DNA from: Treponemataceae bacterium
GTDB taxonomy: Bacteria > Spirochaetota > Spirochaetia > Treponematales > Rectinemataceae
Assembly (NCBI GenBank): GCA_963667725.2
Contig: CAXXHO010000005.1
Coordinates: 448,001-512,000 of the forward strand
Direction: 5' to 3'
Length of the DNA: 64,000 bases
This document shows, one piece after another, positions 1 through 64,000 of this stretch; positions within the stretch are counted from its first letter, which is position 1; each line of letters starts with the position of its first letter. The translations under genes and the position numbers were made by a program. The notes under the pieces are model-generated. The model made no database searches. It had not been told where the DNA came from and saw nothing but the letters and a program-made list of their open reading frames with translations.

Positions 1-108
1 CGCGCTTCTTGCGTAAAGGAGCGAAGCGACTCGCAAGAAGCGTGACAAAGAGCGTTATAAGGTTGAAGCGGTTGTTGGACGGCTATTAATATTTATTAGT
101 TTCCGCTT

Positions 109-654
109 TTATGATTCTCTATTAGAATCCCATTCCTTTTTTAAAATCGCAAATTGCATTGTATTTTCATACTTTGGTGTACCATCCTCATTATTTATAA
201 ACGATATAAATTCCTTAAAACACCCCTCATTTCTCATTCCTAGTCTCTTACATAGTTTTTGTGATCTTATGTTATCATCTTCAACATACGCATATATCCG
301 TCTTGCTTTTTTGACTTCAAATAGGTAGATAAATAAAGCTTCTGCACTTTCAAAAGCATAGCCTTTACCTTGATAATCTACATTAATATTCCATCCAATA
401 TCATAAGTATCAGGTTCTTCTTTCTCAAAGAACAAATCACCAATTACTTCATCAGTATCTCTTAAACAAATGGCAATTGAATTTTTCAGTTTACATCTTT
501 TTTTAACTTCGATTCTTGCTTCTTCAAAGGTATTTACCTTTTCTGATACAAAGCAATTTACTCTTGGTTTTGATAGATATGCGAATAGGCTTGAAGCATC
601 TTTTTCTAAAAAACTTCGTAGAATTAACCTATCTGTTTCTATTGGATTCATCAA
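109..654 (-). CDS. GNAT N-acetyltransferase (RimJ/RimL-like)
   Basis: IETDRLILR start, YQGKGYA acetyl-CoA motif, NIRSQKLCKRLGM. Confidence 0.85.
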   Translation of the reverse strand: MMNPIETDRLILRSFLEKDASSLFAYLSKPRVNCFVSEKVNTFEEARIEVKKRCKLKNSIAICLRDTDEVIGDLFFEKEEPDTYDIGWNINVDYQGKGYAFESAEALFIYLFEVKKARRIYAYVEDDNIRSQKLCKRLGMRNEGCFKEFISFINNEDGTPKYENTMQFAILKKEWDSNRES

Positions 655-724
655 TCAAAGCTCCCTAGACATTGTAATAGCATTATACTGAGCTAAATTC
701 TACCCTATATTTCCATATGTCCGC

Positions 725-845
725 CCAACATTGGCTTAACCCTTAACGCCTGTTCCTGAGCGAAGCGAAGGATTGGCGTGGTTTTTGCGTGATCTTCTCG
801 CAAAAACCATGACAAAAGGCGTTATAGGGTTGAAGCGGTTGTTAG
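725..845 (-). repeat. attC: attC site, representative ~120 bp type. Other attC sites start at approx 1870, 2743, 3415, 4180, 5168, 9211, 12974, 13667, 14426, 16766, 18487, 19375, 20263, 21499, 24493, 25485, 26503, 27441, 29785, 30847, 33030, 33677, 34741, 36497, 37455, 38259, 39775, 40513, 41182, 42111, 42752, 43715, 44538, 45501, 46372, 47220, 48211, 48985, 49673, 50329, 51025, 51811, 52619, 53850, 54830, 55710, 56498, 57444, 58446, 59191, 59888, 60671, 61506, 62192, 62908, 63538
   Basis: Minus strand reads R'' CTAAC-N5-L'' CTTCAAC ... L' GTTAAG-N5/N7-R' GTTRR. The extra base in L'' gives the canonical extrahelical G on the + (bottom) strand, and the inner arms are self-complementary. Confidence 0.95.
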
Positions 846-852
846 GTTTTAC

Positions 853-1848
853 CTATTTCTTTTCTGACTTAAGATATTTTTTCTTTTCAATATATGCTAA
901 AAATTTTGTTCCTATTTTTGTAATTGAATATCTTCTATATTGTACGCTTGCTACTTTTTCGTTTACTACTAAATCATATATTTGTAACTGTGGACATAAC
1001 CTGAAATACAAAAAAGAGTCCAAATCGTTTATTCCATATTGATTTGTAACACCTCTTAATAAATCTTCTTTAAACGCTAAAAGCAAATTTAATAAAGGTA
1101 TTTCATCTGGTAATTTTTCATTTTTACCTCCAATTAATTTCTTGATTGAGGATATATCTATCTTCTTACTCCTAAGTATTTTTTCTAACTCTGAATATTC
1201 TATATCTTGTTCTTTTTTAGCATCGGGAGTAGTATTAATATCTGCTTTTTTAATCTTGGACGCTTCATCCTTTAATTTATCAATTTCATTATGCAACCTT
1301 ATTAGTTCGTCTGTTAATGATTTTACGTCAGGAGAATCATCATACCTAATCCACCCCGCATTCTGATGCTCCGATGCAATTGTTGATAGAGATTCATATA
1401 CTGATAGCTTTAAATCCTTTGTATCAGTAAAAAATGATGAAATCTTGTTCAATACTTTTTTCCTAAACTCTTCCAGCTTTATGCTATTATCTTTTTCAAT
1501 AATTTCAACACCCTCTACCTTCTTTTTTTGTTCAATTCCTTCATCAGAAATAACTACAGCGAAGAATGGAAGTCCTAATGATATGGCGTAATCATATTCT
1601 AATTCTGTATAACTAACTCCGGTTTGAGGTTCTATGGAACCATAACGTGTACCAAGAATAAGTACATATACGTCTGATTCACCTATCCATTTCTGAATGA
1701 TTTCCCATTGGCTTTTATCACCAGCAATAAAAAGTTCCATACCTGCTGGTATATGCCCGCACCTTAATATTGTTTGAACAGCAGATTGTCGTTCTTCTTT
1801 AAGATCTTTATATGTTGATGAAATAAACACTTGAAGTTTTGTCTTCAA
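853..1848 (-). CDS. DUF4062 domain protein
   Basis: N-terminal QVFISSTYKDLKEER...SDVYVLILGTRYGS...SYTELEYDYA, followed by a coiled coil. Confidence 0.8.
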   Translation of the reverse strand: MKTKLQVFISSTYKDLKEERQSAVQTILRCGHIPAGMELFIAGDKSQWEIIQKWIGESDVYVLILGTRYGSIEPQTGVSYTELEYDYAISLGLPFFAVVISDEGIEQKKKVEGVEIIEKDNSIKLEEFRKKVLNKISSFFTDTKDLKLSVYESLSTIASEHQNAGWIRYDDSPDVKSLTDELIRLHNEIDKLKDEASKIKKADINTTPDAKKEQDIEYSELEKILRSKKIDISSIKKLIGGKNEKLPDEIPLLNLLLAFKEDLLRGVTNQYGINDLDSFLYFRLCPQLQIYDLVVNEKVASVQYRRYSITKIGTKFLAYIEKKKYLKSEKK

Positions 1849-2012
1849 TTCTTACTCTCCTTAATAAACCTAACATTTTCGCTTAACCTTTAAATCCGTC
1901 CTGAGCGATAGCGAAGGATTGGCGCGCATTTTGCATTGTTGTTCTTGCAAAATGCGTGACAACAGGATTTATAAGGTTGAAGCGGGTGTTAGAAATCTTC
2001 TTTTTATATTAT

Positions 2013-2306
2013 TTAGTTAAAAGCTTGGATCTTCTCGAGTTCTTTAACCATCTTTTTTCTTGCTTCTCTTATATCTAACTCATTCTGTAGATTAAGCCAA
2101 AACTTATAAGAATTCCCAAAGAACTTTGAAAGTCTAAGCGCCATCTCAACAGTAATTTTCCTTTTATTATGAAGTAAGTCTAAAACTGTACTTGTTGAGA
2201 CTTTTAGCTCTTTCGACAACCTATACGGAGTGATATCAAGAGGCTCAAGAAATTCTTCTCGTATAATTTCTCCTATTGTAGGTGTTTCAATATAGTCTTT
2301 ATTCAT
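2013..2306 (-). CDS. higA: HigA-family HTH antitoxin
   Basis: GEIIREEFLEPL...ITVEMALRLSKFFGNSYKFWLNLQ; lies downstream of the toxin. Confidence 0.9.
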   Translation of the reverse strand: MNKDYIETPTIGEIIREEFLEPLDITPYRLSKELKVSTSTVLDLLHNKRKITVEMALRLSKFFGNSYKFWLNLQNELDIREARKKMVKELEKIQAFN

Positions 2307-2319
2307 TCTCTTCTTCTCC

Positions 2320-2601
2320 TTAATGATAATCTACAATAGAAACCTCAAATGCCTCGCCACCCTTAAATTTGAACTGAATCCTCCATTGATCATTGATCCT
2401 TATTGAACAATAGCCTTTCTTTATTCCCTGCAAGTGCTCAAATCTATTTGAAGGTGCAACCCTAAAATCTTCTTCTGTAGTAGAAGCATCAATAAAAAGC
2501 AGCTTTACTAAAGCCCGCTTTTGTATCTCTGGTGGCAGCTTTTTTGATCTTTCTTGATGAAAGATCTTTTCTGTTTCAGCATCACCAAAAGACTGAATCA
2601 T
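2320..2601 (-). CDS. higB: HigB-family (RelE-like) toxin
   Basis: MIQSFGDAETEKIF...PSNRFEHL...SIRINDQWRIQF...IVDYH. Confidence 0.9.
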   Translation of the reverse strand: MIQSFGDAETEKIFHQERSKKLPPEIQKRALVKLLFIDASTTEEDFRVAPSNRFEHLQGIKKGYCSIRINDQWRIQFKFKGGEAFEVSIVDYH

Positions 2602-2607
2602 GATTAC

Positions 2608-2636
2608 AATATACGCTACACAGATATATCTGTCAA
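2608..2636 (-). promoter_or_regulatory. sigma70-type promoter of higBA with palindromic operator
   Basis: TTGACA-N17-TATATT, 6 nt before ATG; palindrome ACAGATATATCTGT at 2620-2633. Confidence 0.75.
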
Positions 2637-2894
2637 GAAGATATTACAAACACTATATTATTACAAATAATGGCATATTTCATTATTTTGTATATGTTTG
2701 CTTGATTCCACGGCGTTACTCTTCCTGCGCGGGAGCGTCTTTCTAACATTGGCTTAACCTTTAAATCCGTGCCCGAAGGGCTTGGCGCGGTTTGTGCATA
2801 AAGGAGCGAAGCGACTGCACAAACCGTGACAAAGGATTTATAAGGTTGAAGCACTTGTTAGGATAATTTTTTTCAATCCTTACTATACTCTTAC

Positions 2895-3269
2895 TTATCT
2901 TTCTTTCCCAAATATCTTTAATATCTCTTCTTTAGTTTCTTTAAATATTACCTGCTTAGTCTTATTACTCTCATATATAAAGTCCCTTAAGCTCTTACTC
3001 TTAATAGATGTAAAATCTCCAATAATCCCTATCTTTAATCCGTAGTTACTTGCTTTTTGCAGTATCTCGCCTGCTACTCTTGTCTTTAGTTCAAAGAAAT
3101 CTGGTATGATATTTTCTTTCTTTAATATGATAGTTCTTACTGAGTATGATCCTATGATATCTAATAGATCCTGCGTATCCTTTAAAATATAGCCATCATC
3201 TTCAAGCTCAAGTATTCTTTCATCGTTAATGGTATGTAATATAGTTTTCATAGAAATATTATCTCTCAT
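2895..3269 (-). CDS. DUF4180 family protein
   Basis: DFFELKTRVAGEILQK...SKSLRDFIYESN. Confidence 0.8.
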   Translation of the reverse strand: MRDNISMKTILHTINDERILELEDDGYILKDTQDLLDIIGSYSVRTIILKKENIIPDFFELKTRVAGEILQKASNYGLKIGIIGDFTSIKSKSLRDFIYESNKTKQVIFKETKEEILKIFGKER

Positions 3270-3543
3270 ATGCTCAATTATTTTAATAGCCTAAAAAGTA
3301 TTATAAACAGGTGATAAATATTTCAAGGATGCATTTGACGTAATACTTTTTCTATTAGCTATTATTATTCTCAACTTATTACCAGGTGTACCTGCGCGCG
3401 TTTAGCGCGTCATCCTAACATTGGCTTAACCCTTAACGCCTGCTCCTGAGCGTAGCGAAGGATTGGCGTGGTTTGTGCATTGTTGTTCTGCACAAACCAT
3501 GACAAAAGGCGTTATAGGGTTGAAGCATTTGTTAGACGAATCC

Positions 3544-4089
3544 TTATTTACTACCCTTTTCACTTATTTTATATTTAAGCAATTCATTCAATACATAAGT
3601 TTCTCTTTCAATCCATTTCGTTTTCTTTTCAGAAGACTTCATCGTTTTTCTATTAACTTCTAATGCTTCTTTAATAGTTGTCCACTTTGGAATAAACATC
3701 AATTCTTTCTCATAATCATCAAGATTTTGACTATGTAAAGAATCTTCAATTACAATTTCGTAGTAGGCTGATATCATTTTAAAATAATCAAATGTTTCTT
3801 CTTTAGATTTATTGTACTCAATTACTGTTCCAATTTTACATTTAATATCTACAATAGTTCCTCCAATTTCTTCATCTATTTCTCTAAATAATGCAATTTC
3901 TTGCGTTTCGTTATCTTCTACACCACCACCAGGAAATTTATATTCGTCATTTGTTTTTGAATAAACCAAAAGTATCTGATTATTCTTAATAATTACTGCT
4001 CTTACAGCATTTCTACAAAATGATAATCCATTTAGATCTATATCTTTTTTATAAAATATCTCTTTGTTAAAAAGCATCGATCCTTCCAT
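3544..4089 (-). CDS. NUDIX hydrolase
   Basis: FPGGGVEDNETQEIALFREIDEEIG Nudix box. Confidence 0.85.
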   Translation of the reverse strand: MEGSMLFNKEIFYKKDIDLNGLSFCRNAVRAVIIKNNQILLVYSKTNDEYKFPGGGVEDNETQEIALFREIDEEIGGTIVDIKCKIGTVIEYNKSKEETFDYFKMISAYYEIVIEDSLHSQNLDDYEKELMFIPKWTTIKEALEVNRKTMKSSEKKTKWIERETYVLNELLKYKISEKGSK

Positions 4090-4319
4090 GATAAAATGTT
4101 ACATACACAATTACACATATCAAGTTAACATTTTTACTAATTGCTTTAATATGTATCTTTTTGCGCCGAAGGCGTCCGTCTAACATTGGCTTAACCCTTA
4201 ACGCCTGCTCCTGAGCGTAGCGAAGGATTGGCGTGGTTTTTGCATTGTTGTTCTGCAAAAACCATGACAAAAGGCGTTATAGGGTTGAAGCATTTGTTAG
4301 CGGTTTTTTACTTCATATT

Positions 4320-5129
4320 CTATTGCGTTAATGTATTGTTTTTAAAAAACTCTACTATAAATGGAATTGCATCTCCTGGAATTTTATGTATATCATTATA
4401 TATAAATGTAGTTAACGGCTTATCTATTGCAGATTTATATTCTGTAACATTTTTATTTATAACTATTCCTTCATCATTACATTTATTTATTTTCTTAATA
4501 AATTCTATCATTTCTTTTTGTGATTTAAACTTTACAATTTCATCTTGCTTCCCGGCAACATGGAATACTGGTATTTCTTTAAATAGATTTCTATCTTTGT
4601 TTGATCCTAAAGTACCTGCTATCGGCGCAATCGCTGCTATAATATCTCTTCGAACGGTAGCTATTACATAACTAAAAGCGGCACCATTGGAAAACCCTGT
4701 AACGTATATTCTATTTTCATCTATTGAACACTTATTTTTTAAATATATCAGTATTTCATCAAATAGCCTGATATCTCTGTCCTTATAATCTCCAACATAT
4801 GTTTGCCATCCTGATTTAGCACCTCCTGTTTCCATTTTTTGAATTACAGTTCTTAATCCACGTGGGTAGACAACGATTGCTTCTGGCCAATACTTTTCGA
4901 TTTTAAATTTGCCTATGGCTTCAGTTAACTCTTGCCCATAACCATGAAAAACAAATACTACTGGTAATTTTTCTTGTGTTGAATTTTCTGGAACATATAA
5001 TAAGAAGTCTCTTTGAACATTATCTACAGATATCTTTATTTGCTCTAAAGAATATCCTTTAGTGAAAACCATCAATAATAAGGCAATAATATATATAGTT
5101 TTCATAAGTTTATACTTTCTTTTACTCAT
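4320..5129 (-). CDS. Secreted alpha/beta hydrolase (PHB depolymerase/esterase-like)
   Basis: Signal peptide, VFVFHG, GFSNG nucleophile elbow, D and H of the catalytic triad. Confidence 0.8.
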   Translation of the reverse strand: MSKRKYKLMKTIYIIALLLMVFTKGYSLEQIKISVDNVQRDFLLYVPENSTQEKLPVVFVFHGYGQELTEAIGKFKIEKYWPEAIVVYPRGLRTVIQKMETGGAKSGWQTYVGDYKDRDIRLFDEILIYLKNKCSIDENRIYVTGFSNGAAFSYVIATVRRDIIAAIAPIAGTLGSNKDRNLFKEIPVFHVAGKQDEIVKFKSQKEMIEFIKKINKCNDEGIVINKNVTEYKSAIDKPLTTFIYNDIHKIPGDAIPFIVEFFKNNTLTQ

Positions 5130-5317
5130 TAGATTCCTCCATTGTTTTCATATGCCTTTTAATACCGCTAACATTGGCTTAACCTTTAAAGCCTGGCCTG
5201 AGCGAAGCGAAGGATTGGCGTGGTTTGTGCATTGTTGTTCTGCACAAACCATGACAAAAGGCTTTATAAGGTTGAAGCTTTTGTTAGATTTCTTCTTTTC
5301 TTTAACTTACTATTTCT

Positions 5318-5842
5318 TTATAGTATCATTTCATATGCTATAAAGTCTGTCCCATATACATGTATTCTACCTAGATTTCTATATCCCATTCTCTTATAAA
5401 GTCTGTTTGCTGCTTTGTTTACTTCTGCTGCAAGATGATGTGTTGCCTTAAAACCTCTTTCCTTTGCAGTGTCACTTATATAGTGCATCATCTTTTCTCC
5501 TATACCTATGCTTTGGTATGAAGGAGTAACACATAATCGTACAAGAAAGCATGATTTTACTTTTGCCCAATCTAATAATTGTAATTCTGATGATTCTTCA
5601 TCTACCATAGAAATTGCAGCTATAATCTTATTATCATCTTCAAGTACATATAGGCTTTTATTCTTAAGATCATCTTTAAGTATTTCTCTATTTGGATAGT
5701 CTTCATCCCAATCTGAAGTACCATCAATTTTTCCTTTAGCTTTTACTGCATCATAAAGAGAATGTATTTGATCTTCTTCTATTTCTAATGCCATTCTAAA
5801 TTGTTGCATATGTTTTTCCCACGTAGCCCATGTATTATTCAA
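5318..5842 (-). CDS. GNAT N-acetyltransferase
   Basis: RLCVTPSYQSIGIG, NKAANRLYKRMGY. Confidence 0.8.
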   Translation of the reverse strand: MNNTWATWEKHMQQFRMALEIEEDQIHSLYDAVKAKGKIDGTSDWDEDYPNREILKDDLKNKSLYVLEDDNKIIAAISMVDEESSELQLLDWAKVKSCFLVRLCVTPSYQSIGIGEKMMHYISDTAKERGFKATHHLAAEVNKAANRLYKRMGYRNLGRIHVYGTDFIAYEMIL

Positions 5843-5927
5843 TTCTTTATTATTATTGCCCAGAGCATCAATCTAACATTATTAACAATGGCTTCAGCAT
5901 GTCTACTTTTGCGCCGAAGGCGTCAAT

Positions 5928-6022
5928 CTAACATTTGGATAACCTGTGAGGCGTGATTGGCGCGGTTCATGCGAAAGCATGTAACCGTGACAATAGCCGA
6001 ATCAGGTTGATCCAGTTGTTAG
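5928..6022 (-). repeat. attC: Atypical short attC (~95 bp); other divergent attC at ~7738, 8481, 15286, 22524, 47913
   Basis: CTAAC-N5-GATAACCTG...CAGGTTGATC-N5-GTTAG keeps the box geometry with a different interior. Confidence 0.85.
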
Positions 6023-6969
6023 ATGAAATTTCTTTGTAATCGTTGGATTGTGTTCTCGATCTTGTTCAATACATCAAAATAAATAACAGGCAACTCGTAA
6101 TTAATCTTTAATCCTTTAGAATAAAATCGCTTTCTATTTTTCACGGTATCAATATTCCCATCTGTATAATCAATCAAGTAAACATACTTCTCATGAAGTT
6201 CCTTATTTCTATAGTTGAAATATATTTTATTTTGATATTCAAAAGAACCATTATGAATAATTTCATGTCTGTAATTAATAATCATATTTATTGACTCTGT
6301 TTTCTCATATATAGTTCCATTCCATGATAAATCAAAGAATTTGTTTTTATCACCATATAATATTTCTTTACTAGCTAGTTTGGGCCATTTTGAATAATCA
6401 GTGTATTCATGATTACTTTCAATAACCAATTTTGTCATCAAATCAAATATTGAGTATAATTTTACAATCATATTTTCAAACATGGAATAAATAACTATCG
6501 TCTTTCTACCTGACATCCAATAAATTACATTTTCTCCTTCGTCATCAATAACATGATCTTGGTTGATATTACATAATTCTTTATAAAAAGTCACAAACAG
6601 CTCTTTTGTTTCTATTAATCTATTTTGAATAGAGGCAATAATAAAGAAAATATCATGTAGTAATAATACACGATGATTTTTTGTATCACTAATTTCGGTT
6701 ACCAAATGCGCGAATTCATCTTTTGATATAGTAAAATCTGAATCAATACCACAATTTGAAAGCCACATAGGTCTAATATCAATATTTTCATAATAATCAA
6801 TATCATTAAATATCTTGTTCTGAAATGAATCATAAAGGCTTACAAGGTTTGCATCTAATTCATAGAATATTTGGTCTCCATCAAAAATGACTTCTCCAGA
6901 TATTTCATTAATATAGAATTTAGAAATGGGTATATCACTTATCAATCCATTTGCATTAAGAATACTCAT
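6019..6969 (-). CDS. Hypothetical protein with HEPN-like RxxxxH motif
   Basis: Long ORF filling the cassette; YRHEIIHNG. Confidence 0.55.
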   Translation of the reverse strand: MSILNANGLISDIPISKFYINEISGEVIFDGDQIFYELDANLVSLYDSFQNKIFNDIDYYENIDIRPMWLSNCGIDSDFTISKDEFAHLVTEISDTKNHRVLLLHDIFFIIASIQNRLIETKELFVTFYKELCNINQDHVIDDEGENVIYWMSGRKTIVIYSMFENMIVKLYSIFDLMTKLVIESNHEYTDYSKWPKLASKEILYGDKNKFFDLSWNGTIYEKTESINMIINYRHEIIHNGSFEYQNKIYFNYRNKELHEKYVYLIDYTDGNIDTVKNRKRFYSKGLKINYELPVIYFDVLNKIENTIQRLQRNFI

Positions 6970-6995
6970 TTAGTCTCCGCGCCGAAGGCGTCCAT

Positions 6996-7141
6996 CTAAC
7001 ATTTTCGCTTAACCTTTAAGCCCGACCTGAGCATAGCGAAGGTTTGGCGCGATTCTTGCACCACTTTACGTTGCCGCTCCTACTTTACAGAATCTCGCAA
7101 GAAGCGTGCCAAAGGGCTTATAAGGTTGAAGCGGATGTTAG
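6996..7141 (-). repeat. attC: attC site, long ~145 bp variant (also at ~16033, 17582, 22158, 23757, 30483, 31751, 32664, 35409, 36130, 39045, 39409)
   Basis: Same R/L boxes, arms TTTAAGCCC...GGGCTTATAA, large central loop CACTTTAC..GCCGCTCCTACTTTAC. Confidence 0.93.
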
Positions 7142-7152
7142 AAATCTTCTTC

Positions 7153-7608
7153 TTACTTGAGATTAAGGAGCACTATTCCTGATAGACAAAATGCTATCCC
7201 TATTAGCTTCTTTATACTTATCTTTTCCTTAAATACTATTATTCCTATGATCACTAATCCTACTGTTATCATTGATGATACAAGAGCTGAAGAAAACGTA
7301 AGCTTTCCCCCTGCCCTATACAACAACAAATATCCTAGTTCTATTCCTACGATTGGAACTGCAAGTAAAACACTATAAATGTTTAGGCTCTTTATTGATT
7401 CAGAGAGTGTGTTCTTCAATGGAAAAACAACAAAGAGAACACCTACTAAGCATAATGAAGTAAGATAAGAACAAAGAATACTAAGTGCTGGATTCGCATT
7501 CGGAGCAATAGACTTTTGAAAGAACTGATAGGCAACACCGGAACACACTAATAAGGCAATAGAAGCAATATACATTCCTTTTCCTTTTTCAATACGATGT
7601 AAAGACAC
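7153..7608 (-). CDS. EamA/DMT-family small membrane transporter
   Basis: Five hydrophobic segments; C-terminal FKEKISIKKLIGIAFCLSGIVLL. Confidence 0.8.
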   Translation of the reverse strand: MSLHRIEKGKGMYIASIALLVCSGVAYQFFQKSIAPNANPALSILCSYLTSLCLVGVLFVVFPLKNTLSESIKSLNIYSVLLAVPIVGIELGYLLLYRAGGKLTFSSALVSSMITVGLVIIGIIVFKEKISIKKLIGIAFCLSGIVLLNLK

Positions 7609-7855
7609 TCTTAAAATTCAAAGAGCCTTTTACGTAGTACAGTCTATTAAAATTGAAAACAAAAAAGCATCAAAATGGAATTGTTGTAGTACATTTTAAT
7701 CATATTTTTCTTTCTTATCCGCGCGCGCAGCGTCTTTCTAACATTGGCTTAACCCTTAACGCGTACATTGGCGCGGTTTGTGCTTGCGAGCGAAGCGAGT
7801 TGCACAAACCGTGACAATAGCGTTATAGGGTTGAAGCAGGTGTTAGATTTCTTCT

Positions 7856-8353
7856 TTAATTAACTATCTTATCTATATATAGTTTACAATCTGGTACAAA
7901 CTTATTTCCCTTTAAAAGTTCTAGTACTTCTTCTCGTGTTGCTATTTTTGCTTCTTCAACTTCAGTTTCTTGACACTTTATTGCCATTTTATCTATTTCT
8001 TGATTAAAGACCCATACATCTACAAAATGCGGACTAAAGCCATTATCACCTTTATATTGATATACGATCTTTCCTCTTTCTTTATCCAAATCAATTCCTA
8101 ATTCTTCTTTTACTTCTTTCAAAGCAGTTTTTAAGCTATCATCCCCTGATACAGCTGAACCACCTGTACATTCCCATAACCCAGGATAAGGATATTTATC
8201 TTTCTTTCTTTTTGAAATAACAAATTCATTCTTTGAATTCTTTATCCATACATGTACGATGAGATGATATTCATTATCGTTGAATGCTTCACCACGAAGA
8301 ATAACTTTTCCAGTTCTATTTCTATTTGAATCTAATACATCCCAATATTCCAT
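7856..8353 (-). CDS. NUDIX hydrolase (IDI-like)
   Basis: GGSAVSGDDSLKTALKEVKEELG. Confidence 0.85.
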   Translation of the reverse strand: MEYWDVLDSNRNRTGKVILRGEAFNDNEYHLIVHVWIKNSKNEFVISKRKKDKYPYPGLWECTGGSAVSGDDSLKTALKEVKEELGIDLDKERGKIVYQYKGDNGFSPHFVDVWVFNQEIDKMAIKCQETEVEEAKIATREEVLELLKGNKFVPDCKLYIDKIVN

Positions 8354-8614
8354 AATACTTCCTTACTTTAAATTAAAAACTCTAAAAACTTTTAGTCTTG
8401 ATATCATCATATGAATAACCAAATTAGCATTGGCAATAAAAAGTTTAACGTATATCTTTATCCGCCCGCGCAGCGTGAATCTAACATTGGCTTAAGCTGG
8501 GAGCTTCGACCGCGAAGCGGTTGGCGCGCTTTTTGCATGAGAGAGCGTAGCGATCTGCAAAAAGCGTGACAAAGAAGCGACTCAGCTTGAAGCAGTTGTT
8601 AGGCGAATATTCTT

Positions 8615-9106
8615 CTATATGTCTTTCTCCATATAAACTATTCCTAAATCTTTACCAAATTTTCCCCAACATTTCTTTAATCTTCCATATTCACTAAATC
8701 CATTTCTCTCATGAAACGTTAAGCTGTTTTTATTATCATCAGTTATATCAACTATTATTTTGCTAATTCCAATATTTTTTGCATCATCTTCCAATTGCTG
8801 TAATGCTCTTTTCCCTATGCCTTTCCCAATATATTCTTTTTTAATAAAATACATTACTTCTGCGGTTTTCTTAAATGGTCTTATATTCTTAAAAGCTTCT
8901 AATGTACAAAAACCAATCAATTCTTTTCCATTAAGCGTAATTGCATATCCTGAATAAACATCATTCTTATCTATGATTTTATCAAAATGATTATAATCTA
9001 CAATGTCCTCACGAAAAGCCGCTGTTGTTGTTTTAATATAATAATTCAATATATCAATCACGCTTTGCCGATGTTTCTCTTCTAATGGTTCAAATACAAT
9101 ATCCAT
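8615..9106 (-). CDS. GNAT N-acetyltransferase (phosphinothricin acetyltransferase-like)
   Basis: ILNYYIKTTTAAF, YIGKGIG, SLTFHERNGF. Confidence 0.8.
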   Translation of the reverse strand: MDIVFEPLEEKHRQSVIDILNYYIKTTTAAFREDIVDYNHFDKIIDKNDVYSGYAITLNGKELIGFCTLEAFKNIRPFKKTAEVMYFIKKEYIGKGIGKRALQQLEDDAKNIGISKIIVDITDDNKNSLTFHERNGFSEYGRLKKCWGKFGKDLGIVYMEKDI

Positions 9107-9342
9107 AAGAACATCCTTTTTTTATACTGCTTCTTTATCCACAAAGCCCGTCAGGTTAACATTTTTAGCTATAACTTCAACATGTATCATTTTGCGCCGA
9201 AGGCGTCCGCCTAACATCGGGCTTAACCCTTAACGCCTGCTCCTGAGCGAAGCGAAGGATTGGCGTGGTTTTTGCATTGTTGTTCTGCAAAAACCATGAC
9301 AAAAGGCGTTATAGGGTTGAAGCATGTGTTAGATTTCTTCTA

Positions 9343-9882
9343 TTATTCAATTTTATCAATAATACTATTATACCTGTTAAGTATTTTACCTTTGAAGTTT
9401 TCGTCTGAAAGCCTTAACTTCATTGTCTCTTCACCTTTCCCTTTCATTTCTTCTGGTGTTATAAGTTTTATTGAAATTGCCTCTGCAAATTCTAGCTTCC
9501 CAGCCATTAATATTTTAATTTTTTCAAATATCTTAGTATATCCATACTTTGTATCTTTATCGTCTTCACCACTTCCACAACAAGTTATAAAATATAGCTT
9601 GTTTATATCATCTTTATACTTTTTAAGAAAATCACTTAATGGAGATATTAATTGTCCCATCCAAACAGGTCCACATAGTATAACTGCATCATAATTTTTT
9701 ATGTTTTTATCAGTCTTATGAATTCCAAAGCTTATTTTTAATAATGATGATATCATTAGTCCAAATGATGATTTTATTCTTGGTGATATTTCAATTAAAT
9801 CATATTTTTTATCATTAGCTATTTTCTCTGCCAAATATTTGTTATTTCCAGTGTTTGAATAATATACAACAAGATTATTCAT
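9343..9882 (-). CDS. Flavodoxin-like protein
   Basis: VVYYSNTGNN FMN-binding loop, YDAVILCGPVWMG. Confidence 0.8.
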   Translation of the reverse strand: MNNLVVYYSNTGNNKYLAEKIANDKKYDLIEISPRIKSSFGLMISSLLKISFGIHKTDKNIKNYDAVILCGPVWMGQLISPLSDFLKKYKDDINKLYFITCCGSGEDDKDTKYGYTKIFEKIKILMAGKLEFAEAISIKLITPEEMKGKGEETMKLRLSDENFKGKILNRYNSIIDKIE

Positions 9883-10148
9883 CGATTCCTCCTCATTGAA
9901 TCTGCATTTTAAGTTTACCTAACTAGTGTTGAATTATAATATTAATTGCATTTCTATGTGCTTGATGGATCGAGCTAACATTTACACAATAATGTTTAGG
10001 ATGTATCTTTTTGCGCCGAAGGCGTCAATCTAACATTGGCTTAACCCTTAACGCCTGTTCCTGAGCTGGCGTTGTACAGTGCGCGGTATAGAAAATCTTG
10101 CTAATACTCTATAAATAATAGAGTTATACGATTGCAGTCGAAAATCTT

Positions 10149-11804
10149 TTATACCGCAACAGGATCTCTTGCTACTGTAGCAAGAACTTTCTTTGGTAAT
10201 TCAATAGTTAAGCGCTTGAAAATGTCCTTCGCCTCGTCGGAAATATCAGAGCAATACCAGAGGCTTACATTGTCGCTCTCAATAAGCCCTGCAGTAACAT
10301 CGGACAGAACTTTTTCAATCTGGTACCACGACCGGTCCGCCATATTCTCTGCATACCGTACCAGCACCATGGCAAGCCAGCAAATAAGAATATGGCTTCG
10401 AATACGATCATCAAGTCGGTGGTATATGGGACGAATATCCAAGGTGTTTTTCATATCCTTGAATACCCGCTCTATGGCCCAGAGCTGCTTATAGCCGGCA
10501 ACAATATCGGCAGCATCCAGCTTCATGCTGGACGTCGACACTAGAAACTTGCCATCAAGGAGTTCCTCTGAGGCTATCTTGGCGGTGTCGAGGTGCAAGA
10601 CACCCTTCGTATCCTGCCTAATGTATCTGCCATAGGCGGAATGAGAGCGTAGCGCACACGCCGCTTTCGTGTGTGCTTTCCCCGTATACTGCGACAGTTC
10701 ATCAAGCTTGCGCTTCGTAGCATCGACGATTTGTTCGCGTATGACATGGTCGCGCGTTTCGGCTTCCGGATTCTTGACGATGATGAATCGGCGCTCCGTG
10801 GCTTTCCCTGCATCGAGGACGACATCTTTAATCGCGAGGCCACTTTCCAGGATCCTGAATCGCCCTTTCCGGTGTAGGGCTTCTACCGCGGCGCCATCGG
10901 TACCAACGCGGAGCTTTTCGCCGATGATATAGTCACCGCATTCCCGTAAAAGGATTCTTCTGTTGTCGGCACTATTGAATCCTGCATCTTGGACCATGAC
11001 GACATGACCAAGATTCCACTGTCCTAGATCACCTTTCACCTGCTCGACGATCGTCTGGTCGCTCGTGTTGCCCGGGAATACCCAGCAGCGAATAGGAATG
11101 CCGCTACGCGTCACCGCAAAGGCAATCGAAACCAAGGGTAGCTCGGGGTGCCCATCCTTGCTGTGGCCACGTTTTAAGAGTCCCGAGCTGGAAGCATCTT
11201 CATCGGTCTCGAAATAGGTGTTCGTCGTATCGAGGAAGATGAGATCCACGTCGAGATGCGTATTCTTCGACACTTCGGTGAATATCTGCTTCTGGAGTTC
11301 CTCGTTCGACGCCACAAGAAGATCCATCGCCCTATAAAGATTATGAACGTCTACCTCGTTAAGGTCTTTAATAAAGGCTTTCTTTGAAACCCAGTGCTCA
11401 AGAGAAAGCTTCGAACCCGGAGCCAGGATCCTGCCTGCAACCATGGCAAAGCAGAGCCGTTCGACGGGTGTGGCGAACTGGCGTTCGTTAAGAAGCCCTT
11501 TGATAGCCTTTGCCATGCCAAGACGATTCCATAGGGCATCTAGAAGCCAGGTGCCCCCAAGCTCCCGACTTGAATGGAAGTCAAATCCGGCGGGGACTTC
11601 AGAAGGATATTCGCCTAAGACCGCAGACAGTGCCTTGATGATCGCCTGGATGTAGGAAGGCTCGATCTGATCTTCCCGTCCGAGCTTCATAAGGACATTG
11701 GTTTTGGTCTTTCCTGTTTCCTTGACGCGGTAGTTGTGCACAAGTTGAAGGTACGTATAGGTACCGCCTTGAGCATTCTTTAGGGTACATTTCCGTACGT
11801 TCAT
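10149..11804 (-). CDS. IS1634-family DDE transposase
   Basis: FLDTTNTYFE, RGHSKD, QDAGFNS, YKQLWAIERVFKDMK, IRPIYHRLDDRIRSHILIC. Confidence 0.9.
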   Translation of the reverse strand: MNVRKCTLKNAQGGTYTYLQLVHNYRVKETGKTKTNVLMKLGREDQIEPSYIQAIIKALSAVLGEYPSEVPAGFDFHSSRELGGTWLLDALWNRLGMAKAIKGLLNERQFATPVERLCFAMVAGRILAPGSKLSLEHWVSKKAFIKDLNEVDVHNLYRAMDLLVASNEELQKQIFTEVSKNTHLDVDLIFLDTTNTYFETDEDASSSGLLKRGHSKDGHPELPLVSIAFAVTRSGIPIRCWVFPGNTSDQTIVEQVKGDLGQWNLGHVVMVQDAGFNSADNRRILLRECGDYIIGEKLRVGTDGAAVEALHRKGRFRILESGLAIKDVVLDAGKATERRFIIVKNPEAETRDHVIREQIVDATKRKLDELSQYTGKAHTKAACALRSHSAYGRYIRQDTKGVLHLDTAKIASEELLDGKFLVSTSSMKLDAADIVAGYKQLWAIERVFKDMKNTLDIRPIYHRLDDRIRSHILICWLAMVLVRYAENMADRSWYQIEKVLSDVTAGLIESDNVSLWYCSDISDEAKDIFKRLTIELPKKVLATVARDPVAV

Positions 11805-11814
11805 TATACCGCTA

Positions 11815-11843
11815 ATTATACAACATAGTGTTTTATCTGTAAA
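11815..11843 (-). promoter_or_regulatory. Putative transposase promoter
   Basis: TTTACA-N17-TATAAT, 10 nt upstream of the ATG. Confidence 0.6.
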
Positions 11844-12111
11844 GTTTTATTTCGAATATTTATAAATATCTTATACCGCATTTGCATCATGCTTTTTGTA
11901 CAGTCCGTTTTTAGTTATTTGTTGTCAGTATAATATATTAAGCTGCTTTATTGCTTACTGTATTATACCACACGCTGTACAACGTCAGCTGAGCGAAGCG
12001 AAGGATTGGCGTGGTTTTTGCGTAATCTTCTCGCAAAAACCATGACAAAAGGCGTTATAGGGTTGAAGCAGGTGTTAGGTACTTTATTTTTCCATCTAAC
12101 TAGAGCTCATC

Positions 12112-12861
12112 TTACTTAATACCAAATTGTAATTTCATGGTTATTGTTGCCGTCTTCAATCGTGTATTCGTATTATATATTCCATCCCACGAATAATCTT
12201 CATTTGAATTCCGTCCTAATATTTGTACTACACCCATATTTGCATACTTTAACTTTCCCAATTTTGATCCAGATTTCTCTGCTATAGCTTCAGCTCGTTC
12301 CCTTGCATTATTGGTTGCACTCTCAATCAATTCCATCTTTAGCTCTGATAATTTTGTATAATAGTATTCTGGCTCATTGGAATAGAACTCTACTCCCTTA
12401 TTAATCAAATCAGTTATCTCTCTTGAAACACTCTCTATTTTATTTATATCCGTAGACTCTATGGTTACCTTCTGCTGAAGACGGTATCCTTTAAATACTT
12501 GACGTTGATTATTTTCTTTATCAGTTACTGATTCATACTCTTTATTAATGGTTACTGATGATAATACATATTCATTTTGAGCTACATCTTTCTCTTTCAG
12601 AAACTCAATAATTGCTTTTTGATCACTATATAATTCCTCATATGCCTTTTTAATATCAGTATTTAATCTATAAAATGATCCTGACCACACTATTAAATCT
12701 GATTCAAAGTCTTTGCTTCCCAATCCTGTAACATTGATTATCTCACTTTCTTTGTTTCTATTAACAAAAGCAGTAGAGACAATAAATATTGATACAATTA
12801 TTGTTACAGTAATGATTAAGATCTTTAAATACTCGTAAATTTCAATTTTTCGTTGTTCCAT
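12112..12861 (-). CDS. SIMPL (DUF541) domain protein
   Basis: N-terminal TM, INVTGL, ATNNARERAEAIAEKSGSKLGKL. Confidence 0.85.
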   Translation of the reverse strand: MEQRKIEIYEYLKILIITVTIIVSIFIVSTAFVNRNKESEIINVTGLGSKDFESDLIVWSGSFYRLNTDIKKAYEELYSDQKAIIEFLKEKDVAQNEYVLSSVTINKEYESVTDKENNQRQVFKGYRLQQKVTIESTDINKIESVSREITDLINKGVEFYSNEPEYYYTKLSELKMELIESATNNARERAEAIAEKSGSKLGKLKYANMGVVQILGRNSNEDYSWDGIYNTNTRLKTATITMKLQFGIK

Positions 12862-13089
12862 AATATGTTCCTTTTTGTGACATCATTTGATAAAGTTAAT
12901 GTATGACACATATTTCCAATATTTCAATAAGATACTAAGAATCTTCTATTATTCAATGTTAATCCGAATGTACCTAACATTGGCTTAACCTTTAAATCCG
13001 TCCTGAGCGGAGCGAAGGATTGGCGCGCATTTTGCATTGTTGTTCCTGCAAAATGCGTGACAACAGGATTTATAAGGTTGAAGCGGTTG

Positions 13090-13584
13090 TTAGGTAATTT
13101 TCTCTCCATACATTCTCTGTCCTACGTTCCATGTCTTTCCGTTATCAAGCGATATTTCATCAATCCACGTAAATGTAGTTTCTGTTATGTCTTTAAATCT
13201 CCAAATTTCTCTCTTATCTTCTAATCCTAATACTTCTTGTATGATTTCTTTGTTTTCTTCTCTTCCTACTAAGTCTGCAAATTCATTATTACCAGGTTGC
13301 ATCAAACTTACATGCCATATATCACTCTTAATGTCGTAGCACCTAATAGTGATCCCATAGTTCTCTCTAGAATAACTATCTGCATATAAAACATCTTGAA
13401 CACCTAAGCCGCCTAATATCCAAGCAAAATGCCATTCTCCTGTAGTTTCTTTCGTTTCTCCCTCTGAATTATACCAAATAGATTGTATTCTCCAGCTTCC
13501 AATAAGCTGCCCATAGAGCATTACTTTCTGTTTATATGTTTCATTTGCATCTGATGCTCGTATGAGATCAAAAATGTCTTGCAT
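13090..13584 (-). CDS. Conserved hypothetical beta-barrel-like protein; paralog of 29903..30397
   Basis: GQLIGSW...GEWHFAWILGG...SLDNGKTW; near-identical second copy in the window. Confidence 0.7.
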   Translation of the reverse strand: MQDIFDLIRASDANETYKQKVMLYGQLIGSWRIQSIWYNSEGETKETTGEWHFAWILGGLGVQDVLYADSYSRENYGITIRCYDIKSDIWHVSLMQPGNNEFADLVGREENKEIIQEVLGLEDKREIWRFKDITETTFTWIDEISLDNGKTWNVGQRMYGEKIT

Positions 13585-13799
13585 TGCCGCTCCTTAAAAC
13601 TAAGAATGCATAAACTTGTTAATTGAAAGCTTATTGATGATCTTCTTGCGCGCCGAAGGCGTCTACCTAACATTGGCTTAACCCTTAACGCCTGTTCCTG
13701 AGCGAAGCGAAGGATTGGCGTGGTTTTTGCGTCATCTTCAAGCAAAAACCATGACAAAAGGCGTTATAGGGTTGAAGCATTTGTTAGGCAATTTCGCTT

Positions 13800-14072
13800 T
13801 TACTTATATGCATCTTTACGATTTTCTATATCAATGATGAATATTATTACTGTCTCTTCTGAGACTTTATAAAATAACCTGTAATCTCCTATACGATATC
13901 TATATATTTCCTTGTACTCGCCTTTAAGCTTTTTTATGTTCGATCCAAAATATGGATTCTCTCGTAATATCGGATATATGTATTCTTTGATCTTTTTATA
14001 TAAGAATTTATACTTCGGAGTACTGATCTTCTTTTCAAAAGTTTCAGTCTCTGCGATTTTATAGTTAAGCAA
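13800..14072 (-). CDS. RelE/ParE-family toxin
   Basis: IKKLKGEYKEIYRYRIGDYRLFY...IENRKDAYK; overlaps the upstream small gene. Confidence 0.88.
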   Translation of the reverse strand: MLNYKIAETETFEKKISTPKYKFLYKKIKEYIYPILRENPYFGSNIKKLKGEYKEIYRYRIGDYRLFYKVSEETVIIFIIDIENRKDAYK

Positions 14073-14298
14073 TTACTTTATACCTTCCCGATGAAATATC
14101 CTTAAGTCCTTTCTTAAGATCCTTTTCAAAGGTAAGTATTTCGTTCATTTCTTCATCATCAACAATCGATTCGTTGACCGTAAAGTTTAACGCAGCATAT
14201 TCAAGATAGTTAGATATAGTTCTCTTTTGTCCATCTGCTGCCTTTTTGAATATATCATAGCTTGTTTCATCAAGCCGTACGGTAATAGTCTTTGCCAT
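14065..14298 (-). CDS. RHH-type antitoxin (start reassigned to MAKTITVRLD)
   Basis: GAGGTG RBS before ATG 14298; ribbon-helix-helix-like N-terminus. Confidence 0.75.
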   Translation of the reverse strand: MAKTITVRLDETSYDIFKKAADGQKRTISNYLEYAALNFTVNESIVDDEEMNEILTFEKDLKKGLKDISSGRYKVIA

Positions 14299-14317
14299 AT
14301 AAACACCTCTTGCTTCA

Positions 14318-14346
14318 ATAGTATTCATACTGCATCTATTTGTCAA
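14318..14346 (-). promoter_or_regulatory. Promoter of antitoxin-RelE cassette
   Basis: TTGACA-N17-TACTAT. Confidence 0.7.
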
Positions 14347-14556
14347 GTGATTAAAATAATCTATTAATTTAACATATTTATTTAAATTATAATGATTTAT
14401 CTTGCGCGCGCGTAAGCGCGTCTGCCTAACATTGGCTTAACCCTTAACGCCTGTTCCTGAGCGAAGCGAAGGATTGGCGTGGTTTTTGCGTCATCTTCGA
14501 GCAAAAACCATGACAAAAGGCGTTATAGGGTTGAAGCATTTGTTAGATGAATTATT

Positions 14557-15183
14557 TTAATATTTCAGAATCCCTGCGTTATCTAAATATTCGCCTATAT
14601 AAAACGATGGTGTATAATCTTTAAAACCTAATCTAAATATTCCAATCCCATTACTAATTTTGTTATTTACACTTTCTTGTAGTTCTTTTGCATTCCAAAT
14701 CAGTTCTAAAACATCAAAATATGTACTTTTACTTTCTATTTTTGTTCCTTTATAAATACCATTCTTTTTCCCATATGGAGCTAAAAAAATACTTCGTATT
14801 TCTAGAGTTTTATTTATAAAGTCATCGTTTTCATGGGTGTGTATGTTTTTCAAGAAAAGTGTATAAGTATCTTCTTTAATACTATTCCAACTCAGTTTAG
14901 TAGTTCTACCAATTCGTAATGGTAAGTCTGGTCTAAATACAGAGAACTCCTTACTTGTTAAAGGAAGAGTATCTTTATAAGCTGAGTTTTCTAAAAATGT
15001 TGTTCTTGAGACTCTATAGAAATAACATTTCTTTTTAAAATGCCCAGAGAATGTCCATCCAAATTTTTCTGACAATAAACAATCATAAAAGATTTCATCA
15101 TCATCCATTCCAATAATTCTGCAAAGTTTATCTCCCCAATTTATTGTATATATTCCACCTAATATTAAGTTGTCTAAACCCAT
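14557..15183 (-). CDS. Hypothetical protein
   Basis: ORF fills the cassette, RBS AAGGA. Confidence 0.7.
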   Translation of the reverse strand: MGLDNLILGGIYTINWGDKLCRIIGMDDDEIFYDCLLSEKFGWTFSGHFKKKCYFYRVSRTTFLENSAYKDTLPLTSKEFSVFRPDLPLRIGRTTKLSWNSIKEDTYTLFLKNIHTHENDDFINKTLEIRSIFLAPYGKKNGIYKGTKIESKSTYFDVLELIWNAKELQESVNNKISNGIGIFRLGFKDYTPSFYIGEYLDNAGILKY

Positions 15184-15399
15184 TTTAAGTCCTTTGATTA
15201 ATACAAATTAATTTAGCACGAAGAGTCCATCTAATATAATTAATAATAGATTCAACATGTCTACTTTTGCGCCGAAGGCGTCCATCTAACATTGGCTTAA
15301 CCCGCGAGCCGTCGTGCGCTCCTGCGCTACCACGGCATTATCAGGTTAACATTGCAGCTATTTATGCTTTTGCGAACGCGAGTCGGGTTGAAGCTTTTG

Positions 15400-15939
15400 T
15401 TAGGTTTCTTCTTTTCTTAATATGTATATGCTCTTTATCTTCCCTGACCTTTCTTCATTCATCCAATACTTCATTCCGATTGATTTTGCTACTTCTTTTG
15501 ATGCTTCATTCTCAGGATTTATAATCGCTATAACTTTTTCTAATTTCCTTTCTTTAAAGGCATAATCAACTAATGCCTTTGCTATCTCTTTTGCATATCC
15601 TTTTTTCCATTTTGTTCTATCAATATAATAATTGACTTCAATATACTCTTTTCCCTTTATCTCTTTTGGAATGAATCCTGCGTGTCCTATCAATTCATGG
15701 GTGTTTTTAAGTTCTATCGGCCAGAGATCATATTCTTCTTTCTTTGGATCTTCTGCTATCTTTCTAAATTCTTCAATCAACATTAACTTATCTCTTGGCC
15801 CCCCAGTATACTTGGTCATTTCTTCATCAATCCACAAATACACTAGGAACTTTATATCTGACTTTCTTTGATAACGCAGTATCAATCTACTGGTTTTCAG
15901 TATTGTATCATCCATATTTTCTCCAACAGATAAAATCAA
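15400..15939 (-). CDS. GNAT N-acetyltransferase (RimJ/RimL-like); paralog of 36615..37178
   Basis: LKTSRLILR, WKKGYAKE, INPENEASKEVAKSIGM. Confidence 0.85.
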   Translation of the reverse strand: MILSVGENMDDTILKTSRLILRYQRKSDIKFLVYLWIDEEMTKYTGGPRDKLMLIEEFRKIAEDPKKEEYDLWPIELKNTHELIGHAGFIPKEIKGKEYIEVNYYIDRTKWKKGYAKEIAKALVDYAFKERKLEKVIAIINPENEASKEVAKSIGMKYWMNEERSGKIKSIYILRKEET

Positions 15940-16175
15940 CTTTTTCAGCGTTTTACTTTTCTACGCGATCTTTCAATATAACATTGTTAATAAATAGTTT
16001 AGCATGTATCTTTTTGCGCCGAAGGCGTCAACCTAACATTTTCGCTTAACCTTTAAGCCCGACCTGAGCGATAGCTCAGGTTTGGCGCGATTCTTGCACC
16101 ACTTTACGTTGCCGCTCCTACTTTACGGTATCTCGCAAGAAGCGTGCCAAAGGGCTTATAAGGTTGAAGCGTGTG

Positions 16176-16730
16176 TTAGGCGTCTTTTTTTATCTCCAAT
16201 TTTACTTTTGTTGTATTTCTAACTTTCTCTACAATAAAGCCTTCTTTTAAATACATATTTAATGATCCATGATATTTACTATATTCATTCTTTGCCTTTA
16301 CATTTGGATAGGCTTCAATTGCTTTAGTATTATCTTTTTTTGAATCTTCTACTATTCTCTTTAATATAGCTGTAGCTATTCCTTTCCCTCTATATTGTTC
16401 TTCAATCATGAAGCATACAATAGCTTTAATTCCATCATACTTCTGATCAGGCTTTAATAACTTTGTATAATATTGTTTAGGTCCAACATTGCACCACCCA
16501 ACTACTTTTCCATCTTCATATACTAAATAGCCTTTCATTTTATTATTCATGATAAGCCATTTTGCATATTCTCTCTGACTATTATTTACATCTGAGCTAT
16601 TATCATATCTTGGATAAAAATAATATGTGCAATAGCAGCCTTTCCATTCCTTGTGATCGGCGAATGCACGATTATCAAAAAAATCTAGCCATGCATTAAG
16701 ATTTCTATGAGAGATCTTTATGATTTTCAT
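16176..16730 (-). CDS. GNAT N-acetyltransferase (start reassigned to MKIIKI)
   Basis: GCYCTYY, VVGWCNVGP, YRGKGIA; GGAGA RBS. Confidence 0.82.
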   Translation of the reverse strand: MKIIKISHRNLNAWLDFFDNRAFADHKEWKGCYCTYYFYPRYDNSSDVNNSQREYAKWLIMNNKMKGYLVYEDGKVVGWCNVGPKQYYTKLLKPDQKYDGIKAIVCFMIEEQYRGKGIATAILKRIVEDSKKDNTKAIEAYPNVKAKNEYSKYHGSLNMYLKEGFIVEKVRNTTKVKLEIKKDA

Positions 16731-16883
16731 AGTTTCTCCCTTCTTGCGCGCGTAAGCGCGTCCGCCTAACATTTTCGCTTAACCTTTAAATCCGTCCTGA
16801 GCGGAGCGAAGGATTGGCGCGCATTTTGCATTGTTGTTCTTGCAAAATGCGTGACAACAGGATTTATAAGGTTGAAGCGGGTG

Positions 16884-17285
16884 TTAGCCGATTTTTCTTT
16901 TTATCTTTAATCCTAAATACTTTTCCATTGGATCAAAATCTCTATCGTTATGTAATAACTCAAATCCTTTCTCTATACAAAAAGTCGCTATTATTACATC
17001 TATTGTCTTTCTTACCGTTACTCCATTTTTTCTTAGTTTTCTATAATTACCTGCTGCAAGTATTGCCATTTCTTTCCCAAGAAAGTCATAATACTCAAGC
17101 CTATCCATTATCTTTTTTGCAATCTTTAGGTCTTTTTCTTCTCTAAATCCCTGTAAAAATTCAACAATTATTATATCCCCAGTCGCTACTCTGTCATGAA
17201 GCAATTCATAATCAAGTAAGTCTGTTTGAACTGATTCTACTCCTCGTACATAGTCTATCCAAACTGAAGTGTCTGCTATTATCAT
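16884..17285 (-). CDS. vapC: VapC PIN-domain toxin
   Basis: MIIADTSVWID...TIDVIIAT...LLHNDRDF. Confidence 0.9.
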   Translation of the reverse strand: MIIADTSVWIDYVRGVESVQTDLLDYELLHDRVATGDIIIVEFLQGFREEKDLKIAKKIMDRLEYYDFLGKEMAILAAGNYRKLRKNGVTVRKTIDVIIATFCIEKGFELLHNDRDFDPMEKYLGLKIKRKIG

Positions 17286-17476
17286 CGGTCTAGTCTCATT
17301 TCTTCGAGATCACCTTCCCATTTGAGCTTTCCACGAACTTTTCTTATCTCTGATTGTTCTCTTTGATTGACTAAGAGCTTTAAAGCCTCTTCTATAGTTT
17401 CCTTTTTAGTTTTGTATCCAGAAACTTTTTTAGCCTTATTCATTAAAATATCATCAATTACTATATTTGTACGCAT
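17282..17476 (-). CDS. vapB: VapB antitoxin
   Basis: MRTNIVIDDILM...TKKETIEEAL...WEGDLEEMR; ATGA overlap with vapC. Confidence 0.88.
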   Translation of the reverse strand: MRTNIVIDDILMNKAKKVSGYKTKKETIEEALKLLVNQREQSEIRKVRGKLKWEGDLEEMRLDR

Positions 17477-17738
17477 TTCAATACCTCCTTAATGTGTATC
17501 ATATACAACAAGTATACACATATTTCAAGTAACAGTAAAGATGTCCTTCATTTCTTCTTGCGCGCGCGTAAGCGCGTCCGGCTAACATTTTCGCTTAACC
17601 TTTAAGCCCGACCTGAGCATAGCGAAGGTTTGGCGCGATTCTTGCAACACTTTACGCCGCCGCTCCTACTTTACGGTTTCTCGCAAGAATCGTGACAACA
17701 GGGCTTATAAGGTTGAAGCAGTTGTTAGGCAAATCTTT

Positions 17739-18161
17739 TTATGATGCATTTTTTGTTTTCAAATACTCTTCTGGAGTCTGAACAAGTAGATCAGCTCCTT
17801 TATAGTCTTTTATATTCCTTGTTAATAAATGCTGAATTCCATGTTCTCTCGCTGTAAAGTATTGTATACCATCTTCAAAATCTGAAAATTGTGAATTCAG
17901 TGCCAAATCCACAACCTTATCATTCATTTCAACTATACCAATCATAATCCTTAACTTTCGCAATAGTTCTTTAGCCTTTTCTATTCCTAATAATTTCCTA
18001 AGAATATAGAATACATTTGCAAAGACAAGTGGTGTTGTTACGAGCTTCAGTATTCCTTTATCTCCCATAGTGAATACTTCTGCAGCATATGGATAGAATG
18101 GTTCACGCTTACAAAGAAGATCCAATATGATGTCAGTATCTATAAATATTTCCTTACTCAT
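17739..18161 (-). CDS. PIN-domain toxin
   Basis: IFIDTDIILD...DFEDGIQY...LLTRNIKDY. Confidence 0.88.
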   Translation of the reverse strand: MSKEIFIDTDIILDLLCKREPFYPYAAEVFTMGDKGILKLVTTPLVFANVFYILRKLLGIEKAKELLRKLRIMIGIVEMNDKVVDLALNSQFSDFEDGIQYFTAREHGIQHLLTRNIKDYKGADLLVQTPEEYLKTKNAS

Positions 18162-18396
18162 ATTTTGCTTCCAAGTAGCCCAAGTAATCTATCCCTTTCA
18201 TATCTTTCTCAGAAATGACTCCACTAAGTTCTTCTACTAAGGGAGAATACGTTGATTTTATCTTCTCGCCCTCAGATACAAGGTTTCTGAAGTACGATTC
18301 AACAAGTTTTGACAGGCTTTTATTGTTGTTGTGAGCATATTTCTTTACAGATTGAATAACTGCTTTATCCAGTTTTAATGTTAGTTTAGTTTCCAT
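18154..18396 (-). CDS. RHH-like antitoxin (DUF6364-like)
   Basis: METKLTLKLDKAVI...SLSKLVESYF; overlaps the PIN gene. Confidence 0.75.
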   Translation of the reverse strand: METKLTLKLDKAVIQSVKKYAHNNNKSLSKLVESYFRNLVSEGEKIKSTYSPLVEELSGVISEKDMKGIDYLGYLEAKYE

Positions 18397-18407
18397 ATCA
18401 AACTCCT

Positions 18408-18445
18408 ATACGTACTATTATAACTAATATTGTACGTATTGTAAA
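18408..18445 (-). promoter_or_regulatory. Promoter and inverted-repeat operator of the PIN TA cassette
   Basis: TTTACA-N17-TATAAT with ATACGTAC...GTACGTAT flanking the -10. Confidence 0.72.
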
Positions 18446-18618
18446 GCTTGATCAACCGTTTTCTTTGCGCGCGCTAGCGCGTCTGCCTAACATTTTCGCT
18501 TAACCTTTAAATCCGTCCTGAGCGTAGCGAAGGATTGGCGCGCATTTTGCATTGTTGTTCTTGCAAAATGCGTGACAACAGGATTTATAAGGTTGAAGCG
18601 GGTGTTAGGTGTCTCGTT

Positions 18619-19275
18619 TTATTTATTCTTTATAGTCATTTTTAATTCTCTATAACTTTCATTAATAGTTGATTGAACTATTTTAGTCGGATCGAACTTT
18701 AATACACTAAATGTACTCTGAATACAAAAGCCTATTGCAAAAACAGATATTAATGTTCCAATTCCTACCATACCACCAAGGAGCCAGCCCAATATTGTCG
18801 CTGTTAGCTCAATTATACTACGAATGGCCCCTATTGGTAATTTTATCTTTCGTTTTAATCCTATCATCAAGCCATCACGAGGCCCAGCTCCAAAACCAGA
18901 TCCTATATAATAATATGATCCTAATGATATTATGTATAAGCCAATTATTAATACCAAAATCCCTAAATACATATTATCAATTATTGGAACTATATTGCTC
19001 ATTAATAGTAGATCAAGAAATAATCCTATTAGAATCATATTGAGTATCGTTCCAATACCTATTTTCTCTCCCATTAATAGCGTAATAACTATAATAACAA
19101 GCCCAACTATTATGCTTGCATTCCCAATGGTGATTCCTACTGTCTTGCCTAGTCCTACATGAAAAACTTCCCAAGGGCCATATCCAATATTTGCTTTTAT
19201 TGTAAGGACTATTCCTAAAGCGTAAAGAAAAAGCCCGAATATCAATTTACTAAAGCGCAGTAAAAGTTTCTGCAT
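18619..19275 (-). CDS. YczE/YitT-family membrane protein
   Basis: ANIGYGPWEVF, GAGPRDGLM, LGGMVGIGT. Confidence 0.85.
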   Translation of the reverse strand: MQKLLLRFSKLIFGLFLYALGIVLTIKANIGYGPWEVFHVGLGKTVGITIGNASIIVGLVIIVITLLMGEKIGIGTILNMILIGLFLDLLLMSNIVPIIDNMYLGILVLIIGLYIISLGSYYYIGSGFGAGPRDGLMIGLKRKIKLPIGAIRSIIELTATILGWLLGGMVGIGTLISVFAIGFCIQSTFSVLKFDPTKIVQSTINESYRELKMTIKNK

Positions 19276-19511
19276 TATGATGATTTCTCCTCATGCTCTG
19301 ATGTGCCGCTATAATGCTTTACTTATGAATGAGGTGCAATACAAATTGCGCTATTTCTGCGCGATAGCGTCCACCTAACATTTTCGCTTAACCTTTAAAT
19401 CCGTCCTGAGCGGAGCGAAGGATTGGCGCGCATTTTGCATTGTTGTTCTTGCAAAATGCGTGACAACAGGATTTATAAGGTTGAAGCGGGTGTTAGCTGA
19501 TTTCTTTTTTC

Positions 19512-20204
19512 TTATTTTAAATACTCTTTAATCAATTCTTTTGCTAACTCTTTTGATGATTCTATTATTTTCAATTTCGTCGAAGTATCTTTTATAACAG
19601 ATAAGTCAGTACATGCAAATATTACTGTATCAACTCTTGCATCGATTATTCTGTTTTCTAGATCCTTATACTTATTAAGAGTACATTCAATTGATTCTTT
19701 ATTCTTTATGCTTCCAATGATACTATTTACGTCTTCTTGCCATCTACTATCAAAATAATACTCTATCTCTTGCTTTTCTATCGCTTGTTGATATAACTTC
19801 ATATCCATTGTAGGTTTTGTTGCCAGAACAGTTGCTCTTTTTGAATCACTTCCCATTCTTTCAATCGTGATTTCGATTATATTTAACAACTTTGATTTTG
19901 AATACTCTTTTAATTGATCAAAGTACTTATGTGCTGTATTACAGGGAATAGCTGTAATTGTAACATCATTTTTCTCAAGTTCTACTAATCCGTTTCTTAT
20001 AGCTTTAAATGACTCTATATCATCTATTTCTTTATCAAGATAAAATGGTGTTGGCCAAGAATAAATGACTATTTCAGGATAATCAGCATCATATTTTGCA
20101 CCATATTGCCTCTGACACTCGTCATATACCAATTCTAGAAACGGAGCAGTAGATCTAGGTCCCATTCCTGCTAATATCCCAAGCCGTTTCTTGCTCATTG
20201 TCAT
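19512..20204 (-). CDS. Aspartate/glutamate racemase family
   Basis: GILAGMGPRST, IPCNTAH, FACTDL (two catalytic Cys). Confidence 0.88.
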   Translation of the reverse strand: MTMSKKRLGILAGMGPRSTAPFLELVYDECQRQYGAKYDADYPEIVIYSWPTPFYLDKEIDDIESFKAIRNGLVELEKNDVTITAIPCNTAHKYFDQLKEYSKSKLLNIIEITIERMGSDSKRATVLATKPTMDMKLYQQAIEKQEIEYYFDSRWQEDVNSIIGSIKNKESIECTLNKYKDLENRIIDARVDTVIFACTDLSVIKDTSTKLKIIESSKELAKELIKEYLK

Positions 20205-20407
20205 TGCCTCTTCTGCAAAGCGAATTCGTTTCTTTATATTCTTGCGCGCCGAAGGCGTCCAGCTAACATTTTCGCTTAACCTTTAAATCCGTCCTGAGCG
20301 ATAGCGAAGGATTGGCGTGGTTTTTGCGTAATCTTCTCGCAAAAACCATGACAACAGGATTTATAAGGTTGAAGCGGGTGTTAGGTATATTCTAATAATA
20401 AATATCA

Positions 20408-21394
20408 TTAAGAGCTTATCGATAAATACTCAGACTTTGTTTTTTCGCCTTCTAATAGCTCTATAAATGTAACAAATTGTTTATTCGAAAGATCTTGCGG
20501 CTTTTTTGATAAATACTTTTTTACATCAGAAAAATCCCAATTAATGCGTTTTTTCTTTTCGTCATTACTTAGTTTTTCCAAATAATTATTAATAATTACT
20601 GATATAGTTTCATTCTTTATGTATTTCGCTAGCACATTAAAATAAATTTTTCTTTCTACCAAATCATTTCCCTCTGTAAATACAATACTATATTCTTTTA
20701 CTTTTTCCTCATACTTAGCTATCTGATCTGATAAAAGATATAATTCAAGTATATTAACTTTTGCGCTAGTGTCTGTTGGATCGGCAGATATCAGCTCTTC
20801 ATAAGTCGATATTGCGTTTGCTAATTGATCTGTTTTCCAGAAGCAATGAGCTTTTAGCCTTAGAATTGTCGTATCTTTTTTATTAAGCTCATATGCAATG
20901 GTTAGGTAACTTAGAGCTCTTTGGTAATTACGTTGCGAAATATAGTTACTTGCTTTTTCTTGTATTTCAAGAATTTTTATTTTTGCAGTTTGTTCTTCGT
21001 TTATCTTCGTAATTTCTGTATATCGATCTTTAAGTTGCTTTTGTTCCTTAGATGATTCCTTAATCTGATTATCAAATTCAAATCTCATTTTTCTAATATT
21101 TTCTAATTCATTTTTATATTCTTTATTAATAGAGCTAATACTTTTTAGGCCCAAAAAACCAATAATGGAGAAAACCCCTAAAACGATTGCAATAACGACG
21201 TTAATAGTTTGATAGTTTGAAGAATATGTTTCCTTTAGAAGATCTTTTTCTATTTGATAGTTTATTTGATCTCTTTCCATTATTTCAATTTTATGCTTAA
21301 GGTCTGCTATATCACTAGTAATAGCTTTAATATCTTGCGCGAAAGAGAAAGTAGATATAAAAACCAAGCAAATGACTAAAAATAGCTTTTTCAT
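20408..21394 (-). CDS. Signal peptide + TM + coiled coil + TPR-like protein
   Basis: Hydrophobic N-terminus, internal TM, YQRALSYL / AISTYEELISADP TPR-like helices. Confidence 0.65.
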   Translation of the reverse strand: MKKLFLVICLVFISTFSFAQDIKAITSDIADLKHKIEIMERDQINYQIEKDLLKETYSSNYQTINVVIAIVLGVFSIIGFLGLKSISSINKEYKNELENIRKMRFEFDNQIKESSKEQKQLKDRYTEITKINEEQTAKIKILEIQEKASNYISQRNYQRALSYLTIAYELNKKDTTILRLKAHCFWKTDQLANAISTYEELISADPTDTSAKVNILELYLLSDQIAKYEEKVKEYSIVFTEGNDLVERKIYFNVLAKYIKNETISVIINNYLEKLSNDEKKKRINWDFSDVKKYLSKKPQDLSNKQFVTFIELLEGEKTKSEYLSISS

Positions 21395-21841
21395 AATTTC
21401 TTTCCTTTTTGTTTTTTTTTACGTTTACATTTGAAAATTTCTTAAAATCCTATTTTTTTACTAAAATTATTAGCTTTCTTCTCGCGCGAAGCGTCGACCT
21501 AACATCAGGCTTAACCTTTAAATCCGCGCCTGAGCTACTGCGAAGGCTTGGCGTGGTTTGTGCATTGTTGTTCTGCACAAACCATGCCAAAGGATTTATA
21601 AGGTTGAAGCATTTGTTAGGCGATTTTTTTTCATACTATTTTTATAATTCTTTTAGTAACAATTATTCCGAACATTATTAATATTTTTTCAATAAAGCAC
21701 TTAACATATTTTTTCTATTATTTATTATCTAATTTACTTGTTATAATATTACTTTCTAGACATTTTAAAGCATTATCTTATTTAAAACATAATTTTAATA
21801 TTTTTACTTTAAGAAATATTATAGTCTTACGACAAGTCTAT

Positions 21842-22087
21842 CTATTCATCTTTTAAAATCAAATCCTTTGATCTATCGTCAAATCCATTAAGATTATTGA
21901 TATCATATGTACAAATAGTAAGTTCATGTTTAAAGTCATTATCTGAAATATGATAATGTACTCCTCTTTTACCTTTAGAATTCATTAGGTCTTCAAGAGC
22001 TAGTTTTAAATCACCAACTTCATTTTCAGTGAAATAAAGAATTACATTCCTTATACATTTGTCTTGTCCTTTATCGAGAATTCTCAT
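21842..22087 (-). CDS. Hypothetical protein
   Basis: GAGG RBS; only ORF in the cassette, followed by a ~220 bp very AT-rich tail. Confidence 0.65.
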   Translation of the reverse strand: MRILDKGQDKCIRNVILYFTENEVGDLKLALEDLMNSKGKRGVHYHISDNDFKHELTICTYDINNLNGFDDRSKDLILKDE

Positions 22088-22299
22088 ATTTACCTCACAA
22101 TATTATCATTTATCAATGCACTTTTTTTATAAAAATCTGCGCGCGAAGCGCGTCCGCCTAACATTTTCGCTTAACCTTTAAGCCCGGCCTGAGCGTAAGC
22201 GAAGGCTTGGCGCGATTCTTGCACCACTTTACGCTGCCGCTCCTACTTTACGGGGTCTCGCAAGAAGCGTGACAAAGGGCTTATAAGGTTGAAGCGGAT

Positions 22300-22528
22300 G
22301 TTAGAAAGCGTTCATGTTCCTTAACACTTATACCAGTGCAGCTCAACACTGTTAGAAAATACGCTGCATTTCAGAGAAATACCGAGATGAAATTGTCAGT
22401 GTTTACTTTAGGTAAATGCTGCAATGAATCTCGGCAATAAAAGATGCAGCGTATTTTCTAACATGAAATCTTACATTCTTTTCTTACATTTACTCTTTTA
22501 TTTTCTTCGAGCCATACGTCTTTCTAAC
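22300..22528. other. ORF-less hairpin cassette, copy 1 of 6
   Basis: Bounded by GTTAGAAAG/CTTTCTAAC; internal 20-bp inverted repeat at 22350-22463. Confidence 0.88.
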
Positions 22529-22733
22529 ATTCGTTTAACCTTTAAACCACGTTCCCGAGCAAAGCGAGGGATTGGCACGTGTTTTTGCATAAGACTTCAT
22601 GCAAAAACCGTGACAAAGTGGTTTATAAGGTTGAAACGGTTGTTATATGCTTTTTATTTATTACCATGATTGTTTATACAGTATAAATAATTATAAAATA
22701 ATAGAACTATGTTGACTGTTTTACAACTATTTC

Positions 22734-23648
22734 CTAATTTTCCAAACCATCTACTTCAGAGTTTTCTATATTAAGAATTGTAGCTGAGTCATTATTTTGC
22801 AGAAATCCCTTATCAATAGATCGAACTTTACTAGTCCCAATTTTCTTTAAGTTAATAAATGTTCTAGACCATACCATTGATCCCATATTATAAAGAAATG
22901 TTGCTGAATATGGTACTATAAAACTTCCATAATATGGATCACGAATATAGATATTACCATATTTATCGTAACCATAAATTACTACAACATGTCCAGAAAA
23001 AGAGCCTTGATATGCTGCAATTAATGGCATTCCTTTATTAATATTTTGTTGAAGAGTTATAAAGCTCAAAGGATTAAAAACTACTTTTGCATCCATATTT
23101 CCAAGTCCATTGAGTGCATAAATAAGCTGATTATCATTTGCTGTTGTTACATATGGAGCCCCAAATACATATGTTACAATTGTGCTCTGTGAATAATTAC
23201 AGTTATAGTATTTTAAAACCATTTGAGCACAGGCAGCCCAACACCATACTTGAGTTTGTTGATACGATAGTCCAACATCTATTGTTTCTACTCCAGAGAC
23301 CGCTGGTTCAGCATCATTTCCCAAGGAAAATGCTGGTAATATTTTTTTATCCGTTAAGCTACTATATTTTGCTGTTACAGTATAATATCCAGGGATATTC
23401 GTAGAAAAGTATTCATCAGTAAATATTTCACCATCAATAAAGATAATTGGCTCGAGATTAGGTATAATTTGGTCATTGTCATTATAAACATTACAGCCAA
23501 TAAAGATTTTATCTATGCCATTGCCAACGACACCAACCTTATCAAAATAGATTTTTATATATTCAGGATCATAATCAAAACAAAGAGAACATCCTGAGAT
23601 AAATAAAGAAAAACAAACTACAACATACTTTTTTATTAGGCTTTTCAT
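22734..23648 (-). CDS. Lipoprotein with papain-like (C39-like) cysteine peptidase domain
   Basis: Lipobox FISGC; QQTQVWCWAACAQM; GHVVVIYGYD; IRDP. Confidence 0.75.
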   Translation of the reverse strand: MKSLIKKYVVVCFSLFISGCSLCFDYDPEYIKIYFDKVGVVGNGIDKIFIGCNVYNDNDQIIPNLEPIIFIDGEIFTDEYFSTNIPGYYTVTAKYSSLTDKKILPAFSLGNDAEPAVSGVETIDVGLSYQQTQVWCWAACAQMVLKYYNCNYSQSTIVTYVFGAPYVTTANDNQLIYALNGLGNMDAKVVFNPLSFITLQQNINKGMPLIAAYQGSFSGHVVVIYGYDKYGNIYIRDPYYGSFIVPYSATFLYNMGSMVWSRTFINLKKIGTSKVRSIDKGFLQNNDSATILNIENSEVDGLEN

Positions 23649-23950
23649 AAAATCCCTCTTTTGTTGATAATATTTAAAGCTTAATATTATGTGCAAATAA
23701 TACTAATATTTATTATTATTCAAAATAAAGAGTTTTATTCTGCCCGAAGGGTCCATATAACATTTTCGCTTAACCTTTAAGCCCGACCTGAGCGTAGCGA
23801 AGGTTTGGCGCGATTCTTGCACCACTTTACGTTGCCGCTCCTACTTTACAGTATCTCGCAAGAATCGTGACAACAGGGCTTATAAGGTTGAAGCGAGTGT
23901 TAGGTCTCTTTTTCTTACTTTAATTACCGGATAACTAATTGTTTTTCTCG

Positions 23951-24385
23951 TTAAATTCTTTTCTTAAATGAATATCCTTTCTTTATATATCCTCGTTTCT
24001 CATAAAAATCATGTGCATTGATTCTCTGAATTCCACTGTTTAAAACTATTGTAGCTGCATTAACGTTTCTAGCATATTTTTCTGCTTCTTCAAGTAATCT
24101 ACTTCCGATTCCCTTATTTTGATATTCTTTCTTTACAGCAAGTGCAGCAACTCTTATATAGTCGCCATCAATTTCATAAGCAAACCCTCGTATCAATCCT
24201 ATGAATCCAACTACTGTATTATCATATTCTGCAATGAATGTACTATAATCAGTATGATTTTTTATCTTATTGAGTCGCAATGCAACATCAAAATCTGAGG
24301 AATTTTTATACCCTAAATCATTTCTGATTATATCTGCAATACAGGAATAGTCTCTTTCATCAATTGCCCTAATAGTACACGTCAT
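23951..24385 (-). CDS. GNAT N-acetyltransferase
   Basis: LAVKKEYQNKGIGSRLL, AHDFYEKRGY. Confidence 0.88.
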   Translation of the reverse strand: MTCTIRAIDERDYSCIADIIRNDLGYKNSSDFDVALRLNKIKNHTDYSTFIAEYDNTVVGFIGLIRGFAYEIDGDYIRVAALAVKKEYQNKGIGSRLLEEAEKYARNVNAATIVLNSGIQRINAHDFYEKRGYIKKGYSFKKRI

Positions 24386-24610
24386 ATTGTTCTCTTTTAT
24401 CTCAATGAAACACAGAGCACTATTTTAGATTTTTACTGAATCTAATCAACCATAATATTCACGCTTCTTACTCTTCGGCGCGAAGCGTCGACCTAACATT
24501 TTCGCTTAACCTTTAAATCCGTCCTGAGCGTAGCGAAGGATTGGCGCGCATTTTGCATTGTTGTTCCTGCAAAATGCGTGTCAACAGGATTTATAAGGTT
24601 GAAGCGGGTG

Positions 24611-25453
24611 TTAGGTGCTTAGTTTTCTTTCTGCTGATTCAACCGTTTGACACATAAGTGTCACAATTGTCATCGGACCTACTCCTCCAGGAACAGGAGT
24701 ATATGCTGATGCTTTCGCATATGCTTCTTTCTCAACATCCCCTATTCCACCAGGATGATATCCTGCATCTACTATTACTGCCCCATCCTTAATCCAATTT
24801 GCCTTAACAAAGTTAGGCTTTCCAATTGCCGCTACAACAATATCAGCTTCTTGAATAATTGATTCAATGTTTTCTGTTCTTGAATGACATATTGTAATCG
24901 TTGCATTCTCATTTAAAAGCAGCATAGTAATAGGTTTTCCAAGAATTGCACTTCTCCCAATAACCACGGCCTTCTTCCCCACCATAGGTATCTTATAGTA
25001 CTTGAGTAGTTTAATAATCCCACCAGGAGTTGCTGAAACAAAGGCATGTTCACCTAATGCCATCTGACCAAATCCAAGAGCAGTCACACCATCGACATCT
25101 TTTTGAGAATCTATTCTATCAAAACAAATTCTTTCATCAATCTGTTTTGGAACAGGATGCTGCAATAAAATACCAAATACACTACTATCATTATTTAATG
25201 TATCGATAACTGAAAGCAATTCATCCGTCGTTGTAGTTTCACTCAGTTCAACTTTCTTCGTACCAAGGCCTATTCTCTTGCAAGTATTGCCTTTCATTGT
25301 GACATATATCTTTGATGAAGGATCGTTGCCCACTAAAATCGTAGCCAATACTGGTTGAATAGTTGATTGTGTTATGATCTTTTTAACACGTTCTTTTAAT
25401 TCAAGCTCAAGTTCAGTAGCCAATTTCTTTCCATCAAGTACAATTTGTTCCAT
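24611..25453 (-). CDS. folD: Bifunctional methylenetetrahydrofolate dehydrogenase/cyclohydrolase (start reassigned to MEQIVLDGK)
   Basis: LATILVGNDPSSKIYV, GILLQHPVP, KDVDG, VIGRSAILGKP, TPVPGGVGPMT. Confidence 0.93.
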   Translation of the reverse strand: MEQIVLDGKKLATELELELKERVKKIITQSTIQPVLATILVGNDPSSKIYVTMKGNTCKRIGLGTKKVELSETTTTDELLSVIDTLNNDSSVFGILLQHPVPKQIDERICFDRIDSQKDVDGVTALGFGQMALGEHAFVSATPGGIIKLLKYYKIPMVGKKAVVIGRSAILGKPITMLLLNENATITICHSRTENIESIIQEADIVVAAIGKPNFVKANWIKDGAVIVDAGYHPGGIGDVEKEAYAKASAYTPVPGGVGPMTIVTLMCQTVESAERKLST

Positions 25454-25625
25454 GTATGTTTCCTTTTGCGCCGAAGGCGTCCACCTAACATCGGGCTTAA
25501 CCTTTAAAGCCTGTTCCTGAGCGAAGCGAGGGATTGGCGTGGTTTTTGCGTGAAGGAGCGTAGCGACTCGCAAAAACCATGACAAAAGGCTTTATAAGGT
25601 TGAAGCAGTTGTTCGGTGCTTATTA

Positions 25626-26465
25626 TTACCAATTTCTATATGTAAGTTGAGATTTATAAAGCCCTTTCCCTTTTTGTGGTATAAATAACAAACCATTTCT
25701 ATCGCAAAAATCTTCAACAGCAATATAGTTAATTTCTTGTTTAGGATTGGCACTGATAATAACTTCCATTATCATTTGTTCTATATCAAAATTGCTAATC
25801 TTATAATATGGTAATATAGAATTATTTCTATAACGAAATTCATAATTTTTTGAAGGATTATGCACCCCAGCAATTATTAGTCTCCATTCCTGTTCTTCTT
25901 CAAATTCTTCCATTTTTATTATTGGACTATATATTATTAATCGACTTATAAGATCTGATCCAAGATTTATAAGCCCCATGCCTTTTTGTTTTTCAAAACT
26001 ATCATTAATAATTTCATCTATTAGTTTAATATGATCTTTACTATTATAGACACATTTACATAAAAATATATCATCTACATCAATGGTAGATATTTTCCTT
26101 AAATAGTAAGAGTTAACACCAATACAAAATCCAGGTATGCTATTTGCGTATCCTCGCCATTGACTCAATTTATCCCTTTGAGTCGACATCGAGAAAACAC
26201 ATGTCATTTGATCAGCTTGTATCTTTAATAAAGATATTAATTGATTAGCCTCATCTCCACTTAAGCCAAATTCATCTTTTCTTTGCCAAATCCTATCCAA
26301 AAGTAATATTTTTGGATATTCAAATTCAGCAATATCGTTACAATATAAATAATTTGATGCCCATATTTCCTTTTTTGATATTATACCTAAAAATGACTCT
26401 GCATCTGTATAATGGTACAATACTTCTGGAGGTTCTTGGTCTCTAAGCAATTTGAACTCACTCAT
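25626..26465 (-). CDS. DUF2971 domain protein
   Basis: LYHYTD...ND..E, DKLSQWRGYA, K...FEEEQEWRL. Confidence 0.8.
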   Translation of the reverse strand: MSEFKLLRDQEPPEVLYHYTDAESFLGIISKKEIWASNYLYCNDIAEFEYPKILLLDRIWQRKDEFGLSGDEANQLISLLKIQADQMTCVFSMSTQRDKLSQWRGYANSIPGFCIGVNSYYLRKISTIDVDDIFLCKCVYNSKDHIKLIDEIINDSFEKQKGMGLINLGSDLISRLIIYSPIIKMEEFEEEQEWRLIIAGVHNPSKNYEFRYRNNSILPYYKISNFDIEQMIMEVIISANPKQEINYIAVEDFCDRNGLLFIPQKGKGLYKSQLTYRNW

Positions 26466-26644
26466 TAATAACTCTCCAAATTTTGGCGCCGAAGGCGTCC
26501 ACCGAACATTGGCTTAACCCTTAACGCCTGTTCCTGAGCGAAGCGAAGGATTGGCGTGGTTTTTGCATTGTTGTTCTTGCAAAAACCATGACAAAAGGCG
26601 TTATAGGGTTGAAGCAGGTGTTAGCCGATTGTATTTTAAATCTT

Positions 26645-27403
26645 CTAAATATTCATTTTTATTTCATCATTTTCAATTATATATTCCATTAGCGTATCAA
26701 ATATATAGCCTAACATAATAGTTATATCATCAATCCATTTTTTACAAATATTCCCCCACTTTTTTCGAATAGACCTAAATGCATCTGTTTTAATACTCTT
26801 CATGTAGTTAACAAAATCCTTGTCATCACTTTTTTCAAGAAGACAAAGACTATGAATTTGTTCTACATCGCTATCAGAGTATCGATCTTGATGAACGTGC
26901 AATCCACGAATATTATTGACACCACTAAATAGCTTAACATTTTTCCTTTTTAGAATTTCAATTATTTTGAATAGCTCTTCACTTTTACTTAATTTATAAT
27001 ATCGCTCAATTTTGCTTAGTAATGAGTTAATTCTATTATTTATAATATATAATTCATTAAGAAAACTATTTATATGATATCTTATATACTCTTCTTCAGT
27101 GATTTGTAGCTTTTTACTATAGCCATGCTTGAAGAAACTTTTACTTATCTCTAGATTATCTATTGAAGACATTACCTCTGAAAGAGGTTTAAAATAATAA
27201 TTGATAAATTTTAATTGCTCTTCACTTAAATTATTTTTTTCTAAAGAATGCGGCCCCTCAGTATTAAATATTACATTAGATAGTACTACTCCTAATTCTT
27301 TGTCCTTTCTTAATGTGGCTTCAGTCAAGTACTTTACAGCTTGATCAATAATTATCTTTTGATAACTAATATATTTTTTTTGATATTCTTCAATTTTTTT
27401 CAT
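26645..27403 (-). CDS. HEPN-like protein (Cthe_2314-like)
   Basis: YIRYHINSFLNELY, IRGLHVHQ RxxxxH motif. Confidence 0.6.
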   Translation of the reverse strand: MKKIEEYQKKYISYQKIIIDQAVKYLTEATLRKDKELGVVLSNVIFNTEGPHSLEKNNLSEEQLKFINYYFKPLSEVMSSIDNLEISKSFFKHGYSKKLQITEEEYIRYHINSFLNELYIINNRINSLLSKIERYYKLSKSEELFKIIEILKRKNVKLFSGVNNIRGLHVHQDRYSDSDVEQIHSLCLLEKSDDKDFVNYMKSIKTDAFRSIRKKWGNICKKWIDDITIMLGYIFDTLMEYIIENDEIKMNI

Positions 27404-27666
27404 ATGCTATCTATTATAGATATATGCCCGAAGGGTCCGGCTAACATTGGCTTAACCTTTAAAGCCTGGCCCGAGCGGCGTTGCGTAGCAACGATGCGAG
27501 GGATTGGCGTGGTTTTTGCGTAGAGGAGCGAAGCGACTCGCAAAAACCATGACAAAAGGCTTTATAAGGTTGAAGCATTTGTTAGCTGAATTATACTAAA
27601 CATATTTATTAACAAGGCTTTCTCGTCTTAGTAATTATCATTCTTTCAAATATTCTTCTATATCTA

Positions 27667-29538
27667 TTATACCGTTTTTTTAAAAAAACTTTCTCTTGCA
27701 TACATATATTTAGGATAATTATTATAATGTTCTTTTAAAACTAATAATAGCATTTTATCGTTAAGTGATTCATTAATGCTTGCTATTTTATATTTTTCTA
27801 AAACAGAATTGAAATTATTCTTTTCTACAATTTCATTAAATATTCTTTCGAATGAATCAAAATTTGCATCAAACGGTATAAGCATTGTTTGTTTATCAAG
27901 CAACTTATTTTCAATTTCTATATATCTAGAGTATAATGCAATAAATGAGACATTTATTTCTTGGCTAACATTAAAATCAGGTTTTTCTTGTATTAATCGG
28001 TTAACAAATGTCATAATAAAACTTGTTCTATCTACTATTTTAATTATATGGTTTAATACAAGATTTGAGAAATACAAGCTCTGATCAGATGAAAGAGTTA
28101 CAGCAACTGCAAATTCATTCGGTAAAATATTAATATAATTTTTAATAACATATATATCAGGCAATCGACTTATAAATTCAGCAGTGAGATATTCTTGTAG
28201 AGATTTATGTGTAAATTCATACGATTGAAAGCTACATTTAATAATTAATCCAGTATGACTTTCTATCTCTTCAACTACTGATTCAACTTGATCTTTCGGT
28301 AGATCATAGTTCACATATATTTCTTTATATACTTCTTTCAATTCATATGTAGTGAATATATTTTTTTTAATCTTTATAGTAATTTTATATGCTATATTAC
28401 TAATAAATTCAAATTTTCTATCAGTTTCAAATCTTGAATACTTCGTACCACGAATAATTGCTCTTTGCTGATCCCATTCCTCAAGTAATAAGTTAACAAT
28501 TTTCCTATACACTGTTCTAGGTTTTTCTGGAATTGACCCAGACCTTTCATAAATTGCACATAAGTGTGCAAGAGTTAATGGCTTAATTGTTGCATCATAA
28601 AAAGGAGAGTTTTCTATTTGAGCAAGTAATATTTCATTACTACTTTTTTGTGGAAACCATCTCTTTACAAATTTCTTTATTTGTTCCTTATCTAAAGGAG
28701 CAATTTCGTATTGTTCTACTTTTTCCATTACAATTAGCTGTTCACCAGTTCTTATTGTTGAAATAACTTTACATGTATTTAAATTTTTAGCCATAAAATT
28801 AATGTTAAATAATATTGATTTTTTCATATCTTCTGAAATTGATTCATCGATTCCTTCAATTATTAAATATGAACATACTTTATCTAGATAATTACAAATA
28901 CGACGTCGATACTCTAAATTATACCTCTTTTCTTTATCTTCACTATCATCAATTTCATTATTACCTTTATTATTAATTAAAATTTGGATTATTGCATTAT
29001 TAATATTCTTAATTCCGAGAGTATCAACAATATGATCAAATATTATATTTGAAATTTTATCATTATTCTTTGACTTTACTCCAAGAAGCATTTCTCTTAC
29101 AATAATTAAAATCGGTATTTGCTTTGCTTTTTCTACATCAATTCCTTCTATTACTTTATTAATAAAATATTTCATTGATGTTGTCTTTCCTGAACCAGGT
29201 TGCCCCATTATCATTAAATGGTTCTCTTCCTTTGCAATAATTTTAATTAGCTTTTCTTTTCTAATATTTTCTTTATCACTAATTCTTATCGATTTTGGAT
29301 ATAAATATGTGTCAAGTTGTATATAAACATTAGCCATTTTTTGTGAATGTGGTAAATCACGAAAGTTGATTTCTTCAGCCCACGATTTGCAGTAATGAAT
29401 ATGGCTTTTTATACTTTCGGTAATACTCATCTTATTCTCAACAATTGATAGTAACTTCTCTTTATGAGATTCTATCTCGGAAAATAATGCCGAACTTAAT
29501 CTTGATGCGGTTTCAATTGCCATCATTTGAAGGTCCAT
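27667..29538 (-). CDS. NACHT/STAND P-loop NTPase
   Basis: Walker A GQPGSGKTT, Walker B LIIEGIDE, STIR sensor, PLTL, FTHKSLQEYLTA winged-helix motif. Confidence 0.85.
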   Translation of the reverse strand: MDLQMMAIETASRLSSALFSEIESHKEKLLSIVENKMSITESIKSHIHYCKSWAEEINFRDLPHSQKMANVYIQLDTYLYPKSIRISDKENIRKEKLIKIIAKEENHLMIMGQPGSGKTTSMKYFINKVIEGIDVEKAKQIPILIIVREMLLGVKSKNNDKISNIIFDHIVDTLGIKNINNAIIQILINNKGNNEIDDSEDKEKRYNLEYRRRICNYLDKVCSYLIIEGIDESISEDMKKSILFNINFMAKNLNTCKVISTIRTGEQLIVMEKVEQYEIAPLDKEQIKKFVKRWFPQKSSNEILLAQIENSPFYDATIKPLTLAHLCAIYERSGSIPEKPRTVYRKIVNLLLEEWDQQRAIIRGTKYSRFETDRKFEFISNIAYKITIKIKKNIFTTYELKEVYKEIYVNYDLPKDQVESVVEEIESHTGLIIKCSFQSYEFTHKSLQEYLTAEFISRLPDIYVIKNYINILPNEFAVAVTLSSDQSLYFSNLVLNHIIKIVDRTSFIMTFVNRLIQEKPDFNVSQEINVSFIALYSRYIEIENKLLDKQTMLIPFDANFDSFERIFNEIVEKNNFNSVLEKYKIASINESLNDKMLLLVLKEHYNNYPKYMYARESFFKKTV

Positions 29539-29902
29539 ATATACTCCATAGATTCAAACTTTAAATATAAATTTTTATTTAATGTTTTGAGTCAAAATCA
29601 TCATTTATACTATATTTATTTATATACACAGCACTCATTTATAATTGATTTTTTGAAATTTTAGCTTTATCGTTCTTTATTCACATAATTATCAATCCTT
29701 ACTATGATTTAATTCCATAATTACAAATATACAATATATGCGATAATATATTTGGCATGATTTTTATGCGCCGAAGGCGTCCAGCTAACATTTTCGCTTA
29801 ACCTTTAAATCCGTCCTGAGCGATAGCGAAGGATTGGCGTGGTTTTTGCGTGATCTTCTCGCAAAAACCATGACAACAGGATTTATAAGGTTGAAGCGGA
29901 TG

Positions 29903-30397
29903 TTAGGTAATTTTTTCCCCATACATTCTTTGTTCTACATTCCATGTCTTTCCATTATCGAACGATACTTCATCTATCCACGTAAATGCATACTCCGTTA
30001 TGTCTTTAAATCTCCATATCTCTTTCTTATCGTTTAATCCTAATAACTCTTGTATGATTTCTTTATTCTCTTCTCTTCCCACTAAGTGCGCAAATTCATT
30101 ATTACTCGGTTGCATCCAACTTACATGCCATATATCTTTTTTGATGTCGTAGCACCTAATGGTTGTCCCATATGTATCTCTAGGATAGCCATCTGCATAT
30201 AAAACATCTTGAATACCTAAGCCGCCTAGTATCCAAGCAAAATGCCATTCTCCAGTAGCTTCTCTAGTTTCTCCATTTGAATTATACCAAATAGATCGTA
30301 TTTTCCAGCTTCCAATAAGCTGTCCATAGAGCATTACTTTCTGTTTATATGCTTCATTTGCAGTTGATGCTCGTATGAGATCAAAAATGTCTTGCAT
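29903..30397 (-). CDS. Conserved hypothetical protein; paralog of 13090..13584
   Basis: Same length (164 aa) and near-identical sequence. Confidence 0.7.
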   Translation of the reverse strand: MQDIFDLIRASTANEAYKQKVMLYGQLIGSWKIRSIWYNSNGETREATGEWHFAWILGGLGIQDVLYADGYPRDTYGTTIRCYDIKKDIWHVSWMQPSNNEFAHLVGREENKEIIQELLGLNDKKEIWRFKDITEYAFTWIDEVSFDNGKTWNVEQRMYGEKIT

Positions 30398-30624
30398 TGT
30401 CGCTCCTTAAAAACTAAGAAAGCTTTAAATTGCAATTTGAAAGCTTGTAGTAATGATCTTCTTGCGCGCCGAAGGCGTCTACCTAACATTTTCGCTTAAC
30501 CTTTAAGCCCGACCTGAGCGTAAGCGAAGGTTTGGCGCGATTCTTGCAACACTTTACGTTGCCGCTCCTACTTTACTGAATCTCGCAAGAAGCGTGCCAA
30601 AGGGCTTATAAGGTTGAAGCGGGT

Positions 30625-30851
30625 GTTAGAAAGCGTTCATGTTCCTTAAAACTTATACCTGGGCAGCTTAACACTGTTAGAAAATGCGCTGCATTTCAGA
30701 GAAATACCGAGATGAGTTGTCAGCGTTTACTTTAGGTAAATGCTGCAATGAATCTCGGCAATAAAAGATGCAGCGTATTTTCTAACATGAAATCTTACAT
30801 TCTTTTCTTACATTACCTTTTCTTTTTCTTCGAGCCATACGTCTTTCTAAC
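30625..30851. other. ORF-less hairpin cassette, copy 2 of 6
   Basis: Near-identical to 22300..22528. Confidence 0.88.
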
Positions 30852-30963
30852 ATTGGCTTAACCCTTAACGCCTGTTCCTGAGCGAAGCGAAGGATTGGCG
30901 TGGTTTTTGCGTCATCTTCTCGCAAAAACCATGACAAAAGGCGTTATAGGGTTGAAGCATTTG

Positions 30964-31719
30964 TTAGAGCCTTTTTTTTATACCAAACAAACCTAAAGGA
31001 TCTTGTTCTAAAGCTTCCCTATATAATCCAATTATTTTATTAACTTCGAAAAACATACATTTTGATTTGCCAATATAAATTTCATTAATATATCCTTTTT
31101 TATATGCCAAATCTTGTATGGTATACCATGGTTGTGTTGTAGGTTTTCCAGTTTCAATACACCATTCATCTTCTAGATATTTTTTTAAAACCTCTTCTGA
31201 TGGTTTGAATATTTCAACTATTTGACTAGGTAAATTATTTTCTACATAATGCATGCTTGTTAATTTATAAATATCTACACCTAGGAGAAGAGCAAAACCA
31301 TTTTTTGAATGAAGATTACATAAATTATGTGAATTTAACTCTGCTTCATTACCCCAGGCAGCAACTCTATGTAATCCTTTTCCAACAATTACTTCTAGAT
31401 CATTTTTAAAAGTATCAGCAATAATTCCCATTCCTGTACGCTCTTTGGAATCTTCTTTTAATATTTTTAGTTTAGTGACTAATCCATAATTAATATCTTC
31501 GTTGGTTAATTGCATATTTCCAGAGATTGGAAATGCTGGCATTATTATTGCACCTGCCTTTGTAATAATATTTTTTAATGCATTTATTATAGTTACAGCA
31601 CCATTTTGAACATGGCCAAAACTGGATAATGAACTATGAACTTCAACATACATACCTTTTTTTAATCCAATTTTAAGTAATCCATTTTGAATATCATCTA
31701 AAGTCAAATTATTTTCCAA
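30964..31719 (-). CDS. AAC(3)-family N-acetyltransferase-like protein
   Basis: VHSSLSSFGHVQNGA, GAIIMPAF, GMGIIADTF, LLLGV...TSMHYVE. Confidence 0.8.
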   Translation of the reverse strand: MENNLTLDDIQNGLLKIGLKKGMYVEVHSSLSSFGHVQNGAVTIINALKNIITKAGAIIMPAFPISGNMQLTNEDINYGLVTKLKILKEDSKERTGMGIIADTFKNDLEVIVGKGLHRVAAWGNEAELNSHNLCNLHSKNGFALLLGVDIYKLTSMHYVENNLPSQIVEIFKPSEEVLKKYLEDEWCIETGKPTTQPWYTIQDLAYKKGYINEIYIGKSKCMFFEVNKIIGLYREALEQDPLGLFGIKKRL

Positions 31720-31892
31720 TTCTTATTCCTCTGGCGCCGAAGGCGTCGCTCTAACATTTTCGCTTAACCTTTAAGCCCGACCTGAGCGTAGCGAAGGTTT
31801 GGCGCGATTCTTGCACCACTTTACATTGCCGCTCCTACTCTACGGATTCTCGCAAGAAGCGTGCCAAAGGGCTTATAAGGTTGAAGCGTGTG

Positions 31893-32642
31893 TTAGATGC
31901 TCCCATCTTCAAAATAAAGTATTCCTTCATCAAATATATCTTTTTGCTTTTCAATGATCCCATTACCATTTATAACAAATGCACCACCATAATAATTTTC
32001 AATAGCATCTATATAATTTGATAGTATTACTCTTGTACCTAATTTCTTTACTTGCTCTATATAATAATCTCTTTCTTCTTTATCCCAAATCTCTTGTGAA
32101 TAAGGTAGTATCTCACTACTTCGAGCTATAGGTACTATTACTATATCAACTTTTGTTTCTTTAACGTCTTTAACAAGGTCTTCTTCAAACAGATCTCCAC
32201 AAAGTAAGTAGCTATACTTTTTTGAACCTACAGAAAACTCTACTATTTTTTTGCCTTTACTATAAATATTTTTATCGGCATTTCTACCATGCCACCCATT
32301 ACTTATCCTACGATAATGAGCGTTAATGTTTCCTGTGGTATTAATACATAGTACCGAATCATAGATTTTATTTTGATCTCGTTCAAGAAATCCTAAAGAT
32401 ACGTAGACTCTACATTTACAAGCTATTTCTTTAATACTATTGATATATGAAGAATCTATTGAAACTGCATATTTGTAATCGTGTTCAGGATTATCATCAG
32501 ATATAAATCCAGTTAAGCTTGTTTCTGGGAATATAATGAACTTGGCATTATTTGCAGCAGCTTCTTCTATGTACTGCTTAATAGTTTCAATACTATGAGA
32601 AATACAAGTATCAATTCTTGGAACAACGATTGCATATTTCAT
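31893..32642 (-). CDS. Carbon-nitrogen hydrolase (nitrilase superfamily)
   Basis: IIFPETSLTGF, YRRI, LLCGDLF. Confidence 0.8.
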   Translation of the reverse strand: MKYAIVVPRIDTCISHSIETIKQYIEEAAANNAKFIIFPETSLTGFISDDNPEHDYKYAVSIDSSYINSIKEIACKCRVYVSLGFLERDQNKIYDSVLCINTTGNINAHYRRISNGWHGRNADKNIYSKGKKIVEFSVGSKKYSYLLCGDLFEEDLVKDVKETKVDIVIVPIARSSEILPYSQEIWDKEERDYYIEQVKKLGTRVILSNYIDAIENYYGGAFVINGNGIIEKQKDIFDEGILYFEDGSI

Positions 32643-32805
32643 ACAAACATCCGTAGGATGCATCTAACATTTTCGCTTAACCTTTAAGCCCGACCTGAGC
32701 GTAAGCGAAGGCTTGGCGCGATTCTTGCACCACTTTACGTTGCCGCTCCTACTTTACTGAATCTCGCAAGAAGCGTGCCAAAGGGCTTATAAGGTTGAAG
32801 CGGGT

Positions 32806-33034
32806 GTTAGAAAGCGTTCATGTTCCTTAATACTTTTACCTGTGCAGCTTAACACTGTTAGAAAATACGCTGCATTTCAGAGAAATACCGAGATGAAATT
32901 GTCAACGTTTACTTTAGGTAAATGCTGCAATGAATCTCGGCAATAAAAGATGCAGCGTATTTTCTAACATGAAATCTTACATTCTTTTCTTACATTTACC
33001 CTTTCTTTTTCTTCGAGCCATACGTCTTTCTAAC
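32806..33034. other. ORF-less hairpin cassette, copy 3 of 6
   Basis: Near-identical to 22300..22528. Confidence 0.88.
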
Positions 33035-33147
33035 ATTTTCGCTTAACCTTTAAATCCGTCCTGAGCGTAGCGAAGGATTGGCGCGCATTTTGCATTGTTG
33101 TTCCTGCAAAATGCGTGTCAACAGGATTTATAAGGTTGAAGCGGGTG

Positions 33148-33648
33148 TTAGGCTCCTCTTTTTTCGTATTCTTCTCTTCTTATCTCTATTACAATTTCTT
33201 CTTTATCTCTGCTTATTTCTTTAAATCCATAATTCTGTAATGCCCTATATCCATTTTGATTCTTTATATCTATTCTATCTTCCATTATTTCCCCATTAAA
33301 TTCATTGAAGTAATAATGAAGTAGTAAATCTAATGCTTGTCTACCAAATCCATGATTCCTATAATTGCTTTTTATCTTTACATTGAGTCTCGCTTTCTTT
33401 TCTTCTTTATCATAATTATGAAAGCTTATCTCTCCAATACACTGATGAGTATCTTCATGCAATATCAAAAAGTACTTATTTATATCTTTATCAAGTACAA
33501 GCATTTTTTGATACCATTGAGTATATCTTTCCTCTGACAATGGTTGTATGCCTCCTACATCTTCCATTGTCTCGGGATCTTCCCATATTCCTTTTACGAG
33601 TTGCCAATCACCTTTGGTCGGTGCAACTAGTTTTATTACGCTGCCCAT
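33148..33648 (-). CDS. GNAT N-acetyltransferase
   Basis: IGEISF, YRNHGFGRQAL, ALQNYGF. Confidence 0.8.
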   Translation of the reverse strand: MGSVIKLVAPTKGDWQLVKGIWEDPETMEDVGGIQPLSEERYTQWYQKMLVLDKDINKYFLILHEDTHQCIGEISFHNYDKEEKKARLNVKIKSNYRNHGFGRQALDLLLHYYFNEFNGEIMEDRIDIKNQNGYRALQNYGFKEISRDKEEIVIEIRREEYEKRGA

Positions 33649-33844
33649 AAATGATTTTCTCTATTGTCTAGTGAGCCTAACATTGGCTTAACCTTTAACG
33701 CTCGTTCCCGAGCGAAGCGAGGGATTGGCGTGGTTTGTGCATTGTTGTTCCTGCACAAACCATGACAAAGAACGTTATAAGGTTGAAGCATATGTTAGAA
33801 GCTTTTTTAGGTAACTTTTGTCAATATGAATATTATAATTGATT

Positions 33845-34630
33845 CTACACTTTCTTTCCAATATAAAACACATACCCATAGTATTCTTTATATTTACTAT
33901 ATAATTCAGCTCCTCGCTTTTCATATTCAACAAATACTTCAGCGGATTTATTACCCTTATACTTTCTTAAAAATATTCCAGCTGCTTTTTTTTCAGCATT
34001 GAAAAAGTTATCAATCCAACAAGATTCAGGCAGACTAAAGGATGCTGTAAATATAAATCCTGCTTTTTGCATTTTAGCTATATTATTTGGAATTGTATCT
34101 ATTTCAGGATATGCGTCATTCCAAAAATCTTCGATCTCTTTTGGCCGCTCGTCTGTGAACCAAGAGGCTTCAGTAACAGCAATATAGCCTCCTTTCTTTA
34201 AGTAATTAATAAAATATTTCATTCCATTTTTAAATCCAATATTGTAAATAGCTCCTTCACACCAGATAAGATCTAATCCACCAATTTTGAAATCAAGTTT
34301 ATCCATTGATCCAATTTCGCCCTTTACTTTATCTTGAAGTTTTAATCGATCAATATTGCTATTTAGTTTCTCAATAAAACCGGAGAATAAATCAATAGCA
34401 GTAATTGTACCCGGGATGTTTTGTGCCAAGACAATTGTCTGACAACCAGTACCACATCCAAGATCGGCTACTTTTAAGGTACTGTTTAAATTATCTATAA
34501 AGCTTAGTGCTTTTAATGTAGCATCATTGCTTCCCGGCCCTTGACGTTCCATGCTTAAGAAAAATTCGCAAATCAATGAAACATCGAAATCATGAATATT
34601 AGGCTCTTCATTTCTCATTTCTTCCTCCAA
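33845..34630 (-). CDS. Class I SAM-dependent methyltransferase
   Basis: RQGPGS, VADLGCGTG, DLIWCEGAIY. Confidence 0.9.
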   Translation of the reverse strand: MEEEMRNEEPNIHDFDVSLICEFFLSMERQGPGSNDATLKALSFIDNLNSTLKVADLGCGTGCQTIVLAQNIPGTITAIDLFSGFIEKLNSNIDRLKLQDKVKGEIGSMDKLDFKIGGLDLIWCEGAIYNIGFKNGMKYFINYLKKGGYIAVTEASWFTDERPKEIEDFWNDAYPEIDTIPNNIAKMQKAGFIFTASFSLPESCWIDNFFNAEKKAAGIFLRKYKGNKSAEVFVEYEKRGAELYSKYKEYYGYVFYIGKKV

Positions 34631-34879
34631 TGCTTCTGCATTATCATGATATTTTTATTTCACACACTATTCTTTTTAGTTATATTAGTTATTTACACAA
34701 ATGATATATTACTATTTTATCTAGCGCCGAAGGCGTCCTTCTAACATTAGCTTGACCCTTAACGCTCGCTCCTGAGCGTAGCGAAGGATTGGCGTGGTTT
34801 GTGCATTGTTGTTCTGCACAAACCATGACAAAGGGCGTTATAGGGTCGAAGCAGGTGTTAGGCATTTTTTTCTTAAGGT

Positions 34880-35233
34880 TTATTCCTTTATTCTATAATA
34901 TTTAGCGAGTTCTTTGTATTTATTATAATCATAATTACTTTTAATTCTTGCTTTTTCTTTAATATATTCTATATTACTTTTTAACTTTTCTGGAATTTCT
35001 ACTGTTTCACTCTTTCTTGCTAATACTAATATTACTTCAACTATTTCGGTCCAGCTATCTATATTCTTTCCATCAAGTAATATTGGAACAATTTGATTAA
35101 TTGTATCAAAAGCAATAATTGGTTCTAAACACTTAATATATTTTTCACAAAATCCAGAAAACGCCCATTCATTCTTAGAGTACATTTTTCGAATGGATAA
35201 CAATTCTTCTATAAACTGATTCTTATTATTCAT
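34880..35233 (-). CDS. Hypothetical protein
   Basis: Only ORF in the cassette, AGGA RBS. Confidence 0.65.
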   Translation of the reverse strand: MNNKNQFIEELLSIRKMYSKNEWAFSGFCEKYIKCLEPIIAFDTINQIVPILLDGKNIDSWTEIVEVILVLARKSETVEIPEKLKSNIEYIKEKARIKSNYDYNKYKELAKYYRIKE

Positions 35234-35620
35234 TTTACATCCTATATTAAATTGATTATACTAAATTATTCAAATTACTAAATATAATTACGCTATAGGA
35301 ACAATCTTCTCTTGCACCATCTAACAAGCTAAATTTCAATATTGATAAACAAATAAGTCAATTTTACATAATAGTTTTCAAAATAGTTCCTCGGCCCGAA
35401 GGGTCTGCCTAACATTTTCGCTTAACCTTTAAGCCCGACCTGAGCGTAGCGAAGGATTGGCGCGATTCTTGCAACACTTTACATTGCCGCTCCTACTTTA
35501 CTGAATCTCGCAAGAAGCGTGCCAAAGGGCTTATAAGGTTGAAGCGGATGTTCGATGTCTTCTCTTTTTATTCTTCTAAAATAATTTGAAGCCCTTATAT
35601 TATTTGTCTTTTCCATTTGT

Positions 35621-36043
35621 CTACATACTTCTTTTTGATATTGGATGCTCTTCATTTAATTGAAGTAGATCCCATAGGTTTCCATAGAGATCTTCAAATA
35701 CTGCTACCATTCCATACTCAGCCTTTTTAGGCTCCCTAATGAATTTGATTCCATTTTCCTTCATAGCATTATAATCTCTCCAAAAATCATCTGTATTAAG
35801 AAATAAAAATACTCTGCCGCCGGTTTGATTTCCAATAAATGGTTCTTGCTCTGGCTTTGAAGCTTTAGCAAGTAAAAGCGTAGCTCCAGAACCTCCAGGA
35901 GGAGCAACTACAACCCATCGTTTATTTTGTTCAGGCTGATACGTGTCTTCAATAAGCACAAATTTTAGTTTCTTTATATAAAAATCAAGAACCTCATCAT
36001 AATCCTTTACAACAAGTGCTATATGTACAATTGATTGTTTCAT
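35621..36043 (-). CDS. VOC/glyoxalase-family protein
   Basis: HIALVVKDYDE, RWVVVAPPG, YGMVAVFEDLYGNLWDL. Confidence 0.9.
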   Translation of the reverse strand: MKQSIVHIALVVKDYDEVLDFYIKKLKFVLIEDTYQPEQNKRWVVVAPPGGSGATLLLAKASKPEQEPFIGNQTGGRVFLFLNTDDFWRDYNAMKENGIKFIREPKKAEYGMVAVFEDLYGNLWDLLQLNEEHPISKRSM

Positions 36044-36272
36044 ATTCCACCAATGTTACTAGTTTATATGAATATCTTCTACGAATAGAACGTATGCTTT
36101 TTTAAGATTCTTGCGCCGAAGGCGTCCATCGAACATTGGCGCTTAACCTTTAAGCCCGACCTGAGCGTAAGCGAAGGTTTGGCGCGATTCTTGCAACACT
36201 TTAAGTTGCCGCTCCTACTTTACGGGATCTCGCAAGAATCGTGACAACAGGGCTTATAAGGTTGAAGCGTGT

Positions 36273-36501
36273 GTTAGAAAGCGTTCATGTTCCTTAATAC
36301 TTTTACCTGTGCAGCTTAACACTGTTAGAAAATACGCTGCATTTCAGAGAAATACCGAGATGAAGTTGTCAACATTTACTTTAGGTAAATGCTGCAATGA
36401 ATCTCGGCAATAAAAAATGCAGCGTATTTTCTAACATGAAATCTTACATTCTTTTCTTACATTTACCCTTTCTTTTTCTTCGAGCCATACGTCTTTCTAA
36501 C
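36273..36501. other. ORF-less hairpin cassette, copy 4 of 6
   Basis: Near-identical to 22300..22528. Confidence 0.88.
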
Positions 36502-36614
36502 ATTTTCGCTTAACCTTTAAATCCGTCCTGAGCGTAGCGAAGGATTGGCGCGCATTTTGCATTGTTGTTCCTGCAAAATGCGTGACAACAGGATTTATAA
36601 GGTTGAAGCGTGTG

Positions 36615-37178
36615 TTAGGTTTCTTTTTTTATTATATATATGCTCTTTATCTTCCCTGATCTCTCTTCATTCATCCAATATTTCATTCCTATCGCTTTTG
36701 CCACTGCTTTGGATGCTTCATTCTCTGGATTTATAATCGCTATAATCTTATCTAGTTTCTTTTCAGTAAAAGCATAATTAACTAATGCCTTTGATATTTC
36801 TTTACCATATCCTTTTCCCCATTTTGTTCTATCTATGTAATAATTCAGCTCTATATACCCTTTTCCCTTTATCTCTTTCGGAATAAATCCCGCATGTCCT
36901 ATTAATTCATGATTGCTTTTAAGCTCAATTGGCCATAGATCATATTCTTCCCTTTTTGGATCTTCTGCTACCTTCCTAAACTCTTCTATTAAAGACAATT
37001 TATCTCTTGGGCCTCCAGTATACCTTGTCATTTCGTCATCCATCCACAAGTATACTAAGAACTTAATGTCTGATTTTCTTTGATAACGCAGTATCAATCT
37101 ACTGGTTTTTAGTATCGTATCATCCATACTTTCTCCAACAAAATATCTCTGTGATTCAGCGATTTTACTTTTCTGCAC
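36615..37178 (-). CDS. GNAT N-acetyltransferase; paralog of 15400..15939 (true start probably MDDTILK)
   Basis: WGKGYGKE; high identity to the earlier copy. Confidence 0.85.
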   Translation of the reverse strand: MQKSKIAESQRYFVGESMDDTILKTSRLILRYQRKSDIKFLVYLWMDDEMTRYTGGPRDKLSLIEEFRKVAEDPKREEYDLWPIELKSNHELIGHAGFIPKEIKGKGYIELNYYIDRTKWGKGYGKEISKALVNYAFTEKKLDKIIAIINPENEASKAVAKAIGMKYWMNEERSGKIKSIYIIKKET

Positions 37179-37228
37179 GAAGCGCCAAACCTAACATTCG
37201 TACATATTATCTAATACACTTTTTGTTT

Positions 37229-37426
37229 TTAAATTGAAATGCATTTTTGCACGATGAATATTATTCCTCCGATAACAATTGCTTTAAAAAGTAATGAAGC
37301 AATTTTGTTATTCAAAATAGCATCCATATCTACTGTCCCATTTTTAATTAGGATATAAATAATTATCACTATAAGTATAGGCAAACCAACCAAACCAATA
37401 ATCAACTTTGTATTCATTTGTATCAC
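37229..37426 (-). CDS. Small two-TM hypothetical protein
   Basis: Two hydrophobic segments; first gene of an apparently fused cassette. Confidence 0.55.
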   Translation of the reverse strand: MIQMNTKLIIGLVGLPILIVIIIYILIKNGTVDMDAILNNKIASLLFKAIVIGGIIFIVQKCISI

Positions 37427-37566
37427 CGTTTTCTATTACGCCCGAAGGGTCAACCTAACGTTGGCTTAACCTTTAAAGCCTGGCCCGAGCGGCGTTGCGT
37501 AGTAACGATGCGAGGGATTGGCATGGTTTGTGCCTTGTTGTTCTGCACAAACCATGCCAAAAGGCT

Positions 37567-38217
37567 TTACAAGGTTGAAGCATGTGTTAGGTGCTTATCT
37601 TTTCTTAATGTTTTTATAGATCTGGCTACCCCATATAATACTAAAATAACTCCAACTAATACATTCAACCATTGTATTGCTATAGAAGGTATACTTGTCT
37701 TAATTATTGATAATAAAAGCATAACAATTGAAAGAAATAAAAATGTTGCTCCACCAGCACCTATACCAAATAATATGAGTTGTTTCTTTAAATAATTCTT
37801 TTCTATTGCTTTAGTAACAAATATGCTGCTCCAAAATACAATTGTCAAAGGACTTGATATTGTTAATATGAAGCAATTTATGAAACTTTTTATTGGACTC
37901 CATTCTATTGAACTATTTTTGATATTTGTACTTATATTATATAATCCATTTTTTAAGATTATAACTCCAAATATTATTAATACCATCGATCCAATAATAC
38001 CAAATATTTTTTTTACTTTTTCCTTCTCTAATAGTTTTCCAAGCCCAATAATCGATAATGCTATATACAAGTAATCTACAATTGTAACTGCAAGGATAGC
38101 AAATATGCTATTAATAAAATTGCTTTCAAAAGTAATACCTAATATATAAAAGAAAACAGGACCTACTGCTAATTGAAGAAACAATCCTGTCAGCAATCCA
38201 TTTAATAACGGCTCCAT
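37567..38217 (-). CDS. LysE-family transporter (start reassigned to MEPLLNG)
   Basis: LAVGPV, LTISSPLTIVFW, multiple TMs. Confidence 0.82.
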   Translation of the reverse strand: MEPLLNGLLTGLFLQLAVGPVFFYILGITFESNFINSIFAILAVTIVDYLYIALSIIGLGKLLEKEKVKKIFGIIGSMVLIIFGVIILKNGLYNISTNIKNSSIEWSPIKSFINCFILTISSPLTIVFWSSIFVTKAIEKNYLKKQLILFGIGAGGATFLFLSIVMLLLSIIKTSIPSIAIQWLNVLVGVILVLYGVARSIKTLRKDKHLTHASTL

Positions 38218-38356
38218 TATTATCCTCATTGAACTATTGAAAGCGCGATAGCGTCCACCTAACATTTTCGCTTAACCTTTAAATCCGTCCTGAGCGTAGC
38301 GAAGGATTGGCGCGCATTTTGCATTGTTGTTCCTGCAAAATGCGTGACAACAGGAT

Positions 38357-38800
38357 TTATAAGGTTGAAGCAGGTGTTAGGTTATTTTTTCTCCCTAAAA
38401 ATAGGTGACTTGCATTTCCACATACTAAACATTTTTCCCTATGCATACAGAGCAGTTTCCCACATTCACTACATTCCCATTTTAACTCTTCTTGCCTTAA
38501 AAACAGTTGCATCCCTTGCTCTTTGATTGTTTTAAAGTTTTCATAAATGCTTACATTGTATTTATTTGAGTATCTTTTATTTAAATCTTTGATCCTTCTA
38601 CATGGATACTTCATACATTCACTACATAAAAGAGTAGTTTCTCCGTGTTTCTCTTCGCAATTTCTTATTCCACAGACAACACAATGTTTTGCTTTATTTA
38701 TATCTGATCCATTACATCCATTGCAGCTATTCTTTTCTCTTTGAAAAGCCAAGCAAAGGCTGCAATTTATGCCACAAGGAGCTATATCTTTTGCTTTCAT
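38357..38800 (-). CDS. DUF3795-like Cys-rich protein
   Basis: IAPCGINCSLC, CNGC, CSECMKYPC. Confidence 0.8.
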   Translation of the reverse strand: MKAKDIAPCGINCSLCLAFQREKNSCNGCNGSDINKAKHCVVCGIRNCEEKHGETTLLCSECMKYPCRRIKDLNKRYSNKYNVSIYENFKTIKEQGMQLFLRQEELKWECSECGKLLCMHREKCLVCGNASHLFLGRKNNLTPASTL

Positions 38801-38994
38801 ATTCTTACGAGTAACGCCCTTGCTTTTTCGTAATCTTCTTCACTCACCATTATTGTTGCGTCTATACTAAAATATGCTGGTATTTGACTACCACTATCCG
38901 ATGATTGAATAATGTAAGGAATATTTTCTCTATCAAGAGTTATAGCAAAAGCATCAGCCTCAAATCGATTGTTGAATTCTTTCAGCTTTTTCAA
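38797..38994 (-). CDS. DUF2007-like small protein; paralog of 47627..47821
   Basis: FEADAFAITLDRENIP...IMVSEEDYEKARALL. Confidence 0.7.
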   Translation of the reverse strand: MKKLKEFNNRFEADAFAITLDRENIPYIIQSSDSGSQIPAYFSIDATIMVSEEDYEKARALLVRI

Positions 38995-39186
38995 ATTTTC
39001 TTCCTTTATATGAAATGAATCTGATTCGTGCGCGTAGCGTCAACCTAACATTTTCGCTTAACCTTTAAGCCCGACCTGAGCGTAAGCGAAGGTTTGGCGC
39101 GATTCTTGCAACACTTTACGTTGCCGCTCCTACTTTACTGAATCTCGCAAGAAGCGTGCCAAAGGGCTTATAAGGTTGAAGCGGGT

Positions 39187-39413
39187 GTTAGAAAGCGTTC
39201 ATGTTCCTTAAAACTTATACCTGGGCAGCTTAACACTGTTAGAAAATGCGCTGCATTTCAGAGAAATACCGAGATGAGTTGTCAGCGTTTACTTTAGGTA
39301 AATGCTGCAATGAATCTCGGCAATAAAAGATGCAGCGTATTTTCTAACATGAAATCTTACATTCTTTTCTTACATTACCTTTTCTTTTTCTTCGAGCCAT
39401 ACGTCTTTCTAAC
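39187..39413. other. ORF-less hairpin cassette, copy 5 of 6 (appears identical to copy 2)
   Basis: Same diagnostic variants as 30625..30851. Confidence 0.88.
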
Positions 39414-39550
39414 ATTTTCGCTTAACCTTTAAGCCCGACCTGAGCGATAGCTCAGGTTTGGCGCGATTCTTGCACCACTTTACATTGCCGCTCCTACTTT
39501 ACTGAATCTCGCAAGAAGCGTGCCAAAGGGCTTATAAGGTTGAAGCGGGT

Positions 39551-39779
39551 GTTAGAAAGCGTTCATGTTCCTTAATACTTATACCTGTGCAGCTTAACAC
39601 TGTTAGAAAATACGCTGCATTTCAGAGAAATACCGAGATGAAATTGTCAGTGTTTACTTTAGGTAAATGCTGCAATAAATCTCGGCAATAAAAGATGCAG
39701 CGTATTTTCTAACATGAAATCTTACATTCTTTTCTTACATTTACTCTTTTATTTTCTTTGAGCCATACGTCTTTCTAAC
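39551..39779. other. ORF-less hairpin cassette, copy 6 of 6 (tandem with copy 5)
   Basis: Closest to copy 1. Confidence 0.88.
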
Positions 39780-39891
39780 ATTGGCTTAACCCTTAACGCC
39801 TGTTCCTGAGCGAAGCGAAGGATTGGCGTGGTTTTTGCGTGATCTTTTCGCAAAAACCATGACAAAAGGCGTTATAGGGTTGAAGCATTTG

Positions 39892-40425
39892 TTAGATTTC
39901 TGCTCTTTTATAATATATCTTTACCATATATTCATTTAGTTTCTCAACTTTCTCAATCTTGAAATGCTTCTCGATTCCTATGTTTCCGAATAATGGTATC
40001 CCTTCTCCAAGTATTTTTGCTATTGTTGTTATAATCATCTCATCTATAAGATCTTCTTTAAGGAAAGATTGAATGGTCTTCCCTCCATCAACATAAATAT
40101 TGTTTATTCCTTTATAGTTTAAATTCTTTATAATCGTCTTAATATCTCCTGATACAATTTCTGCTTTATCTTTTAATATTGCTGGAACTGTCTTCAAGCT
40201 ATTACTTAATACAAAAACAGGTTTCGGATATGACCACTCTGGAAAGCCTACTACTGTTTCGAATGTATTTCTTTCCATGATGATTCCATCTATGTTTTCA
40301 ATATATTTTGAAAAACCATAATCATCATTCTTTGGATTGGGAATATTAATAAGCCAATCTATATCTCCATCAAGTTTTGCGATGAAGCCATCAAGAGAAC
40401 AAGCAATGTAAATATAATTTGGCAT
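39892..40425 (-). CDS. Dihydrofolate reductase-family (RibD C-terminal-like) protein
   Basis: YIACSLDGFIA, IYVDGGKTIQSFL, LIDE, ILGEGIPLF. Confidence 0.85.
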   Translation of the reverse strand: MPNYIYIACSLDGFIAKLDGDIDWLINIPNPKNDDYGFSKYIENIDGIIMERNTFETVVGFPEWSYPKPVFVLSNSLKTVPAILKDKAEIVSGDIKTIIKNLNYKGINNIYVDGGKTIQSFLKEDLIDEMIITTIAKILGEGIPLFGNIGIEKHFKIEKVEKLNEYMVKIYYKRAEI

Positions 40426-40726
40426 ATTTTCTCTTTTAATTTGCTCGAAGGATCAATCTAACATTAACACTAAAAAGTTTAGGATGTATCTTTTTGCGCC
40501 GAAGGCGTCAATCTAACATTGGCTTAACCCTTAACGCCTGTTCCTGAGCGAAGCGAAGGATTGGCGTGGTTTTTGCGTCATCTTCTAGCAAAAACCATGA
40601 CAAAAGGCGTTATAGGGTTGAAGCATTTGTTAGGCACTTTTTCTTTCTATAATATTAGTACTTCCATAATTCTATTTACACTTTATTTCTTTATAATATT
40701 ACTTTATCTTCTATCTGCTTACTATT

Positions 40727-41122
40727 TCAATCTATTTTTGAACTTTTACTGTAGGAGAGTATCTCGCTTATTAAATCATTCTTCTCTTTAATAATATCTA
40801 TTCCACGTATAGTCTCTTCTGAATTATTCTCATTTACCCATATACATTCCCATCGAATAATACATCGATGACCAAAGCCCAATAATTCTTCTGTTTTAAA
40901 CCTTACTTCTCTTCTTTCTTCAAATAGATTTTCATAGTATTTTCTAATTTGATCTTTCCCAATATAAATCAATCCATAAGGAATAGGAGATGTACTTTCC
41001 AGAGTACAATCATCACTTAATAATCCTATGATATCTTCTACTTTATGATTATTAATGCCATTGTATAATTCTACAACAAGGCGAATACCAGATTCTATTT
41101 GATGCATTTTGATTGGACTCAT
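40727..41122 (-). CDS. SnoaL/NTF2-like protein
   Basis: GLLSDDC, GKDQIRKYY, RGIDII. Confidence 0.75.
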   Translation of the reverse strand: MSPIKMHQIESGIRLVVELYNGINNHKVEDIIGLLSDDCTLESTSPIPYGLIYIGKDQIRKYYENLFEERREVRFKTEELLGFGHRCIIRWECIWVNENNSEETIRGIDIIKEKNDLISEILSYSKSSKID

Positions 41123-41306
41123 ACAATTTGCTCTTTAATGCTAGCAAGAATAATCTTTAATCCTCGGCGCGAAGCGTCTGCCTAACATTTTCGCTTAACC
41201 CTTAACGCCCGCTCCTGAGCGAAGCGAAGGATTGGCGTGGTTTGTGCATGGGAGTCCTGCACAAACCATGACAAAGGGCGTTATAGGGTTGAAGCGGGTG
41301 TTAGGT

Positions 41307-41759
41307 TTATTTTTTTAAAATTATTGCAAATAAGCCAGTTAATGACCCTATTAATCCAATAATTATTGAAATGTAGAATGAAAATTTTTCACGCTTCCAT
41401 TTAATTTCTTCTCGATATTCTTTTCTAATAAAATCACGTCCTTTTGAACTCAAAAACAAGGTATCATAATAAGACTTATCCCAAAAATCAGTTTCTATAT
41501 CATTTTCTCTAAAAGGAGGAATATATAAATCATATTTTTTTGCAATTTTTAGTATTCCATCAGACTTATACTCATCCCATTCATCTTGAAGCATTCTTAT
41601 TTCTGATGCTTCGGAAGCATATGAACTCTGGTGATTGGTTTTTACCTTTTTTCTTTCATCTTGATATGCATTTTTAGTTGCAATTATCAAAGATGAATAG
41701 TATCTATCAGGAAATAATCTACGTTTTATATCCATTAATTTCTTTGTTAAATTGTTCAC
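41307..41759 (-). CDS. Hypothetical protein with C-terminal TM
   Basis: C-terminal ISIIIGLIGSLTGLFAIIL; second gene of a two-gene cassette. Confidence 0.6.
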   Translation of the reverse strand: MNNLTKKLMDIKRRLFPDRYYSSLIIATKNAYQDERKKVKTNHQSSYASEASEIRMLQDEWDEYKSDGILKIAKKYDLYIPPFRENDIETDFWDKSYYDTLFLSSKGRDFIRKEYREEIKWKREKFSFYISIIIGLIGSLTGLFAIILKK

Positions 41760-41803
41760 CGAATTTTACCCTTGTTTGATAAAAGATACACTAGATTAAT
41801 TAT

Positions 41804-42082
41804 CTAACCGAATAATTTGGAATGTGTCAGAATAATCTCTTCCATATAACTTTTTTCGTAGTCACTTAATTGTTCACCATTCCGTATTTTACCGGATATA
41901 CAGCTATTAATATGATTTACTGATTGATCGTGAGTATTTAATAATTCCAGAGCAAACTTTAATGTCTTTCCATTAAGCGGTTCATCAGAAAATATTCTAC
42001 GCGCAACATGACCACATTTAGCACTCCAGCTGCGAATTTCATGTTCATCTCTTTCATTTTCAGGAGAACTTTTTGATTCCAT
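41804..42082 (-). CDS. Hypothetical protein (start reassigned to MESKSS)
   Basis: GGAGGA RBS. Confidence 0.6.
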   Translation of the reverse strand: MESKSSPENERDEHEIRSWSAKCGHVARRIFSDEPLNGKTLKFALELLNTHDQSVNHINSCISGKIRNGEQLSDYEKSYMEEIILTHSKLFG

Positions 42083-42325
42083 ATGATTCCTCCGCGCCGA
42101 AGGCGTCAACCTAACATTGGCTTAACCCTTAACGCCCGCTCCTGAGCGAAGCGAAGGATTGGCGTGGTTTTTGCGTAAAGGAGCGTAGCGACTCGCAAAA
42201 ACCATGACAAAGGGCGTTATAGGGTTGAAGCATTTGTTAGAAATCTTCCCCTTGTCTCTAAATGTCTTTTAGTATTGTATTCAATAAATCTCTTATTCTT
42301 TCTTTATGTTTTCAGTTTCATCTCT

Positions 42326-42676
42326 TTATTCAATAATATCTTCTTTATTCTCATATTTAATATAGTCTTCTCTTCTTGGGCTAAAGACTTCTATAGCTAC
42401 TGAATCCTCAAGTATTTCTGCCCTATGCTTTACATTTGATAATACTGTCCAACTATCACCTGGATGTAATACTTTAGATTTTCCTTCAATAAAGAGCCTA
42501 ATGCTTCCTTTTACCAGATATCCTGTTTGTTCATTTATATGCTTATGTTCAGGAAGTGCAGCATCTTTTTTAAGTAAGAATTCAACAAGTAATGAATTTT
42601 CTCCATAGCTAAGTGTCTTAATGCTTATACCAGGGATGATTTCTTTGTATCCATTTCTCGATGCAATACCGAACAT
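42326..42676 (-). CDS. Cupin domain protein; paralog of 63112..63462
   Basis: PEHKHINEQTGY, VKHRAE, EVFSPRREDY. Confidence 0.88.
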   Translation of the reverse strand: MFGIASRNGYKEIIPGISIKTLSYGENSLLVEFLLKKDAALPEHKHINEQTGYLVKGSIRLFIEGKSKVLHPGDSWTVLSNVKHRAEILEDSVAIEVFSPRREDYIKYENKEDIIE

Positions 42677-42875
42677 ATGCTTTTCTCCATCATGTTGACT
42701 GATAATTACTGCAATGAACTATAAATATTCTTCCTGCGCGGGAGCGTCTTTCTAACATTGGCTTAACCTTTAACGCTCGTTCCCGAGCGTAGCGAGGGAT
42801 TGGCGTGGTTTGTGCATTGTTGTTCTGCACAAACCATGACAAAGAGCGTTATAAGGTTGAAGCGTTTGTTAGATT

Positions 42876-43688
42876 TCAGCACTTTCCATTTTGAGCTATA
42901 TATAACAAATGTTCTGCGCAACCTATGCAATGGGGATCCTCTATAAACTCCATGGCTAAAGTAATACATTCAGAAATCACTTCTTTAGGATACTTCTTTA
43001 AAACTTCTTCATAGGGACCAAGTATGCTCTCAACAGCATAACATCCAATTTTCTTAATCGGAAAAGAGCTCATTAGTTCTTCTACTTCTTCTATCCTTGA
43101 GAAGTAGGCTGCTGTAAAGCCATCATCACTCACAATATTAGTACCATTACTAAAGTATCCTAACAATGTATTAATGTTTCCAATAACCTTATCTGGATAT
43201 TTCTTTAATATGTCAATAATAGGAGCATATGCTGATATAAATATAGAAGCTATTATTCCATTAGGCTTTAATACTCTTAATGCATTTACTATGACTTTTT
43301 CTCTATCAGCTTTGTCTGTAAGGTGATAAAGAGGTCCCATGATAAGGACTGCATCATACTCATTTTCATTAAGATTATTAAGATCAAGAGCATTTCCTAC
43401 AACAAACGAATCTATATGCTCATCGTTATGTGTATCTTTTTCTCGTGCAAATGTGATATTTTCATCTGAAAGATCAAATAGCGTGACAGAATACCCTAAT
43501 CTTGCTAACCAAAATGAATAATGACCTGGGCCTCCCCCAAGATCTAATATTTTTGCTGGTGTCTTTGGCAGATGCCTTAGCAATAAACGTTTGGTTATTT
43601 CAAATTCTACCGGATGCCTTTCTGCACGAGTCCATTCATGTTCAACCTGTCTATTGTAAAATATTTTTACGATATCGCTATCATGCAT
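42876..43688 (-). CDS. Class I SAM-dependent methyltransferase (start reassigned to MHDSDI)
   Basis: ILDLGGGPGHYS, DAVLIMGPLYHL, LKPNG. Confidence 0.88.
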   Translation of the reverse strand: MHDSDIVKIFYNRQVEHEWTRAERHPVEFEITKRLLLRHLPKTPAKILDLGGGPGHYSFWLARLGYSVTLFDLSDENITFAREKDTHNDEHIDSFVVGNALDLNNLNENEYDAVLIMGPLYHLTDKADREKVIVNALRVLKPNGIIASIFISAYAPIIDILKKYPDKVIGNINTLLGYFSNGTNIVSDDGFTAAYFSRIEEVEELMSSFPIKKIGCYAVESILGPYEEVLKKYPKEVISECITLAMEFIEDPHCIGCAEHLLYIAQNGKC

Positions 43689-43848
43689 TACTATCTCCGA
43701 TACATTCTGTAAATCTAACATTGGCTTGACCCTTAACGCCCACTCCTGAGCGAAGCGAAGGATTGGCGTGGTTTGTGCATTGTTGTTCTGCACAAACCAT
43801 GACAAAGGGCGTTATAGGGTCGAAGCATTTGTTAGGTGTCTGCCCTTC

Positions 43849-44502
43849 TTATTGATTAGCTTCAATTACTTTCTTAAGTATATCTTTATCTTTATATGCT
43901 TTACTTAATTCTTCCAGTCTATCTTTAACCATTCCATCTTTATCTTCATACTCTGTAAAACAATATACTTTACTATTCCCTTCAGAAAACAAAGAAAAAA
44001 TATCTTCTGTTTCATCTATTACTTTTATAAAGCTAAAGTATTTCCTTTGTTTCAAGTAATGATATAGTAAATGCCCATTTGGATGTGTTGATCCATCCAT
44101 TATCATATATCGCCAAAGATCTATTCTAAATCCTAATGGTAAATCACTCTTAATAAGCTCTTCTTCACTATAAGTCGCTATTACTGCCTTATACGTCTCA
44201 ATTGCCTTTTCAAAATCGAATAATACTTTCTTGAGTTCTATATTATAATCAACCTCAAACCATTTCTTATTTACTTTTCTAAAGTCATCTATATCTTTGA
44301 ATGGGATTTGATTTTTAATACTCTTAAGCTTGTCTGCAGAGAATGAAATCCAACGTGCCAAATGGGCAATAACATCTTTATAGTTCCAATCTTCATATGA
44401 GCTACTATTTAAATTTTCAGATTTGCATATTGTTATGAACTCAAGGACATTCTTATGTGTTCTTTCTATTTCAAGGTTAATTCTTTTAATATCAGGAATC
44501 AT
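43849..44502 (-). CDS. DinB/ClbS-DfsB-like four-helix bundle protein (start reassigned to MIPDIK)
   Basis: WNYKDVIAHLARW, HPNGH. Confidence 0.65.
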   Translation of the reverse strand: MIPDIKRINLEIERTHKNVLEFITICKSENLNSSSYEDWNYKDVIAHLARWISFSADKLKSIKNQIPFKDIDDFRKVNKKWFEVDYNIELKKVLFDFEKAIETYKAVIATYSEEELIKSDLPLGFRIDLWRYMIMDGSTHPNGHLLYHYLKQRKYFSFIKVIDETEDIFSLFSEGNSKVYCFTEYEDKDGMVKDRLEELSKAYKDKDILKKVIEANQ

Positions 44503-44634
44503 TTTTTTCTCCAAATAATCTGCGCGATAGCGTCCACCTAACATTGGCTTAACCCTTAACGCCTGTTCCTGAGCGAAGCGAAGGATTGGCGTGGTTTTTG
44601 CGTGATCTTCTCGCAAAAACCATGACAAAAGGCG

Positions 44635-45465
44635 TTATAGGGTTGAAGCAGGTGTTAGAGGTTTCTTATTTTTTTCATGCAACGTATGTTCTTTAAAAAA
44701 TTCAATGATGTATGATAAGGATTCTTCAGGTATTTAATGTCCAGAATTGTTGATATACGTCTTAACTGGAGCATCTATTATCGAATCATACTCGTTTACA
44801 TTATTATTAATGATTCTTCCTACTCCACATTTATTAATATTAAGCACTATATTTACCATTTCCATTTGCCATGGAAATTTAACAAGTGGATCTTTTCTTC
44901 CTGCCACAAGAAATACTGGTTTTGGTTCTAGTTTGTTTCTATCTTCCTTTGATGGTAGTATTCCAGCTATTGGAGCGACTGCGGCAAGCACATTACCTCT
45001 CGCTGCCCATAATACATAGGTAAAAGCCGCTCCATTAGAAAAGCCAATAGAGTATATTTTAGTTTTATCTACTGAGTAATTACTATCAAAATATTGAAAT
45101 AGTTTATCGAAAAACTCGATATCTCTTCCATTTTGATCATCTATAGAACTTTGCCAACCTGGAAATTTGCCTTCAGGGTCAACGATATTTGTGAGTGTAT
45201 TTAATCCTTGTGGATAAACAACTATTGCCTTAGGCCAAAACATTTCTATATGAAAGCGCAAAGCTGCTGATTTCATTGAACCGCCGTGGCCATGAAAAGC
45301 AAACACGATAGGAAGCAAATCATTATTTATGTTTGATGGAATATAGATTTCTGCATTTCTAATAATTCCATTTTCTTCTATAGACACAGATTCTAATCCG
45401 AACAAAGGGAACAATAACAATATTTCTAATAAAATGAATAGTAAGGCTTTTCGTTGCCATCTCAT
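44635..45465 (-). pseudogene. Esterase paralog of 4320..5129 with in-frame premature TAA at 44734-44736
   Basis: After the stop the same frame continues IPEESLSYIIEFFKEHTL, matching the paralog's KIPGDAIPFIVEFFKNNTL. Confidence 0.78.
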
Positions 45466-45597
45466 TTGCATGTCCTTTACTATATTTGCAGCTAATACCT
45501 CTAACATTGGCTTAACCCTTAACGCCTGCTCCTGAGCGAAGCGAAGGATTGGCGTGGTTTTTGCGTGATCTTCTCGCAAAAACCATGACAAAAGACG

Positions 45598-46356
45598 TTA
45601 TAGGGTTGAAGCATTTGTTAGGTTCCTCACTTTTTCCAAGTATTCCCAATACTCCAATATCTTAATATCATTTGCTTTTTCTTTAAGCTTTAATAGCATA
45701 AATAATTCTGGTCTATGCTCAGCGCCAGCTAAAACAGCAACAGTCCTCTCGTTTTTGCTTTTATTTAAAATGTTCTGAACCATTGCAGCAGTTCTTTCAT
45801 TCCAAAATACTGCATCTGCTATACAGAAACTATAATATTCCTTTAATATTTCATTATTTGGAATTACTTCCATAATAACTCTATTCCATTTTTCTTCTTT
45901 TTCTATAATAATTTTATCTAATTCTATACTATTTATTCTTTTACATTTATTTCTTCTAATAAAACGATCCCTCTTTTTCATTGCTGCATAAGCATCGCTA
46001 ATAATTTTTGTTTCATTTTCAGATAAAGCTTTTTTCTTTAATAGCTTATTAATATCCGTAAACAAATCTTTATAATTCTTAAACAATTTGATATTTTTAA
46101 TCTGTTCTTGTCGGTTATATATATCATATGGTTTGATCTTAATAGTTTTCAATTGTTCATATTTATTAAGTGCATAATCCTCTTGTGATTCATTATTTCT
46201 CGCTTTTTTTAACTCACCAGACTCTGTATAAAATTCATCTGACAACTCTTCTAATATGCAAGATGGCTCTATATCAACTAATATCTGATATAGAGTATCA
46301 CCAGTATATTTCTTTGTATTTTTGTGTAATGTGCCAATAATTATTATATTTGTCAT
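45598..46356 (-). CDS. Hypothetical protein (possible TraB/erythromycin-esterase-like metal fold)
   Basis: IIIGTLH, ILEE, ERTAAMVQNI, VLAGAEH. Confidence 0.55.
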   Translation of the reverse strand: MTNIIIIGTLHKNTKKYTGDTLYQILVDIEPSCILEELSDEFYTESGELKKARNNESQEDYALNKYEQLKTIKIKPYDIYNRQEQIKNIKLFKNYKDLFTDINKLLKKKALSENETKIISDAYAAMKKRDRFIRRNKCKRINSIELDKIIIEKEEKWNRVIMEVIPNNEILKEYYSFCIADAVFWNERTAAMVQNILNKSKNERTVAVLAGAEHRPELFMLLKLKEKANDIKILEYWEYLEKVRNLTNASTL

Positions 46357-46509
46357 ATATTCTTAGTGAACCTAACATTGGCTTAACCCTTAACGCCTGC
46401 TCCTGAGCGAAGCGAAGGATTGGCGTGGTTTTTGCGTCATCTTCTAGCAAAAACCATGACAAAAGGCGTTATAGGGTTGAAGCATTTGTTAGGCGTCAGT
46501 ACTTTCCTA

Positions 46510-47025
46510 TCAGTCGACCGTTTCAAAACCTATGAACGTTCCTAATGATCCATCATTATATTTTGCTTCTTTACATTCTTCTTTAATATCATACTTTCTA
46601 TCTTTTGATATTTCTTCTACTACTCTCTTCCAAAACTCAATTGACCCCTTATTCTTTGGATGCATCTTTATTTCCCATTTACCCCTATGTTGCTTAAAAA
46701 CTTCTATTGCTGCTTGTTTCCCTATACCCAATTTTCTATATTTATTTAAGACAAAGAATTCAGAGATTGCATAATCACTTTCTTTATAGTAATCAATATC
46801 TGTATCAACAAGCACAAAACCAACTATATTTTCTTGAACCATTATAAAATAAGCGTAATGATTATCTTTAATGAAGAATCTATCAAGGTCATGTTCAAAA
46901 GCGTAATCGCCATTTTGATCGATATCAATTCCATTATACTGAGACCATTCATAGCAGTACATCTTAATTAAGTTTCGTAATACAAATTTTTTTCTTTCTT
47001 CTACTGATGCTAACTTAATATTCAA
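46510..47025 (-). CDS. GNAT N-acetyltransferase
   Basis: ISEFFVLNKYRKLGIG, SIEFWKRV. Confidence 0.85.
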   Translation of the reverse strand: MNIKLASVEERKKFVLRNLIKMYCYEWSQYNGIDIDQNGDYAFEHDLDRFFIKDNHYAYFIMVQENIVGFVLVDTDIDYYKESDYAISEFFVLNKYRKLGIGKQAAIEVFKQHRGKWEIKMHPKNKGSIEFWKRVVEEISKDRKYDIKEECKEAKYNDGSLGTFIGFETVD

Positions 47026-47341
47026 TATGGAGCCTCGTTTTACCAGATTACTAATACCTACGTTAGTAAGATTACATTAGAAATGCATTATAGCCAATAA
47101 TTGAAAGCACATTATATATTACAAGTATTTTATAAAAATGCAGATATTAATATATTATTTCTTTTACTGATTTTTTAAAACATCGAAAATCTTAATATTG
47201 CGCGCGCTAGCGCGTCCGCCTAACATTGGCTTAACCCTCAACGCCTGCTCCTGAGCGAAGCGAAGGATTGGCGTGGTTTTTGCGCGATCTTCTCGCAAAA
47301 ACCATGACAAAAGGCGTTATAGGGTTGAAGCATTTGTTAGG

Positions 47342-47611
47342 TTATTTCTTTTCTTCTAAATTCCCAATATTTGATTCTATTAAATGATCGTATTTCTTGT
47401 TTTCTTCATGGATTAGTTGAATTTTTAGTTCTTCTTTCTTCAATTCTAGCTCTAATATGTCTTTTCTATATTTTAGCTTCTCAACATCTGCTTTAATTTT
47501 CTTATTTATGATTATAAATCCAAATGTTAACCCTGGAAGAACCAATAAACTCATAATCATTCCAAAATATGGAATAGGTATAAATTCCATCTTGAATCCT
47601 TGTTTTATCAA
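47342..47611 (-). CDS. Small TM + coiled-coil hypothetical protein
   Basis: Hydrophobic N-terminus, then a charged helix. Confidence 0.6.
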   Translation of the reverse strand: MIKQGFKMEFIPIPYFGMIMSLLVLPGLTFGFIIINKKIKADVEKLKYRKDILELELKKEELKIQLIHEENKKYDHLIESNIGNLEEKK

Positions 47612-47626
47612 ATAGAATCTACATTC

Positions 47627-47821
47627 TTATTCTTGCAGTAATATTTTTGCCTTCTCATAATCATCTTCACTCACAAATATTGCAGCATCTATACTAAATG
47701 ATGCTGGCCTTTGCTCTCCAGCATCTGCCGATTGAATAATGTATGGAATATTTTCTTGCTTTAATAGTATTGCGAAAGAATCAGCTTCAAATCTATTTTT
47801 GAACTTTTTTAGTTGAATCAT
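47627..47821 (-). CDS. DUF2007-like small protein (start reassigned to MIQLKK)
   Basis: Paralog of 38797..38994. Confidence 0.7.
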   Translation of the reverse strand: MIQLKKFKNRFEADSFAILLKQENIPYIIQSADAGEQRPASFSIDAAIFVSEDDYEKAKILLQE

Positions 47822-48050
47822 ATTTCTTCCTCTTCTTTTGGCGCGAAGCATCAATCTAACATTAAGAAATAATTGTTTAGTATGTATATTTTTTGGCGCC
47901 GAAGGCGTCAACCTAACATTCGTTTAACCTTTAAACCCGGCCGAGCGTAGCGAGGCATTGGCGCGATTCTTGCCTCACTCTAAAAAGCCCTTTTACTCTA
48001 CGTTGTTTCGCAAGAATCGTGACAATAGGGTTTATAAGGTTGAAACGGTT

Positions 48051-48215
48051 GTTAGAATTTTCACCCCAATTGGCACTTCTTCTCTTTTCTTCTTTTTTCC
48101 ATAAGATTTTTCTTATCTTCGTTCCTTTTCTAACGACATAATGAATGCGAGAATAAGGGAAAGACGCACCGCTTCTCTTCCCTTTTCGAGCAGTATAACA
48201 TTAAATAATTCTAAC
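48051..48215. other. Short ORF-less cassette (~165 bp)
   Basis: GTTAGAATT/AATTCTAAC complementary ends; only tiny ORFs inside; internal hairpin. Confidence 0.75.
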
Positions 48216-48343
48216 ATTGGCTTGACCCTTAACGCCCGCTCCTGAGCGTAGCGAAGGATTGGCGTGGTTTTTGCGTGATCTTCTCGCAAAAACCATGACA
48301 AAGGGCGTTATAGGGTCGAAGCAGGTGTTAGGTTACTGCCCTT

Positions 48344-48937
48344 CTACTTTTGTATTTGATTAAATCTCTTGATCTTCCACTCTTCATTCTCATATATTAC
48401 TTCTGTAATCCCACAATAATCATATTTAAACCTATATCTATGATAAACAGGCATCCCTAAGAGATTGCACATTAAGATCCTTATATAACCCTCATGACAG
48501 AACAATACATATGTTCCATCTTTCTCTTTAATCTCTCTTAATAAATCATTTTGTCTTTCTTTAACCTCTTCTCCCGTCTCTCCACCTGGGAATCTACAAT
48601 CATGTTTATGTTCAAAGAAATCTCTCCAAAAGTCTGGATATTTTTTCTCTATCTCTTCATCAGACATAGTCTCAATGATTCCATTATCAATCTCATTGAG
48701 CCGTTTATCTACTATGATAGATATATTCTTATCTCTTGATAATGGTTCTGCAGTCTGCTTAACCCGTAAGTATTCGCTTGCATAAATATTATCAATTTTT
48801 TCAGCTTTAAAATATTCAACCAAGGCATGTGCCTGTTTAAAACCAATTTCAGTTAATGAAGGATCTGTATGGCCTATTAGAGAATTAATCTCTGAAGATA
48901 CTTCTTTTTCACCGTGACGAATAAAGTACAATTTCAT
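48344..48937 (-). CDS. Histidine phosphatase family protein
   Basis: LYFIRHGE, YASEYLRVKQTA, FPGGET, FCHEG. Confidence 0.9.
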   Translation of the reverse strand: MKLYFIRHGEKEVSSEINSLIGHTDPSLTEIGFKQAHALVEYFKAEKIDNIYASEYLRVKQTAEPLSRDKNISIIVDKRLNEIDNGIIETMSDEEIEKKYPDFWRDFFEHKHDCRFPGGETGEEVKERQNDLLREIKEKDGTYVLFCHEGYIRILMCNLLGMPVYHRYRFKYDYCGITEVIYENEEWKIKRFNQIQK

Positions 48938-49196
48938 ATTACTCTCTTATAAATCAATTCTTTACGAGCGCCGAAGGCGTCAACCTAACATTGGCTTAAC
49001 CCTTAACGCCTGTTCCTGAGCGAAGCGAAGGATTGGCGTGGTTTTTGCGTCATCTTCTAGCAAAAACCATGACAAAGGGCGTTATAGGGTTGAAGCATTT
49101 GTTAGATTGTTCTTAACTCAAATAATACCTATACTATAATAAGTTTCTATTTCTTATAGATTTATCGTTTTCTTTCATTTTTTCTATTAATTAATT

Positions 49197-49634
49197 CTAT
49201 AGTATTCCTTTACTTAATACTATGCTTATTGTAGTTGTAAGTCTTCGATGAACTTCAGGAGTTCGCATCTTTTCATAGGGAAGCTCATCGACATATTTTA
49301 CTTTATCCATTTCATACTTTGGTAAAGGACCTATCTCTTTTATCTCAACAAAATATTGGATTCCATATGATATGCCTTTATCAGTTTCGATAGAGTATAT
49401 AAACAATGGATTGTATACAGCTTCTAATGCTCCTGTTTCTTCCCATAGTTCTCTTTTTGCAGCTTCAATAGGTGTTTCTTTATACTCTATTCTTCCACCT
49501 GGGCAGTCCCACTTATCAAATATGCTATGATGAACAATAACCCATTTGCCCTTATACTTTGATACTAATGATACATATTGAATATTGAAGTTTTCAATTT
49601 CAGATAATGAATAGAAGCTGCTTAATTCAAACAT
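49197..49634 (-). CDS. NUDIX hydrolase
   Basis: PGGRIEYKETPIEAAKRELWEETG. Confidence 0.88.
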   Translation of the reverse strand: MFELSSFYSLSEIENFNIQYVSLVSKYKGKWVIVHHSIFDKWDCPGGRIEYKETPIEAAKRELWEETGALEAVYNPLFIYSIETDKGISYGIQYFVEIKEIGPLPKYEMDKVKYVDELPYEKMRTPEVHRRLTTTISIVLSKGIL

Positions 49635-49827
49635 ATAATAACCTATCTTTTACAACTCTTAATTTTACCAATCTAACATTGGCTTAACCCTTAACGCCTG
49701 TTCCTGAGCGAAGCGAAGGATTGGCGTGGTTTTTGCGTCATCTTCTAGCAAAAACCATGACAAAAGGCGTTATAGGGTTGAAGCATTTGTTAGGCTCTTA
49801 TTTTCTATCTTATAATAAATTACTTCT

Positions 49828-50298
49828 TCATATTTTTTGCTTAATAACAAAATGCATCCCTTCTTCAAATTCTTTCTTTCTATAAAAATCTTTGGCTTCG
49901 GTGTTTTTCTCCCAATATGTTAATTCTAGTTGACTTACTTTATCTGCTTTTCCTTTATCTTCAGCTTTTTTCATTAATAAGGATCCTATACCTCTTTTTT
50001 GATACTCTTTTATCACACTTAACTGATCTATATGAATTCCTTTATATGAATATCTAAAAGGATTCTCTTTATATTCTTTTACATAAAATATGATATATCC
50101 AACAGGCTTGTTATCATCATATGCTATATAAGAATACCAATTATCTTGAGCAAGTAGTTCTTCAATTGCTTTTCTTAGGTTTTCATAATTATATGCTTTA
50201 AAGTATTCAGGATATTTCTCATGATGAAGATTCTGAACAGTTTCATTGAGCATAGTGATTATGTTCACATCTTTTGATTCAACGATAGTAATACTCAT
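49828..50298 (-). CDS. GNAT N-acetyltransferase
   Basis: IDQLSVIKEYQKRGIGSLLM, NTEAKDFY. Confidence 0.88.
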   Translation of the reverse strand: MSITIVESKDVNIITMLNETVQNLHHEKYPEYFKAYNYENLRKAIEELLAQDNWYSYIAYDDNKPVGYIIFYVKEYKENPFRYSYKGIHIDQLSVIKEYQKRGIGSLLMKKAEDKGKADKVSQLELTYWEKNTEAKDFYRKKEFEEGMHFVIKQKI

Positions 50299-50495
50299 GC
50301 TAAAGTCCCTTTCTTAATATTAATGAGCCTAACATTGGCTTAACCTTTAAAGCCTACTCCTGAGCGAAGCGAAGGATTGGCGCGCTTTTTGCATTGTTGT
50401 TCTGCAAAAAGCGTGACAAAAGGCTTTATAAGGTTGAAGCATTTGTTAGGTTTTTCTTTCTATTCAATTTTGATTCAATTTCTCAATATTCTTTC

Positions 50496-50999
50496 TTACC
50501 AAATATTCTTATGTATCTTACTTTCATTATATTTATCTATCGGCTTAACATTTTTATCAACTGCTATTCCTATTGGTATTACATTGAGTGGAATTATACC
50601 ATTTGGTATTTTGCATTCATTTCGAACAGGTTCAATTCTTGATTCATACTTATAGACTGCTGTCCAAACTGCTCCATACCCTAATGCATGCGCTGCAAGC
50701 AGTATATTTTCTGTAGCAGCAGCACAATCAACTACCCAATTTGCTTCTTTAGAATCTCCACATACAATTATCGCAGCACCAGCTTTATCAAGCATTTTGG
50801 CATATGGTAGTGATTTACATAGATTATTTAGTATTACTTTATCGGTTATGATGATAAATGACCATGGTTGAATGTTCATTGCTGATGGAGCAGCCATACC
50901 TGCTTTTACTATTGTATTTAAATCATTTTCATTGATTGGGTCTCCTGTGAATTTTCTGACGCTATGTCTTGATAAGATCCCATCAATTAATGGTTGCAT
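50496..50999 (-). CDS. Nitroreductase family protein
   Basis: SRHSVRKF, APSAMNIQPW, ENILLAAHALGYGAVW. Confidence 0.9.
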   Translation of the reverse strand: MQPLIDGILSRHSVRKFTGDPINENDLNTIVKAGMAAPSAMNIQPWSFIIITDKVILNNLCKSLPYAKMLDKAGAAIIVCGDSKEANWVVDCAAATENILLAAHALGYGAVWTAVYKYESRIEPVRNECKIPNGIIPLNVIPIGIAVDKNVKPIDKYNESKIHKNIW

Positions 51000-51191
51000 A
51001 TAATATCCTCCAAACTTAATAAACCTAACATTGGCTTAACCCTTAACGCCTGTTCCTGAGCGAAGCGAAGGATTGGCGTGGTTTTTGCATTGTTGTTCTG
51101 CAAAAACCATGACAAAAGGCGTTATAGGGTTGAAGCATGTGTTAGGCGTATTATAACTTAAGTAATATTTACATTAGTCAAAAATAAAATA

Positions 51192-51776
51192 CTATGGCCA
51201 TACGCTTTCAAGCATTAATTCTGTTATGGTATTCTCTGGTTTTCCTGCGTTTAGGACATCCTCTTGTGTAATAATACCTTTACGAATCCAATCATTCATT
51301 AATTCAGAGTAATCCATATTTAAAGTTCGATAATACAAAACAATATTATTCAGCTCATTTTCTCTAGCTCGTGAATTTTTATTTACATCATCAATTAACT
51401 CTTTTACAAGACTCTCTATAACAATATTTGCCTCTGTTATTTTTCCTGTTTTCAAGTAAATAGTCATTAAGTAGAAATAGCTAATTTTACTTTTCCATGA
51501 TTTGAGTGTGTTTATTGCTTTTTCAATATCACCGATTTTGAATTCTAACTGTGCTTTATGATATGGAGCATTGATTACTGGAGCTTTATTTTCTAATATC
51601 AAACCATCAATATATTCAATTGTCGATTGAATCGTTTGTACGTTTTTTGATGTTAATGCCTCTGAATACCTAGTAATGTATTCATCCATTATTTGACTAC
51701 CCTGCTGTGAAAAGCACGGCTTGACTAGAAGAACAAGTGTTGTGAGAAGAAGGAACTTTGCTAACGGATATTTCAT
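51192..51776 (-). CDS. Secreted hypothetical protein
   Basis: Signal-peptide-like N-terminus; helical. Confidence 0.6.
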   Translation of the reverse strand: MKYPLAKFLLLTTLVLLVKPCFSQQGSQIMDEYITRYSEALTSKNVQTIQSTIEYIDGLILENKAPVINAPYHKAQLEFKIGDIEKAINTLKSWKSKISYFYLMTIYLKTGKITEANIVIESLVKELIDDVNKNSRARENELNNIVLYYRTLNMDYSELMNDWIRKGIITQEDVLNAGKPENTITELMLESVWP

Positions 51777-51939
51777 TTTTCACCTTACCTTATCTGCGCG
51801 AAGCGTCCGCCTAACATTGGCTTAACCTTTAAATCCGTGCCTGAGCTACTGCGAAGGCTTGGCGTGGTTTGTGCATTGTTGTTCTTGCACAAACCATGAC
51901 AAAGGATTTATAAGGTTGAAGCGTTTGTTCTACGCTTTT

Positions 51940-52593
51940 TTATTTTATTAGTATTCTCTTAAATGAGTACTCCTCGATTTTCTTTGATAAAGATAGATCA
52001 CAATAGCTTTTATTCAATAAAAATTCTAATACAATATCAAACTCAGAAAAAATAGGAAGTAATTCATCATACTTATTGCAAATCTTAAGTTGTTCTTTAC
52101 TAGATAATACATCTATAATGTAGTCTTCTTCACCAGTAAAAACATCAAGTGGTTTATCATGTACTATTTGATTCCTAATGAACGCCATTTTATCAGAAAT
52201 ATCCCTAATATTTTGCGTAACTTCATTACCAAATAATATAATCAGTTTACAGGAAAGTTCAGACTTTGGTTTATTAGCAAGTTTTGATATTTGTATTTGA
52301 CTTTTAGGATTTTCAATATAGCCAATAGCAATTCTTTTATCAGTATTATTTTCTGCAATAATATTATTTATCAAAGAATCGATAGTAATTTCACTCCAAG
52401 CTAATAAAATGGATACAATTGCTTTTTCATTTTCAATATTATCATAGTTCGCTGATGAAAAGAAAATAATACCATTTTTAATCACTGGATTACTTCTATA
52501 AGGGTTATCCTTTGTTAATTTGTAAAATGAGTATGCAGTTTTTGAAAGAAGTTCCAGCCTAAGCCAGTTGTTTTCAAAATCGCTATATATCAT
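51940..52593 (-). CDS. Hypothetical protein with HEPN-like RxxxxH motif
   Basis: AWSEITI helix and IRNQIVHDK. Confidence 0.55.
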   Translation of the reverse strand: MIYSDFENNWLRLELLSKTAYSFYKLTKDNPYRSNPVIKNGIIFFSSANYDNIENEKAIVSILLAWSEITIDSLINNIIAENNTDKRIAIGYIENPKSQIQISKLANKPKSELSCKLIILFGNEVTQNIRDISDKMAFIRNQIVHDKPLDVFTGEEDYIIDVLSSKEQLKICNKYDELLPIFSEFDIVLEFLLNKSYCDLSLSKKIEEYSFKRILIK

Positions 52594-52735
52594 AGTTTCC
52601 TTCGCCCGAAGGGTCCGTAGAACATTGGCTTAACCTTTAAAGCCTGTTCCTGAGCGTAGCGAGGGATTGGCGTGGTTTTTGCGTGATCTTTTCGCAAAAA
52701 CCATGACAAAAGGCTTTATAAGGTTGAAGCGGTTG

Positions 52736-53833
52736 TTAGTCTGTAGATATTTTATAATTCTTTTTAGCTTCTATACATACATTTATTATTGTATCTTTTT
52801 CTGGTCTTTTATTAAAATTAATTATTAGATTCACAATTTCTGGAATCAAAGTTAAGCCTAAAGATGTAATAATCGGAATAATATTTGATGCGCCCATTGA
52901 AGCTTCAATAATGCCACTTATTATTCCAAATACTGAACCTACTGAAGCTCCCATACCTATATTGAAATTTTTACTTTCTTTCATATATTTTTCTATACCA
53001 CATTTAATATTTCCCAATTTATCATTTAACCATTTTTCTTTTTCTACTTCTGTCTGCACAGAACAAGGTTGATCAAAATATTGCTTTAAGGAAGTGTATA
53101 AAGATGGATTATGCTTAATTATATTATAGAAATCTTTAATTTCATTTCCAGGTAAATATAATTCATTATTTGTTATAAATTTATTTAAATGTATATGGTA
53201 ATCTTGCTTTTCTTTCGAATAGTAATTATTAAAATCAATTAAAGTATCGTTATTTAAATATTTTTCAGTTATTGTAAATGGAAATATTCCAACTCCATCT
53301 TGTATTAAAGAAAGAACCCCTACTAAGCCTAGTGTATTAGAATCTAAATATTCTTTTGGTATACTATTAAGATTATATTTTACACGATCTGACCAAATAT
53401 ATGGAGGCGGAAGAATTACTATTCTACCATCGATCACCATATCTTTCAAAATCAATAATTCATTAGCTAATAATCCAATTTCTTCAAGTTCACATTTATT
53501 GCTTCTAATTACTCTACTCCAAAGAAAATCCCATAAAACAAGCCTATCACCTAATACTAAACCAAGCTTTACCATATCATATAGATCATTAACATATCCG
53601 AATCCTACACTAAGCATGTTCATTTTTGAATAACTATTTATATCATTAATACATTTATCAAAATTGCTTCCTAAATATATATCATTAATTTCATTTACCA
53701 CTCTTTGTATTGTAAATGAGTTGATCTTTTTATAATCTGGTATAAATATTGGAACATCATTGTTCCATTGAATTCCTAATCTATTTTCGAGAATATTTAG
53801 ATAATTTATTGAAGCAATTTGCATATTATCCAT
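52736..53833 (-). CDS. Hypothetical protein with two C-terminal hydrophobic segments
   Basis: 365 aa ORF filling the cassette; stop in R''. Confidence 0.65.
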   Translation of the reverse strand: MDNMQIASINYLNILENRLGIQWNNDVPIFIPDYKKINSFTIQRVVNEINDIYLGSNFDKCINDINSYSKMNMLSVGFGYVNDLYDMVKLGLVLGDRLVLWDFLWSRVIRSNKCELEEIGLLANELLILKDMVIDGRIVILPPPYIWSDRVKYNLNSIPKEYLDSNTLGLVGVLSLIQDGVGIFPFTITEKYLNNDTLIDFNNYYSKEKQDYHIHLNKFITNNELYLPGNEIKDFYNIIKHNPSLYTSLKQYFDQPCSVQTEVEKEKWLNDKLGNIKCGIEKYMKESKNFNIGMGASVGSVFGIISGIIEASMGASNIIPIITSLGLTLIPEIVNLIINFNKRPEKDTIINVCIEAKKNYKISTD

Positions 53834-53965
53834 AATTTCTCCTATCAGACTAACATTGGCTTAACCTTTAAATCCGCGCCTGAGCTACTGCGAAGGCTTG
53901 GCGTGGTTTGTGCATGTGATTTCTGCACAAACCATGACAAAGGATTTATAAGGTTGAAGCATTTG

Positions 53966-54796
53966 TTAGAAGATTTTATCTAATAAAAATCTATTGCTAA
54001 ACCATTTTAATTTTAAAAATTGAACATCCAAATTCCTATTAATCTTTTCTAAACAAGGATAGTATGCCTTATGGAACTTATCACCAACAATTACTGTTTT
54101 AATTATTGATTCAATTGGTATTGAGATATCTATACCATTACGTACTTGTTTATCAATTAAAAGAAATCTATATTCTTTTTCATCTCTATAATCATCTTGT
54201 TTCATGAAAAATAATTTACTTGAGTATTTATTAATATATGATATAGCAAACTTATCAATTCCATTACCTATAATAGCATTTGTATCAACGATTGATGTTC
54301 CATATAATGAGCTTATATCAGAATAGTACTTTATTTTCTTATGATGAAAAGCATACGCCTCTGCTCCATATTTTTCAATTACCTTTTTTATAATTTCTTT
54401 TTTAGAAAGAACAAAACATAGACCTTCTTGATTTTCTCCGTACTGTGACCACATTCTTGTTTTTAAATACCCACAACTTGAAATCTCACCTTTACAATAA
54501 CTATTGGTACAAGTAGAAAAAAAATAAGCATTCTTAAGCATTATTGTTTCAAGTAACTTTTTTGCATCCCACCCGCATCGTGTTACTTCGTGACTTACAT
54601 CAATATTTGTTTGAATTCCAAGGAATCTTTTATTATATTCAAGCGGATCATTTGTATTAGAAAATATGCTAAACCTAATACTTTTTGTATCAAATATTTT
54701 TTCTAGAGCTGTCTTAACTTTTGTATAATGAAAGACTGAATCATCAGAATCAAGTAATGAGTAATTAATGCCATCAACTCTATCAAATAATTTCAT
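53966..54796 (-). CDS. DUF2971 domain protein
   Basis: FHYT, TNDPLE, RMWSQYGENQEGLC, KQDDYRDEKEYR. Confidence 0.8.
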   Translation of the reverse strand: MKLFDRVDGINYSLLDSDDSVFHYTKVKTALEKIFDTKSIRFSIFSNTNDPLEYNKRFLGIQTNIDVSHEVTRCGWDAKKLLETIMLKNAYFFSTCTNSYCKGEISSCGYLKTRMWSQYGENQEGLCFVLSKKEIIKKVIEKYGAEAYAFHHKKIKYYSDISSLYGTSIVDTNAIIGNGIDKFAISYINKYSSKLFFMKQDDYRDEKEYRFLLIDKQVRNGIDISIPIESIIKTVIVGDKFHKAYYPCLEKINRNLDVQFLKLKWFSNRFLLDKIF

Positions 54797-54963
54797 ATTT
54801 TTATTCTTATGCGCGCCGAAGGCGTCCTTCTAACATTGGCTTAACCCTTAACGCCTGTTCCTGAGCGAAGCGAAGGATTGGCGTGGTTTTTGCGTGATCT
54901 TCAAGCAAAAACCATGACAAAAGGCGTTATAGGGTTGAAGCATTTGTTAGATGTCTTTTTTCA

Positions 54964-55590
54964 TTACCATGAATTAAGATGAATGTGATCCTTAATGTCC
55001 ATATTCACTTGTTTAAATACTTGCTCTTCTTCTTCTGGATATCCTAAAGCTAAATAGCACGGTAATTCATACTCTATTGGAATATTTAGTTCTTTCTTTA
55101 TATGAATTCTTTCTGCTTCAGAAGGTATTCTCGTTACGCCTTGAATGTTATAGCTAGAAGCTGCAATTAGAATATTCTCAATGCTACACCAGATTGATGC
55201 GAAGTAATTTAGCTCAGACAAGCTTTGGGGCTTTAAGAGATCCTTCCCTTGAAAGAAAAATGGTAATACTAACGTACTTGCCGTCAACAGCATTTTTCGC
55301 TGTAGCGGTATCGCATCAATATACATTTTCCTTTGCTCTTCATTTTTATATCCAACTTTATCTACAATCTTAGTTGCCTCATTAGTAGTTCTCTCTTTAG
55401 CAATCTTTTCAATAAGTTGTATTCTTTTATCAAGACCATCAATAATTACATATTCCCATTTCCTCATATGATCATTTGACGGTGCATGTAATCCTGCATC
55501 TAAAATAGTAGTAAGTATATCCGATGGAATTTTCTTTGAAGAAAAGCGTCGAGTAGTCTTCCTATTTTTAATTGCATCTAATGTTTCCAT
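54964..55590 (-). CDS. Nitroreductase family protein
   Basis: RKTTRRF, APSNDHMRKW, IENILIAA, LALGYP. Confidence 0.88.
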   Translation of the reverse strand: METLDAIKNRKTTRRFSSKKIPSDILTTILDAGLHAPSNDHMRKWEYVIIDGLDKRIQLIEKIAKERTTNEATKIVDKVGYKNEEQRKMYIDAIPLQRKMLLTASTLVLPFFFQGKDLLKPQSLSELNYFASIWCSIENILIAASSYNIQGVTRIPSEAERIHIKKELNIPIEYELPCYLALGYPEEEEQVFKQVNMDIKDHIHLNSW

Positions 55591-55836
55591 ATATTCTCCA
55601 TATACTCAGGTATGTTAATTACATTTATGCTGAATAGTTCATCTCACTTTCAGGTTAACATAACTGATATTCGATTCAACATGTCTACTTTCGCGCCGAA
55701 GGCGTCCATCTAACATTGGCTTAACCCTTAACGCCTGTTCCTGAGCGTAGCGAAGGATTGGCGTGGTTTTTGCGTCATCTTCTCGCAAAAACCATGACAA
55801 AAGGCGTTATAGGGTTGAAGCATGTGTTAGGTGTCT

Positions 55837-56472
55837 TTAATTTATGATCTTTATATTTTTAGAAAAATCCAAGTAGTAGCCATATATCCATCCTTCAATA
55901 TTATTGTATTTTATTTTTATCCAATAGTCTTCAAAATCATTAATTTTTTCTATAGAATCACTTATTTCTATAGCTTGTATGGCTTTCCCTTTGTTTAATT
56001 TATCTATTACTTTCCCGTTTATATTAGGTAGATTTCTAATGTTAACGTGATCATCATTCACCACTGCATCAAGTACATTATATCCATTGACATTTACCCT
56101 ATCAATTTCTGTACAATTAGTCTGAATGTCATTACTTAAAAGCTTTAACGATATTAAATAGTATCTTGTTTTCTTATTTTTTGTATTACTATTCCAATCA
56201 TTTAGCTGCCATCGACCCTTTATTATAAGATTAACAGCCGTATTTGATGATTTGACTGCCATTATTGTTGGATACATTCCTGCATCTGATTCATAAATAA
56301 ATTTTAAATAAGTACCATCTACATATAAAGTACCTACATAGTCTTTTAATCCATCAGGACGTACAATTAGATCATATTTTTTATATACTAGCGTTTTGTA
56401 TATTTGAGAATCCTGAGGATATAGTTGATCACTAACAATTAGCATAATGATTATTACAAATATTTTTTTCAT
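55837..56472 (-). CDS. Secreted protein with C-terminal SH3b domain
   Basis: VNIRNLPNINGKVI...WIKIKYNNIEGWIYGYYL. Confidence 0.78.
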   Translation of the reverse strand: MKKIFVIIIMLIVSDQLYPQDSQIYKTLVYKKYDLIVRPDGLKDYVGTLYVDGTYLKFIYESDAGMYPTIMAVKSSNTAVNLIIKGRWQLNDWNSNTKNKKTRYYLISLKLLSNDIQTNCTEIDRVNVNGYNVLDAVVNDDHVNIRNLPNINGKVIDKLNKGKAIQAIEISDSIEKINDFEDYWIKIKYNNIEGWIYGYYLDFSKNIKIIN

Positions 56473-56592
56473 ACATTTCCTGCGCGATAGCGTCCACCTA
56501 ACATTGGCTTAACCTTTAAATCCGCGCCTGAGCGAAGCGAAGGCTTGGCATGGTTTGTGCATTGTTGTTCTGCACAAACCATGCCAAAGGAT

Positions 56593-57147
56593 TTATAAGG
56601 TTGAAGCAGTTGTTAGGTTTATTTCTTTACAATATTTTTCAATTATGCTTACAAATTTTTTAATATCACTATTATTTCTATAACATAATAATGTATAAGA
56701 TTTTATCTTAGAATTCTCATTATCATTAATAAACTTATTAATTTCATTTTCGATATATTTTAATTGTCTCTCTTTTGATGATCTTTCTTCATTTGTCTTG
56801 CTAACATCAATTAGTTGAAAATAGCCAATTTTTTCAGAATAATTATATTCCTCGACATATCTTATATAAATACTAGAAAAGTATGATGTATAAAATTTAC
56901 CAAATATTTTTGTTGGACTTATACCAGATTCTTCTACCTCGATAATTGCATTTATTTTATTATCGTTTACAATTGCAGCATCTATTTTACACATTATATT
57001 TTCTCTATTTTTTTTATTTATAAATAAAGAAATATGTTGATCACCACCACATGCTGGATCTAGTAGTACTTTATAAGGAAACAAAAAAACTTCTTCTAAT
57101 TGTTCGCCAACTTTAGAATGTAATTGATGTTTTTCATTATTACTCAT
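56593..57147 (-). CDS. Hypothetical protein, possible PD-(D/E)XK-like nuclease
   Basis: KIDAAIV...AIIEVEES motif spacing. Confidence 0.45.
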   Translation of the reverse strand: MSNNEKHQLHSKVGEQLEEVFLFPYKVLLDPACGGDQHISLFINKKNRENIMCKIDAAIVNDNKINAIIEVEESGISPTKIFGKFYTSYFSSIYIRYVEEYNYSEKIGYFQLIDVSKTNEERSSKERQLKYIENEINKFINDNENSKIKSYTLLCYRNNSDIKKFVSIIEKYCKEINLTTASTL

Positions 57148-57162
57148 TTTAATTTACAGCTA

Positions 57163-57384
57163 TTAATTCTCTAGCCATGGTAATTCATCATCAGGTCCAT
57201 AAATATAATCATTTAGTATATAAAATTGACCATTACATTTTGGACCATAAATATAATTATTTACTATATAATATAAACCACTATTTTTAGGTCCATATAT
57301 ATAATTAGATTTAATATAGAATTGTCCTGACATTTTTGGCCCATAAATGTATCCATTCTTAATGTAATACTGTCCTGAACTCAT
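57163..57384 (-). CDS. Small protein made of four 16-aa repeats
   Basis: (S/N)GQ(Y/F)YIxxxYIYGP repeated 4 times. Confidence 0.7.
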   Translation of the reverse strand: MSSGQYYIKNGYIYGPKMSGQFYIKSNYIYGPKNSGLYYIVNNYIYGPKCNGQFYILNDYIYGPDDELPWLEN

Positions 57385-57560
57385 TTAATACCCCTTATTT
57401 TTTTGTGCCATATTATTTATTAATTTTGGCGCGAAGCGTCAACCTAACATTGGCTTAACCCTTAACGCCTGTTCCTGAGCGTAGCGAAGGATTGGCGTGG
57501 TTTTTGCGTCATCTTCTCGCAAAAACCATGACAAAAGGCGTTATAGGGTTGAAGCGTTTG

Positions 57561-58421
57561 TTAGATTTCGTATTCTAACATGTCATATGCTATTTTAATA
57601 TTTTTACCTGTAATCTCAGAACAATATATACTCAATCTCTCGCCCATTTCAAAATTAACACCATCTGGTTCTTCAACATGGCCTAGTATGAATTGCTTAC
57701 TATTTAATGTTCTTATATACTCAAGAGTCTCTAATATTGTTTGTTCATCTTCTAGTACTGGATGATTTTGGTCAATGTTCCGCTCTTTAGTTATCGGGTT
57801 AACATCAACAACACCTAGCGGCAAATATATCAGATCATAAATAGTGTCATATATCTCTCGCTTAGGAATCCAAAACTTAAGTTCGTCCATTATGACCAAT
57901 ATTCTCTTTCCAAAACCAGCAATGTCATAGCCAAATGAATAATCCTGACCTAACTGAACAGGTGTTACTCTATAGCCATCAAATTCATAGCTTTTAGAAT
58001 TTGGAATTACTTCTAACTTTATTAAGCCTGTGTATGCTAAAAAATCAAGATGACTTTTTATACCCAAACATTTAGAAAATGTTTCAGCTATCTTCTCAGT
58101 TAAGACAACATTAGTAATTTTATTTTTTGCTGGATAATTTTTCCAATCTTTATTCATCTCAAATATTCTCTTCCCAGAAGTATGATCAGGATGCCAATGA
58201 GAATAAAAACATACGGCTATATGGCTCACCTTTGATCGGTTCAGTTGAATAAATATTTCTTCAGGCGTATCAATTAGAATATCAGGACCATGAATAAACA
58301 CGCTAGGCCCGAAGCGTGAGTTCTTTGGATCTCCTAATCGAGCTTCGGTGCATGATTTGCATGTACAAAAAGGTTTTGGTGTGGTTACAGCGCCACCAGA
58401 TCCCAGGACTTCAAGTCTCAT
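57561..58421 (-). CDS. Metallo-beta-lactamase-fold hydrolase (PhnP-like)
   Basis: LGSGGA..P.PFCTCKSC, ILIDTP, SHWHPDH. Confidence 0.85.
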   Translation of the reverse strand: MRLEVLGSGGAVTTPKPFCTCKSCTEARLGDPKNSRFGPSVFIHGPDILIDTPEEIFIQLNRSKVSHIAVCFYSHWHPDHTSGKRIFEMNKDWKNYPAKNKITNVVLTEKIAETFSKCLGIKSHLDFLAYTGLIKLEVIPNSKSYEFDGYRVTPVQLGQDYSFGYDIAGFGKRILVIMDELKFWIPKREIYDTIYDLIYLPLGVVDVNPITKERNIDQNHPVLEDEQTILETLEYIRTLNSKQFILGHVEEPDGVNFEMGERLSIYCSEITGKNIKIAYDMLEYEI

Positions 58422-58573
58422 ATGTTCCTCAGTAATTCCGTAAATCTAACATTGGCTTGACCCTTAACACCTGCTCCTGAGCGAAGCGAAGGATTGGCGT
58501 GGTTTGTGCATTGTTGTTCTGCACAAACCATGACAAAAGGCGTTATAGGGTCGAAGCATTTGTTAGGCGAAAA

Positions 58574-59149
58574 TTAGTACAACATTCCTTTGTAATTATT
58601 CTTTATGGCTTCAATAATTTTTTCTTTTCTTTTTCTTCGTGTCTCTTCAGTTTTTGCATCACAATAAAATCCCGCTAGTTGCTTCTGCCTAGAAGGTGTA
58701 GTGTTCTCAAATATTTTCAATGTATCATTTTCCATGCTCAACACATCTTTTAGCTTTTTAATATTGGCAGCGTGTATACTATTCTTATCTAAAACCTCAT
58801 TTTTCTTATCATCAGTTTGATATGCTTCTATTCCAGATTCTGTAATTAATCCTTTATCTTTAAGTCCTTTATAGATTGCTTTATTCTTTTCAGACCACTT
58901 CTTTTTATCAATCCTTCTTGAGAAGTACTTTTTATACTTTGTTTCATCTATTGACTTCATTAGCCCATCAATCCAACCAAAACAAATTGCCTCTTCCAAA
59001 GCATCATTTGAAGTAAAATCTTTGCTTCTTTTTGAAAAAACAATCCAAATGCCACTTAAAGAACTATGGTTGATTTCAAGCCATATTCTAAAAGCTTTTC
59101 TATTTTCAAATTGAATAATTGAACTAGTACTATTCATCATAATTATCAC
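58574..59149 (-). CDS. YdeI/OmpD-associated family protein
   Basis: FRIWLEINH, ALEEAICFGWIDG, WSEKNK, AKTEETRRKR. Confidence 0.85.
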   Translation of the reverse strand: MIIMMNSTSSIIQFENRKAFRIWLEINHSSLSGIWIVFSKRSKDFTSNDALEEAICFGWIDGLMKSIDETKYKKYFSRRIDKKKWSEKNKAIYKGLKDKGLITESGIEAYQTDDKKNEVLDKNSIHAANIKKLKDVLSMENDTLKIFENTTPSRQKQLAGFYCDAKTEETRRKRKEKIIEAIKNNYKGMLY

Positions 59150-59286
59150 CTAACTTGAATATATTTAATTAGCGCGCGAAGCGCGTCCGCCTAACATTGG
59201 CTTAACCTTTAAATCCGCGCCTGAGCTACTGCGAAGGCTTGGCGTGGTTTGTGCATGGGATTTCTGCACAAACCATGACAAAGGAT

Positions 59287-59847
59287 TTATAAGGTTGAAG
59301 CGGTTGTTGGATGCTTCTTCTTCTCTTCTTTACTCTTCTCTATTATGTCTTCAAAGAACCATTTGTATTCATTCTCTTTTACTTCAACATACTTCTCTCT
59401 ATTATTTTCACCATATCTTCTTATAATGTCATTTTTTATACTATTGTATTGATCTACTGCTTCTTTATGATTTCGTAAGTAATCCCTAAATAAAATATGC
59501 TTTCGAAACTCTAAATTATCTGAAGCACAGACATATAAATGATGTTGTATTGTATCTAAAGCTCCCAATTTATTTATTCTGTCTCTTTTAAATGCTTCTC
59601 TCCCTGGTATACCCTGGTCCCCACAATAGACGTATCCAATATTCTCTAGTTCAGTTTTTATCTGTAATAAATCATCCTTTTTATTTATCTCTATATCTAT
59701 ATCAATAATTGGCTTTGCAAACATTCCTTTTATTGATGTACTACCGACATGCTCAATTCTGACATATGACTTTAGGCTTTTTTTTAATACTTCTTTTATT
59801 ATTTCAAATTGTTTTGGCCATTTAACATTATACTCTTCAATGAGCAT
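59287..59847 (-). CDS. GrpB (UPF0157) family protein
   Basis: IEHVGSTSIKGMFAKPIIDI, HHLYV, FRDYLR. Confidence 0.88.
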   Translation of the reverse strand: MLIEEYNVKWPKQFEIIKEVLKKSLKSYVRIEHVGSTSIKGMFAKPIIDIDIEINKKDDLLQIKTELENIGYVYCGDQGIPGREAFKRDRINKLGALDTIQHHLYVCASDNLEFRKHILFRDYLRNHKEAVDQYNSIKNDIIRRYGENNREKYVEVKENEYKWFFEDIIEKSKEEKKKHPTTASTL

Positions 59848-60012
59848 CTATCACCTTCTCTATGATTTTGGCGCCGAAGGCGTCCATCCAACATTGGCTT
59901 AACCCTTAACGCCTGCTCCTGAGCGAAGCGAAGGATTGGCGTGGTTTTTGCGTGATCTTCTCGCAAAAACCATGACAAATGGCGTTATAGGGTTGAAGCT
60001 TTTGTTAGCTAT

Positions 60013-60387
60013 TTATTCTTTCTCAAAATATTTTACTGATTTCAAATCTTTAAAATGCTTATCTTGTGTCCATAAGGTTGCATTATATTTTTTATTTATT
60101 GCATAGATGATACTATCAGCCATTGCTAGTTTATTCTCTTTACCAATCTTTGCTGCATAGATTGCCAAGTCAGTATCAAGATTTACCACATTACCCTGTT
60201 TCATATGAGCAATTGCGAATATTGCTTTATCTTCATCTAATTCAATTATCAATTTCTTGAATACTTCATAGATAGTAATTGAAGGAACAAGGAGATGTTC
60301 AATATCCTCAATTATTGATGATACTTTTTCTCCTACATGACTTCCTTTGAAGTATTCAAGCCAACATGATGAATCTACAATATTCAT
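60013..60387 (-). CDS. vapC: VapC PIN-domain toxin
   Basis: IVDSSCWLEY, LAMADSIIYA, LWTQDKHF. Confidence 0.9.
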   Translation of the reverse strand: MNIVDSSCWLEYFKGSHVGEKVSSIIEDIEHLLVPSITIYEVFKKLIIELDEDKAIFAIAHMKQGNVVNLDTDLAIYAAKIGKENKLAMADSIIYAINKKYNATLWTQDKHFKDLKSVKYFEKE

Positions 60388-60590
60388 ATTCTATCTTCTT
60401 CTCTTTGAATATCTGTATTGATCCCTTTAAAAGCTCCTTTCAGTTTCTTCATTGGTACAATTGGAACAAGTTCAATTCTTGATCCATAGGTAATGACTTC
60501 AAGCTTGGCTCCAACATTCAATCCAATGGTTTCTCTTATTTCTTTTGGTATAACTACTTGGAACTTACTTGATATGGTTACTGTTTTCAT
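60384..60590 (-). CDS. AbrB/MazE-like antitoxin
   Basis: TVTISSKFQVVIPKEIRE. Confidence 0.88.
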   Translation of the reverse strand: MKTVTISSKFQVVIPKEIRETIGLNVGAKLEVITYGSRIELVPIVPMKKLKGAFKGINTDIQREEDRI

Positions 60591-60608
60591 CGATAGCCTC
60601 CTCGTCTT

Positions 60609-60637
60609 ACTATACCACTATCGATAAGAATTGTCAA
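60609..60637 (-). promoter_or_regulatory. Promoter of AbrB-VapC cassette
   Basis: TTGACA-N17-TATAGT with extended TG; palindrome TATCGATA in the spacer, repeated at the start codon. Confidence 0.72.
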
Positions 60638-60800
60638 ATCTTCTTATTTTGGGGCGCCGAAGGCGTCCAGCTAACATTAGCTTAACCCTTAACGCCTGCT
60701 CCTGAGCGAAGCGAAGGATTGGCGTGGTTTTTGCGTGATCTTTTAGCAAAAACCATGACAAAAGGCGTTATAGGGTTGAAGCATTTGTTAGAAATCTTTT

Positions 60801-61178
60801 TTATGGCTCGAATCTTTTGCACTCAATATTTGGAATATATTTATAGTGTTTGTCATTCGCTGTTAAGAGTGTTTCACTCGTTTGAACAACAGTTGCAGCT
60901 ATTAGTGCATCTGCTAACATCATCGAATGACTAAGTGAATATTCTTGTATATAGAATATTGCTCTTGATGAAATTTCTTTATCTATTTGTATGATATCAA
61001 TATTCCATTTTTGTATCTGCTTTTGAAAAATCCTAAACTCTTCTTTATTCTTCATCCCTTGGATAAGTTCCATATAGGTTACAGCTGATACTGAAAATGG
61101 AATATTTGCTTCAACTACTTTCTTAGCCTTCTCGTTTCCACGGAGGTACCATATTAGGACATCAGTATCAATAATCAA
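60801..61178 (-). CDS. vapC: VapC PIN-domain toxin
   Basis: MIIDTDVLIWYLRG, LADALIAAT, LLTANDKHY. Confidence 0.9.
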   Translation of the reverse strand: MIIDTDVLIWYLRGNEKAKKVVEANIPFSVSAVTYMELIQGMKNKEEFRIFQKQIQKWNIDIIQIDKEISSRAIFYIQEYSLSHSMMLADALIAATVVQTSETLLTANDKHYKYIPNIECKRFEP

Positions 61179-61417
61179 AATGAACGTCCTTTTCGAAGTT
61201 CGCGAACCGATTCTTCGACAGTCTTTTCATCTTTCCTTTTGTTCCACATACCAAAGAATCCATTATCTTCTTGCATGGAAACACTATCTTTCTTATGAAT
61301 AGGAACTATTTTTGCTAGCGCTTTCCCTCTAAAAGTAACAGTAACTTCTTGTCCATTAACAACTTGATCTATTATTTTACCAGGCTGAATTCTTAGTTCT
61401 TTCGTCGTTATCTTCAT
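61175..61417 (-). CDS. Phd/YefM-family antitoxin (start reassigned to MKITTKELR)
   Basis: ITTKELR...GQEVTVTFRGKALAKIVP; GGAGGA RBS. Confidence 0.85.
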   Translation of the reverse strand: MKITTKELRIQPGKIIDQVVNGQEVTVTFRGKALAKIVPIHKKDSVSMQEDNGFFGMWNKRKDEKTVEESVRELRKGRSF

Positions 61418-61427
61418 GGTTTCCTCC

Positions 61428-61470
61428 AGTATACACTTCATAGTATACACTACAAAACACCACTAATCAA
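61428..61470 (-). promoter_or_regulatory. Promoter/operator of Phd-VapC cassette
   Basis: TTGATT-N17-TATACT; AGTATACACT repeated at 61428 and 61442. Confidence 0.65.
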
Positions 61471-61621
61471 GTCTTTTAATATTCTTCCTGCGCGGGAGCG
61501 TCTTTCTAACATTGGCTTAACCCTTAACGCTTGTTCCTGAGCGAAGCGAAGGATTGGCGTGGTTTTTGCGTCATCCTCGAGCAAAAACCATGACAAAAGG
61601 CGTTATAGGGTTGAAGCATGT

Positions 61622-62196
61622 GTTAGCTATCTTCTCTTAACTCTATTTAGATATGTTTTATTACTATAATCGTCATGATTATATTTTTTCTTTTGGCTCT
61701 TTATATCGCCAAACATAATAAAAGACTGTTCGGTAGCCGTAACATACTCGATCAGCCAAACTCGGTTATTATGTTATATTGATATAACTTTGAAAGCAAG
61801 AATATTATGATATTCTTACGTGGCACAAAATTATAAAGCTTTTAAATCTTTTAATATCTATTTATACTATATGTTTTTATCCTTCTTCATATACAATAGT
61901 TTTATTTCTCAAAACTCTTCATTATTGTTTTTATAGATCTAGTGATTCAAAGAATTGAAGCTCATCTGAATCGGTTTTCAATAAGCTTTAAAATATTATA
62001 GATTTCATATATTCGCAACACAATAAAAAAGCCTGCGAACTCCTTATGGAATACACAGGCCTAATACTACTTGGAATGTTAAAAAATATATTAACGATTA
62101 CAAATGCTATTGATTTGTACTACTATGATTGACCATTGCCGTATAACTTTTTACTAAGGATTTAATATTCTTCCTGCGCGGGAGCGTCTAGCTAAC
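61622..62196. other. ORF-less cassette (~575 bp)
   Basis: GTTAGCTA/TAGCTAAC complementary ends; no ORF of 60 aa or more in the track. Confidence 0.75.
62022..62060 (-). terminator. Intrinsic-terminator-like hairpin
   Basis: Minus strand GCCTGTGTATTCC-ATAA-GGAGTTCGCAGGC-TTTTTTATT; two mismatches become G-U pairs only on this strand. Confidence 0.6.
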
Positions 62197-62324
62197 ATTG
62201 GCTTAACCCTTAACGCCTGTTCCTGAGCGTAGCGAAGGATTGGCGTGGTTTGTGCATTGTTGTTCTGCACAAACCATGACAAAAGGCGTTATAGGGTTGA
62301 AGCAGTTGTTAGATTTCTTCATCT

Positions 62325-62822
62325 TTATATCTTTTTTTTCCCTATATTATTCATTATTAATATAATTTCATTTTTTTCATATGAATTTAGATTAATATCA
62401 AATGCTCCTTTTTCTTTATGTATTATCCGTAATCCATTTTCCAATTCTTGGTATTTCTCTATTCTACTCCATTCCGCAGAATAATTAAGAAAAACTACAC
62501 CATTTGAATAAAATCCACTATTCTTTGATTCAATATAGATTCTTAAAGGGTCAATAAAAACTAAACTTCCAAAAATTATTATTCCTAATTTTTCAAAAAG
62601 TGTTTGTTGTAGAAAAGCAGAACAAAATATAATTATGCTAATAATACTTGGATATATTATTTGAGAATAACTTGAATCAACTCTTAATATAATTTTACTT
62701 CTTTTTACAACATTAATTATTTTTAGGCTTTTTATAGACGTAATAGAACCACTAAAAAATATTGATATAATAATAATTGCAGTTACAATTTTTGCAATAT
62801 TAATTAGCATATTTTTTCCCAT
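62325..62822 (-). CDS. Hypothetical membrane protein
   Basis: Three hydrophobic segments, then GFYSNGV...WSRIEKY (bacterial PH-like tail). Confidence 0.6.
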   Translation of the reverse strand: MGKNMLINIAKIVTAIIIISIFFSGSITSIKSLKIINVVKRSKIILRVDSSYSQIIYPSIISIIIFCSAFLQQTLFEKLGIIIFGSLVFIDPLRIYIESKNSGFYSNGVVFLNYSAEWSRIEKYQELENGLRIIHKEKGAFDINLNSYEKNEIILIMNNIGKKKI

Positions 62823-63111
62823 ATATTTTCTATCCCTGCGCGATTCGTCACTCTAACATTGGCATTAATAGGTTTAGTATGTATCTTTTTGCGCCAGAGG
62901 CGTCAATCTAACATTGGCTTAACCCTTAACGCCTGCTCCTGAGCGAAGCGAAGGATTGGCGTGGTTTTTGCATTGTTGTTCTGCAAAAAACATGACAAAA
63001 GGCGTTATAGGGTTGAAGCATTTGTTAGAAACCTTCCCCTTGTGTCTCTCAAGGTTTTTTATTATTGTCTTCAATAAATCTCTTATTATTTATGTTCTTA
63101 GTTTCTTATCT

Positions 63112-63462
63112 TTATTCAATAATATCTTCTTTATTCTCATATTCAATATAGTCTTCTCTTCTCGGGCTAAAGACTTCTATAGCTACTGAATCTTCAAGTA
63201 TTTCTGCCTTATGTTTAACATTTGATAAAATTGTCCAACTATCACCAGGATGTAATACTTTAGATTTTCCATCTATAAAGAGCCTAATGCTGCCTTTTAC
63301 GAGATATCCAGTTTGTTCATTTATATGCTTATGTTCAGGAAGTGCAGCATCTTTATTAAGTAAGAATTCAACAAGTAATGAATTTTCTCCATAGCTAAGA
63401 GTCTTAATGCTTATACCAGGGATGATTTCTTTGTATCCATTTCTCGATGCAATGCCGAACAT
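63112..63462 (-). CDS. Cupin domain protein; paralog of 42326..42676
   Basis: Near-identical 116 aa protein. Confidence 0.88.
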   Translation of the reverse strand: MFGIASRNGYKEIIPGISIKTLSYGENSLLVEFLLNKDAALPEHKHINEQTGYLVKGSIRLFIDGKSKVLHPGDSWTILSNVKHKAEILEDSVAIEVFSPRREDYIEYENKEDIIE

Positions 63463-63669
63463 ATGCTTTTCTCCATCATGTTGATTAATAATTACTGCAA
63501 TGAAATATAAATATTCTTCCTGCGCGGGAGCGTCTTTCTAACATTGGCTTAACCTTTAAAGCCTGGCCCGAGCGGCGTTGCGTAGCAACGATGCGAGGGA
63601 TTGGCGTGGTTTTTGCGTGATCTTCTCGCAAAAACCATGACAAAAGGCTTTATAAGGTTGAAGCAGTTG

Positions 63670-63966
63670 TTAGGCGAAAGTTTTTTCTCTTTTACCCTTA
63701 TGACTATTTTCTTCAAGTTTCCCTGTTACGTACTTATGTAAAATGCTAGTTACTAATGTCTGATATGGAATTCCTTCTTCTAATGCTCTTGTTTTTAAAG
63801 CTTCCACATCTCTTTTTGATATCCTCACATTTATCCTATAGTCTTTAATTGCAGTTTCTGAGGCCGCAGTAATTAACTTCTTTTTCATCTCTTCAAGGTT
63901 TTCTATACTCTTCCATTCTCCATTCTCTATGGATTCAATGATCTCTTTATCTTCTTTGGTATTCAT
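63670..63966 (-). CDS. Probable antitoxin (CopG/BrnA-like); partner gene truncated by the window edge
   Basis: RINVRIS...ALEEGIPYQTLVTSILHKY; an upstream frame ending KYTKQYKLGGSI-TGA overlaps the ATG. Confidence 0.7.
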   Translation of the reverse strand: MNTKEDKEIIESIENGEWKSIENLEEMKKKLITAASETAIKDYRINVRISKRDVEALKTRALEEGIPYQTLVTSILHKYVTGKLEENSHKGKREKTFA

Positions 63967-64000
63967 ATGCTTCCTCCAAGTTTATACTGCTTTGTATATT

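Follow-up and report, generated by a model that had tools for sequence, protein, structure and literature searches.

A bulged-T duplex predicted to extend the R arm of attC sites in a spirochaete integron array

Strand-specific small DNA hairpins that are read by protein are known from the bulged subterminal hairpins of IS200/IS605 ends and from the promoters of the N4 virion RNA polymerase, and GNA mini-hairpins are stable in DNA. For attC sites, extension of the R arm beyond 7 bp is known from older integron reviews.

In the VchIntIA structure, T12'' is held in a pocket of the non-attacking monomer (PMC3053210). In cis, a bound T disorganises the active site according to structure-based work (PMC2727003), and the L-arm T, when so bound, is said to pull the catalytic tyrosine away (PMC2727003, PMC3053210). 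G..A caps are already known on attC bottom strands (PMC2727003, PMC5027507). We found no description in the literature of the R-arm element outlined here, which came to light in a window of 64,000 nucleotides, the whole stretch of DNA analysed, from a spirochaete array with 159 kept sites. Such arrays are very large, at 100-200 cassettes. As the initial annotation had it, the + strand of the window serves both as attC bottom strand and, for the cassette genes, as template.

Hairpins at cassette 5' ends

A hairpin was called where a stem of at least 3 G-C pairs had the end of its 3' arm precisely 2 nt ahead of the core's variable triplet. Of 74 attC left ends that the caller recognised in the window, 53 had such a hairpin. 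It is also present at two sites that escaped the caller, one an atypical attC (~5925), the other an attC split by an IS (~10027). The resulting 55 of 76 cassette 5' ends (Table 1) matches the initial annotation's figure of ~55 of 76 cassettes, and its nine listed hairpins and AGA exception were all recovered in place. Across this genome (G000) and related spirochaete arrays, one set of which was picked by a pattern that itself contained the hairpin, 265 of 362 distinct 5' ends have a hairpin at the fixed offset, against 0 of 418 at the mirror position on the other end of attC. Other offsets yielded 2 (offset 0), 9 (offset 1) or at most 6 (offsets 6-15), and unseeded metagenome cassettes replicate the pattern (hairpins 60/83; loops G..A 56, T..C 0). 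The hairpin at 5' ends is real and far above chance, and the idea of a conserved, strand-specific single-stranded-DNA structure extending the site beyond R' stands.

The loops are strongly strand-biased, as anticipated (G..A 232, T..C 0 in the spirochaete arrays). The proposed G..A rule holds in the window, where 54 of 55 loops obey it and one is AGA, but in other genomes about one-eighth of loops depart from it, these on longer stems. Three-pair stems have a G..A loop in 85 of 86 cases, stems of at least 6 bp in only 4 of 16. Triloops make up 128 of 163 G..A loops, every G..A loop is closed by C-G, and tetraloops show no preference for GNRA (GNRA 15, GNYA 17); these statistics fit the loop rules of DNA, not RNA. 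The same G..A caps occur inside attC, on 306 of 435 bottom strands versus 14 top strands. Three types of hairpin match, letter for letter, the apical tips of short attC sites, an aadA site among them. The G..A loop looks like a cap that stabilises short stems in single-stranded DNA, rather than a signal.

One predicted duplex, two sources

The hairpin had been described as having a GTC foot. This foot is not unpaired: its G is the last base of the stem, its T is bulged, and its third letter forms a pair with the base that precedes the stem on the 5' side. This closing pair covaries (G..TC 236, C..TG 16, T..TA 1, G..TG 0, C..TC 1). Counted per distinct stem-loop type, the figures are 69:0:1:12 (Fisher p 2e-13), with the C..TG class comprising 12 stem-loop types from 7 genomes and with p values, here and below, overstated by the shared ancestry of cassettes. 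Unseeded metagenome cassettes gave G..TC 48 and C..TG 5.

Cassettes that lack the hairpin encode the bulged-T duplex between their 5' end and their own 3' end. Pairing at three positions, in the best of five registers tried, is found in 49, 48 and 44 of 52 (18, 25 and 26 by shuffle, p<=0.0005), but only in 17, 21 and 28 when the neighbouring attC is used instead. It occurs in 1 of 183 in the hairpin class, and metagenome cassettes pair in 12, 12 and 12 of 16. The bulged base is T in 180 of 183 hairpin and 48 of 52 flank cases. Hairpin and flank forms are mutually exclusive; 237 of 246 cassette families have one or the other and 9 have neither. About a quarter of cassettes carry the bulged duplex without any hairpin. 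Their number includes the cassette with CATCC-GTA-GGATG (32648), previously offered as a hairpin example, which sits in a different register. The conserved feature, as a predicted fold, is the bulged-T duplex and not the loop, to which the signal had been assigned. A single closing pair beyond the bulge is energetically marginal: in ViennaRNA minimum-energy folds of eight reconstituted circles the hairpin formed, and neither the closing pair nor a flank extension across the bulge did.

A hairpin-free version of the duplex removes the basis for roles specific to the hairpin, namely protection of single-stranded circles, priming of the second strand and an N4-type promoter, all raised by the initial annotation. 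Strict bottom-strand G..A loops with C-G closure would suit such roles, which nevertheless appear very unlikely: they predict neither the fixed register nor the closing pair, loops are free on long stems, and the same caps recur within attC bottom strands. Least probable of the readings considered is a transcription or RNA element, with GAC falling within a -35 box or a top-strand hairpin stabilising cassette mRNA. TTGACG or TTGACC does occur at the hairpin site in 34 of 183 families, and some oral Treponema cassettes have promoter activity (PMC6557892). However, the first bases of that hexamer are fixed by R'' pairing, and no -10 element follows the hairpin (TANNNT at spacers 16, 17 and 18 in 6, 3 and 5 of 183, not above the 2-12 at other spacers). 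At the RNA level, top-strand loops would be U..C, there is no GNRA bias on the other strand, and the flank form, foldable only in the excised circle, could not form in a linear array transcript.

Table 1. Coordinates of the array, its integrase gene and the R-arm elements; bulged bases in square brackets, pairs counted with the cassette's own 3' flank
Position	Strand	Feature	Detail
1..64000	-	Middle of ~140-kb integron cassette array	genes on - strand
G000:C5:550880-551806	-	intI	outside window; co-oriented with cassettes
3415..3535	+	Example attC, own attC of cassette with hairpin at 4163	L-arm extrahelical T 3515, G 3522, six pairs apart
4163..4184	+	Example R arm, hairpin type: G-CGCC-GAA-GGCG-[T4175]-C, triplet, CTAA/C (slash, cut)	8 nt T to cut
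43706..43719	+	Example R arm, flank type: CTG[T43710]A, triplet, CTAAC	pairs in circle with 42876-42879
42868..42879	+	R'' and 3' flank (TCAG, 42876-42879) of same flank-type cassette	
2727..2739	+	Hairpin G-CGC-GGGA-GCG-[T]C	
3394..3411	+	Hairpin G-CGCGC-GTTTA-GCGCG-[T]C	
5911..5924	+	Hairpin G-CGCC-GAA-GGCG-[T]C	adjoins atypical attC
6979..6992	+	Hairpin CGCC-GAA	
7723..7734	+	Hairpin G-CGC-GCA-GCG-[T]C	
8466..8477	+	Hairpin C-CGC-GCA-GCG-[T]G	compensatory C:G closing pair
9194..9207	+	Hairpin CGCC-GAA	
10013..10026	+	Hairpin CGCC-GAA	adjoins IS-split attC
13650..13663	+	Hairpin CGCC-GAA	
14406..14422	+	Hairpin CGCGC-GTAA	
15269..15282	+	Hairpin CGCC-GAA	
16016..16029	+	Hairpin CGCC-GAA	
16746..16762	+	Hairpin CGCGC-GTAA	
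17562..17578	+	Hairpin CGCGC-GTAA	
18467..18483	+	Hairpin CGCGC-GCTA	
19359..19371	+	Hairpin CGC-GATA	
20246..20259	+	Hairpin CGCC-GAA	
21484..21495	+	Hairpin CGC-GAA	
22139..22154	+	Hairpin CGCGC-GAA	
23742..23753	+	Hairpin CCC-GAA	
24478..24489	+	Hairpin CGC-GAA	
25468..25481	+	Hairpin CGCC-GAA	
26486..26499	+	Hairpin CGCC-GAA	
27426..27437	+	Hairpin CCC-GAA	
29768..29781	+	Hairpin CGCC-GAA	
30466..30479	+	Hairpin CGCC-GAA	
31734..31747	+	Hairpin CGCC-GAA	
34724..34737	+	Hairpin CGCC-GAA	
35394..35405	+	Hairpin CCC-GAA	
36113..36126	+	Hairpin CGCC-GAA	
37440..37451	+	Hairpin CCC-GAA	
38243..38255	+	Hairpin CGC-GATA	
39030..39041	+	Hairpin CGC-GTA	
40496..40509	+	Hairpin CGCC-GAA	
41167..41178	+	Hairpin CGC-GAA	
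42094..42107	+	Hairpin CGCC-GAA	
42736..42748	+	Hairpin CGC-GGGA	
44522..44534	+	Hairpin CGC-GATA	
47200..47216	+	Hairpin CGCGC-GCTA	
47896..47909	+	Hairpin CGCC-GAA	
48968..48981	+	Hairpin CGCC-GAA	
51796..51807	+	Hairpin CGC-GAA	
52604..52615	+	Hairpin CCC-GAA	
54813..54826	+	Hairpin CGCC-GAA	
55693..55706	+	Hairpin CGCC-GAA	
56482..56494	+	Hairpin CGC-GATA	
57429..57440	+	Hairpin CGC-GAA	
59172..59187	+	Hairpin CGCGC-GAA	
59871..59884	+	Hairpin CGCC-GAA	
60654..60667	+	Hairpin CGCC-GAA	
61490..61502	+	Hairpin CGC-GGGA	
62176..62188	+	Hairpin CGC-GGGA	
62891..62904	+	Hairpin CGCC, exceptional AGA loop	bulged T and closing pair intact
63522..63534	+	Hairpin CGC-GGGA	
718..721	+	Flank-type 5' end	bulged base at end-1; 2/3 pairs
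1863..1866	+	Flank-type 5' end	2/3 pairs
5161..5164	+	Flank-type 5' end	3/3 pairs
12967..12970	+	Flank-type 5' end	3/3 pairs, by eye versus flank after IS-split attC
22517..22520	+	Flank-type 5' end, ORF-less 223-bp cassette	3/3 pairs
30843, 33026, 36493, 39405, 39771	+	Same flank-type 5' end, ORF-less 223-bp cassette	3/3 pairs each
32657..32660	+	Flank-type 5' end GA[T]G	3/3 pairs; overlapped by CATCC-GTA-GGATG in another register
33670..33673	+	Flank-type 5' end	3/3 pairs
45494..45497	+	Flank-type 5' end	3/3 pairs
46365..46368	+	Flank-type 5' end	3/3 pairs
48204..48207	+	Flank-type 5' end	3/3 pairs
49666..49669	+	Flank-type 5' end, bulged C	2/3 pairs
50322..50325	+	Flank-type 5' end	3/3 pairs
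51018..51021	+	Flank-type 5' end	3/3 pairs
53843..53846	+	Flank-type 5' end	3/3 pairs
58439..58442	+	Flank-type 5' end	3/3 pairs

A predicted grip for the integrase

The R-arm T is placed 8 paired bases 5' of the cut, where it mirrors, by two-fold symmetry, the extrahelical T already known on the L arm; the L arm itself reads T-N6-G in 373 of 435 distinct attC. On our best reading of these sequences, the element would lengthen the R arm that the attC bottom strand forms on folding, and the integrase would read it. We think it probable, with moderate confidence, that the mini-hairpin is one of two R-arm extensions whose extrahelical T is gripped by the R-box integrase monomer, promoting recombination. 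A short duplex with one extrahelical T would lengthen the R arm, the hairpin stacking end-on against the 8-bp core stem, and the R-bound monomer would take up the T in the pocket occupied by T12'' in the non-attacking VchIntIA monomer; the G..A loop would only stabilise short stems in single-stranded DNA. We infer the positive sign because only the excised circle, which is what integrates, allows the flank form. The hairpin form would persist within the array next to any cassette and so would act in excision too. The R-arm T is likely, on this prediction, an extra integrase grip on the recombination site. Among the integrases, the His matching VchIntIA H241 is invariant (17/17), and the residues matching P232 and H240 vary, being S and Y in this array's integrase.

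The effect could carry the opposite sign: if a T held in cis disturbs the active site, as structure-based work has it (PMC2727003), a brake and not a boost is to be expected. The R-arm T would then dock in cis on the attacking monomer and damp cleavage, and a permanent hairpin brake would stabilise arrays against excision. The behaviour of the catalytic tyrosine with the L-arm T in cis, the exact mirror register and the great size of the arrays all accord with a brake. We nonetheless consider it unlikely: the circle-only flank form would hinder needed integration, but 49 of 52 families retain it and the commonest multi-copy ORF-less cassettes carry it.

Alternatively, the bulged duplex might be read outside the integrase core, by the N-terminal HARP-like domain or a host factor, or be a footprint of cassette-making machinery. 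Most integrases beside hairpin arrays do have such a domain (8 of the 16 members aligned match Pfam HARP; further matches to PDB 4o66 and to UvsW, MotA and XPB folds, Z 5-6). Hairpin presence also follows the cassette's own attC type (p 0.03), not its neighbour's (p 0.84), and, in cassettes with unrelated genes, particular hairpin types go with particular core triplets and 3' flanks, a link that a genesis footprint would likewise lead one to expect and that counts against our best reading. Even so, we rate a reader other than the core as improbable. HARP is not necessary, as hairpins stand at 19 of 24 ends in G365, whose integrase has another N-terminus, and at 3 of 3 in G347, whose integrase lacks a HARP match (E 0.21); nor is it sufficient, as Nitrospira-group arrays with HARP integrases have no such hairpin. 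Homologous cassettes differ in which G..A loop they have, and both forms occur within some families; this suggests that selection continues. The mirror register speaks for the integrase core. A mark of cassette genesis is possible as a secondary aspect of the hairpin.

Outside the spirochaetes, 76 cassettes extend the R arm without a bulge in 30 cases and with a T bulge in 4, and have the bulged-T hairpin in 0. Pairing in the unbulged register is found in 54, 42 and 43 of 76 against 24, 32 and 19 expected. By these counts, an extended R duplex looks general and the bulge typical of the lineage.

Comparison with known systems

One close counterpart is the attC L-arm T (T12'' or T23-T24 of VCR and attCaadA; PMC2727003, PMC3053210, PMC5027507; PDB 2a3v). 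Both are single T bulges on the strand to be cut or pseudo-cut, 8 paired bases away, with a stem and GAA cap beyond the T that in three hairpin types is identical to short attC tips. They differ in that the R-arm T lies outside the 7-bp R box, taken as the site boundary in those papers, that the R arm has no mirror of the extrahelical G, and that a snap-back or the opposite end of the cassette supplies its partner strand. Within the attC variable terminal structure, GAA caps (PMC2727003, PMC5027507) are likewise bottom-strand G..A loops favouring folding of that strand, whereas the R-arm hairpin is separate, outside attC, and part of the next cassette in the array. Ordinary cassettes with an unbulged R-arm extension also gain some three pairs over the 8-bp core once circular, but have neither the bulge nor a hairpin as an alternative.

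CGTC-tagged REP repeats (PMC3733652), reported in Spirochaetes, are also GC-rich palindromes adjoining CGTC. A REP reading found no support: in REPs the terminal tag is unpaired, the stems measure 8-9 bp and the copies are scattered. In the R-arm element the CG takes part in pairing, several forms of the motif occur (GGTC, TGTC, CATC, CGTG), most stems measure 3-5 bp and the copies always accompany attC cores.

Compared with IS200/IS605 ends and N4 promoters, the element described here is located at a tyrosine-recombinase site, and a duplex that is not a hairpin can take its place.

Array, integrase and a hairpin in fixed register

The window is the middle part of a cassette array of about 140 kb, in a genome of 4.2 Mb and 56% GC that carries three integron integrases above the TIGR02249 cut-off. 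The integrase at the array head scores 447 bits (cut-off 265), aligns with the Vibrio integrase VchIntIA (PDB 2a3v) over residues 104-408 and finds its closest matches among entries titled Spirochaetaceae, Spirochaetota, Treponema or Treponematales. Its gene and the cassettes are co-oriented, a "reverse" layout known from Treponema denticola (PMC4909258). Cassette genes occupy the - strand and the + strand corresponds to the bottom strand of attC; in other integrons the bottom strand, once folded, is known to recombine at A|C (PMC2727003). The locus shows the marks of an integron: complementary cores, a T-N6-G L arm and a neighbouring IntI with the integron-specific insertion. The core halves R'' and R', with their conserved AAC/GTT, match at 8/8 positions in 206 of the 236 sites in this genome that have a preceding site. 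Cargo is typical (GNATs, NUDIX proteins, toxin-antitoxin pairs and unknowns; 66 of 111 listed window ORFs scanned). In all arrays the first 9 nt past R'' on the bottom strand are T-rich (T 0.44-0.78), and this run after the attC stem could serve as a terminator of antisense transcription.

The initial annotation described a hairpin at about 55 of 76 cassette 5' ends, and the figure is borne out: 53 of 74 called window sites and two irregular sites give 55 of 76. The sample was widened with arrays of relatives, retrieved by two patterns, one comprising the foot (the bases between hairpin and core triplet) without a hairpin and the other including the hairpin; genomes from the latter are selected, since that pattern included the hairpin, though none of them had more than 12 sites matching it. 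A pattern meant to find attC across the class proved insufficiently specific (it matched 181 of 201 genomes) and was excluded from the counts. From 502 candidate attC sites, 475 passed an end-complementarity filter and yielded 362 distinct 5' ends; in 265 of these, a hairpin with at least three G-C pairs stops 2 nt short of the core triplet. Hairpins at other offsets number 2 (offset 0) and 9 (offset 1), and the mirror position at the other attC end has none in 418. The genome under study, which is unselected, by itself has the hairpin on 125 of 176 ends. Three families belonging to the same order as the window have the element, and their attC sites measure about 60 to 148 nt.

Strand bias, as first proposed, persists in the larger sample: loops beginning with G and ending with A number 232, and T..C loops 0, among 265 hairpins; by distinct stem-loop type the counts are 49 and 0 of 80, and by cassette family 163 of 183 have a G..A loop, all C-closed, with T..C again at 0. 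Unseeded neighbour cassettes in metagenomes replicate this, with hairpins in 60 of 83 and loops of 56 G..A to 0 T..C, and where a metagenome hairpin pattern left everything after AAC unspecified, a detectable attC came next in 103 of 129 matches, most of these belonging to the same family of attC. The viral collection yielded one match. Within arrays, 145 of 146 TC-foot matches lie in core register.

Several familiar elements were compared with the hairpin. A sigma-70 promoter appears improbable from the sequence, with a -10 box 16-18 nt past the -35-like hexamer in 6, 3 and 5 of 183 against a background of 2-12. An intrinsic terminator is rejected: on the bottom strand the T run is found on the 5' side of the hairpin, and on the top strand an A run comes after it. 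CGTC-REP elements are defined by a terminal CGTC tag outside the pairing (PMC3733652); here the CG belongs to the stem, the final C is paired and the motif is variable, 163 of 183 stems have 3-5 bp and none exceeds 7, compared with 8-9 bp in REP, and outside arrays the motif stays at control level (59 TC-foot matches versus 48-112 for control feet). The N4 virion RNA polymerase promoter combines a template-strand hairpin with a cognate phage polymerase.

Features with coordinates (window positions unless a contig is named; C1, C3, C5 and C7 belong to the genome under study)
Feature	Position	Remarks
Toxin-antitoxin cassettes	2013-2601, 13800-14346, 17739-18396, 60801-61450	HigB, ParE, PIN, Phd, CopG families; others also present
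AAC(3)-family acetyltransferase in cassette	30964-31719	
NACHT protein in cassette	27667-29538	
Papain-like protease in cassette	22734-23696	
DDE transposase element	~10065-11990; ORF 10149-11804 (-)	Inserted mid-attC, splitting that attC
ORF-less cassette, ~223 bp, six copies	22300, 30625, 32806, 36273, 39187, 39551	Each beside the long 143-nt attC type
Second ORF-less family, 160-190 bp	Starts at 48051	Many recurrences outside the window
Leader regions, ~68 nt each	4119, 5867, 9150, 9969, 15225, 15972, 40452, 47850, 55649, 62847	Also elsewhere in this genome and in genome G050
L 3' strand, T to pseudo-cut	3515 to 3524|3525	Example; 8 paired bases
R 5' strand, new T to A|C cut	4175 to 4183|4184	8 bases
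Hairpins with tandem G-A mismatches replacing two stem pairs (C-GA-GC-GAA-GC-GA-G)	C5 ~516700, ~522950; locus L176	Motif also inside attC loops; foldable on bottom strand only
Single attC sites and small cassette clusters distant from integron integrases	C3 ~353000-360000, 520000, 604000, 1636000-1654000, 2196000	Hairpins decayed at several
Integrases with HARP-like N-terminal domain	C5:550880-551806, C1:34408-35331, C7:37069-37989	All three of this genome
Integrase of locus L159 (related genome G365)	G365:C1:1926820-1927779	Other N-terminal extension; divergent to array; cassettes with same R-arm element

Two predicted constructions around a bulged T

The GTC foot reported at first is present, but it resolves into a bulged T plus a covarying closing pair. 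Covariation links the final foot base to the base just 5' of the stem (G..TC 236, C..TG 16, T..TA 1); the counter-combinations stand at G..TG 0 and C..TC 1, and there are 11 others. Because these bases covary, the fold reads as a closing pair, one bulged T and a stem, directly abutting the 8-bp core stem. A G-T wobble could account for the G..TC class, but not for the C..TG class. Since cassettes share ancestry, the closing pair was also counted by stem-loop type (69:0:1:12, p 2e-13) and by family (163:0:1:12; 246 families with unrelated interiors, from 356 complete cassettes), and metagenome cassettes gave G..TC 48, C..TG 5, G..AC 4, G..CC 2 and A..CC 1. A stem that continues instead into the core triplet is rejected at 69, 72 and 25 pairs of 265 versus 58, 83 and 26 expected. 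The T lies unpaired within a duplex that covaries, and its distance to the cut is fixed, as expected of an extrahelical base.

Mini-hairpin loops of the G..A kind can be specially stable in DNA. Here they cap 85 of the 86 stems that have three pairs, against only 4 of the 16 that reach 6 bp or more; triloops predominate, and tetraloops divide into 15 GNRA and 17 GNYA. Similar caps within attC occur on 306 of 435 bottom strands versus 14 top strands, and bottom-strand GAA caps have been described (PMC2727003, PMC5027507). ViennaRNA DNA energies barely separate the strands (-2.53 versus -2.45 kcal/mol), in a model apparently lacking a GNA bonus. On the best reading, the loop acts as a cap letting a short stem fold on the recombining strand.

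What the initial annotation took for a conserved, strand-specific single-stranded feature is real, but it is wider than a hairpin and has a hairpin-less form too. Cassettes of this second form keep the T, and in the circle their 5' ends would pair with their own 3' flank. Among five registers tested, pairing is best with the T skipped, at 49, 48 and 44 of 52 families for three positions, compared with 18, 25 and 26 of 52 for shuffled partners (p<=0.0005); all three pairs form in 41 of 52 families with the bulge and in 0 of 52 without it. Against the neighbouring attC, the same ends pair in only 17, 21 and 28 of 52. Eleven GC-rich or decayed ends, scored separately, gave 6, 8 and 6 of 11. Only 1 of 183 hairpin cassettes shows flank pairing, and one form or the other is found in 237 of 246 families. 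Of the 21 window ends that lack a hairpin, every one shows the first two pairs and 18 show all three; in metagenomes flank pairing reaches 12, 12 and 12 of 16, versus 2, 19 and 2 of 71 in the hairpin class. Homologous cassettes may differ in form, with loops there varying among G..A types, and neither array position nor cassette length separates the two forms. Folding energy models predict neither the closing pair nor the bulged flank extension, so either may form only when stacked or bound. All told, the predicted folded structure is very probably real.

The canonical place for extrahelical bases is the L arm, where the T-N6-G rule (PMC3053210) holds in 373 of 435 distinct attC sites; this T instead takes the mirror position within the R arm. 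Counted from the respective cut sites, the R-arm T and L-arm T are two-fold equivalent. Three hairpin types, the commonest included, are letter-for-letter the apical tips of short attC sites (two Nitrospira-group sites and one aadA plasmid site). Given equivalent positions and matching tips, the R arm copies the distal L arm minus the G, and that extrahelical G reportedly sets strand choice (PMC2727003). A direct product of L-box strand exchange is rejected, as that would put 9 nt between T and cut and fix the sequence there, and 8 nt are observed, with a triplet matching the cassette's own R''. A copy of the array's own attC tip is rejected too, the tips differing among the 40 short attC listed.

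Among cassettes with unrelated genes, hairpin type goes together with the attC, the triplet and the 3' flank of its own cassette, a pattern in the sequences that suggests cassette ends are inherited as units; this bears on genesis and leaves the compensatory changes unexplained. An additional leader of 55-57 nt is present in ten window cassettes whose genes are unrelated. Behind a common A-run and TACAT/GACAT motif, these cassettes contain a second core, which is decayed and has a TC foot of its own and in some cases a decayed hairpin. The leader matches none of the attI sites of the genome under study; it may be a promoter module or the remnant of a fused site.

Proposed integrase engagement and the attC model

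How might the T be read? We propose that the integrase monomer bound at R would read the T-bulged, extended R arm. The structure of VchIntIA has the L-arm T lodged in cis, contacting P232, H240 and H241 in the monomer that does not attack (PMC3053210); in the integrases here the H241-equivalent histidine is invariant, and the equivalents of P232 and H240 vary. A positive effect on recombination is favoured, since outside a circle the flank form cannot fold and the circle must integrate. Such a positive grip by integrase seems fairly probable. The T could alternatively act as a brake, a real rival since the cis-bound L-arm T is said to disorganise the active site (PMC2727003). A further step may be entertained, though we advance it tentatively: in spirochaete cassettes attC would be a near-symmetric site with three extrahelical bases, in which the attacking monomer also docks an extrahelical T, each cassette would carry a built-in setting, and the site boundary in current models and detection tools would be too short. 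Flank-paired ends would then complete the site only in the excised circle and snap-back ends in any array context, so that cassette 5' ends would tune excision versus integration independently of attC sequence.

The array integrase bears an N-terminal HARP-like domain, and related integrases with 3-4 HARP-like repeats exist. HARP domains bind junctions. Junction binding is not documented in the accessible text of PMC9368896. A homologue search with residues 1-72 of one integrase gave 2 matches. Though an attractive candidate for recognising the junction, the domain is neither necessary, two related genomes (G347, G365) having hairpin-bearing arrays without it, nor sufficient, Nitrospira-group arrays having the domain without hairpins.

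In the literature searched (subscription papers and supplements lay outside its coverage) we found no description of an R-arm bulge or cassette 5'-end hairpin, nor does either appear in the accessible text of PMC3607928, PMC3733652, PMC2727003, PMC2095811, PMC12901181, PMC3053210, PMC5027507, PMC9368896, PMC6557892 or PMC4909258. The predicted attC variant, whose R-arm extrahelical T is specified by one or other of two mutually exclusive forms, appears to be new. A mirror-placed T makes two questions accessible to oligonucleotide tests, namely how integrase chooses its attacking monomers and in what way cassette mobility depends on the neighbour. It also constrains cassette genesis, because the mechanism must either yield ends that pair over 11 bp around a bulge or supply a hairpin, and it may limit cassette exchange between spirochaete integrons, oral Treponema included, and other bacteria.

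The variant stands apart from 76 control cassettes, taken at 23 loci outside the spirochaetes (plasmids of class 1 and 2, Chloroflexota, the Nitrospira group, Gemmatimonadota, Proteobacteria and others, with probably a few false calls among them). Controls also extend the R arm, but unbulged, with 54, 42 and 43 pairs of 76 versus 24, 32 and 19 expected; three pairs form in 30 of 76 unbulged and 6 of 76 bulged (4 with T), and a chance hairpin, lacking the T, occurs in 2 of 76. Ordinary cassettes, class 1 included, thus pair about three bases past the 8-bp core in the circle, an extent for which we found no quantification in the accessible text of the integron literature checked.

Three unpaired features make up the accepted view of attC, and the R arm past the 7-bp box has none of them. 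Hundreds of natural cassettes appear to specify a fourth, by two independent constructions, and it mirrors the very base thought to switch off the non-attacking monomer.

What the first reader, a model, noticed from the sequence alone, without database searches (positions are those of the whole stretch)
4125..62912. Fixed-length 55 bp leader module between a current and a decayed older cassette boundary in ten unrelated cassettes
Seen: a second TAAC core lies exactly 55 bp from the true core at 4129/4184, 5877/5932, 9160/9215, 9979/10034, 15235/15290 (TAAT), 15982/16037, 40462/40517, 55659/55714 and 62857/62912, and 57 bp away at 47860/47917. The + strand consensus is YTAAC-ATW-N11(variable, AT-rich)-NTTYAR-BATGTMT..TTTT-GCGCCGAAGGCGTC-NNN-TAAC, and the 14-nt gap between TAAC and NTTYAR is invariant. 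The two boxes partly covary (CTAAC..GTTTAG versus GTTAAC..TTCAAC). The inner core is often preceded by a decayed leader hairpin (gcgcgaagcatc ~47841, gctcgaaggatc ~40443, gcgcgattcgtc ~62838), and at 62857 even keeps the attC spacer ATTGGC. In the 15400/36615 paralog pair the inner core aligns with a recognisable ACCTAACATTCG boundary. Inference: existing cassettes were repeatedly re-capped with a standard module. It could be a captured attI-like site, a collapsed mini-cassette, or a dyad promoter/operator, and may be a footprint of how cassettes are built or re-homed.
Basis: partly seen in the sequence, partly recalled or inferred. Interest (0 to 1): 0.85.

Follow-up and report, generated by a model that had tools for sequence, protein, structure and literature searches.

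The report
Standard cap on unrelated integron cassettes
In one group of bacteria with very large gene-cassette arrays, the same short gene-less DNA piece has been fused again and again to the front of unrelated mobile genes and is kept intact by selection, which points to a second, testable way in which such cassettes get rebuilt.

Summary
The window lies in a 154-site, Treponema-type reverse integron array. A 55-58 bp gene-less cap sits at the 5' end of 11 window cassettes, 21 in the genome, and over 80 distinct cassettes in metagenomes and one congener, ahead of 39 unrelated protein families. Uncapped homologues (6 families) begin exactly at the inner G|TT, so the cap was added. Cap and gene move as one cassette: the outer 8 bases pair with the gene's own R'' in 56 of 58. 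The boxes and the inner arm are under purifying selection; the spacer drifts neutrally. It is not the native attI (24 sites compared), has no hairpin, no significant dyad and no sigma-70 match in the sense direction. One lineage resembles a collapsed attC. Best reading: a pseudo-cassette whose inner core is a double-stranded IntI acceptor that captures cassettes, the analogue of the class 1 qacE101 cap on a tenfold larger scale. What selection preserves (promoter or integrase site) is unresolved. No recombination or transcription was shown.

The parts
4129..4183 (-). 55-bp cap ahead of a NUDIX gene (3544-4089)
5877..5931 (-). 55-bp cap ahead of a GNAT gene (5318-5842); uncapped homologues in contig C1 start at the inner G
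8428..8484 (-).
9160..9214 (-). 55-bp cap ahead of a GNAT gene (8615-9106)
9979..10033 (-). 55-bp cap ahead of a flavodoxin gene (9343-9882); the attC in front of it is split by an IS
15235..15289 (-). 55-bp cap (inner G changed to A) ahead of an unknown ORF (14557-15183)
15982..16036 (-). 55-bp cap ahead of a GNAT gene (15400-15939)
40462..40516 (-). 55-bp cap ahead of a RibD_C-domain gene (39892-40425); used below as the anatomy example
40517..40636 (-). ordinary attC of the preceding cassette, ending at the outer G|TT (G = 40517); folds into a long bottom-strand hairpin (-33.8 kcal/mol)
40496..40516 (-). outer start (R' arm, 8 bases complementary to the capped gene's own R'') and generic leader hairpin with a bottom-strand GAA loop
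40477..40495 (-). cap-specific conserved left block: A-tract, ACAT (-25..-22) and NYTRAAN box (-21..-15)
40463..40476 (-). 14-nt AT-rich spacer, neutral rate except A-9 and the final AT
40453..40462 (-). inner core G|TT (G = 40462) and inner arm with retained G+8, A+9
40441..40452 (-). decayed leader hairpin of the captured cassette
47860..47916 (-). 57-bp cap ahead of a two-ORF cassette; uncapped homologues start at the inner G
55659..55713 (-). 55-bp B-lineage cap ahead of a nitroreductase gene (54964-55590)
62857..62911 (-). 55-bp cap ahead of an unknown ORF (62325-62822); ends like an attC spacer
48344..48989 (-). uncapped histidine-phosphatase cassette whose capped homologues (90-91% identical DNA) occur in three metagenome loci
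37189..37230 (-). boundary of the 36615 GNAT paralogue, aligned with the inner core of the 15982 cap; preceded by a degenerate cap-like stretch rather than an attC

Best explanation
The module is a gene-less pseudo-cassette that works as a portable cap. It begins like any cassette of this array family (R' arm plus leader hairpin), carries 33 specific bases that probably descend from an attC that lost its stem, and ends in a G|TT core that cannot fold and so cannot excise. Step 1 (inferred): the integron integrase recombines the folded attC of a free cassette with the cap's inner core, used as a double-stranded secondary acceptor in the manner of attG hotspots; the usual crossover is at 0, in part of the B lineage at a second G|TT 11 bp further on. 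Step 2 (shown by sequence): cap plus gene then move as one cassette between the upstream attC and the gene's own attC; only combinations whose outer 8 bases pair with the gene's R'' persist. Step 3 (shown): the captured cassette's old leader decays while the left block, the spacing and the inner arm are kept by purifying selection. Step 4 (inferred): capped cassettes serve as donors for further capping. What the selection preserves is open; I put about 0.45 on a cassette-borne expression signal read by something other than plain sigma-70 (as for qacE101), 0.35 on integrase binding that aids mobility or acceptor use, 0.2 on other.
For: Uncapped homologues begin exactly at the inner G in 6 families. 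76 ORFs behind caps fall into 39 unrelated families; one identical 33-bp cap and ten pairs with 1-2 differences sit on unrelated genes. Inner starts are still intact at 0 in 11 of 80 and at +11 in 4 of 80. Outer 8-mer equals the reverse complement of the gene's R'' in 56 of 58, the inner in 17 of 58. Caps use only 6 outer 8-mer classes of 48, which cover 75 of 212 uncapped genome cassettes, and the class follows the cap lineage, as expected if the outer start travels with the cap. A capped cassette sits first behind an intI and attI in locus L078. Within families (59 non-independent pairs) unforced positions -29..-26 diverge 5.9%, A-9 0%, +8/+9 1.7%, against 21% for the spacer, 19% for four-fold sites and 31% for the old leader. 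G+8 and A+9 are kept in 43 and 42 of 44 families while C+10 survives in 13; the reverse-complemented left arm of native attI has the same G at arm position 8 in 7 of 11, and attG hotspots need a CRGM motif at positions 6-9 and recombine as double-stranded DNA (bioRxiv 10.1101/2022.09.11.507474, passages). The -21 box is within one mismatch of GTTRRRY in 27 of 44 families. No stable fold (mean z -0.34). A-lineage caps align to attC with one large deletion better than shuffles and often end in the two commonest attC spacer endings. Precedent: qacE101 (PMC8876359 section 12).
Against: No recombination or transcription was observed. No de-capped leftovers were found: 0 of 439 distinct cassette starts begin with the derived inner sequence GTTAAC, which re-use of old caps should leave behind. 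Where they differ, the uncapped homologue's first 8 bases match the outer rather than the inner copy in 4 of 5 informative families, which also fits a crossover at +5..+10 by template switching; positions +4, +5, +7 do however drift at the neutral rate (24%). The cap has no left arm at the attI position, and its upstream box is not a significant match to the integrase arm profile (P=0.33-0.69; GTTRRRY P=0.055). The attC-collapse alignment is post hoc, fails for the B lineage (21.4 vs 21.5) and the families share ancestry. Conservation at the positions fixed by my search pattern is ascertained for the metagenome set. No uncapped homologue was found to test the +11 register; one B-lineage pair (L103/L169) did not align cleanly.
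Confidence: 0.45

Rival explanations
1. The cap is a promoter pseudo-cassette that spreads without integrase, by template switching or recombination between homologous cassette starts (long homology in attC and leader on one side, 6-11 bases around +5..+10 on the other); selection is on expression of genes far from Pc.
For: Uncapped homologues match the outer, not the inner, 8-mer in 4 of 5 informative families; cap lineage and start class are associated, as microhomology would require; fixed spacing with a neutral AT-rich spacer and an upstream A-tract is promoter-like; no de-capped leftovers; qacE101 is reported to drive downstream cassettes.
Against: Sense sigma-70 score equals shuffles (2.7 vs 2.1+-2.5) while promoters of other cassettes in the same arrays score 12-14, and the best registers differ between lineages; +7, the T of the most obvious -10 box, drifts; no copy of the motif in the host backbone as a regulon would give (0 outside arrays); the second junction at +11 also falls on a G|TT.
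Confidence: 0.25
2. The cap is an independent collapsed mini-cassette (type-i unusual cassette with a truncated attC) that inserted at attI ahead of whatever cassette was first and then stayed fused, as oxa10/aadA1 or GES-1/aacA4 fusions do.
For: A- and C-lineage similarity to attC with one deletion; endings identical to attC spacers in 8 or more families; L078 shows cap then intact start right behind attI; truncated-attC fusions are known (PMC4670013, PMC12901181 passages).
Against: A 55-bp unit without a hairpin has no evident way to excise and re-insert dozens of times; the outer start matches the gene's R'' in 56 of 58; collapse alone does not explain ongoing purifying selection.
Confidence: 0.12
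3. The 33-bp block is the captured attI (or a deleted attI) of an integron platform not sampled here.
For: Direct repeat of the core consensus 21 bp upstream of G|TT, reminiscent of the upstream direct repeats of attI1 (PMC3518468 passages); deleted-attI cassettes are known and recombine (PMC12901181).
Against: None of 24 attI sites from this genome, its family and one metagenome locus resembles it; no true hit outside the genus in 400 order-level and 400 phylum-level genomes; every copy follows a cassette leader, never an intI.
Confidence: 0.08
4. The cap is an operator or Xer/dif-type site (dyad AAC-14-GTT has the 4+6+4 geometry), or a MITE/IS110 footprint.
For: Geometry and resemblance of the B-lineage inner core to a XerD arm (recalled, not from a call); host has LexA and an IS110-family transposase.
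Against: The inner four bases of both would-be arms are among the drifting positions; no significant dyad (P=0.88); dif-like candidates in the host backbone and the lexA/recA upstream regions do not resemble the cap by eye; the IS110 gene lies outside the arrays.
Confidence: 0.05

Closest known systems
qacE101 pseudo-cassette of class 1 integrons (PMC8876359, section 12 read)
   Same: A fixed 5' segment of a cassette fused to the 5' end of several unrelated cassettes and mobile with them; described as a pseudo-cassette that supplies a promoter.
   Different: qacE101 is 101 bp, from a known donor cassette, on four named resistance cassettes, with a reported promoter. This cap is 55-58 bp, has no known donor gene, has diverged into several lineages, sits on at least 39 gene families and about 9% of the cassettes of one genome, and lacks a sigma-70 match.
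attG hotspots of IntI1-3 (bioRxiv 10.1101/2022.09.11.507474; passages and Discussion read)
   Same: Short double-stranded acceptor with GWT core and a right-hand motif at positions 6-9; the cap keeps G+8 and A+9.
   Different: attG sites are chance chromosomal targets; here the candidate site is carried inside cassettes and conserved. The left-hand attG motif is in a supplementary figure I could not see. Position +7 does not fit the R of CRGM.
Deleted-attI and truncated-attC unusual cassettes, fused cassettes (PMC12901181, abstract, passages, first part of Discussion; PMC4670013, passages)
   Same: Non-canonical junction between two cassette parts that then move together; downstream cassette not excisable alone in the cited cases.
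   Different: Those junctions follow a gene and are identical to pieces of attI1/attI2 or the gene's own attC; this unit has no gene, does not match the native attI and recurs with unrelated partners.
Treponema-type reverse chromosomal integrons (PMC3607928, passages)
   Same: intI transcribed toward attI and in the direction of the cassettes; three such platforms in this genome.
   Different: No cap of this kind appears in the passages read; attC here are about 120-150 bp.
Gene-less promoter cassettes of Vibrionaceae superintegrons (10.1101/2023.11.21.568050; search listing and start of abstract only)
   Same: Gene-less units proposed to drive expression of distal cassettes in large arrays.
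   Different: Those have their own complete attC and move alone; this cap has none and is fused.

Membership tests
attI site (native platform) | Lies next to intI, once per integron | tested here: not met
   All 21 genome copies follow an attC crossover and leader inside arrays; attI behind each intI is a different sequence.
attI site (native platform) | Inverted left arm 6 bp from the right arm (simple site) as in the family's attI | tested here: not met
   attI left arms listed; caps have no such arm at -14..-6; attI score -52 to -66 on the cap profile; alignment no better than shuffles.
attI site (native platform) | Upstream direct repeats of the core site | tested here: inconclusive
   Box at -21 within one mismatch of GTTRRRY in 27 of 44 families, P=0.055.
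attC site | Bottom strand folds into a stem with R and L boxes and extrahelical bases | tested here: not met
   Mean MFE -1.9 kcal/mol, z -0.34, against -34 for true attC.
attC site | Descent from attC (sequence remnant) | tested here: inconclusive
   A and C lineages above shuffles, B not; post hoc, related families.
attG-type secondary site | GWT core with CRGM-like motif at 6-9 | tested here: inconclusive
   GTT, G+8, A+9 kept; +7 mostly pyrimidine; ordinary starts also carry GA (170 of 228).
attG-type secondary site | Integrase-dependent insertion as double-stranded acceptor | not testable with these tools
   Needs a recombination assay; raw reads of this organism were not available.
qacE101-type pseudo-cassette | Fixed 5' cassette segment fused to several unrelated cassettes and co-mobile | tested here: met
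qacE101-type pseudo-cassette | Contains an active promoter | tested here: inconclusive
   No sigma-70 match above shuffles in the sense direction; activity not testable.
qacE101-type pseudo-cassette | Derived from an identifiable donor cassette | tested here: not met
   No cassette with the left block continuing into a gene without an inner core among 81 left-block hits.
Xer dif/cer site | Conserved inner bases of two 11-bp arms around a 6-8 bp core | tested here: not met
   Those positions drift; dyad P=0.88. The dif consensus itself is recalled.
Rfam RNA family | Match at gathering score | tested here: not met
   0 matches in the window.

The most novel reading that the evidence does not exclude
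A collapsed attC has become a self-propagating, portable integrase landing site inside cassettes: a miniature attI-like platform that travels in the cassette pool, serially captures new cassettes far from the real attI, and may express them. It would be a second entry point into superintegron arrays and a natural, still-running model for how cassettes gain matched ends and new 5' regions.
Probability: 0.3. Interest if true: 0.82.

Novelty: new variant of a known kind. Interest (0 to 1): 0.62.

Why it matters
How cassettes are made and how genes deep in large arrays get expressed are open questions (stated as knowledge gaps in PMC12901181, Discussion). The only comparable cap I found in print, qacE101, is known from a handful of clinical cassettes. 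Here the same kind of event has happened at least 39 times with one 55-bp unit, with young and old examples, capped and uncapped homologues, a native integrase and a native attI for comparison. That makes a cheap, direct test possible: does the integrase use the cap as an acceptor, where does it cross over, how do the 8 matched bases arise, and does the cap drive transcription. Annotation tools that call cassettes from attC alone will not see these composites.

Tried and rejected
Native attI capture: rejected. Sigma-70 promoter in one conserved register: sense score at shuffle level; antisense mean 5.1 vs 2.5 but in three different registers, so not accepted. Dyad operator, including a MerR-type 19-bp spacer reading: no significant dyad; the single backbone hit is a promoter between a sugar-type operon and a regulator and looks unrelated. 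LexA box: no shared motif seen by eye with lexA, recA or intI upstream regions. Xer/dif: rejected. Leader peptide from the junction ATG: stops fall before the inner core in 24 of 44, in frame with the gene in 2. Hairpin/attC function: rejected. Integrase arm at -25..-17 one helical turn from the attI position: best upstream match but not significant. Other recurring caps: none among the head clusters printed (script stopped afterwards) and no inner start in 354 uncapped cassettes apart from one missed attC (that script's cap filter had 5 false positives, so class counts are taken). Distribution: 2 of 69 family genomes; 8 of 400 order-level and 19 of 400 phylum-level genomes had one-mismatch hits, at the level of the reversed-pattern control, and only congener G050 holds true caps; 0 in viral contigs; plasmid matches cover only the attC part of the query. 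Sequencing runs: no RNA holder listed; the one raw-read run laid 0 reads and contig joints were repeat artefacts; an identical contig over 3507-4188 in run X1 may be the source sample and is not independent. Host taxonomy: the FlaA search rang nowhere and ribosomal S2 against PDB was uninformative, so 'spirochaete' rests on the integron layout and on earlier AI notes.

Full report
Setting. The window is G000:C5:448001-512000. All long ORFs run on the - strand between repeats of about 120-150 bp that fold as attC hairpins on the bottom strand. The array holds 154 detected crossovers and starts behind an integron integrase at C5:550.9-551.8 kb (TIGR02249 above cut-off; closest solved structure IntI4) that is transcribed toward attI, the layout described for Treponema (PMC3607928, passages). 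Two further platforms of the same layout lie on C1 and C7. That the host is a spirochaete is taken from this layout and from earlier AI notes; my own checks were uninformative. Positions below are on the cassette strand, with the G of the inner G|TT as 0.

Observation. The ten pairs are present at the stated places. RTTA at +55 occurs in 8 of 73 window starts (shuffle mean 1.6, P=0.018 over all offsets) and 17 of 228 genome starts (P=0.003). A profile of the ten copies gives 20 hits in the genome, 18 on C5, 1 on C3, 1 on C7, none on C1's 36 cassettes, all right behind an attC crossover and a leader hairpin, with a clear score gap; a 13-nt-spacer variant on C3 makes 21. One of them is an unlisted decayed copy at window 8428. 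Exact-pattern scans gave 2 of 69 family genomes, 3 loci in genome contigs, 69 in metagenomes and 0 in viral contigs; with the genome these make 80 distinct copies, and congener G050 adds two more. In 400 order-level and 400 phylum-level genomes only chance-level hits appeared apart from G050; arrays are often unassembled, so this is 'not found', not 'absent'.

Anatomy. The specific part is 33 bp: an A-tract and ACAT (-33..-22), a NYTRAAN box (-21..-15), 14 AT-rich bases, then G|TT. Three lineages (A, B, C) differ at -29..-26, -20, -18, -15 and in the spacer. When spacing was left free, 78 of 81 left-block hits were known 14-nt copies, one had 13, one 17 and one was unrelated; one search showed one more 13-nt copy and one with a base missing in the box. 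These loci were collected with the fixed pattern, so only the genome set is unbiased.

It is an added cap. The 76 ORFs behind caps form 39 families: NUDIX, GNAT, flavodoxin, RibD_C, nitroreductase and unknowns in the window. In 6 families uncapped homologues, preceded by a normal attC, begin exactly at the inner G, for example the window cassette at 48989 against three capped metagenome copies at 90-91% identity. Inner starts are still nearly intact at 0 in 11 of 80 copies and at +11, behind GTTAAC and five bases, in 4 of 80. One identical cap sits on two unrelated genes and ten further cross-family pairs differ at 1-2 of 33 positions. No other recurring cap was seen among about 430 cassette starts.

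Cap and gene are one mobile unit. In ordinary cassettes the first 8 bases equal the reverse complement of the cassette's own R'' in 171 of 196 (the next cassette's start in 12). In capped cassettes the outer start matches in 56 of 58, the inner in 17 of 58. The outer leader hairpin diverges 1% within families, the inner one 31%. Locus L078 has a capped cassette in first position behind intI and attI. Caps use only six outer 8-mer classes out of 48, which hold 75 of 212 uncapped genome cassettes, and the class tracks the cap lineage.

It is under selection. Among 59 within-family pairs (not independent) the spacer diverges 21% and +4/+5/+7 24%, like four-fold sites (19%), whereas positions not fixed by my pattern diverge far less: -29..-26 5.9%, -9 0%, +6 5%, +8/+9 1.7%. 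G+8 and A+9 persist in 43 and 42 of 44 families while C+10 persists in 13, against 159 of 170 in ordinary starts. The loss of C+10 could be mutational. So the cap is not a mere scar.

What it is not. The native attI of this genome and family is an inverted arm, a 6-bp core and G|TT. It scores -52 to -66 on the cap profile (caps at least +22), and 24 distinct attI align to caps no better than shuffles. The cap does not fold, has no significant dyad (P=0.88) and no consistent leader ORF, no Rfam match, no copy in the host backbone, and no sense sigma-70 signal above shuffles although other cassettes in these arrays carry near-consensus promoters. LexA, Xer/dif and IS110 readings found no support.

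Origin. A-lineage caps align to attC with one long deletion better than shuffles (26.7 vs 22.7+-0.6; C 25.4 vs 22.9; B 21.4 vs 21.5): ACATG is a common R''-L'' spacer (23 of 217), the box resembles L'', and A caps often end in the two commonest attC spacer endings. This is post hoc and I rate it about even. The 36615 paralogue shows a similar degenerate junction behind a 73-aa ORF.

Mechanism. Shown: repeated capping at a fixed G|TT register, co-mobility, selection on boxes and spacing. Inferred: capture by integrase at the inner core used as a double-stranded acceptor. In favour are the G|TT register at both junctions, retention of G+8/A+9, which recur in the attI arms and in the right-hand motif required by attG hotspots (bioRxiv 10.1101/2022.09.11.507474, passages and Discussion), and a near-consensus core repeat two helical turns upstream (27 of 44 within one mismatch, P=0.055), recalling the upstream repeats of attI1 (PMC3518468, passages). 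Against: 0 of 439 starts look like de-capped leftovers, the uncapped homologue matches the outer rather than the inner 8-mer in 4 of 5 informative families, and the upstream box is not a significant integrase-arm match. Template switching near +5..+10 therefore remains a serious rival. The selected function is undecided between an atypical promoter and an integrase site.

Comparison with what is known. The closest case is qacE101, a 101-bp 5' segment fused to four named class 1 cassettes and described as a promoter pseudo-cassette (PMC8876359, section 12; the primary papers were not seen). Deleted-attI and truncated-attC cassettes (PMC12901181; PMC4670013) are related junction types but follow a gene. 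Literature searches returned no description of a cap of this kind in chromosomal or spirochaete integrons; the library lacks most subscription papers. PMC2811028 and PMC3025954 were seen as passages only; no supplements were read, and the left-hand attG motif is in a closed supplement. The scan's own notes held nothing on this sequence.

Verdict. A real, recurrent, selected element: a new variant of the pseudo-cassette kind, much larger in scale than the known example, with a clear experiment to decide how it spreads. Interest 0.62; the portable-landing-site reading has about 0.3 probability and would deserve about 0.8.

Noticed in passing
genome arrays, +8..+21 of cassette starts (e.g. window 4163-4176): Unrelated cassettes share a few GC-rich leader hairpins whose bottom-strand loops are mostly C-GNA-G or C-GNNA-G (69 CGAAG of 142 hairpins found in 228 starts). 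The copy next to an active R' is conserved (1%), the displaced copy decays, suggesting a role on the recombining single strand; extra stability of GNA loops is recalled.
   Followed up: partly
genome arrays: Start/R'' complementarity runs over 8 bases (171 of 196) and stops sharply at the ninth, one more than the usual 7-base core.
   Followed up: partly
window 10149-11804 and flanks about 10060-11990: A DDE transposase (PF01609) element is inserted inside an attC, splitting the site in front of the 9979 cap.
   Followed up: partly
window about 22160-22530, 32670-33030, 36135-36500, 39050-39780: Repeated gene-less cassettes of about 364 bp with an internal start-like GTTAG 66 bp in; a second gene-less family of about 274 bp occurs ten or more times further up the array.
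   Followed up: no
window 37189-37459: A 73-aa hydrophobic ORF is fused to the 36615 GNAT gene through a degenerate junction with no attC.
   Followed up: partly
G000 C1:34.4 kb, C5:550.9 kb, C7:37.4 kb: Three reverse-type integron platforms with 430-470 aa integrases; attI reads as an inverted arm, a 6-bp core and a direct arm in 22 of 23 sites listed; caps are concentrated in the C5 array. The assembly has 6% contamination.
   Followed up: partly
window 13800-14346, 17739-18396, 2013-2601, 60801-61450: Toxin-antitoxin cassettes (ParE, PIN, HigB, Phd) with near-consensus sigma-70 promoters in some leaders; none is capped.
   Followed up: no
window 24611-25585: A cassette encodes a FolD-type tetrahydrofolate dehydrogenase/cyclohydrolase, a housekeeping-type enzyme.
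   Followed up: no

Follow-up and report, generated by a model that had tools for sequence, protein, structure and literature searches.

The 64,000-nt stretch of DNA analyzed here, hereafter called the window, carries six copies of a cassette of 227-229 bp that are 94-100% identical to one another (Table 1), and no further copy of this hairpin cassette was found elsewhere in the 4.2-Mb genome. Each copy is bounded by a GTTRRRY core and an inverse core and has its own attC, and the six copies sit between six different pairs of neighbors, with ends exactly at the core sites. The top strand of the cassette is the minus strand of the window. An intact integrase gene, intI (G000:C5:550880-551806), scored 446.9 bits against a family cutoff of 265 and lies on the same strand as the cassettes; the array is linked to an attI, the sequence of which was read, and was confirmed in four contig sets from one sample. 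The six copies are thus gene-less cassettes of a reverse (Treponema-type) spirochaete chromosomal integron. A sequence-only reading had placed six copies at these positions and sorted them into three subtypes, and both the coordinates and the pairwise differences agreed with it, as copies 1 and 6 differ at five positions, copies 2 and 5 at none, and copies 3 and 4 at three.

Table 1. Positions in the window of the gene-less cassettes, their attC sites, their hairpins, and the invariant blocks
Feature	Position	Strand	Remark
Cassette copy 1	22300..22528	-	subtype A, 229 bp
Cassette copy 2	30625..30851	-	subtype B, 227 bp
Cassette copy 3	32806..33034	-	subtype C, 229 bp
Cassette copy 4	36273..36501	-	subtype C, 229 bp
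Cassette copy 5	39187..39413	-	subtype B; identical to copy 2, including attC
Cassette copy 6	39551..39779	-	subtype A; in tandem with copy 5
Own attC of copy 1	22160..22302	-	143-nt variant
Own attC of copy 2	30485..30627	-	
Own attC of copy 3	32666..32808	-	
Own attC of copy 4	36132..36275	-	144 nt
Own attC of copy 5	39047..39189	-	
Own attC of copy 6	39411..39553	-	also the upstream site of copy 5
Hairpin of copy 1	22350..22463		114 nt
Hairpin of copy 2	30675..30787		
Hairpin of copy 3	32856..32969		
Hairpin of copy 4	36323..36436		
Hairpin of copy 5	39237..39349		
Hairpin of copy 6	39601..39714		
Invariant 16-nt block at stem base	22345..22360	+	most of an 11-bp palindrome plus core-like GTTAGAAA; same place in all copies
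Invariant apical loop	22405..22413	+	with closing pairs
Invariant unpaired 9-nt flank	22469..22477	+	top strand reads ATG-TAA, start-stop

The copies are clustered at about positions 82-103 of the 151 in the array (P = 2e-4). Described earlier as the most repeated cassette, this one holds that rank within the window but not in the whole array, where another gene-less cassette of 162-165 bp has 11 copies; the two most repeated cassettes are therefore both gene-less, and they occupy non-overlapping zones of the array (P = 2.4e-4). Gene-less cassettes account for 26 of the 212 parsed cassettes in the genome (about 12%), and one stands first or second at attI in all three of its arrays. The long attC (143-144 nt) occurs in all six copies versus 22/150 in this array, as had been claimed of the cassette's own site; it is not retained in the homologous loci, however, and its assignment to the element is not supported. 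GC skew yielded no replication direction. The genome also holds one reverse transcriptase (a frame of 1736 aa) and one IS110 gene, both far from the array.

The hairpin, as laid out in copy 1, comprises a 20-bp basal helix, a variable 13x9 internal loop, and an upper helix of about 23 bp with a bulge, closed by an invariant apical loop of 5 nt. Its fold z scores were -7.9 on the minus strand and -9.1 on the plus strand (0/200 shuffles), and its perfect arms measure 20-22 bp, whereas arms of at least 17 bp occurred in only 7 of 206 other parsed cassettes. The nested-stem fold proposed earlier was therefore upheld as a strong fold, although not in every detail: copies 2 and 5 have a G.T/A.C pair within the 20-bp stem, and the inner stem as then quoted matches only copies 1, 2, 5, and 6, misfitting copies 3 and 4. 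No strand preference was found, as the RNA folding energy was lower on the bottom strand in 6/9 sequences and the DNA energy in 4/9, versus a bottom strand favored in 97.6% of 212 attC sites used as a control.

Four homologous loci (L028, L038, L039, and L047) were found in three datasets, all within similar attC arrays, and the 114-nt two-helix hairpin is retained in all four. The element lies within attC arrays only (10/10 loci), and its exact ends, varied neighbors, and homologs in other arrays suggest that the cassette moves as a single unit. Among 45 pairs, five double changes from one Watson-Crick pair to another were found, and two pairs show three pair types. This count of five, compared with 0.59 expected (0/20,000 permutations), comes from only four independent lineages and leaves out one misregistered row with 5 further apparent pairs of 10. 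Paired columns were less variable than unpaired ones (16-18/89 versus 11-12/29; Fisher P 0.024-0.040), so the stem does not mutate as freely as the loop; equally free mutation was among the outcomes that the sequence-only reading had named as contrary to its view. Helix lengths and the apical loop are constant across lineages, in contrast to the drifting sequence of the internal loop and of the outer flanks. Judged from the aligned sequences, covariation demonstrates purifying selection on the hairpin structure, because pairs change on both sides and the apical loop and flanks are invariant; the proposal of a selected structure in an ORF-less, IntI-amplified cassette is thus borne out.

The cassette has no conserved ORF. 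Read from its ATG, the minus-strand frame ends after 5, 14, or 18 codons depending on the copy, as reported before (copy 6 has CAA, not CGA), and the longest frames in the copies of this genome span 18-35 codons. A bottom-strand frame is open for 51 codons in L028, L038, and L039, with pN/pS of 0.30 (L028/L039) and 0.23 (copies 1/4), and could encode a 51-residue peptide with the hairpin as its structured mRNA, as in type I toxins. This frame is broken in two lineages, however: it stops at codon 10 in L047, and in this genome it lacks an ATG, has an early stop, and is frameshifted in 2/6 copies. In addition, pN/pS rises to 0.66-0.88 in deeper pairs, no Pfam match was obtained, and searches returned one unrelated-looking match among 1.84 billion proteins and four weak matches in 400 genomes, which makes a peptide most improbable.

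An Rfam search, which had been recommended earlier, returned no family at gathering score (best 25.3 bits versus 47; 0 matches in 104,785 nt, the sRNA-Xcc1 family included), and BLAST against 72,556 plasmids and 50,697 phages gave no match. Viral contigs yielded 3, 3, and 0 pattern matches, and these six loci failed the model; of 21 pattern matches in metagenomes, 18 were chance. Among genomes, the cassette was found in 1/68 others of the family, in one real match plus four short chance matches among 400 of the order, and with model R2 in 0/150 (a sample without G036, which has no assembled intI); since MAGs often lack arrays, these survey negatives mean "not found" rather than absence. MITEs with TG...CA terminal repeats are short and non-coding. 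The hairpin cassette is like them in being short and non-coding, with a 20-bp terminal inverted repeat and several copies, but there is no target duplication, the flanks are the same in 10/10 loci, the repeat occurs only within this cassette, and the internal helices covary; MITE identity was rejected, and the match to a MITE or gene fragment that had been named as a counterindication was not found. Several other identities were also rejected. A dif/Xer site was dismissed by eye, the spacing being wrong for the dif consensus. A bridge-RNA-like guide loop aimed at attI does not fit, as the attI core is identical in 5/69 family genomes and the internal loop varies, and derivation from attI does not fit either, as the attI profile has no match in the cassette (ranks 2-115 of 216). 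As to masking of the flanking attC by the hairpin, R-box pairing was below 0.5 in 7/11 flanking attC sites versus about 12-19% of others, but the folding window favors short cassettes and shuffled interiors behaved alike.

We tentatively propose, with a probability of roughly 0.4, that IntI duplication amplifies the cassette and that its hairpin punctuates array transcripts, as an RNase III-type stalk or a weak two-way terminator. The copy number would reflect repeated excision and re-insertion by IntI, within a single period of array history, of a cassette that is short and cheap. The conserved 114-nt stem-loop is the cargo and would most likely act in RNA and in cis. The genome contains an RNase III gene (rnc), and the 20-22-bp basal helix beside the internal loop is a candidate duplex for an RNase III-type processing stalk. 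RNase III has little primary-sequence requirement, yet the apical loop, the 16 nt of the stem base, and the unpaired 9-nt flank are invariant; this counts against the model, as it hints at a sequence-specific partner that the model leaves unnamed. Furthermore, a GC helix followed by a U-rich tail occurs alike on both strands in 4/4 lineages, and together with the A-tract it could pause or weakly terminate RNA polymerase arriving from either side; strand-neutral folding is what a two-way element would show. A terminator scan, however, found 0 sites in 601 nt around copy 3, and the tail, with no more than 5-6 U in 8, closes a loop of about 75 nt (the folded insert). A landed cassette would split the array transcript into segments, of which the upstream part would gain a protective 3′ hairpin, while expression of the cassettes behind would be damped or reset. 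According to the available text of PMC3867540, the ideal RNase III substrate is 22 bp, single-strand cuts at loops leave stabilizing 3′ hairpins, and the T7 polycistron is a processing precedent. The five T7 early signals described there likewise place about two helical turns beside an internal loop in a polycistronic transcript; unlike them, ours is a candidate site by sequence, is mobile as part of a cassette, can fold on either strand, and has an invariant loop and flanks. In favor of the amplification part, short cassettes are excised more in one orientation (PMC5371416, in the text available). Against the model, attC hairpins themselves lack terminator action (PMC11014356), and the identity of the stem ends with the cassette's own core ends finds no explanation in it.

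Instead of acting in cis, the cassette might encode a free-standing small RNA, cut out or started inside it, with a protein or an mRNA as its target in trans. The irregularity of the helices and the invariance of the loop and bulge are consistent with this, as are bottom-strand G.T changes at 7 pair positions, but A.C changes at 4 positions favor the opposite strand. An integron-borne sRNA oriented against Pc is a precedent (10.1101/2025.06.18.660453; PMC6557892, within the portions available), and the Xanthomonas cassette of sRNA-Xcc1, as far as its available description goes, is likewise a structured non-coding cargo spread between species; ours, a candidate by sequence, differs in having no Rfam match and no symE or other gene. 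With no conserved sigma-70 promoter or terminator (scan around copy 3 and inspection of the alignment), no Hfq found in the genome, and only three exact 14-mer matches, at two places, elsewhere in the genome, a trans-acting RNA seems unlikely. Quite unlikely, in our judgment, is a promoter or operator cassette in which the invariant blocks are double-stranded DNA sites for proteins and a paired operator or a cruciform accounts for the inverted repeat. Gene-less cassettes carrying promoters are known from Vibrionaceae and Treponema (PMC11014356; PMC6557892), resemble ours in possibly tuning their neighbors, and include a Treponema-type array, and the strand-neutral folding agrees with such a role; in ours, however, the conserved part is the hairpin, no -35/-10 pair is conserved across lineages, and the sole scan match falls in an attC, with none in the cassette body. 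Another difference is that the search of Treponema-order genomes gave no sequence match. The 11-bp palindrome of the stem base also forms part of a perfect 19-bp palindrome where a TetR gene of this genome begins, but this is one 12-nt match in 4.2 Mb, near chance, and pairs 47 and 59 of the upper helix covary, which would not be expected of operators.

At both of its ends the stem is identical to the 8-nt core ends of its own cassette, an 8-mer with 9 occurrences across 189,656 nt of the bodies of other cassettes; the previously noted resemblance to core sites thus exceeds chance. It is possible, though rather doubtful, that the hairpin works as single-stranded DNA or a cruciform on the integron machinery, either as a core-site mimic that binds IntI but is not cut or as a fold that makes the cassette shorter and so aids its own excision and re-insertion, with selection then at the level of the cassette as a selfish mini-cassette or integrase modulator. 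Confinement to attC arrays and the separate zones of the two most repeated, gene-less cassettes fit this; the invariant flank matches, in opposite strand orientation, a motif that 7 attI sites conserve at about 59 nt from the crossover on its near side, and sequence hardly separates single-stranded DNA from RNA motifs (PMC5737381). attC sites and simple IntI sites, in the text available for PMC5371416 and PMC4792948, are imperfect hairpins of similar size with a GTT/AAC base and a bulged base, as is ours, and the AAC/GTT triplet is just what attC sites share (PMC5371416). In the hairpin, however, this triplet is not invariant, with AAC changed to AAT on one arm in 3/4 homologs (L028, L038, and L047). 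Its R boxes face outward around a continuous 20-bp helix; the nearest L-like box lies 3 nt outside, and there is neither an inner spacer nor an L box at the right spacing. The attI profile has no match, no cassette was inserted at the inner cores in 10/10 loci, so that the hairpin is never a cassette junction, and shuffling it caused no consistent change in predicted attC R-box/end pairing in 8 loci. A usable IntI site or decoy, as suggested earlier, is thus disfavored, and the decoy reading is weak because AAC is lost, the L-box spacing is wrong, strand bias is absent, and the long attC is not retained. Also doubtful is the reading that the cassette parasitizes or regulates the integron itself as a non-coding element, whose core-capped hairpin would engage the integrase unrecombined and so promote its own re-insertion or throttle shuffling, gene-less cassettes sweeping the array in successive waves, the hairpin cassette first and the 163-bp one after. 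Quasi-palindrome correction can imitate compensatory change, and a neutral element would account for the identical ends: a cheap mobile relic, for example a cassette end that was duplicated or nested, in which template-switch repair, not selection, keeps the repeat perfect. Against this, neither the unpaired loop nor the flank varies, the bulges and the internal loop have been preserved, and the overall identity of 76% to L028 is near the 79% of a coding cassette shared with that locus; we regard neutrality as very unlikely, even if gene-less cassettes have been considered possibly selfish (PMC1382264, in the text available).

A close parallel is with the paralogous non-coding cassettes that Boucher et al. 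2006 (PMC1382264) described from Vibrio chromosomal integrons, which, in its available text, are also ORF-less with many copies per array, have close homologs in one clade only and whole-length conservation, as here, and were likewise left undecided between selfish DNA and a promoter or RNA. Ours differs in belonging to a spirochaete reverse integron and in having a defined secondary structure with covariation; the main text of PMC1382264 contains "hairpin", "secondary structure", and "palindrom" 0 times. The same text puts the share of gene-less cassettes in Vibrio arrays at 6-49%, and in the literature covered, as far as its available portions go, the documented functions of gene-less cassettes are promoter activity and one sRNA only. 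Whether such cassettes are selfish or regulatory has been a standing question since 2006, and this cassette, a small defined structure with natural compensatory variants, can separate RNA, integrase, and promoter models. If the hairpin acts on IntI, it would be a new class of cassette-level selfish element, and if the parasite or regulator reading is true, large integrons would be an arena for selfish DNA below gene size. If the hairpin punctuates transcripts, integrons would shuffle expression boundaries besides genes.

The six copies of the gene-less cassette lie at the positions at which the sequence-only reading had placed them, measure 227-229 bp and are 94-100% identical; BLAST, a motif search and a covariance model detected no further copies elsewhere in the 4.2-Mb genome. 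Their division into three subtypes was likewise borne out, with five base differences between copies 1 and 6 (subtype A), none between copies 2 and 5 (B), and three between copies 3 and 4 (C). Every copy ends exactly at core sites and stands between a different pair of neighbors, indicating that it moved as a single cassette. The long attC variant, which was thought always to accompany the cassette, was found in all six copies (143-144 nt, a type present in 22 of the 150 parsed cassettes of the array), but it is not kept in the homologs: the sites of homologous loci L028, L038, and L039 measure 171, 107, and 117 nt, respectively, and that of L047 is of the common type. The long attC thus reflects inheritance within this genome. 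Disagreement between body and attC sequence distances suggests attC exchange. Along the array (window 22300-39779) the subtypes follow a nested order, A-B-C-C-B-A, for which the chance is 1 in 15.

The array to which the window belongs has about 150 attC sites; its cassette genes and intI are encoded on the minus strand, with attI behind intI, a reverse layout of the kind reported for Treponema (PMC3607928; PMC6557892). Three integrons of this type are present in the genome, and the frames of all three integrases (L001-L003) are open over 431-480 aa and extend N-terminally beyond the IntI domain. Five of 69 family genomes share an identical attI core (L087-L093). About 59 nt upstream of it stands a second conserved block, the first 8 nt of which match the invariant flank of the studied cassette on the opposite strand; this 8-mer occurs near the cassette start in only one other of 212 cassettes. 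Near the distal array end, one cassette has a gene for a tyrosine recombinase, encoded on the opposite strand (contig C5, 409617-410597). Of 212 cassettes, 102 have a small GC hairpin at the 5′ end, with examples throughout the window (e.g., 25468-25481), and in 40 of these the bottom-strand loop with its closing pair reads cGAAg, which resembles the very stable DNA mini-hairpins; these elements may help attC folding.

A gapped-pattern search of metagenomes gave 21 matches, three of them real (L028 and L038, from one dataset, and L039), and a second pattern gave one match in genomes, L047 (the same DNA as L010). All four loci hold the same cassette, about 76% identical, in similar attC arrays; in L047 a putative IS-like insertion interrupts one flank. 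When only the four homologs went into a covariance model, it recovered all six copies at 112-117 bits. Wider searches added no further locus: the cassette was found in 1 of 68 genomes of the family and 1 of 400 of the order, a second covariance model gave no match over 150 genomes, and none was found in the plasmids, phages, and viral contigs searched.

In the 114-nt hairpin, a 13×9 internal loop separates a 20-bp basal helix from an upper helix, which has about 23 pairs and a bulged T and is capped by a 5-nt loop. Both strands of the cassette fold far better than shuffles (z -7.9 and -9.1; 0/200). Double-sided changes that keep Watson-Crick pairing occur at 5 of 45 pairs (columns 21, 22, 29, 47, and 59), with three pair types each at columns 29 and 47; a count of 10 covarying pairs was discarded, being inflated by one misregistered row. 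Column shuffles, which ignore relatedness, matched the data in 0/500 cases for percentage paired, 0/500 for covariation score, and 1/500 for pair count. When the substitutions were re-placed at random with their number and kind kept, the numbers observed versus expected were 5 versus 0.59, 3 versus 0.26, 3 versus 0.49, and 4 versus 0.64 (P <5e-5 to 0.008), in comparisons that share lineages; the covariation rests on only four lineages. Differences fell in 16-18 of 89 paired columns and in 11-12 of 29 unpaired ones (Fisher P 0.024-0.040). No variation among loci is seen in the apical loop, in 16 nt at the base of the stem, or in an unpaired flank of 9 nt, and the outer flanks of the homologs share 40-48% identity with the copies of this genome. 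The covariation, the fewer changes in paired columns, and the invariant loop and flanks demonstrate that the structure is real and under selection, as had been proposed. Template-switch repair of palindromes can mimic compensatory change; it would not, however, keep loops, bulges, and flanks, which makes a neutral relic highly improbable.

That no reading frame is conserved also held true, given that the top-strand ATG frame runs for 5-35 codons depending on the locus and L039 lacks its ATG. On the bottom strand, three homologs keep a frame open for 51 codons, with a pN/pS of 0.30; deeper pairs gave 0.66-0.88. This frame has a stop in L047, and in this genome it has no ATG, an early stop, and a frameshift in two copies; no protein family was found for it in the searches run. 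A peptide as the cargo is scarcely credible. In copy 1 (window 22469-22490), and at the same place in each other copy, the invariant flank spells ATG-TAA on the top strand at 5-8 nt from the stem, twice in this genome. The base of the stem would be covered by a ribosome positioned at this site, a weak indication because the 6-mer is a common word here, with 147 occurrences in these cassettes. The hairpin-base palindrome has 12 nt in common, and 13 nt in three homologs, with a perfect 19-bp palindrome located where a TetR-family gene begins (L072:3131-3149; contig C3, 43130).

The studied copies cluster at array positions of about 82-103 of 151 (P 2e-4). Positions 8-71 hold the 11 copies of an unrelated gene-less cassette of 162-165 bp, without overlap (P 2.4e-4); these positions are approximate, some attC sites having been missed in parsing. 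Because array position reflects age, the two zones read as successive waves. In one orientation, excision is more frequent for short cassettes (1.17e-3 at 60 bp versus 5.25e-5 at +3,000 bp; PMC5371416), and non-coding cassettes are typically paralogous (PMC1382264); therefore, the copy number needs no host benefit. Conservation across genera needs selection, at the host or the cassette level.

Both stem ends are identical to the cassette's own 8-nt ends, a word that occurs 9 times in the bodies of other cassettes (189,656 nt), and this rarity indicates a real likeness, by origin or by function. The inside-out core sites of the sequence-only reading therefore stand as a likeness to core ends, but probably not as a working attC. 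The AAC triplet, which attC sites have in common (PMC5371416; PMC4792948), is AAT on one arm in three of four homologs, the spacer and L box are absent inside, and insertions at the inner cores were found at 0 of 10 loci. With DNA energies the bottom strand is the more stable in 4 of 9 hairpins, and with RNA energies in 6 of 9, versus 97.6% of 212 true attC sites. Predicted R-box pairing is low in 7 of 11 attC sites flanking the cassette. Masking by the hairpin was rejected, since a shuffled hairpin gave no consistent change in predicted folding at 8 loci, and the low pairing thus comes from the matching ends of the short cassette. An action of the hairpin as DNA on IntI is, on this evidence, unlikely.

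We tentatively favor, with a probability of about 0.4, a model in which the hairpin would act in RNA, in cis. It does not account for the invariant loop and flanks or for the core-like ends. The basal helix has the size of an RNase III substrate, and rnc is present in the genome; RNase III cuts beside loops leave stabilizing 3′ hairpins, by which T7 segments its polycistron (PMC3867540). Transcription of large arrays proceeds in blocs that take in non-coding cassettes as well (PMC2945992), and polar effects of cassettes act mainly at the mRNA level (PMC11511950). Either strand shows the same succession of A-tract, GC helix, and U-rich tail, and this two-way symmetry would fit the lack of strand bias and a weak two-way terminator; a terminator scan found none. 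An sRNA acting in trans would follow a documented gene-less function, sRNA-Xcc1 (10.1101/2025.06.18.660453); a search of the genome for Hfq gave no match, and we regard this reading as quite improbable. Promoter cassettes are documented as well (PMC11014356; PMC6557892; review PMC8876359), and a promoter or operator role here is very doubtful. In all three arrays of the genome, gene-less cassettes take the first or second place at attI, and in relatives one of three readable attI sites has, by eye, such a cassette in first place; this location suits a regulatory role or high mobility alike.

Coordinates of neighboring and other gene-less cassettes (G000, this genome, with its contigs C1, C5, and C7; L039 and L089, other loci examined)
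Feature	Location	Remark
Neighboring cassette, C39/C70-like peptidase	window 22734-23696	
Neighboring cassette, FolD homolog	window 24611-25585	
Neighboring cassette, NACHT NTPase	window 27667-29538	
Neighboring cassette, aminoglycoside 3-N-acetyltransferase-family protein	window 30964-31719	
11-copy gene-less cassette	window 48051-48215; G000:C5:513341-543821	attI-proximal zone, mixed attC types
Gene-less 491/562 bp cassettes	G000:C5:549393-549883, 534565-535055; G000:C1 (5 copies); L039:1031-1097	
GC-rich gene-less cassette, 425-426 bp	G000:C7:38160-39123, 42784-43208; L089	

Other gene-less cassettes were also observed. The 491/562 bp cassettes have in common a hairpin of 66-67 nt, the stem of which is perfect over 17-20 bp and is preceded at 8-9 nt on the bottom strand by a TATACY word, a candidate -10 box, in all three types; in L039 this hairpin cassette adjoins the studied one. 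The GC-rich cassette, which matched no Rfam family, occupies the first two places at attI of the third integron and, as judged by eye, the first place in a relative. The studied element is itself a gene-less cassette; it matches no Rfam family, and a MITE was rejected as its identity. It differs from the DUF1874 motif (PMC5737381) and the delta-attI cassettes (PMC12901181). Searches of the openly accessible literature gave no description of a covarying hairpin as the cargo of a gene-less cassette, and the function of this one is directly testable.
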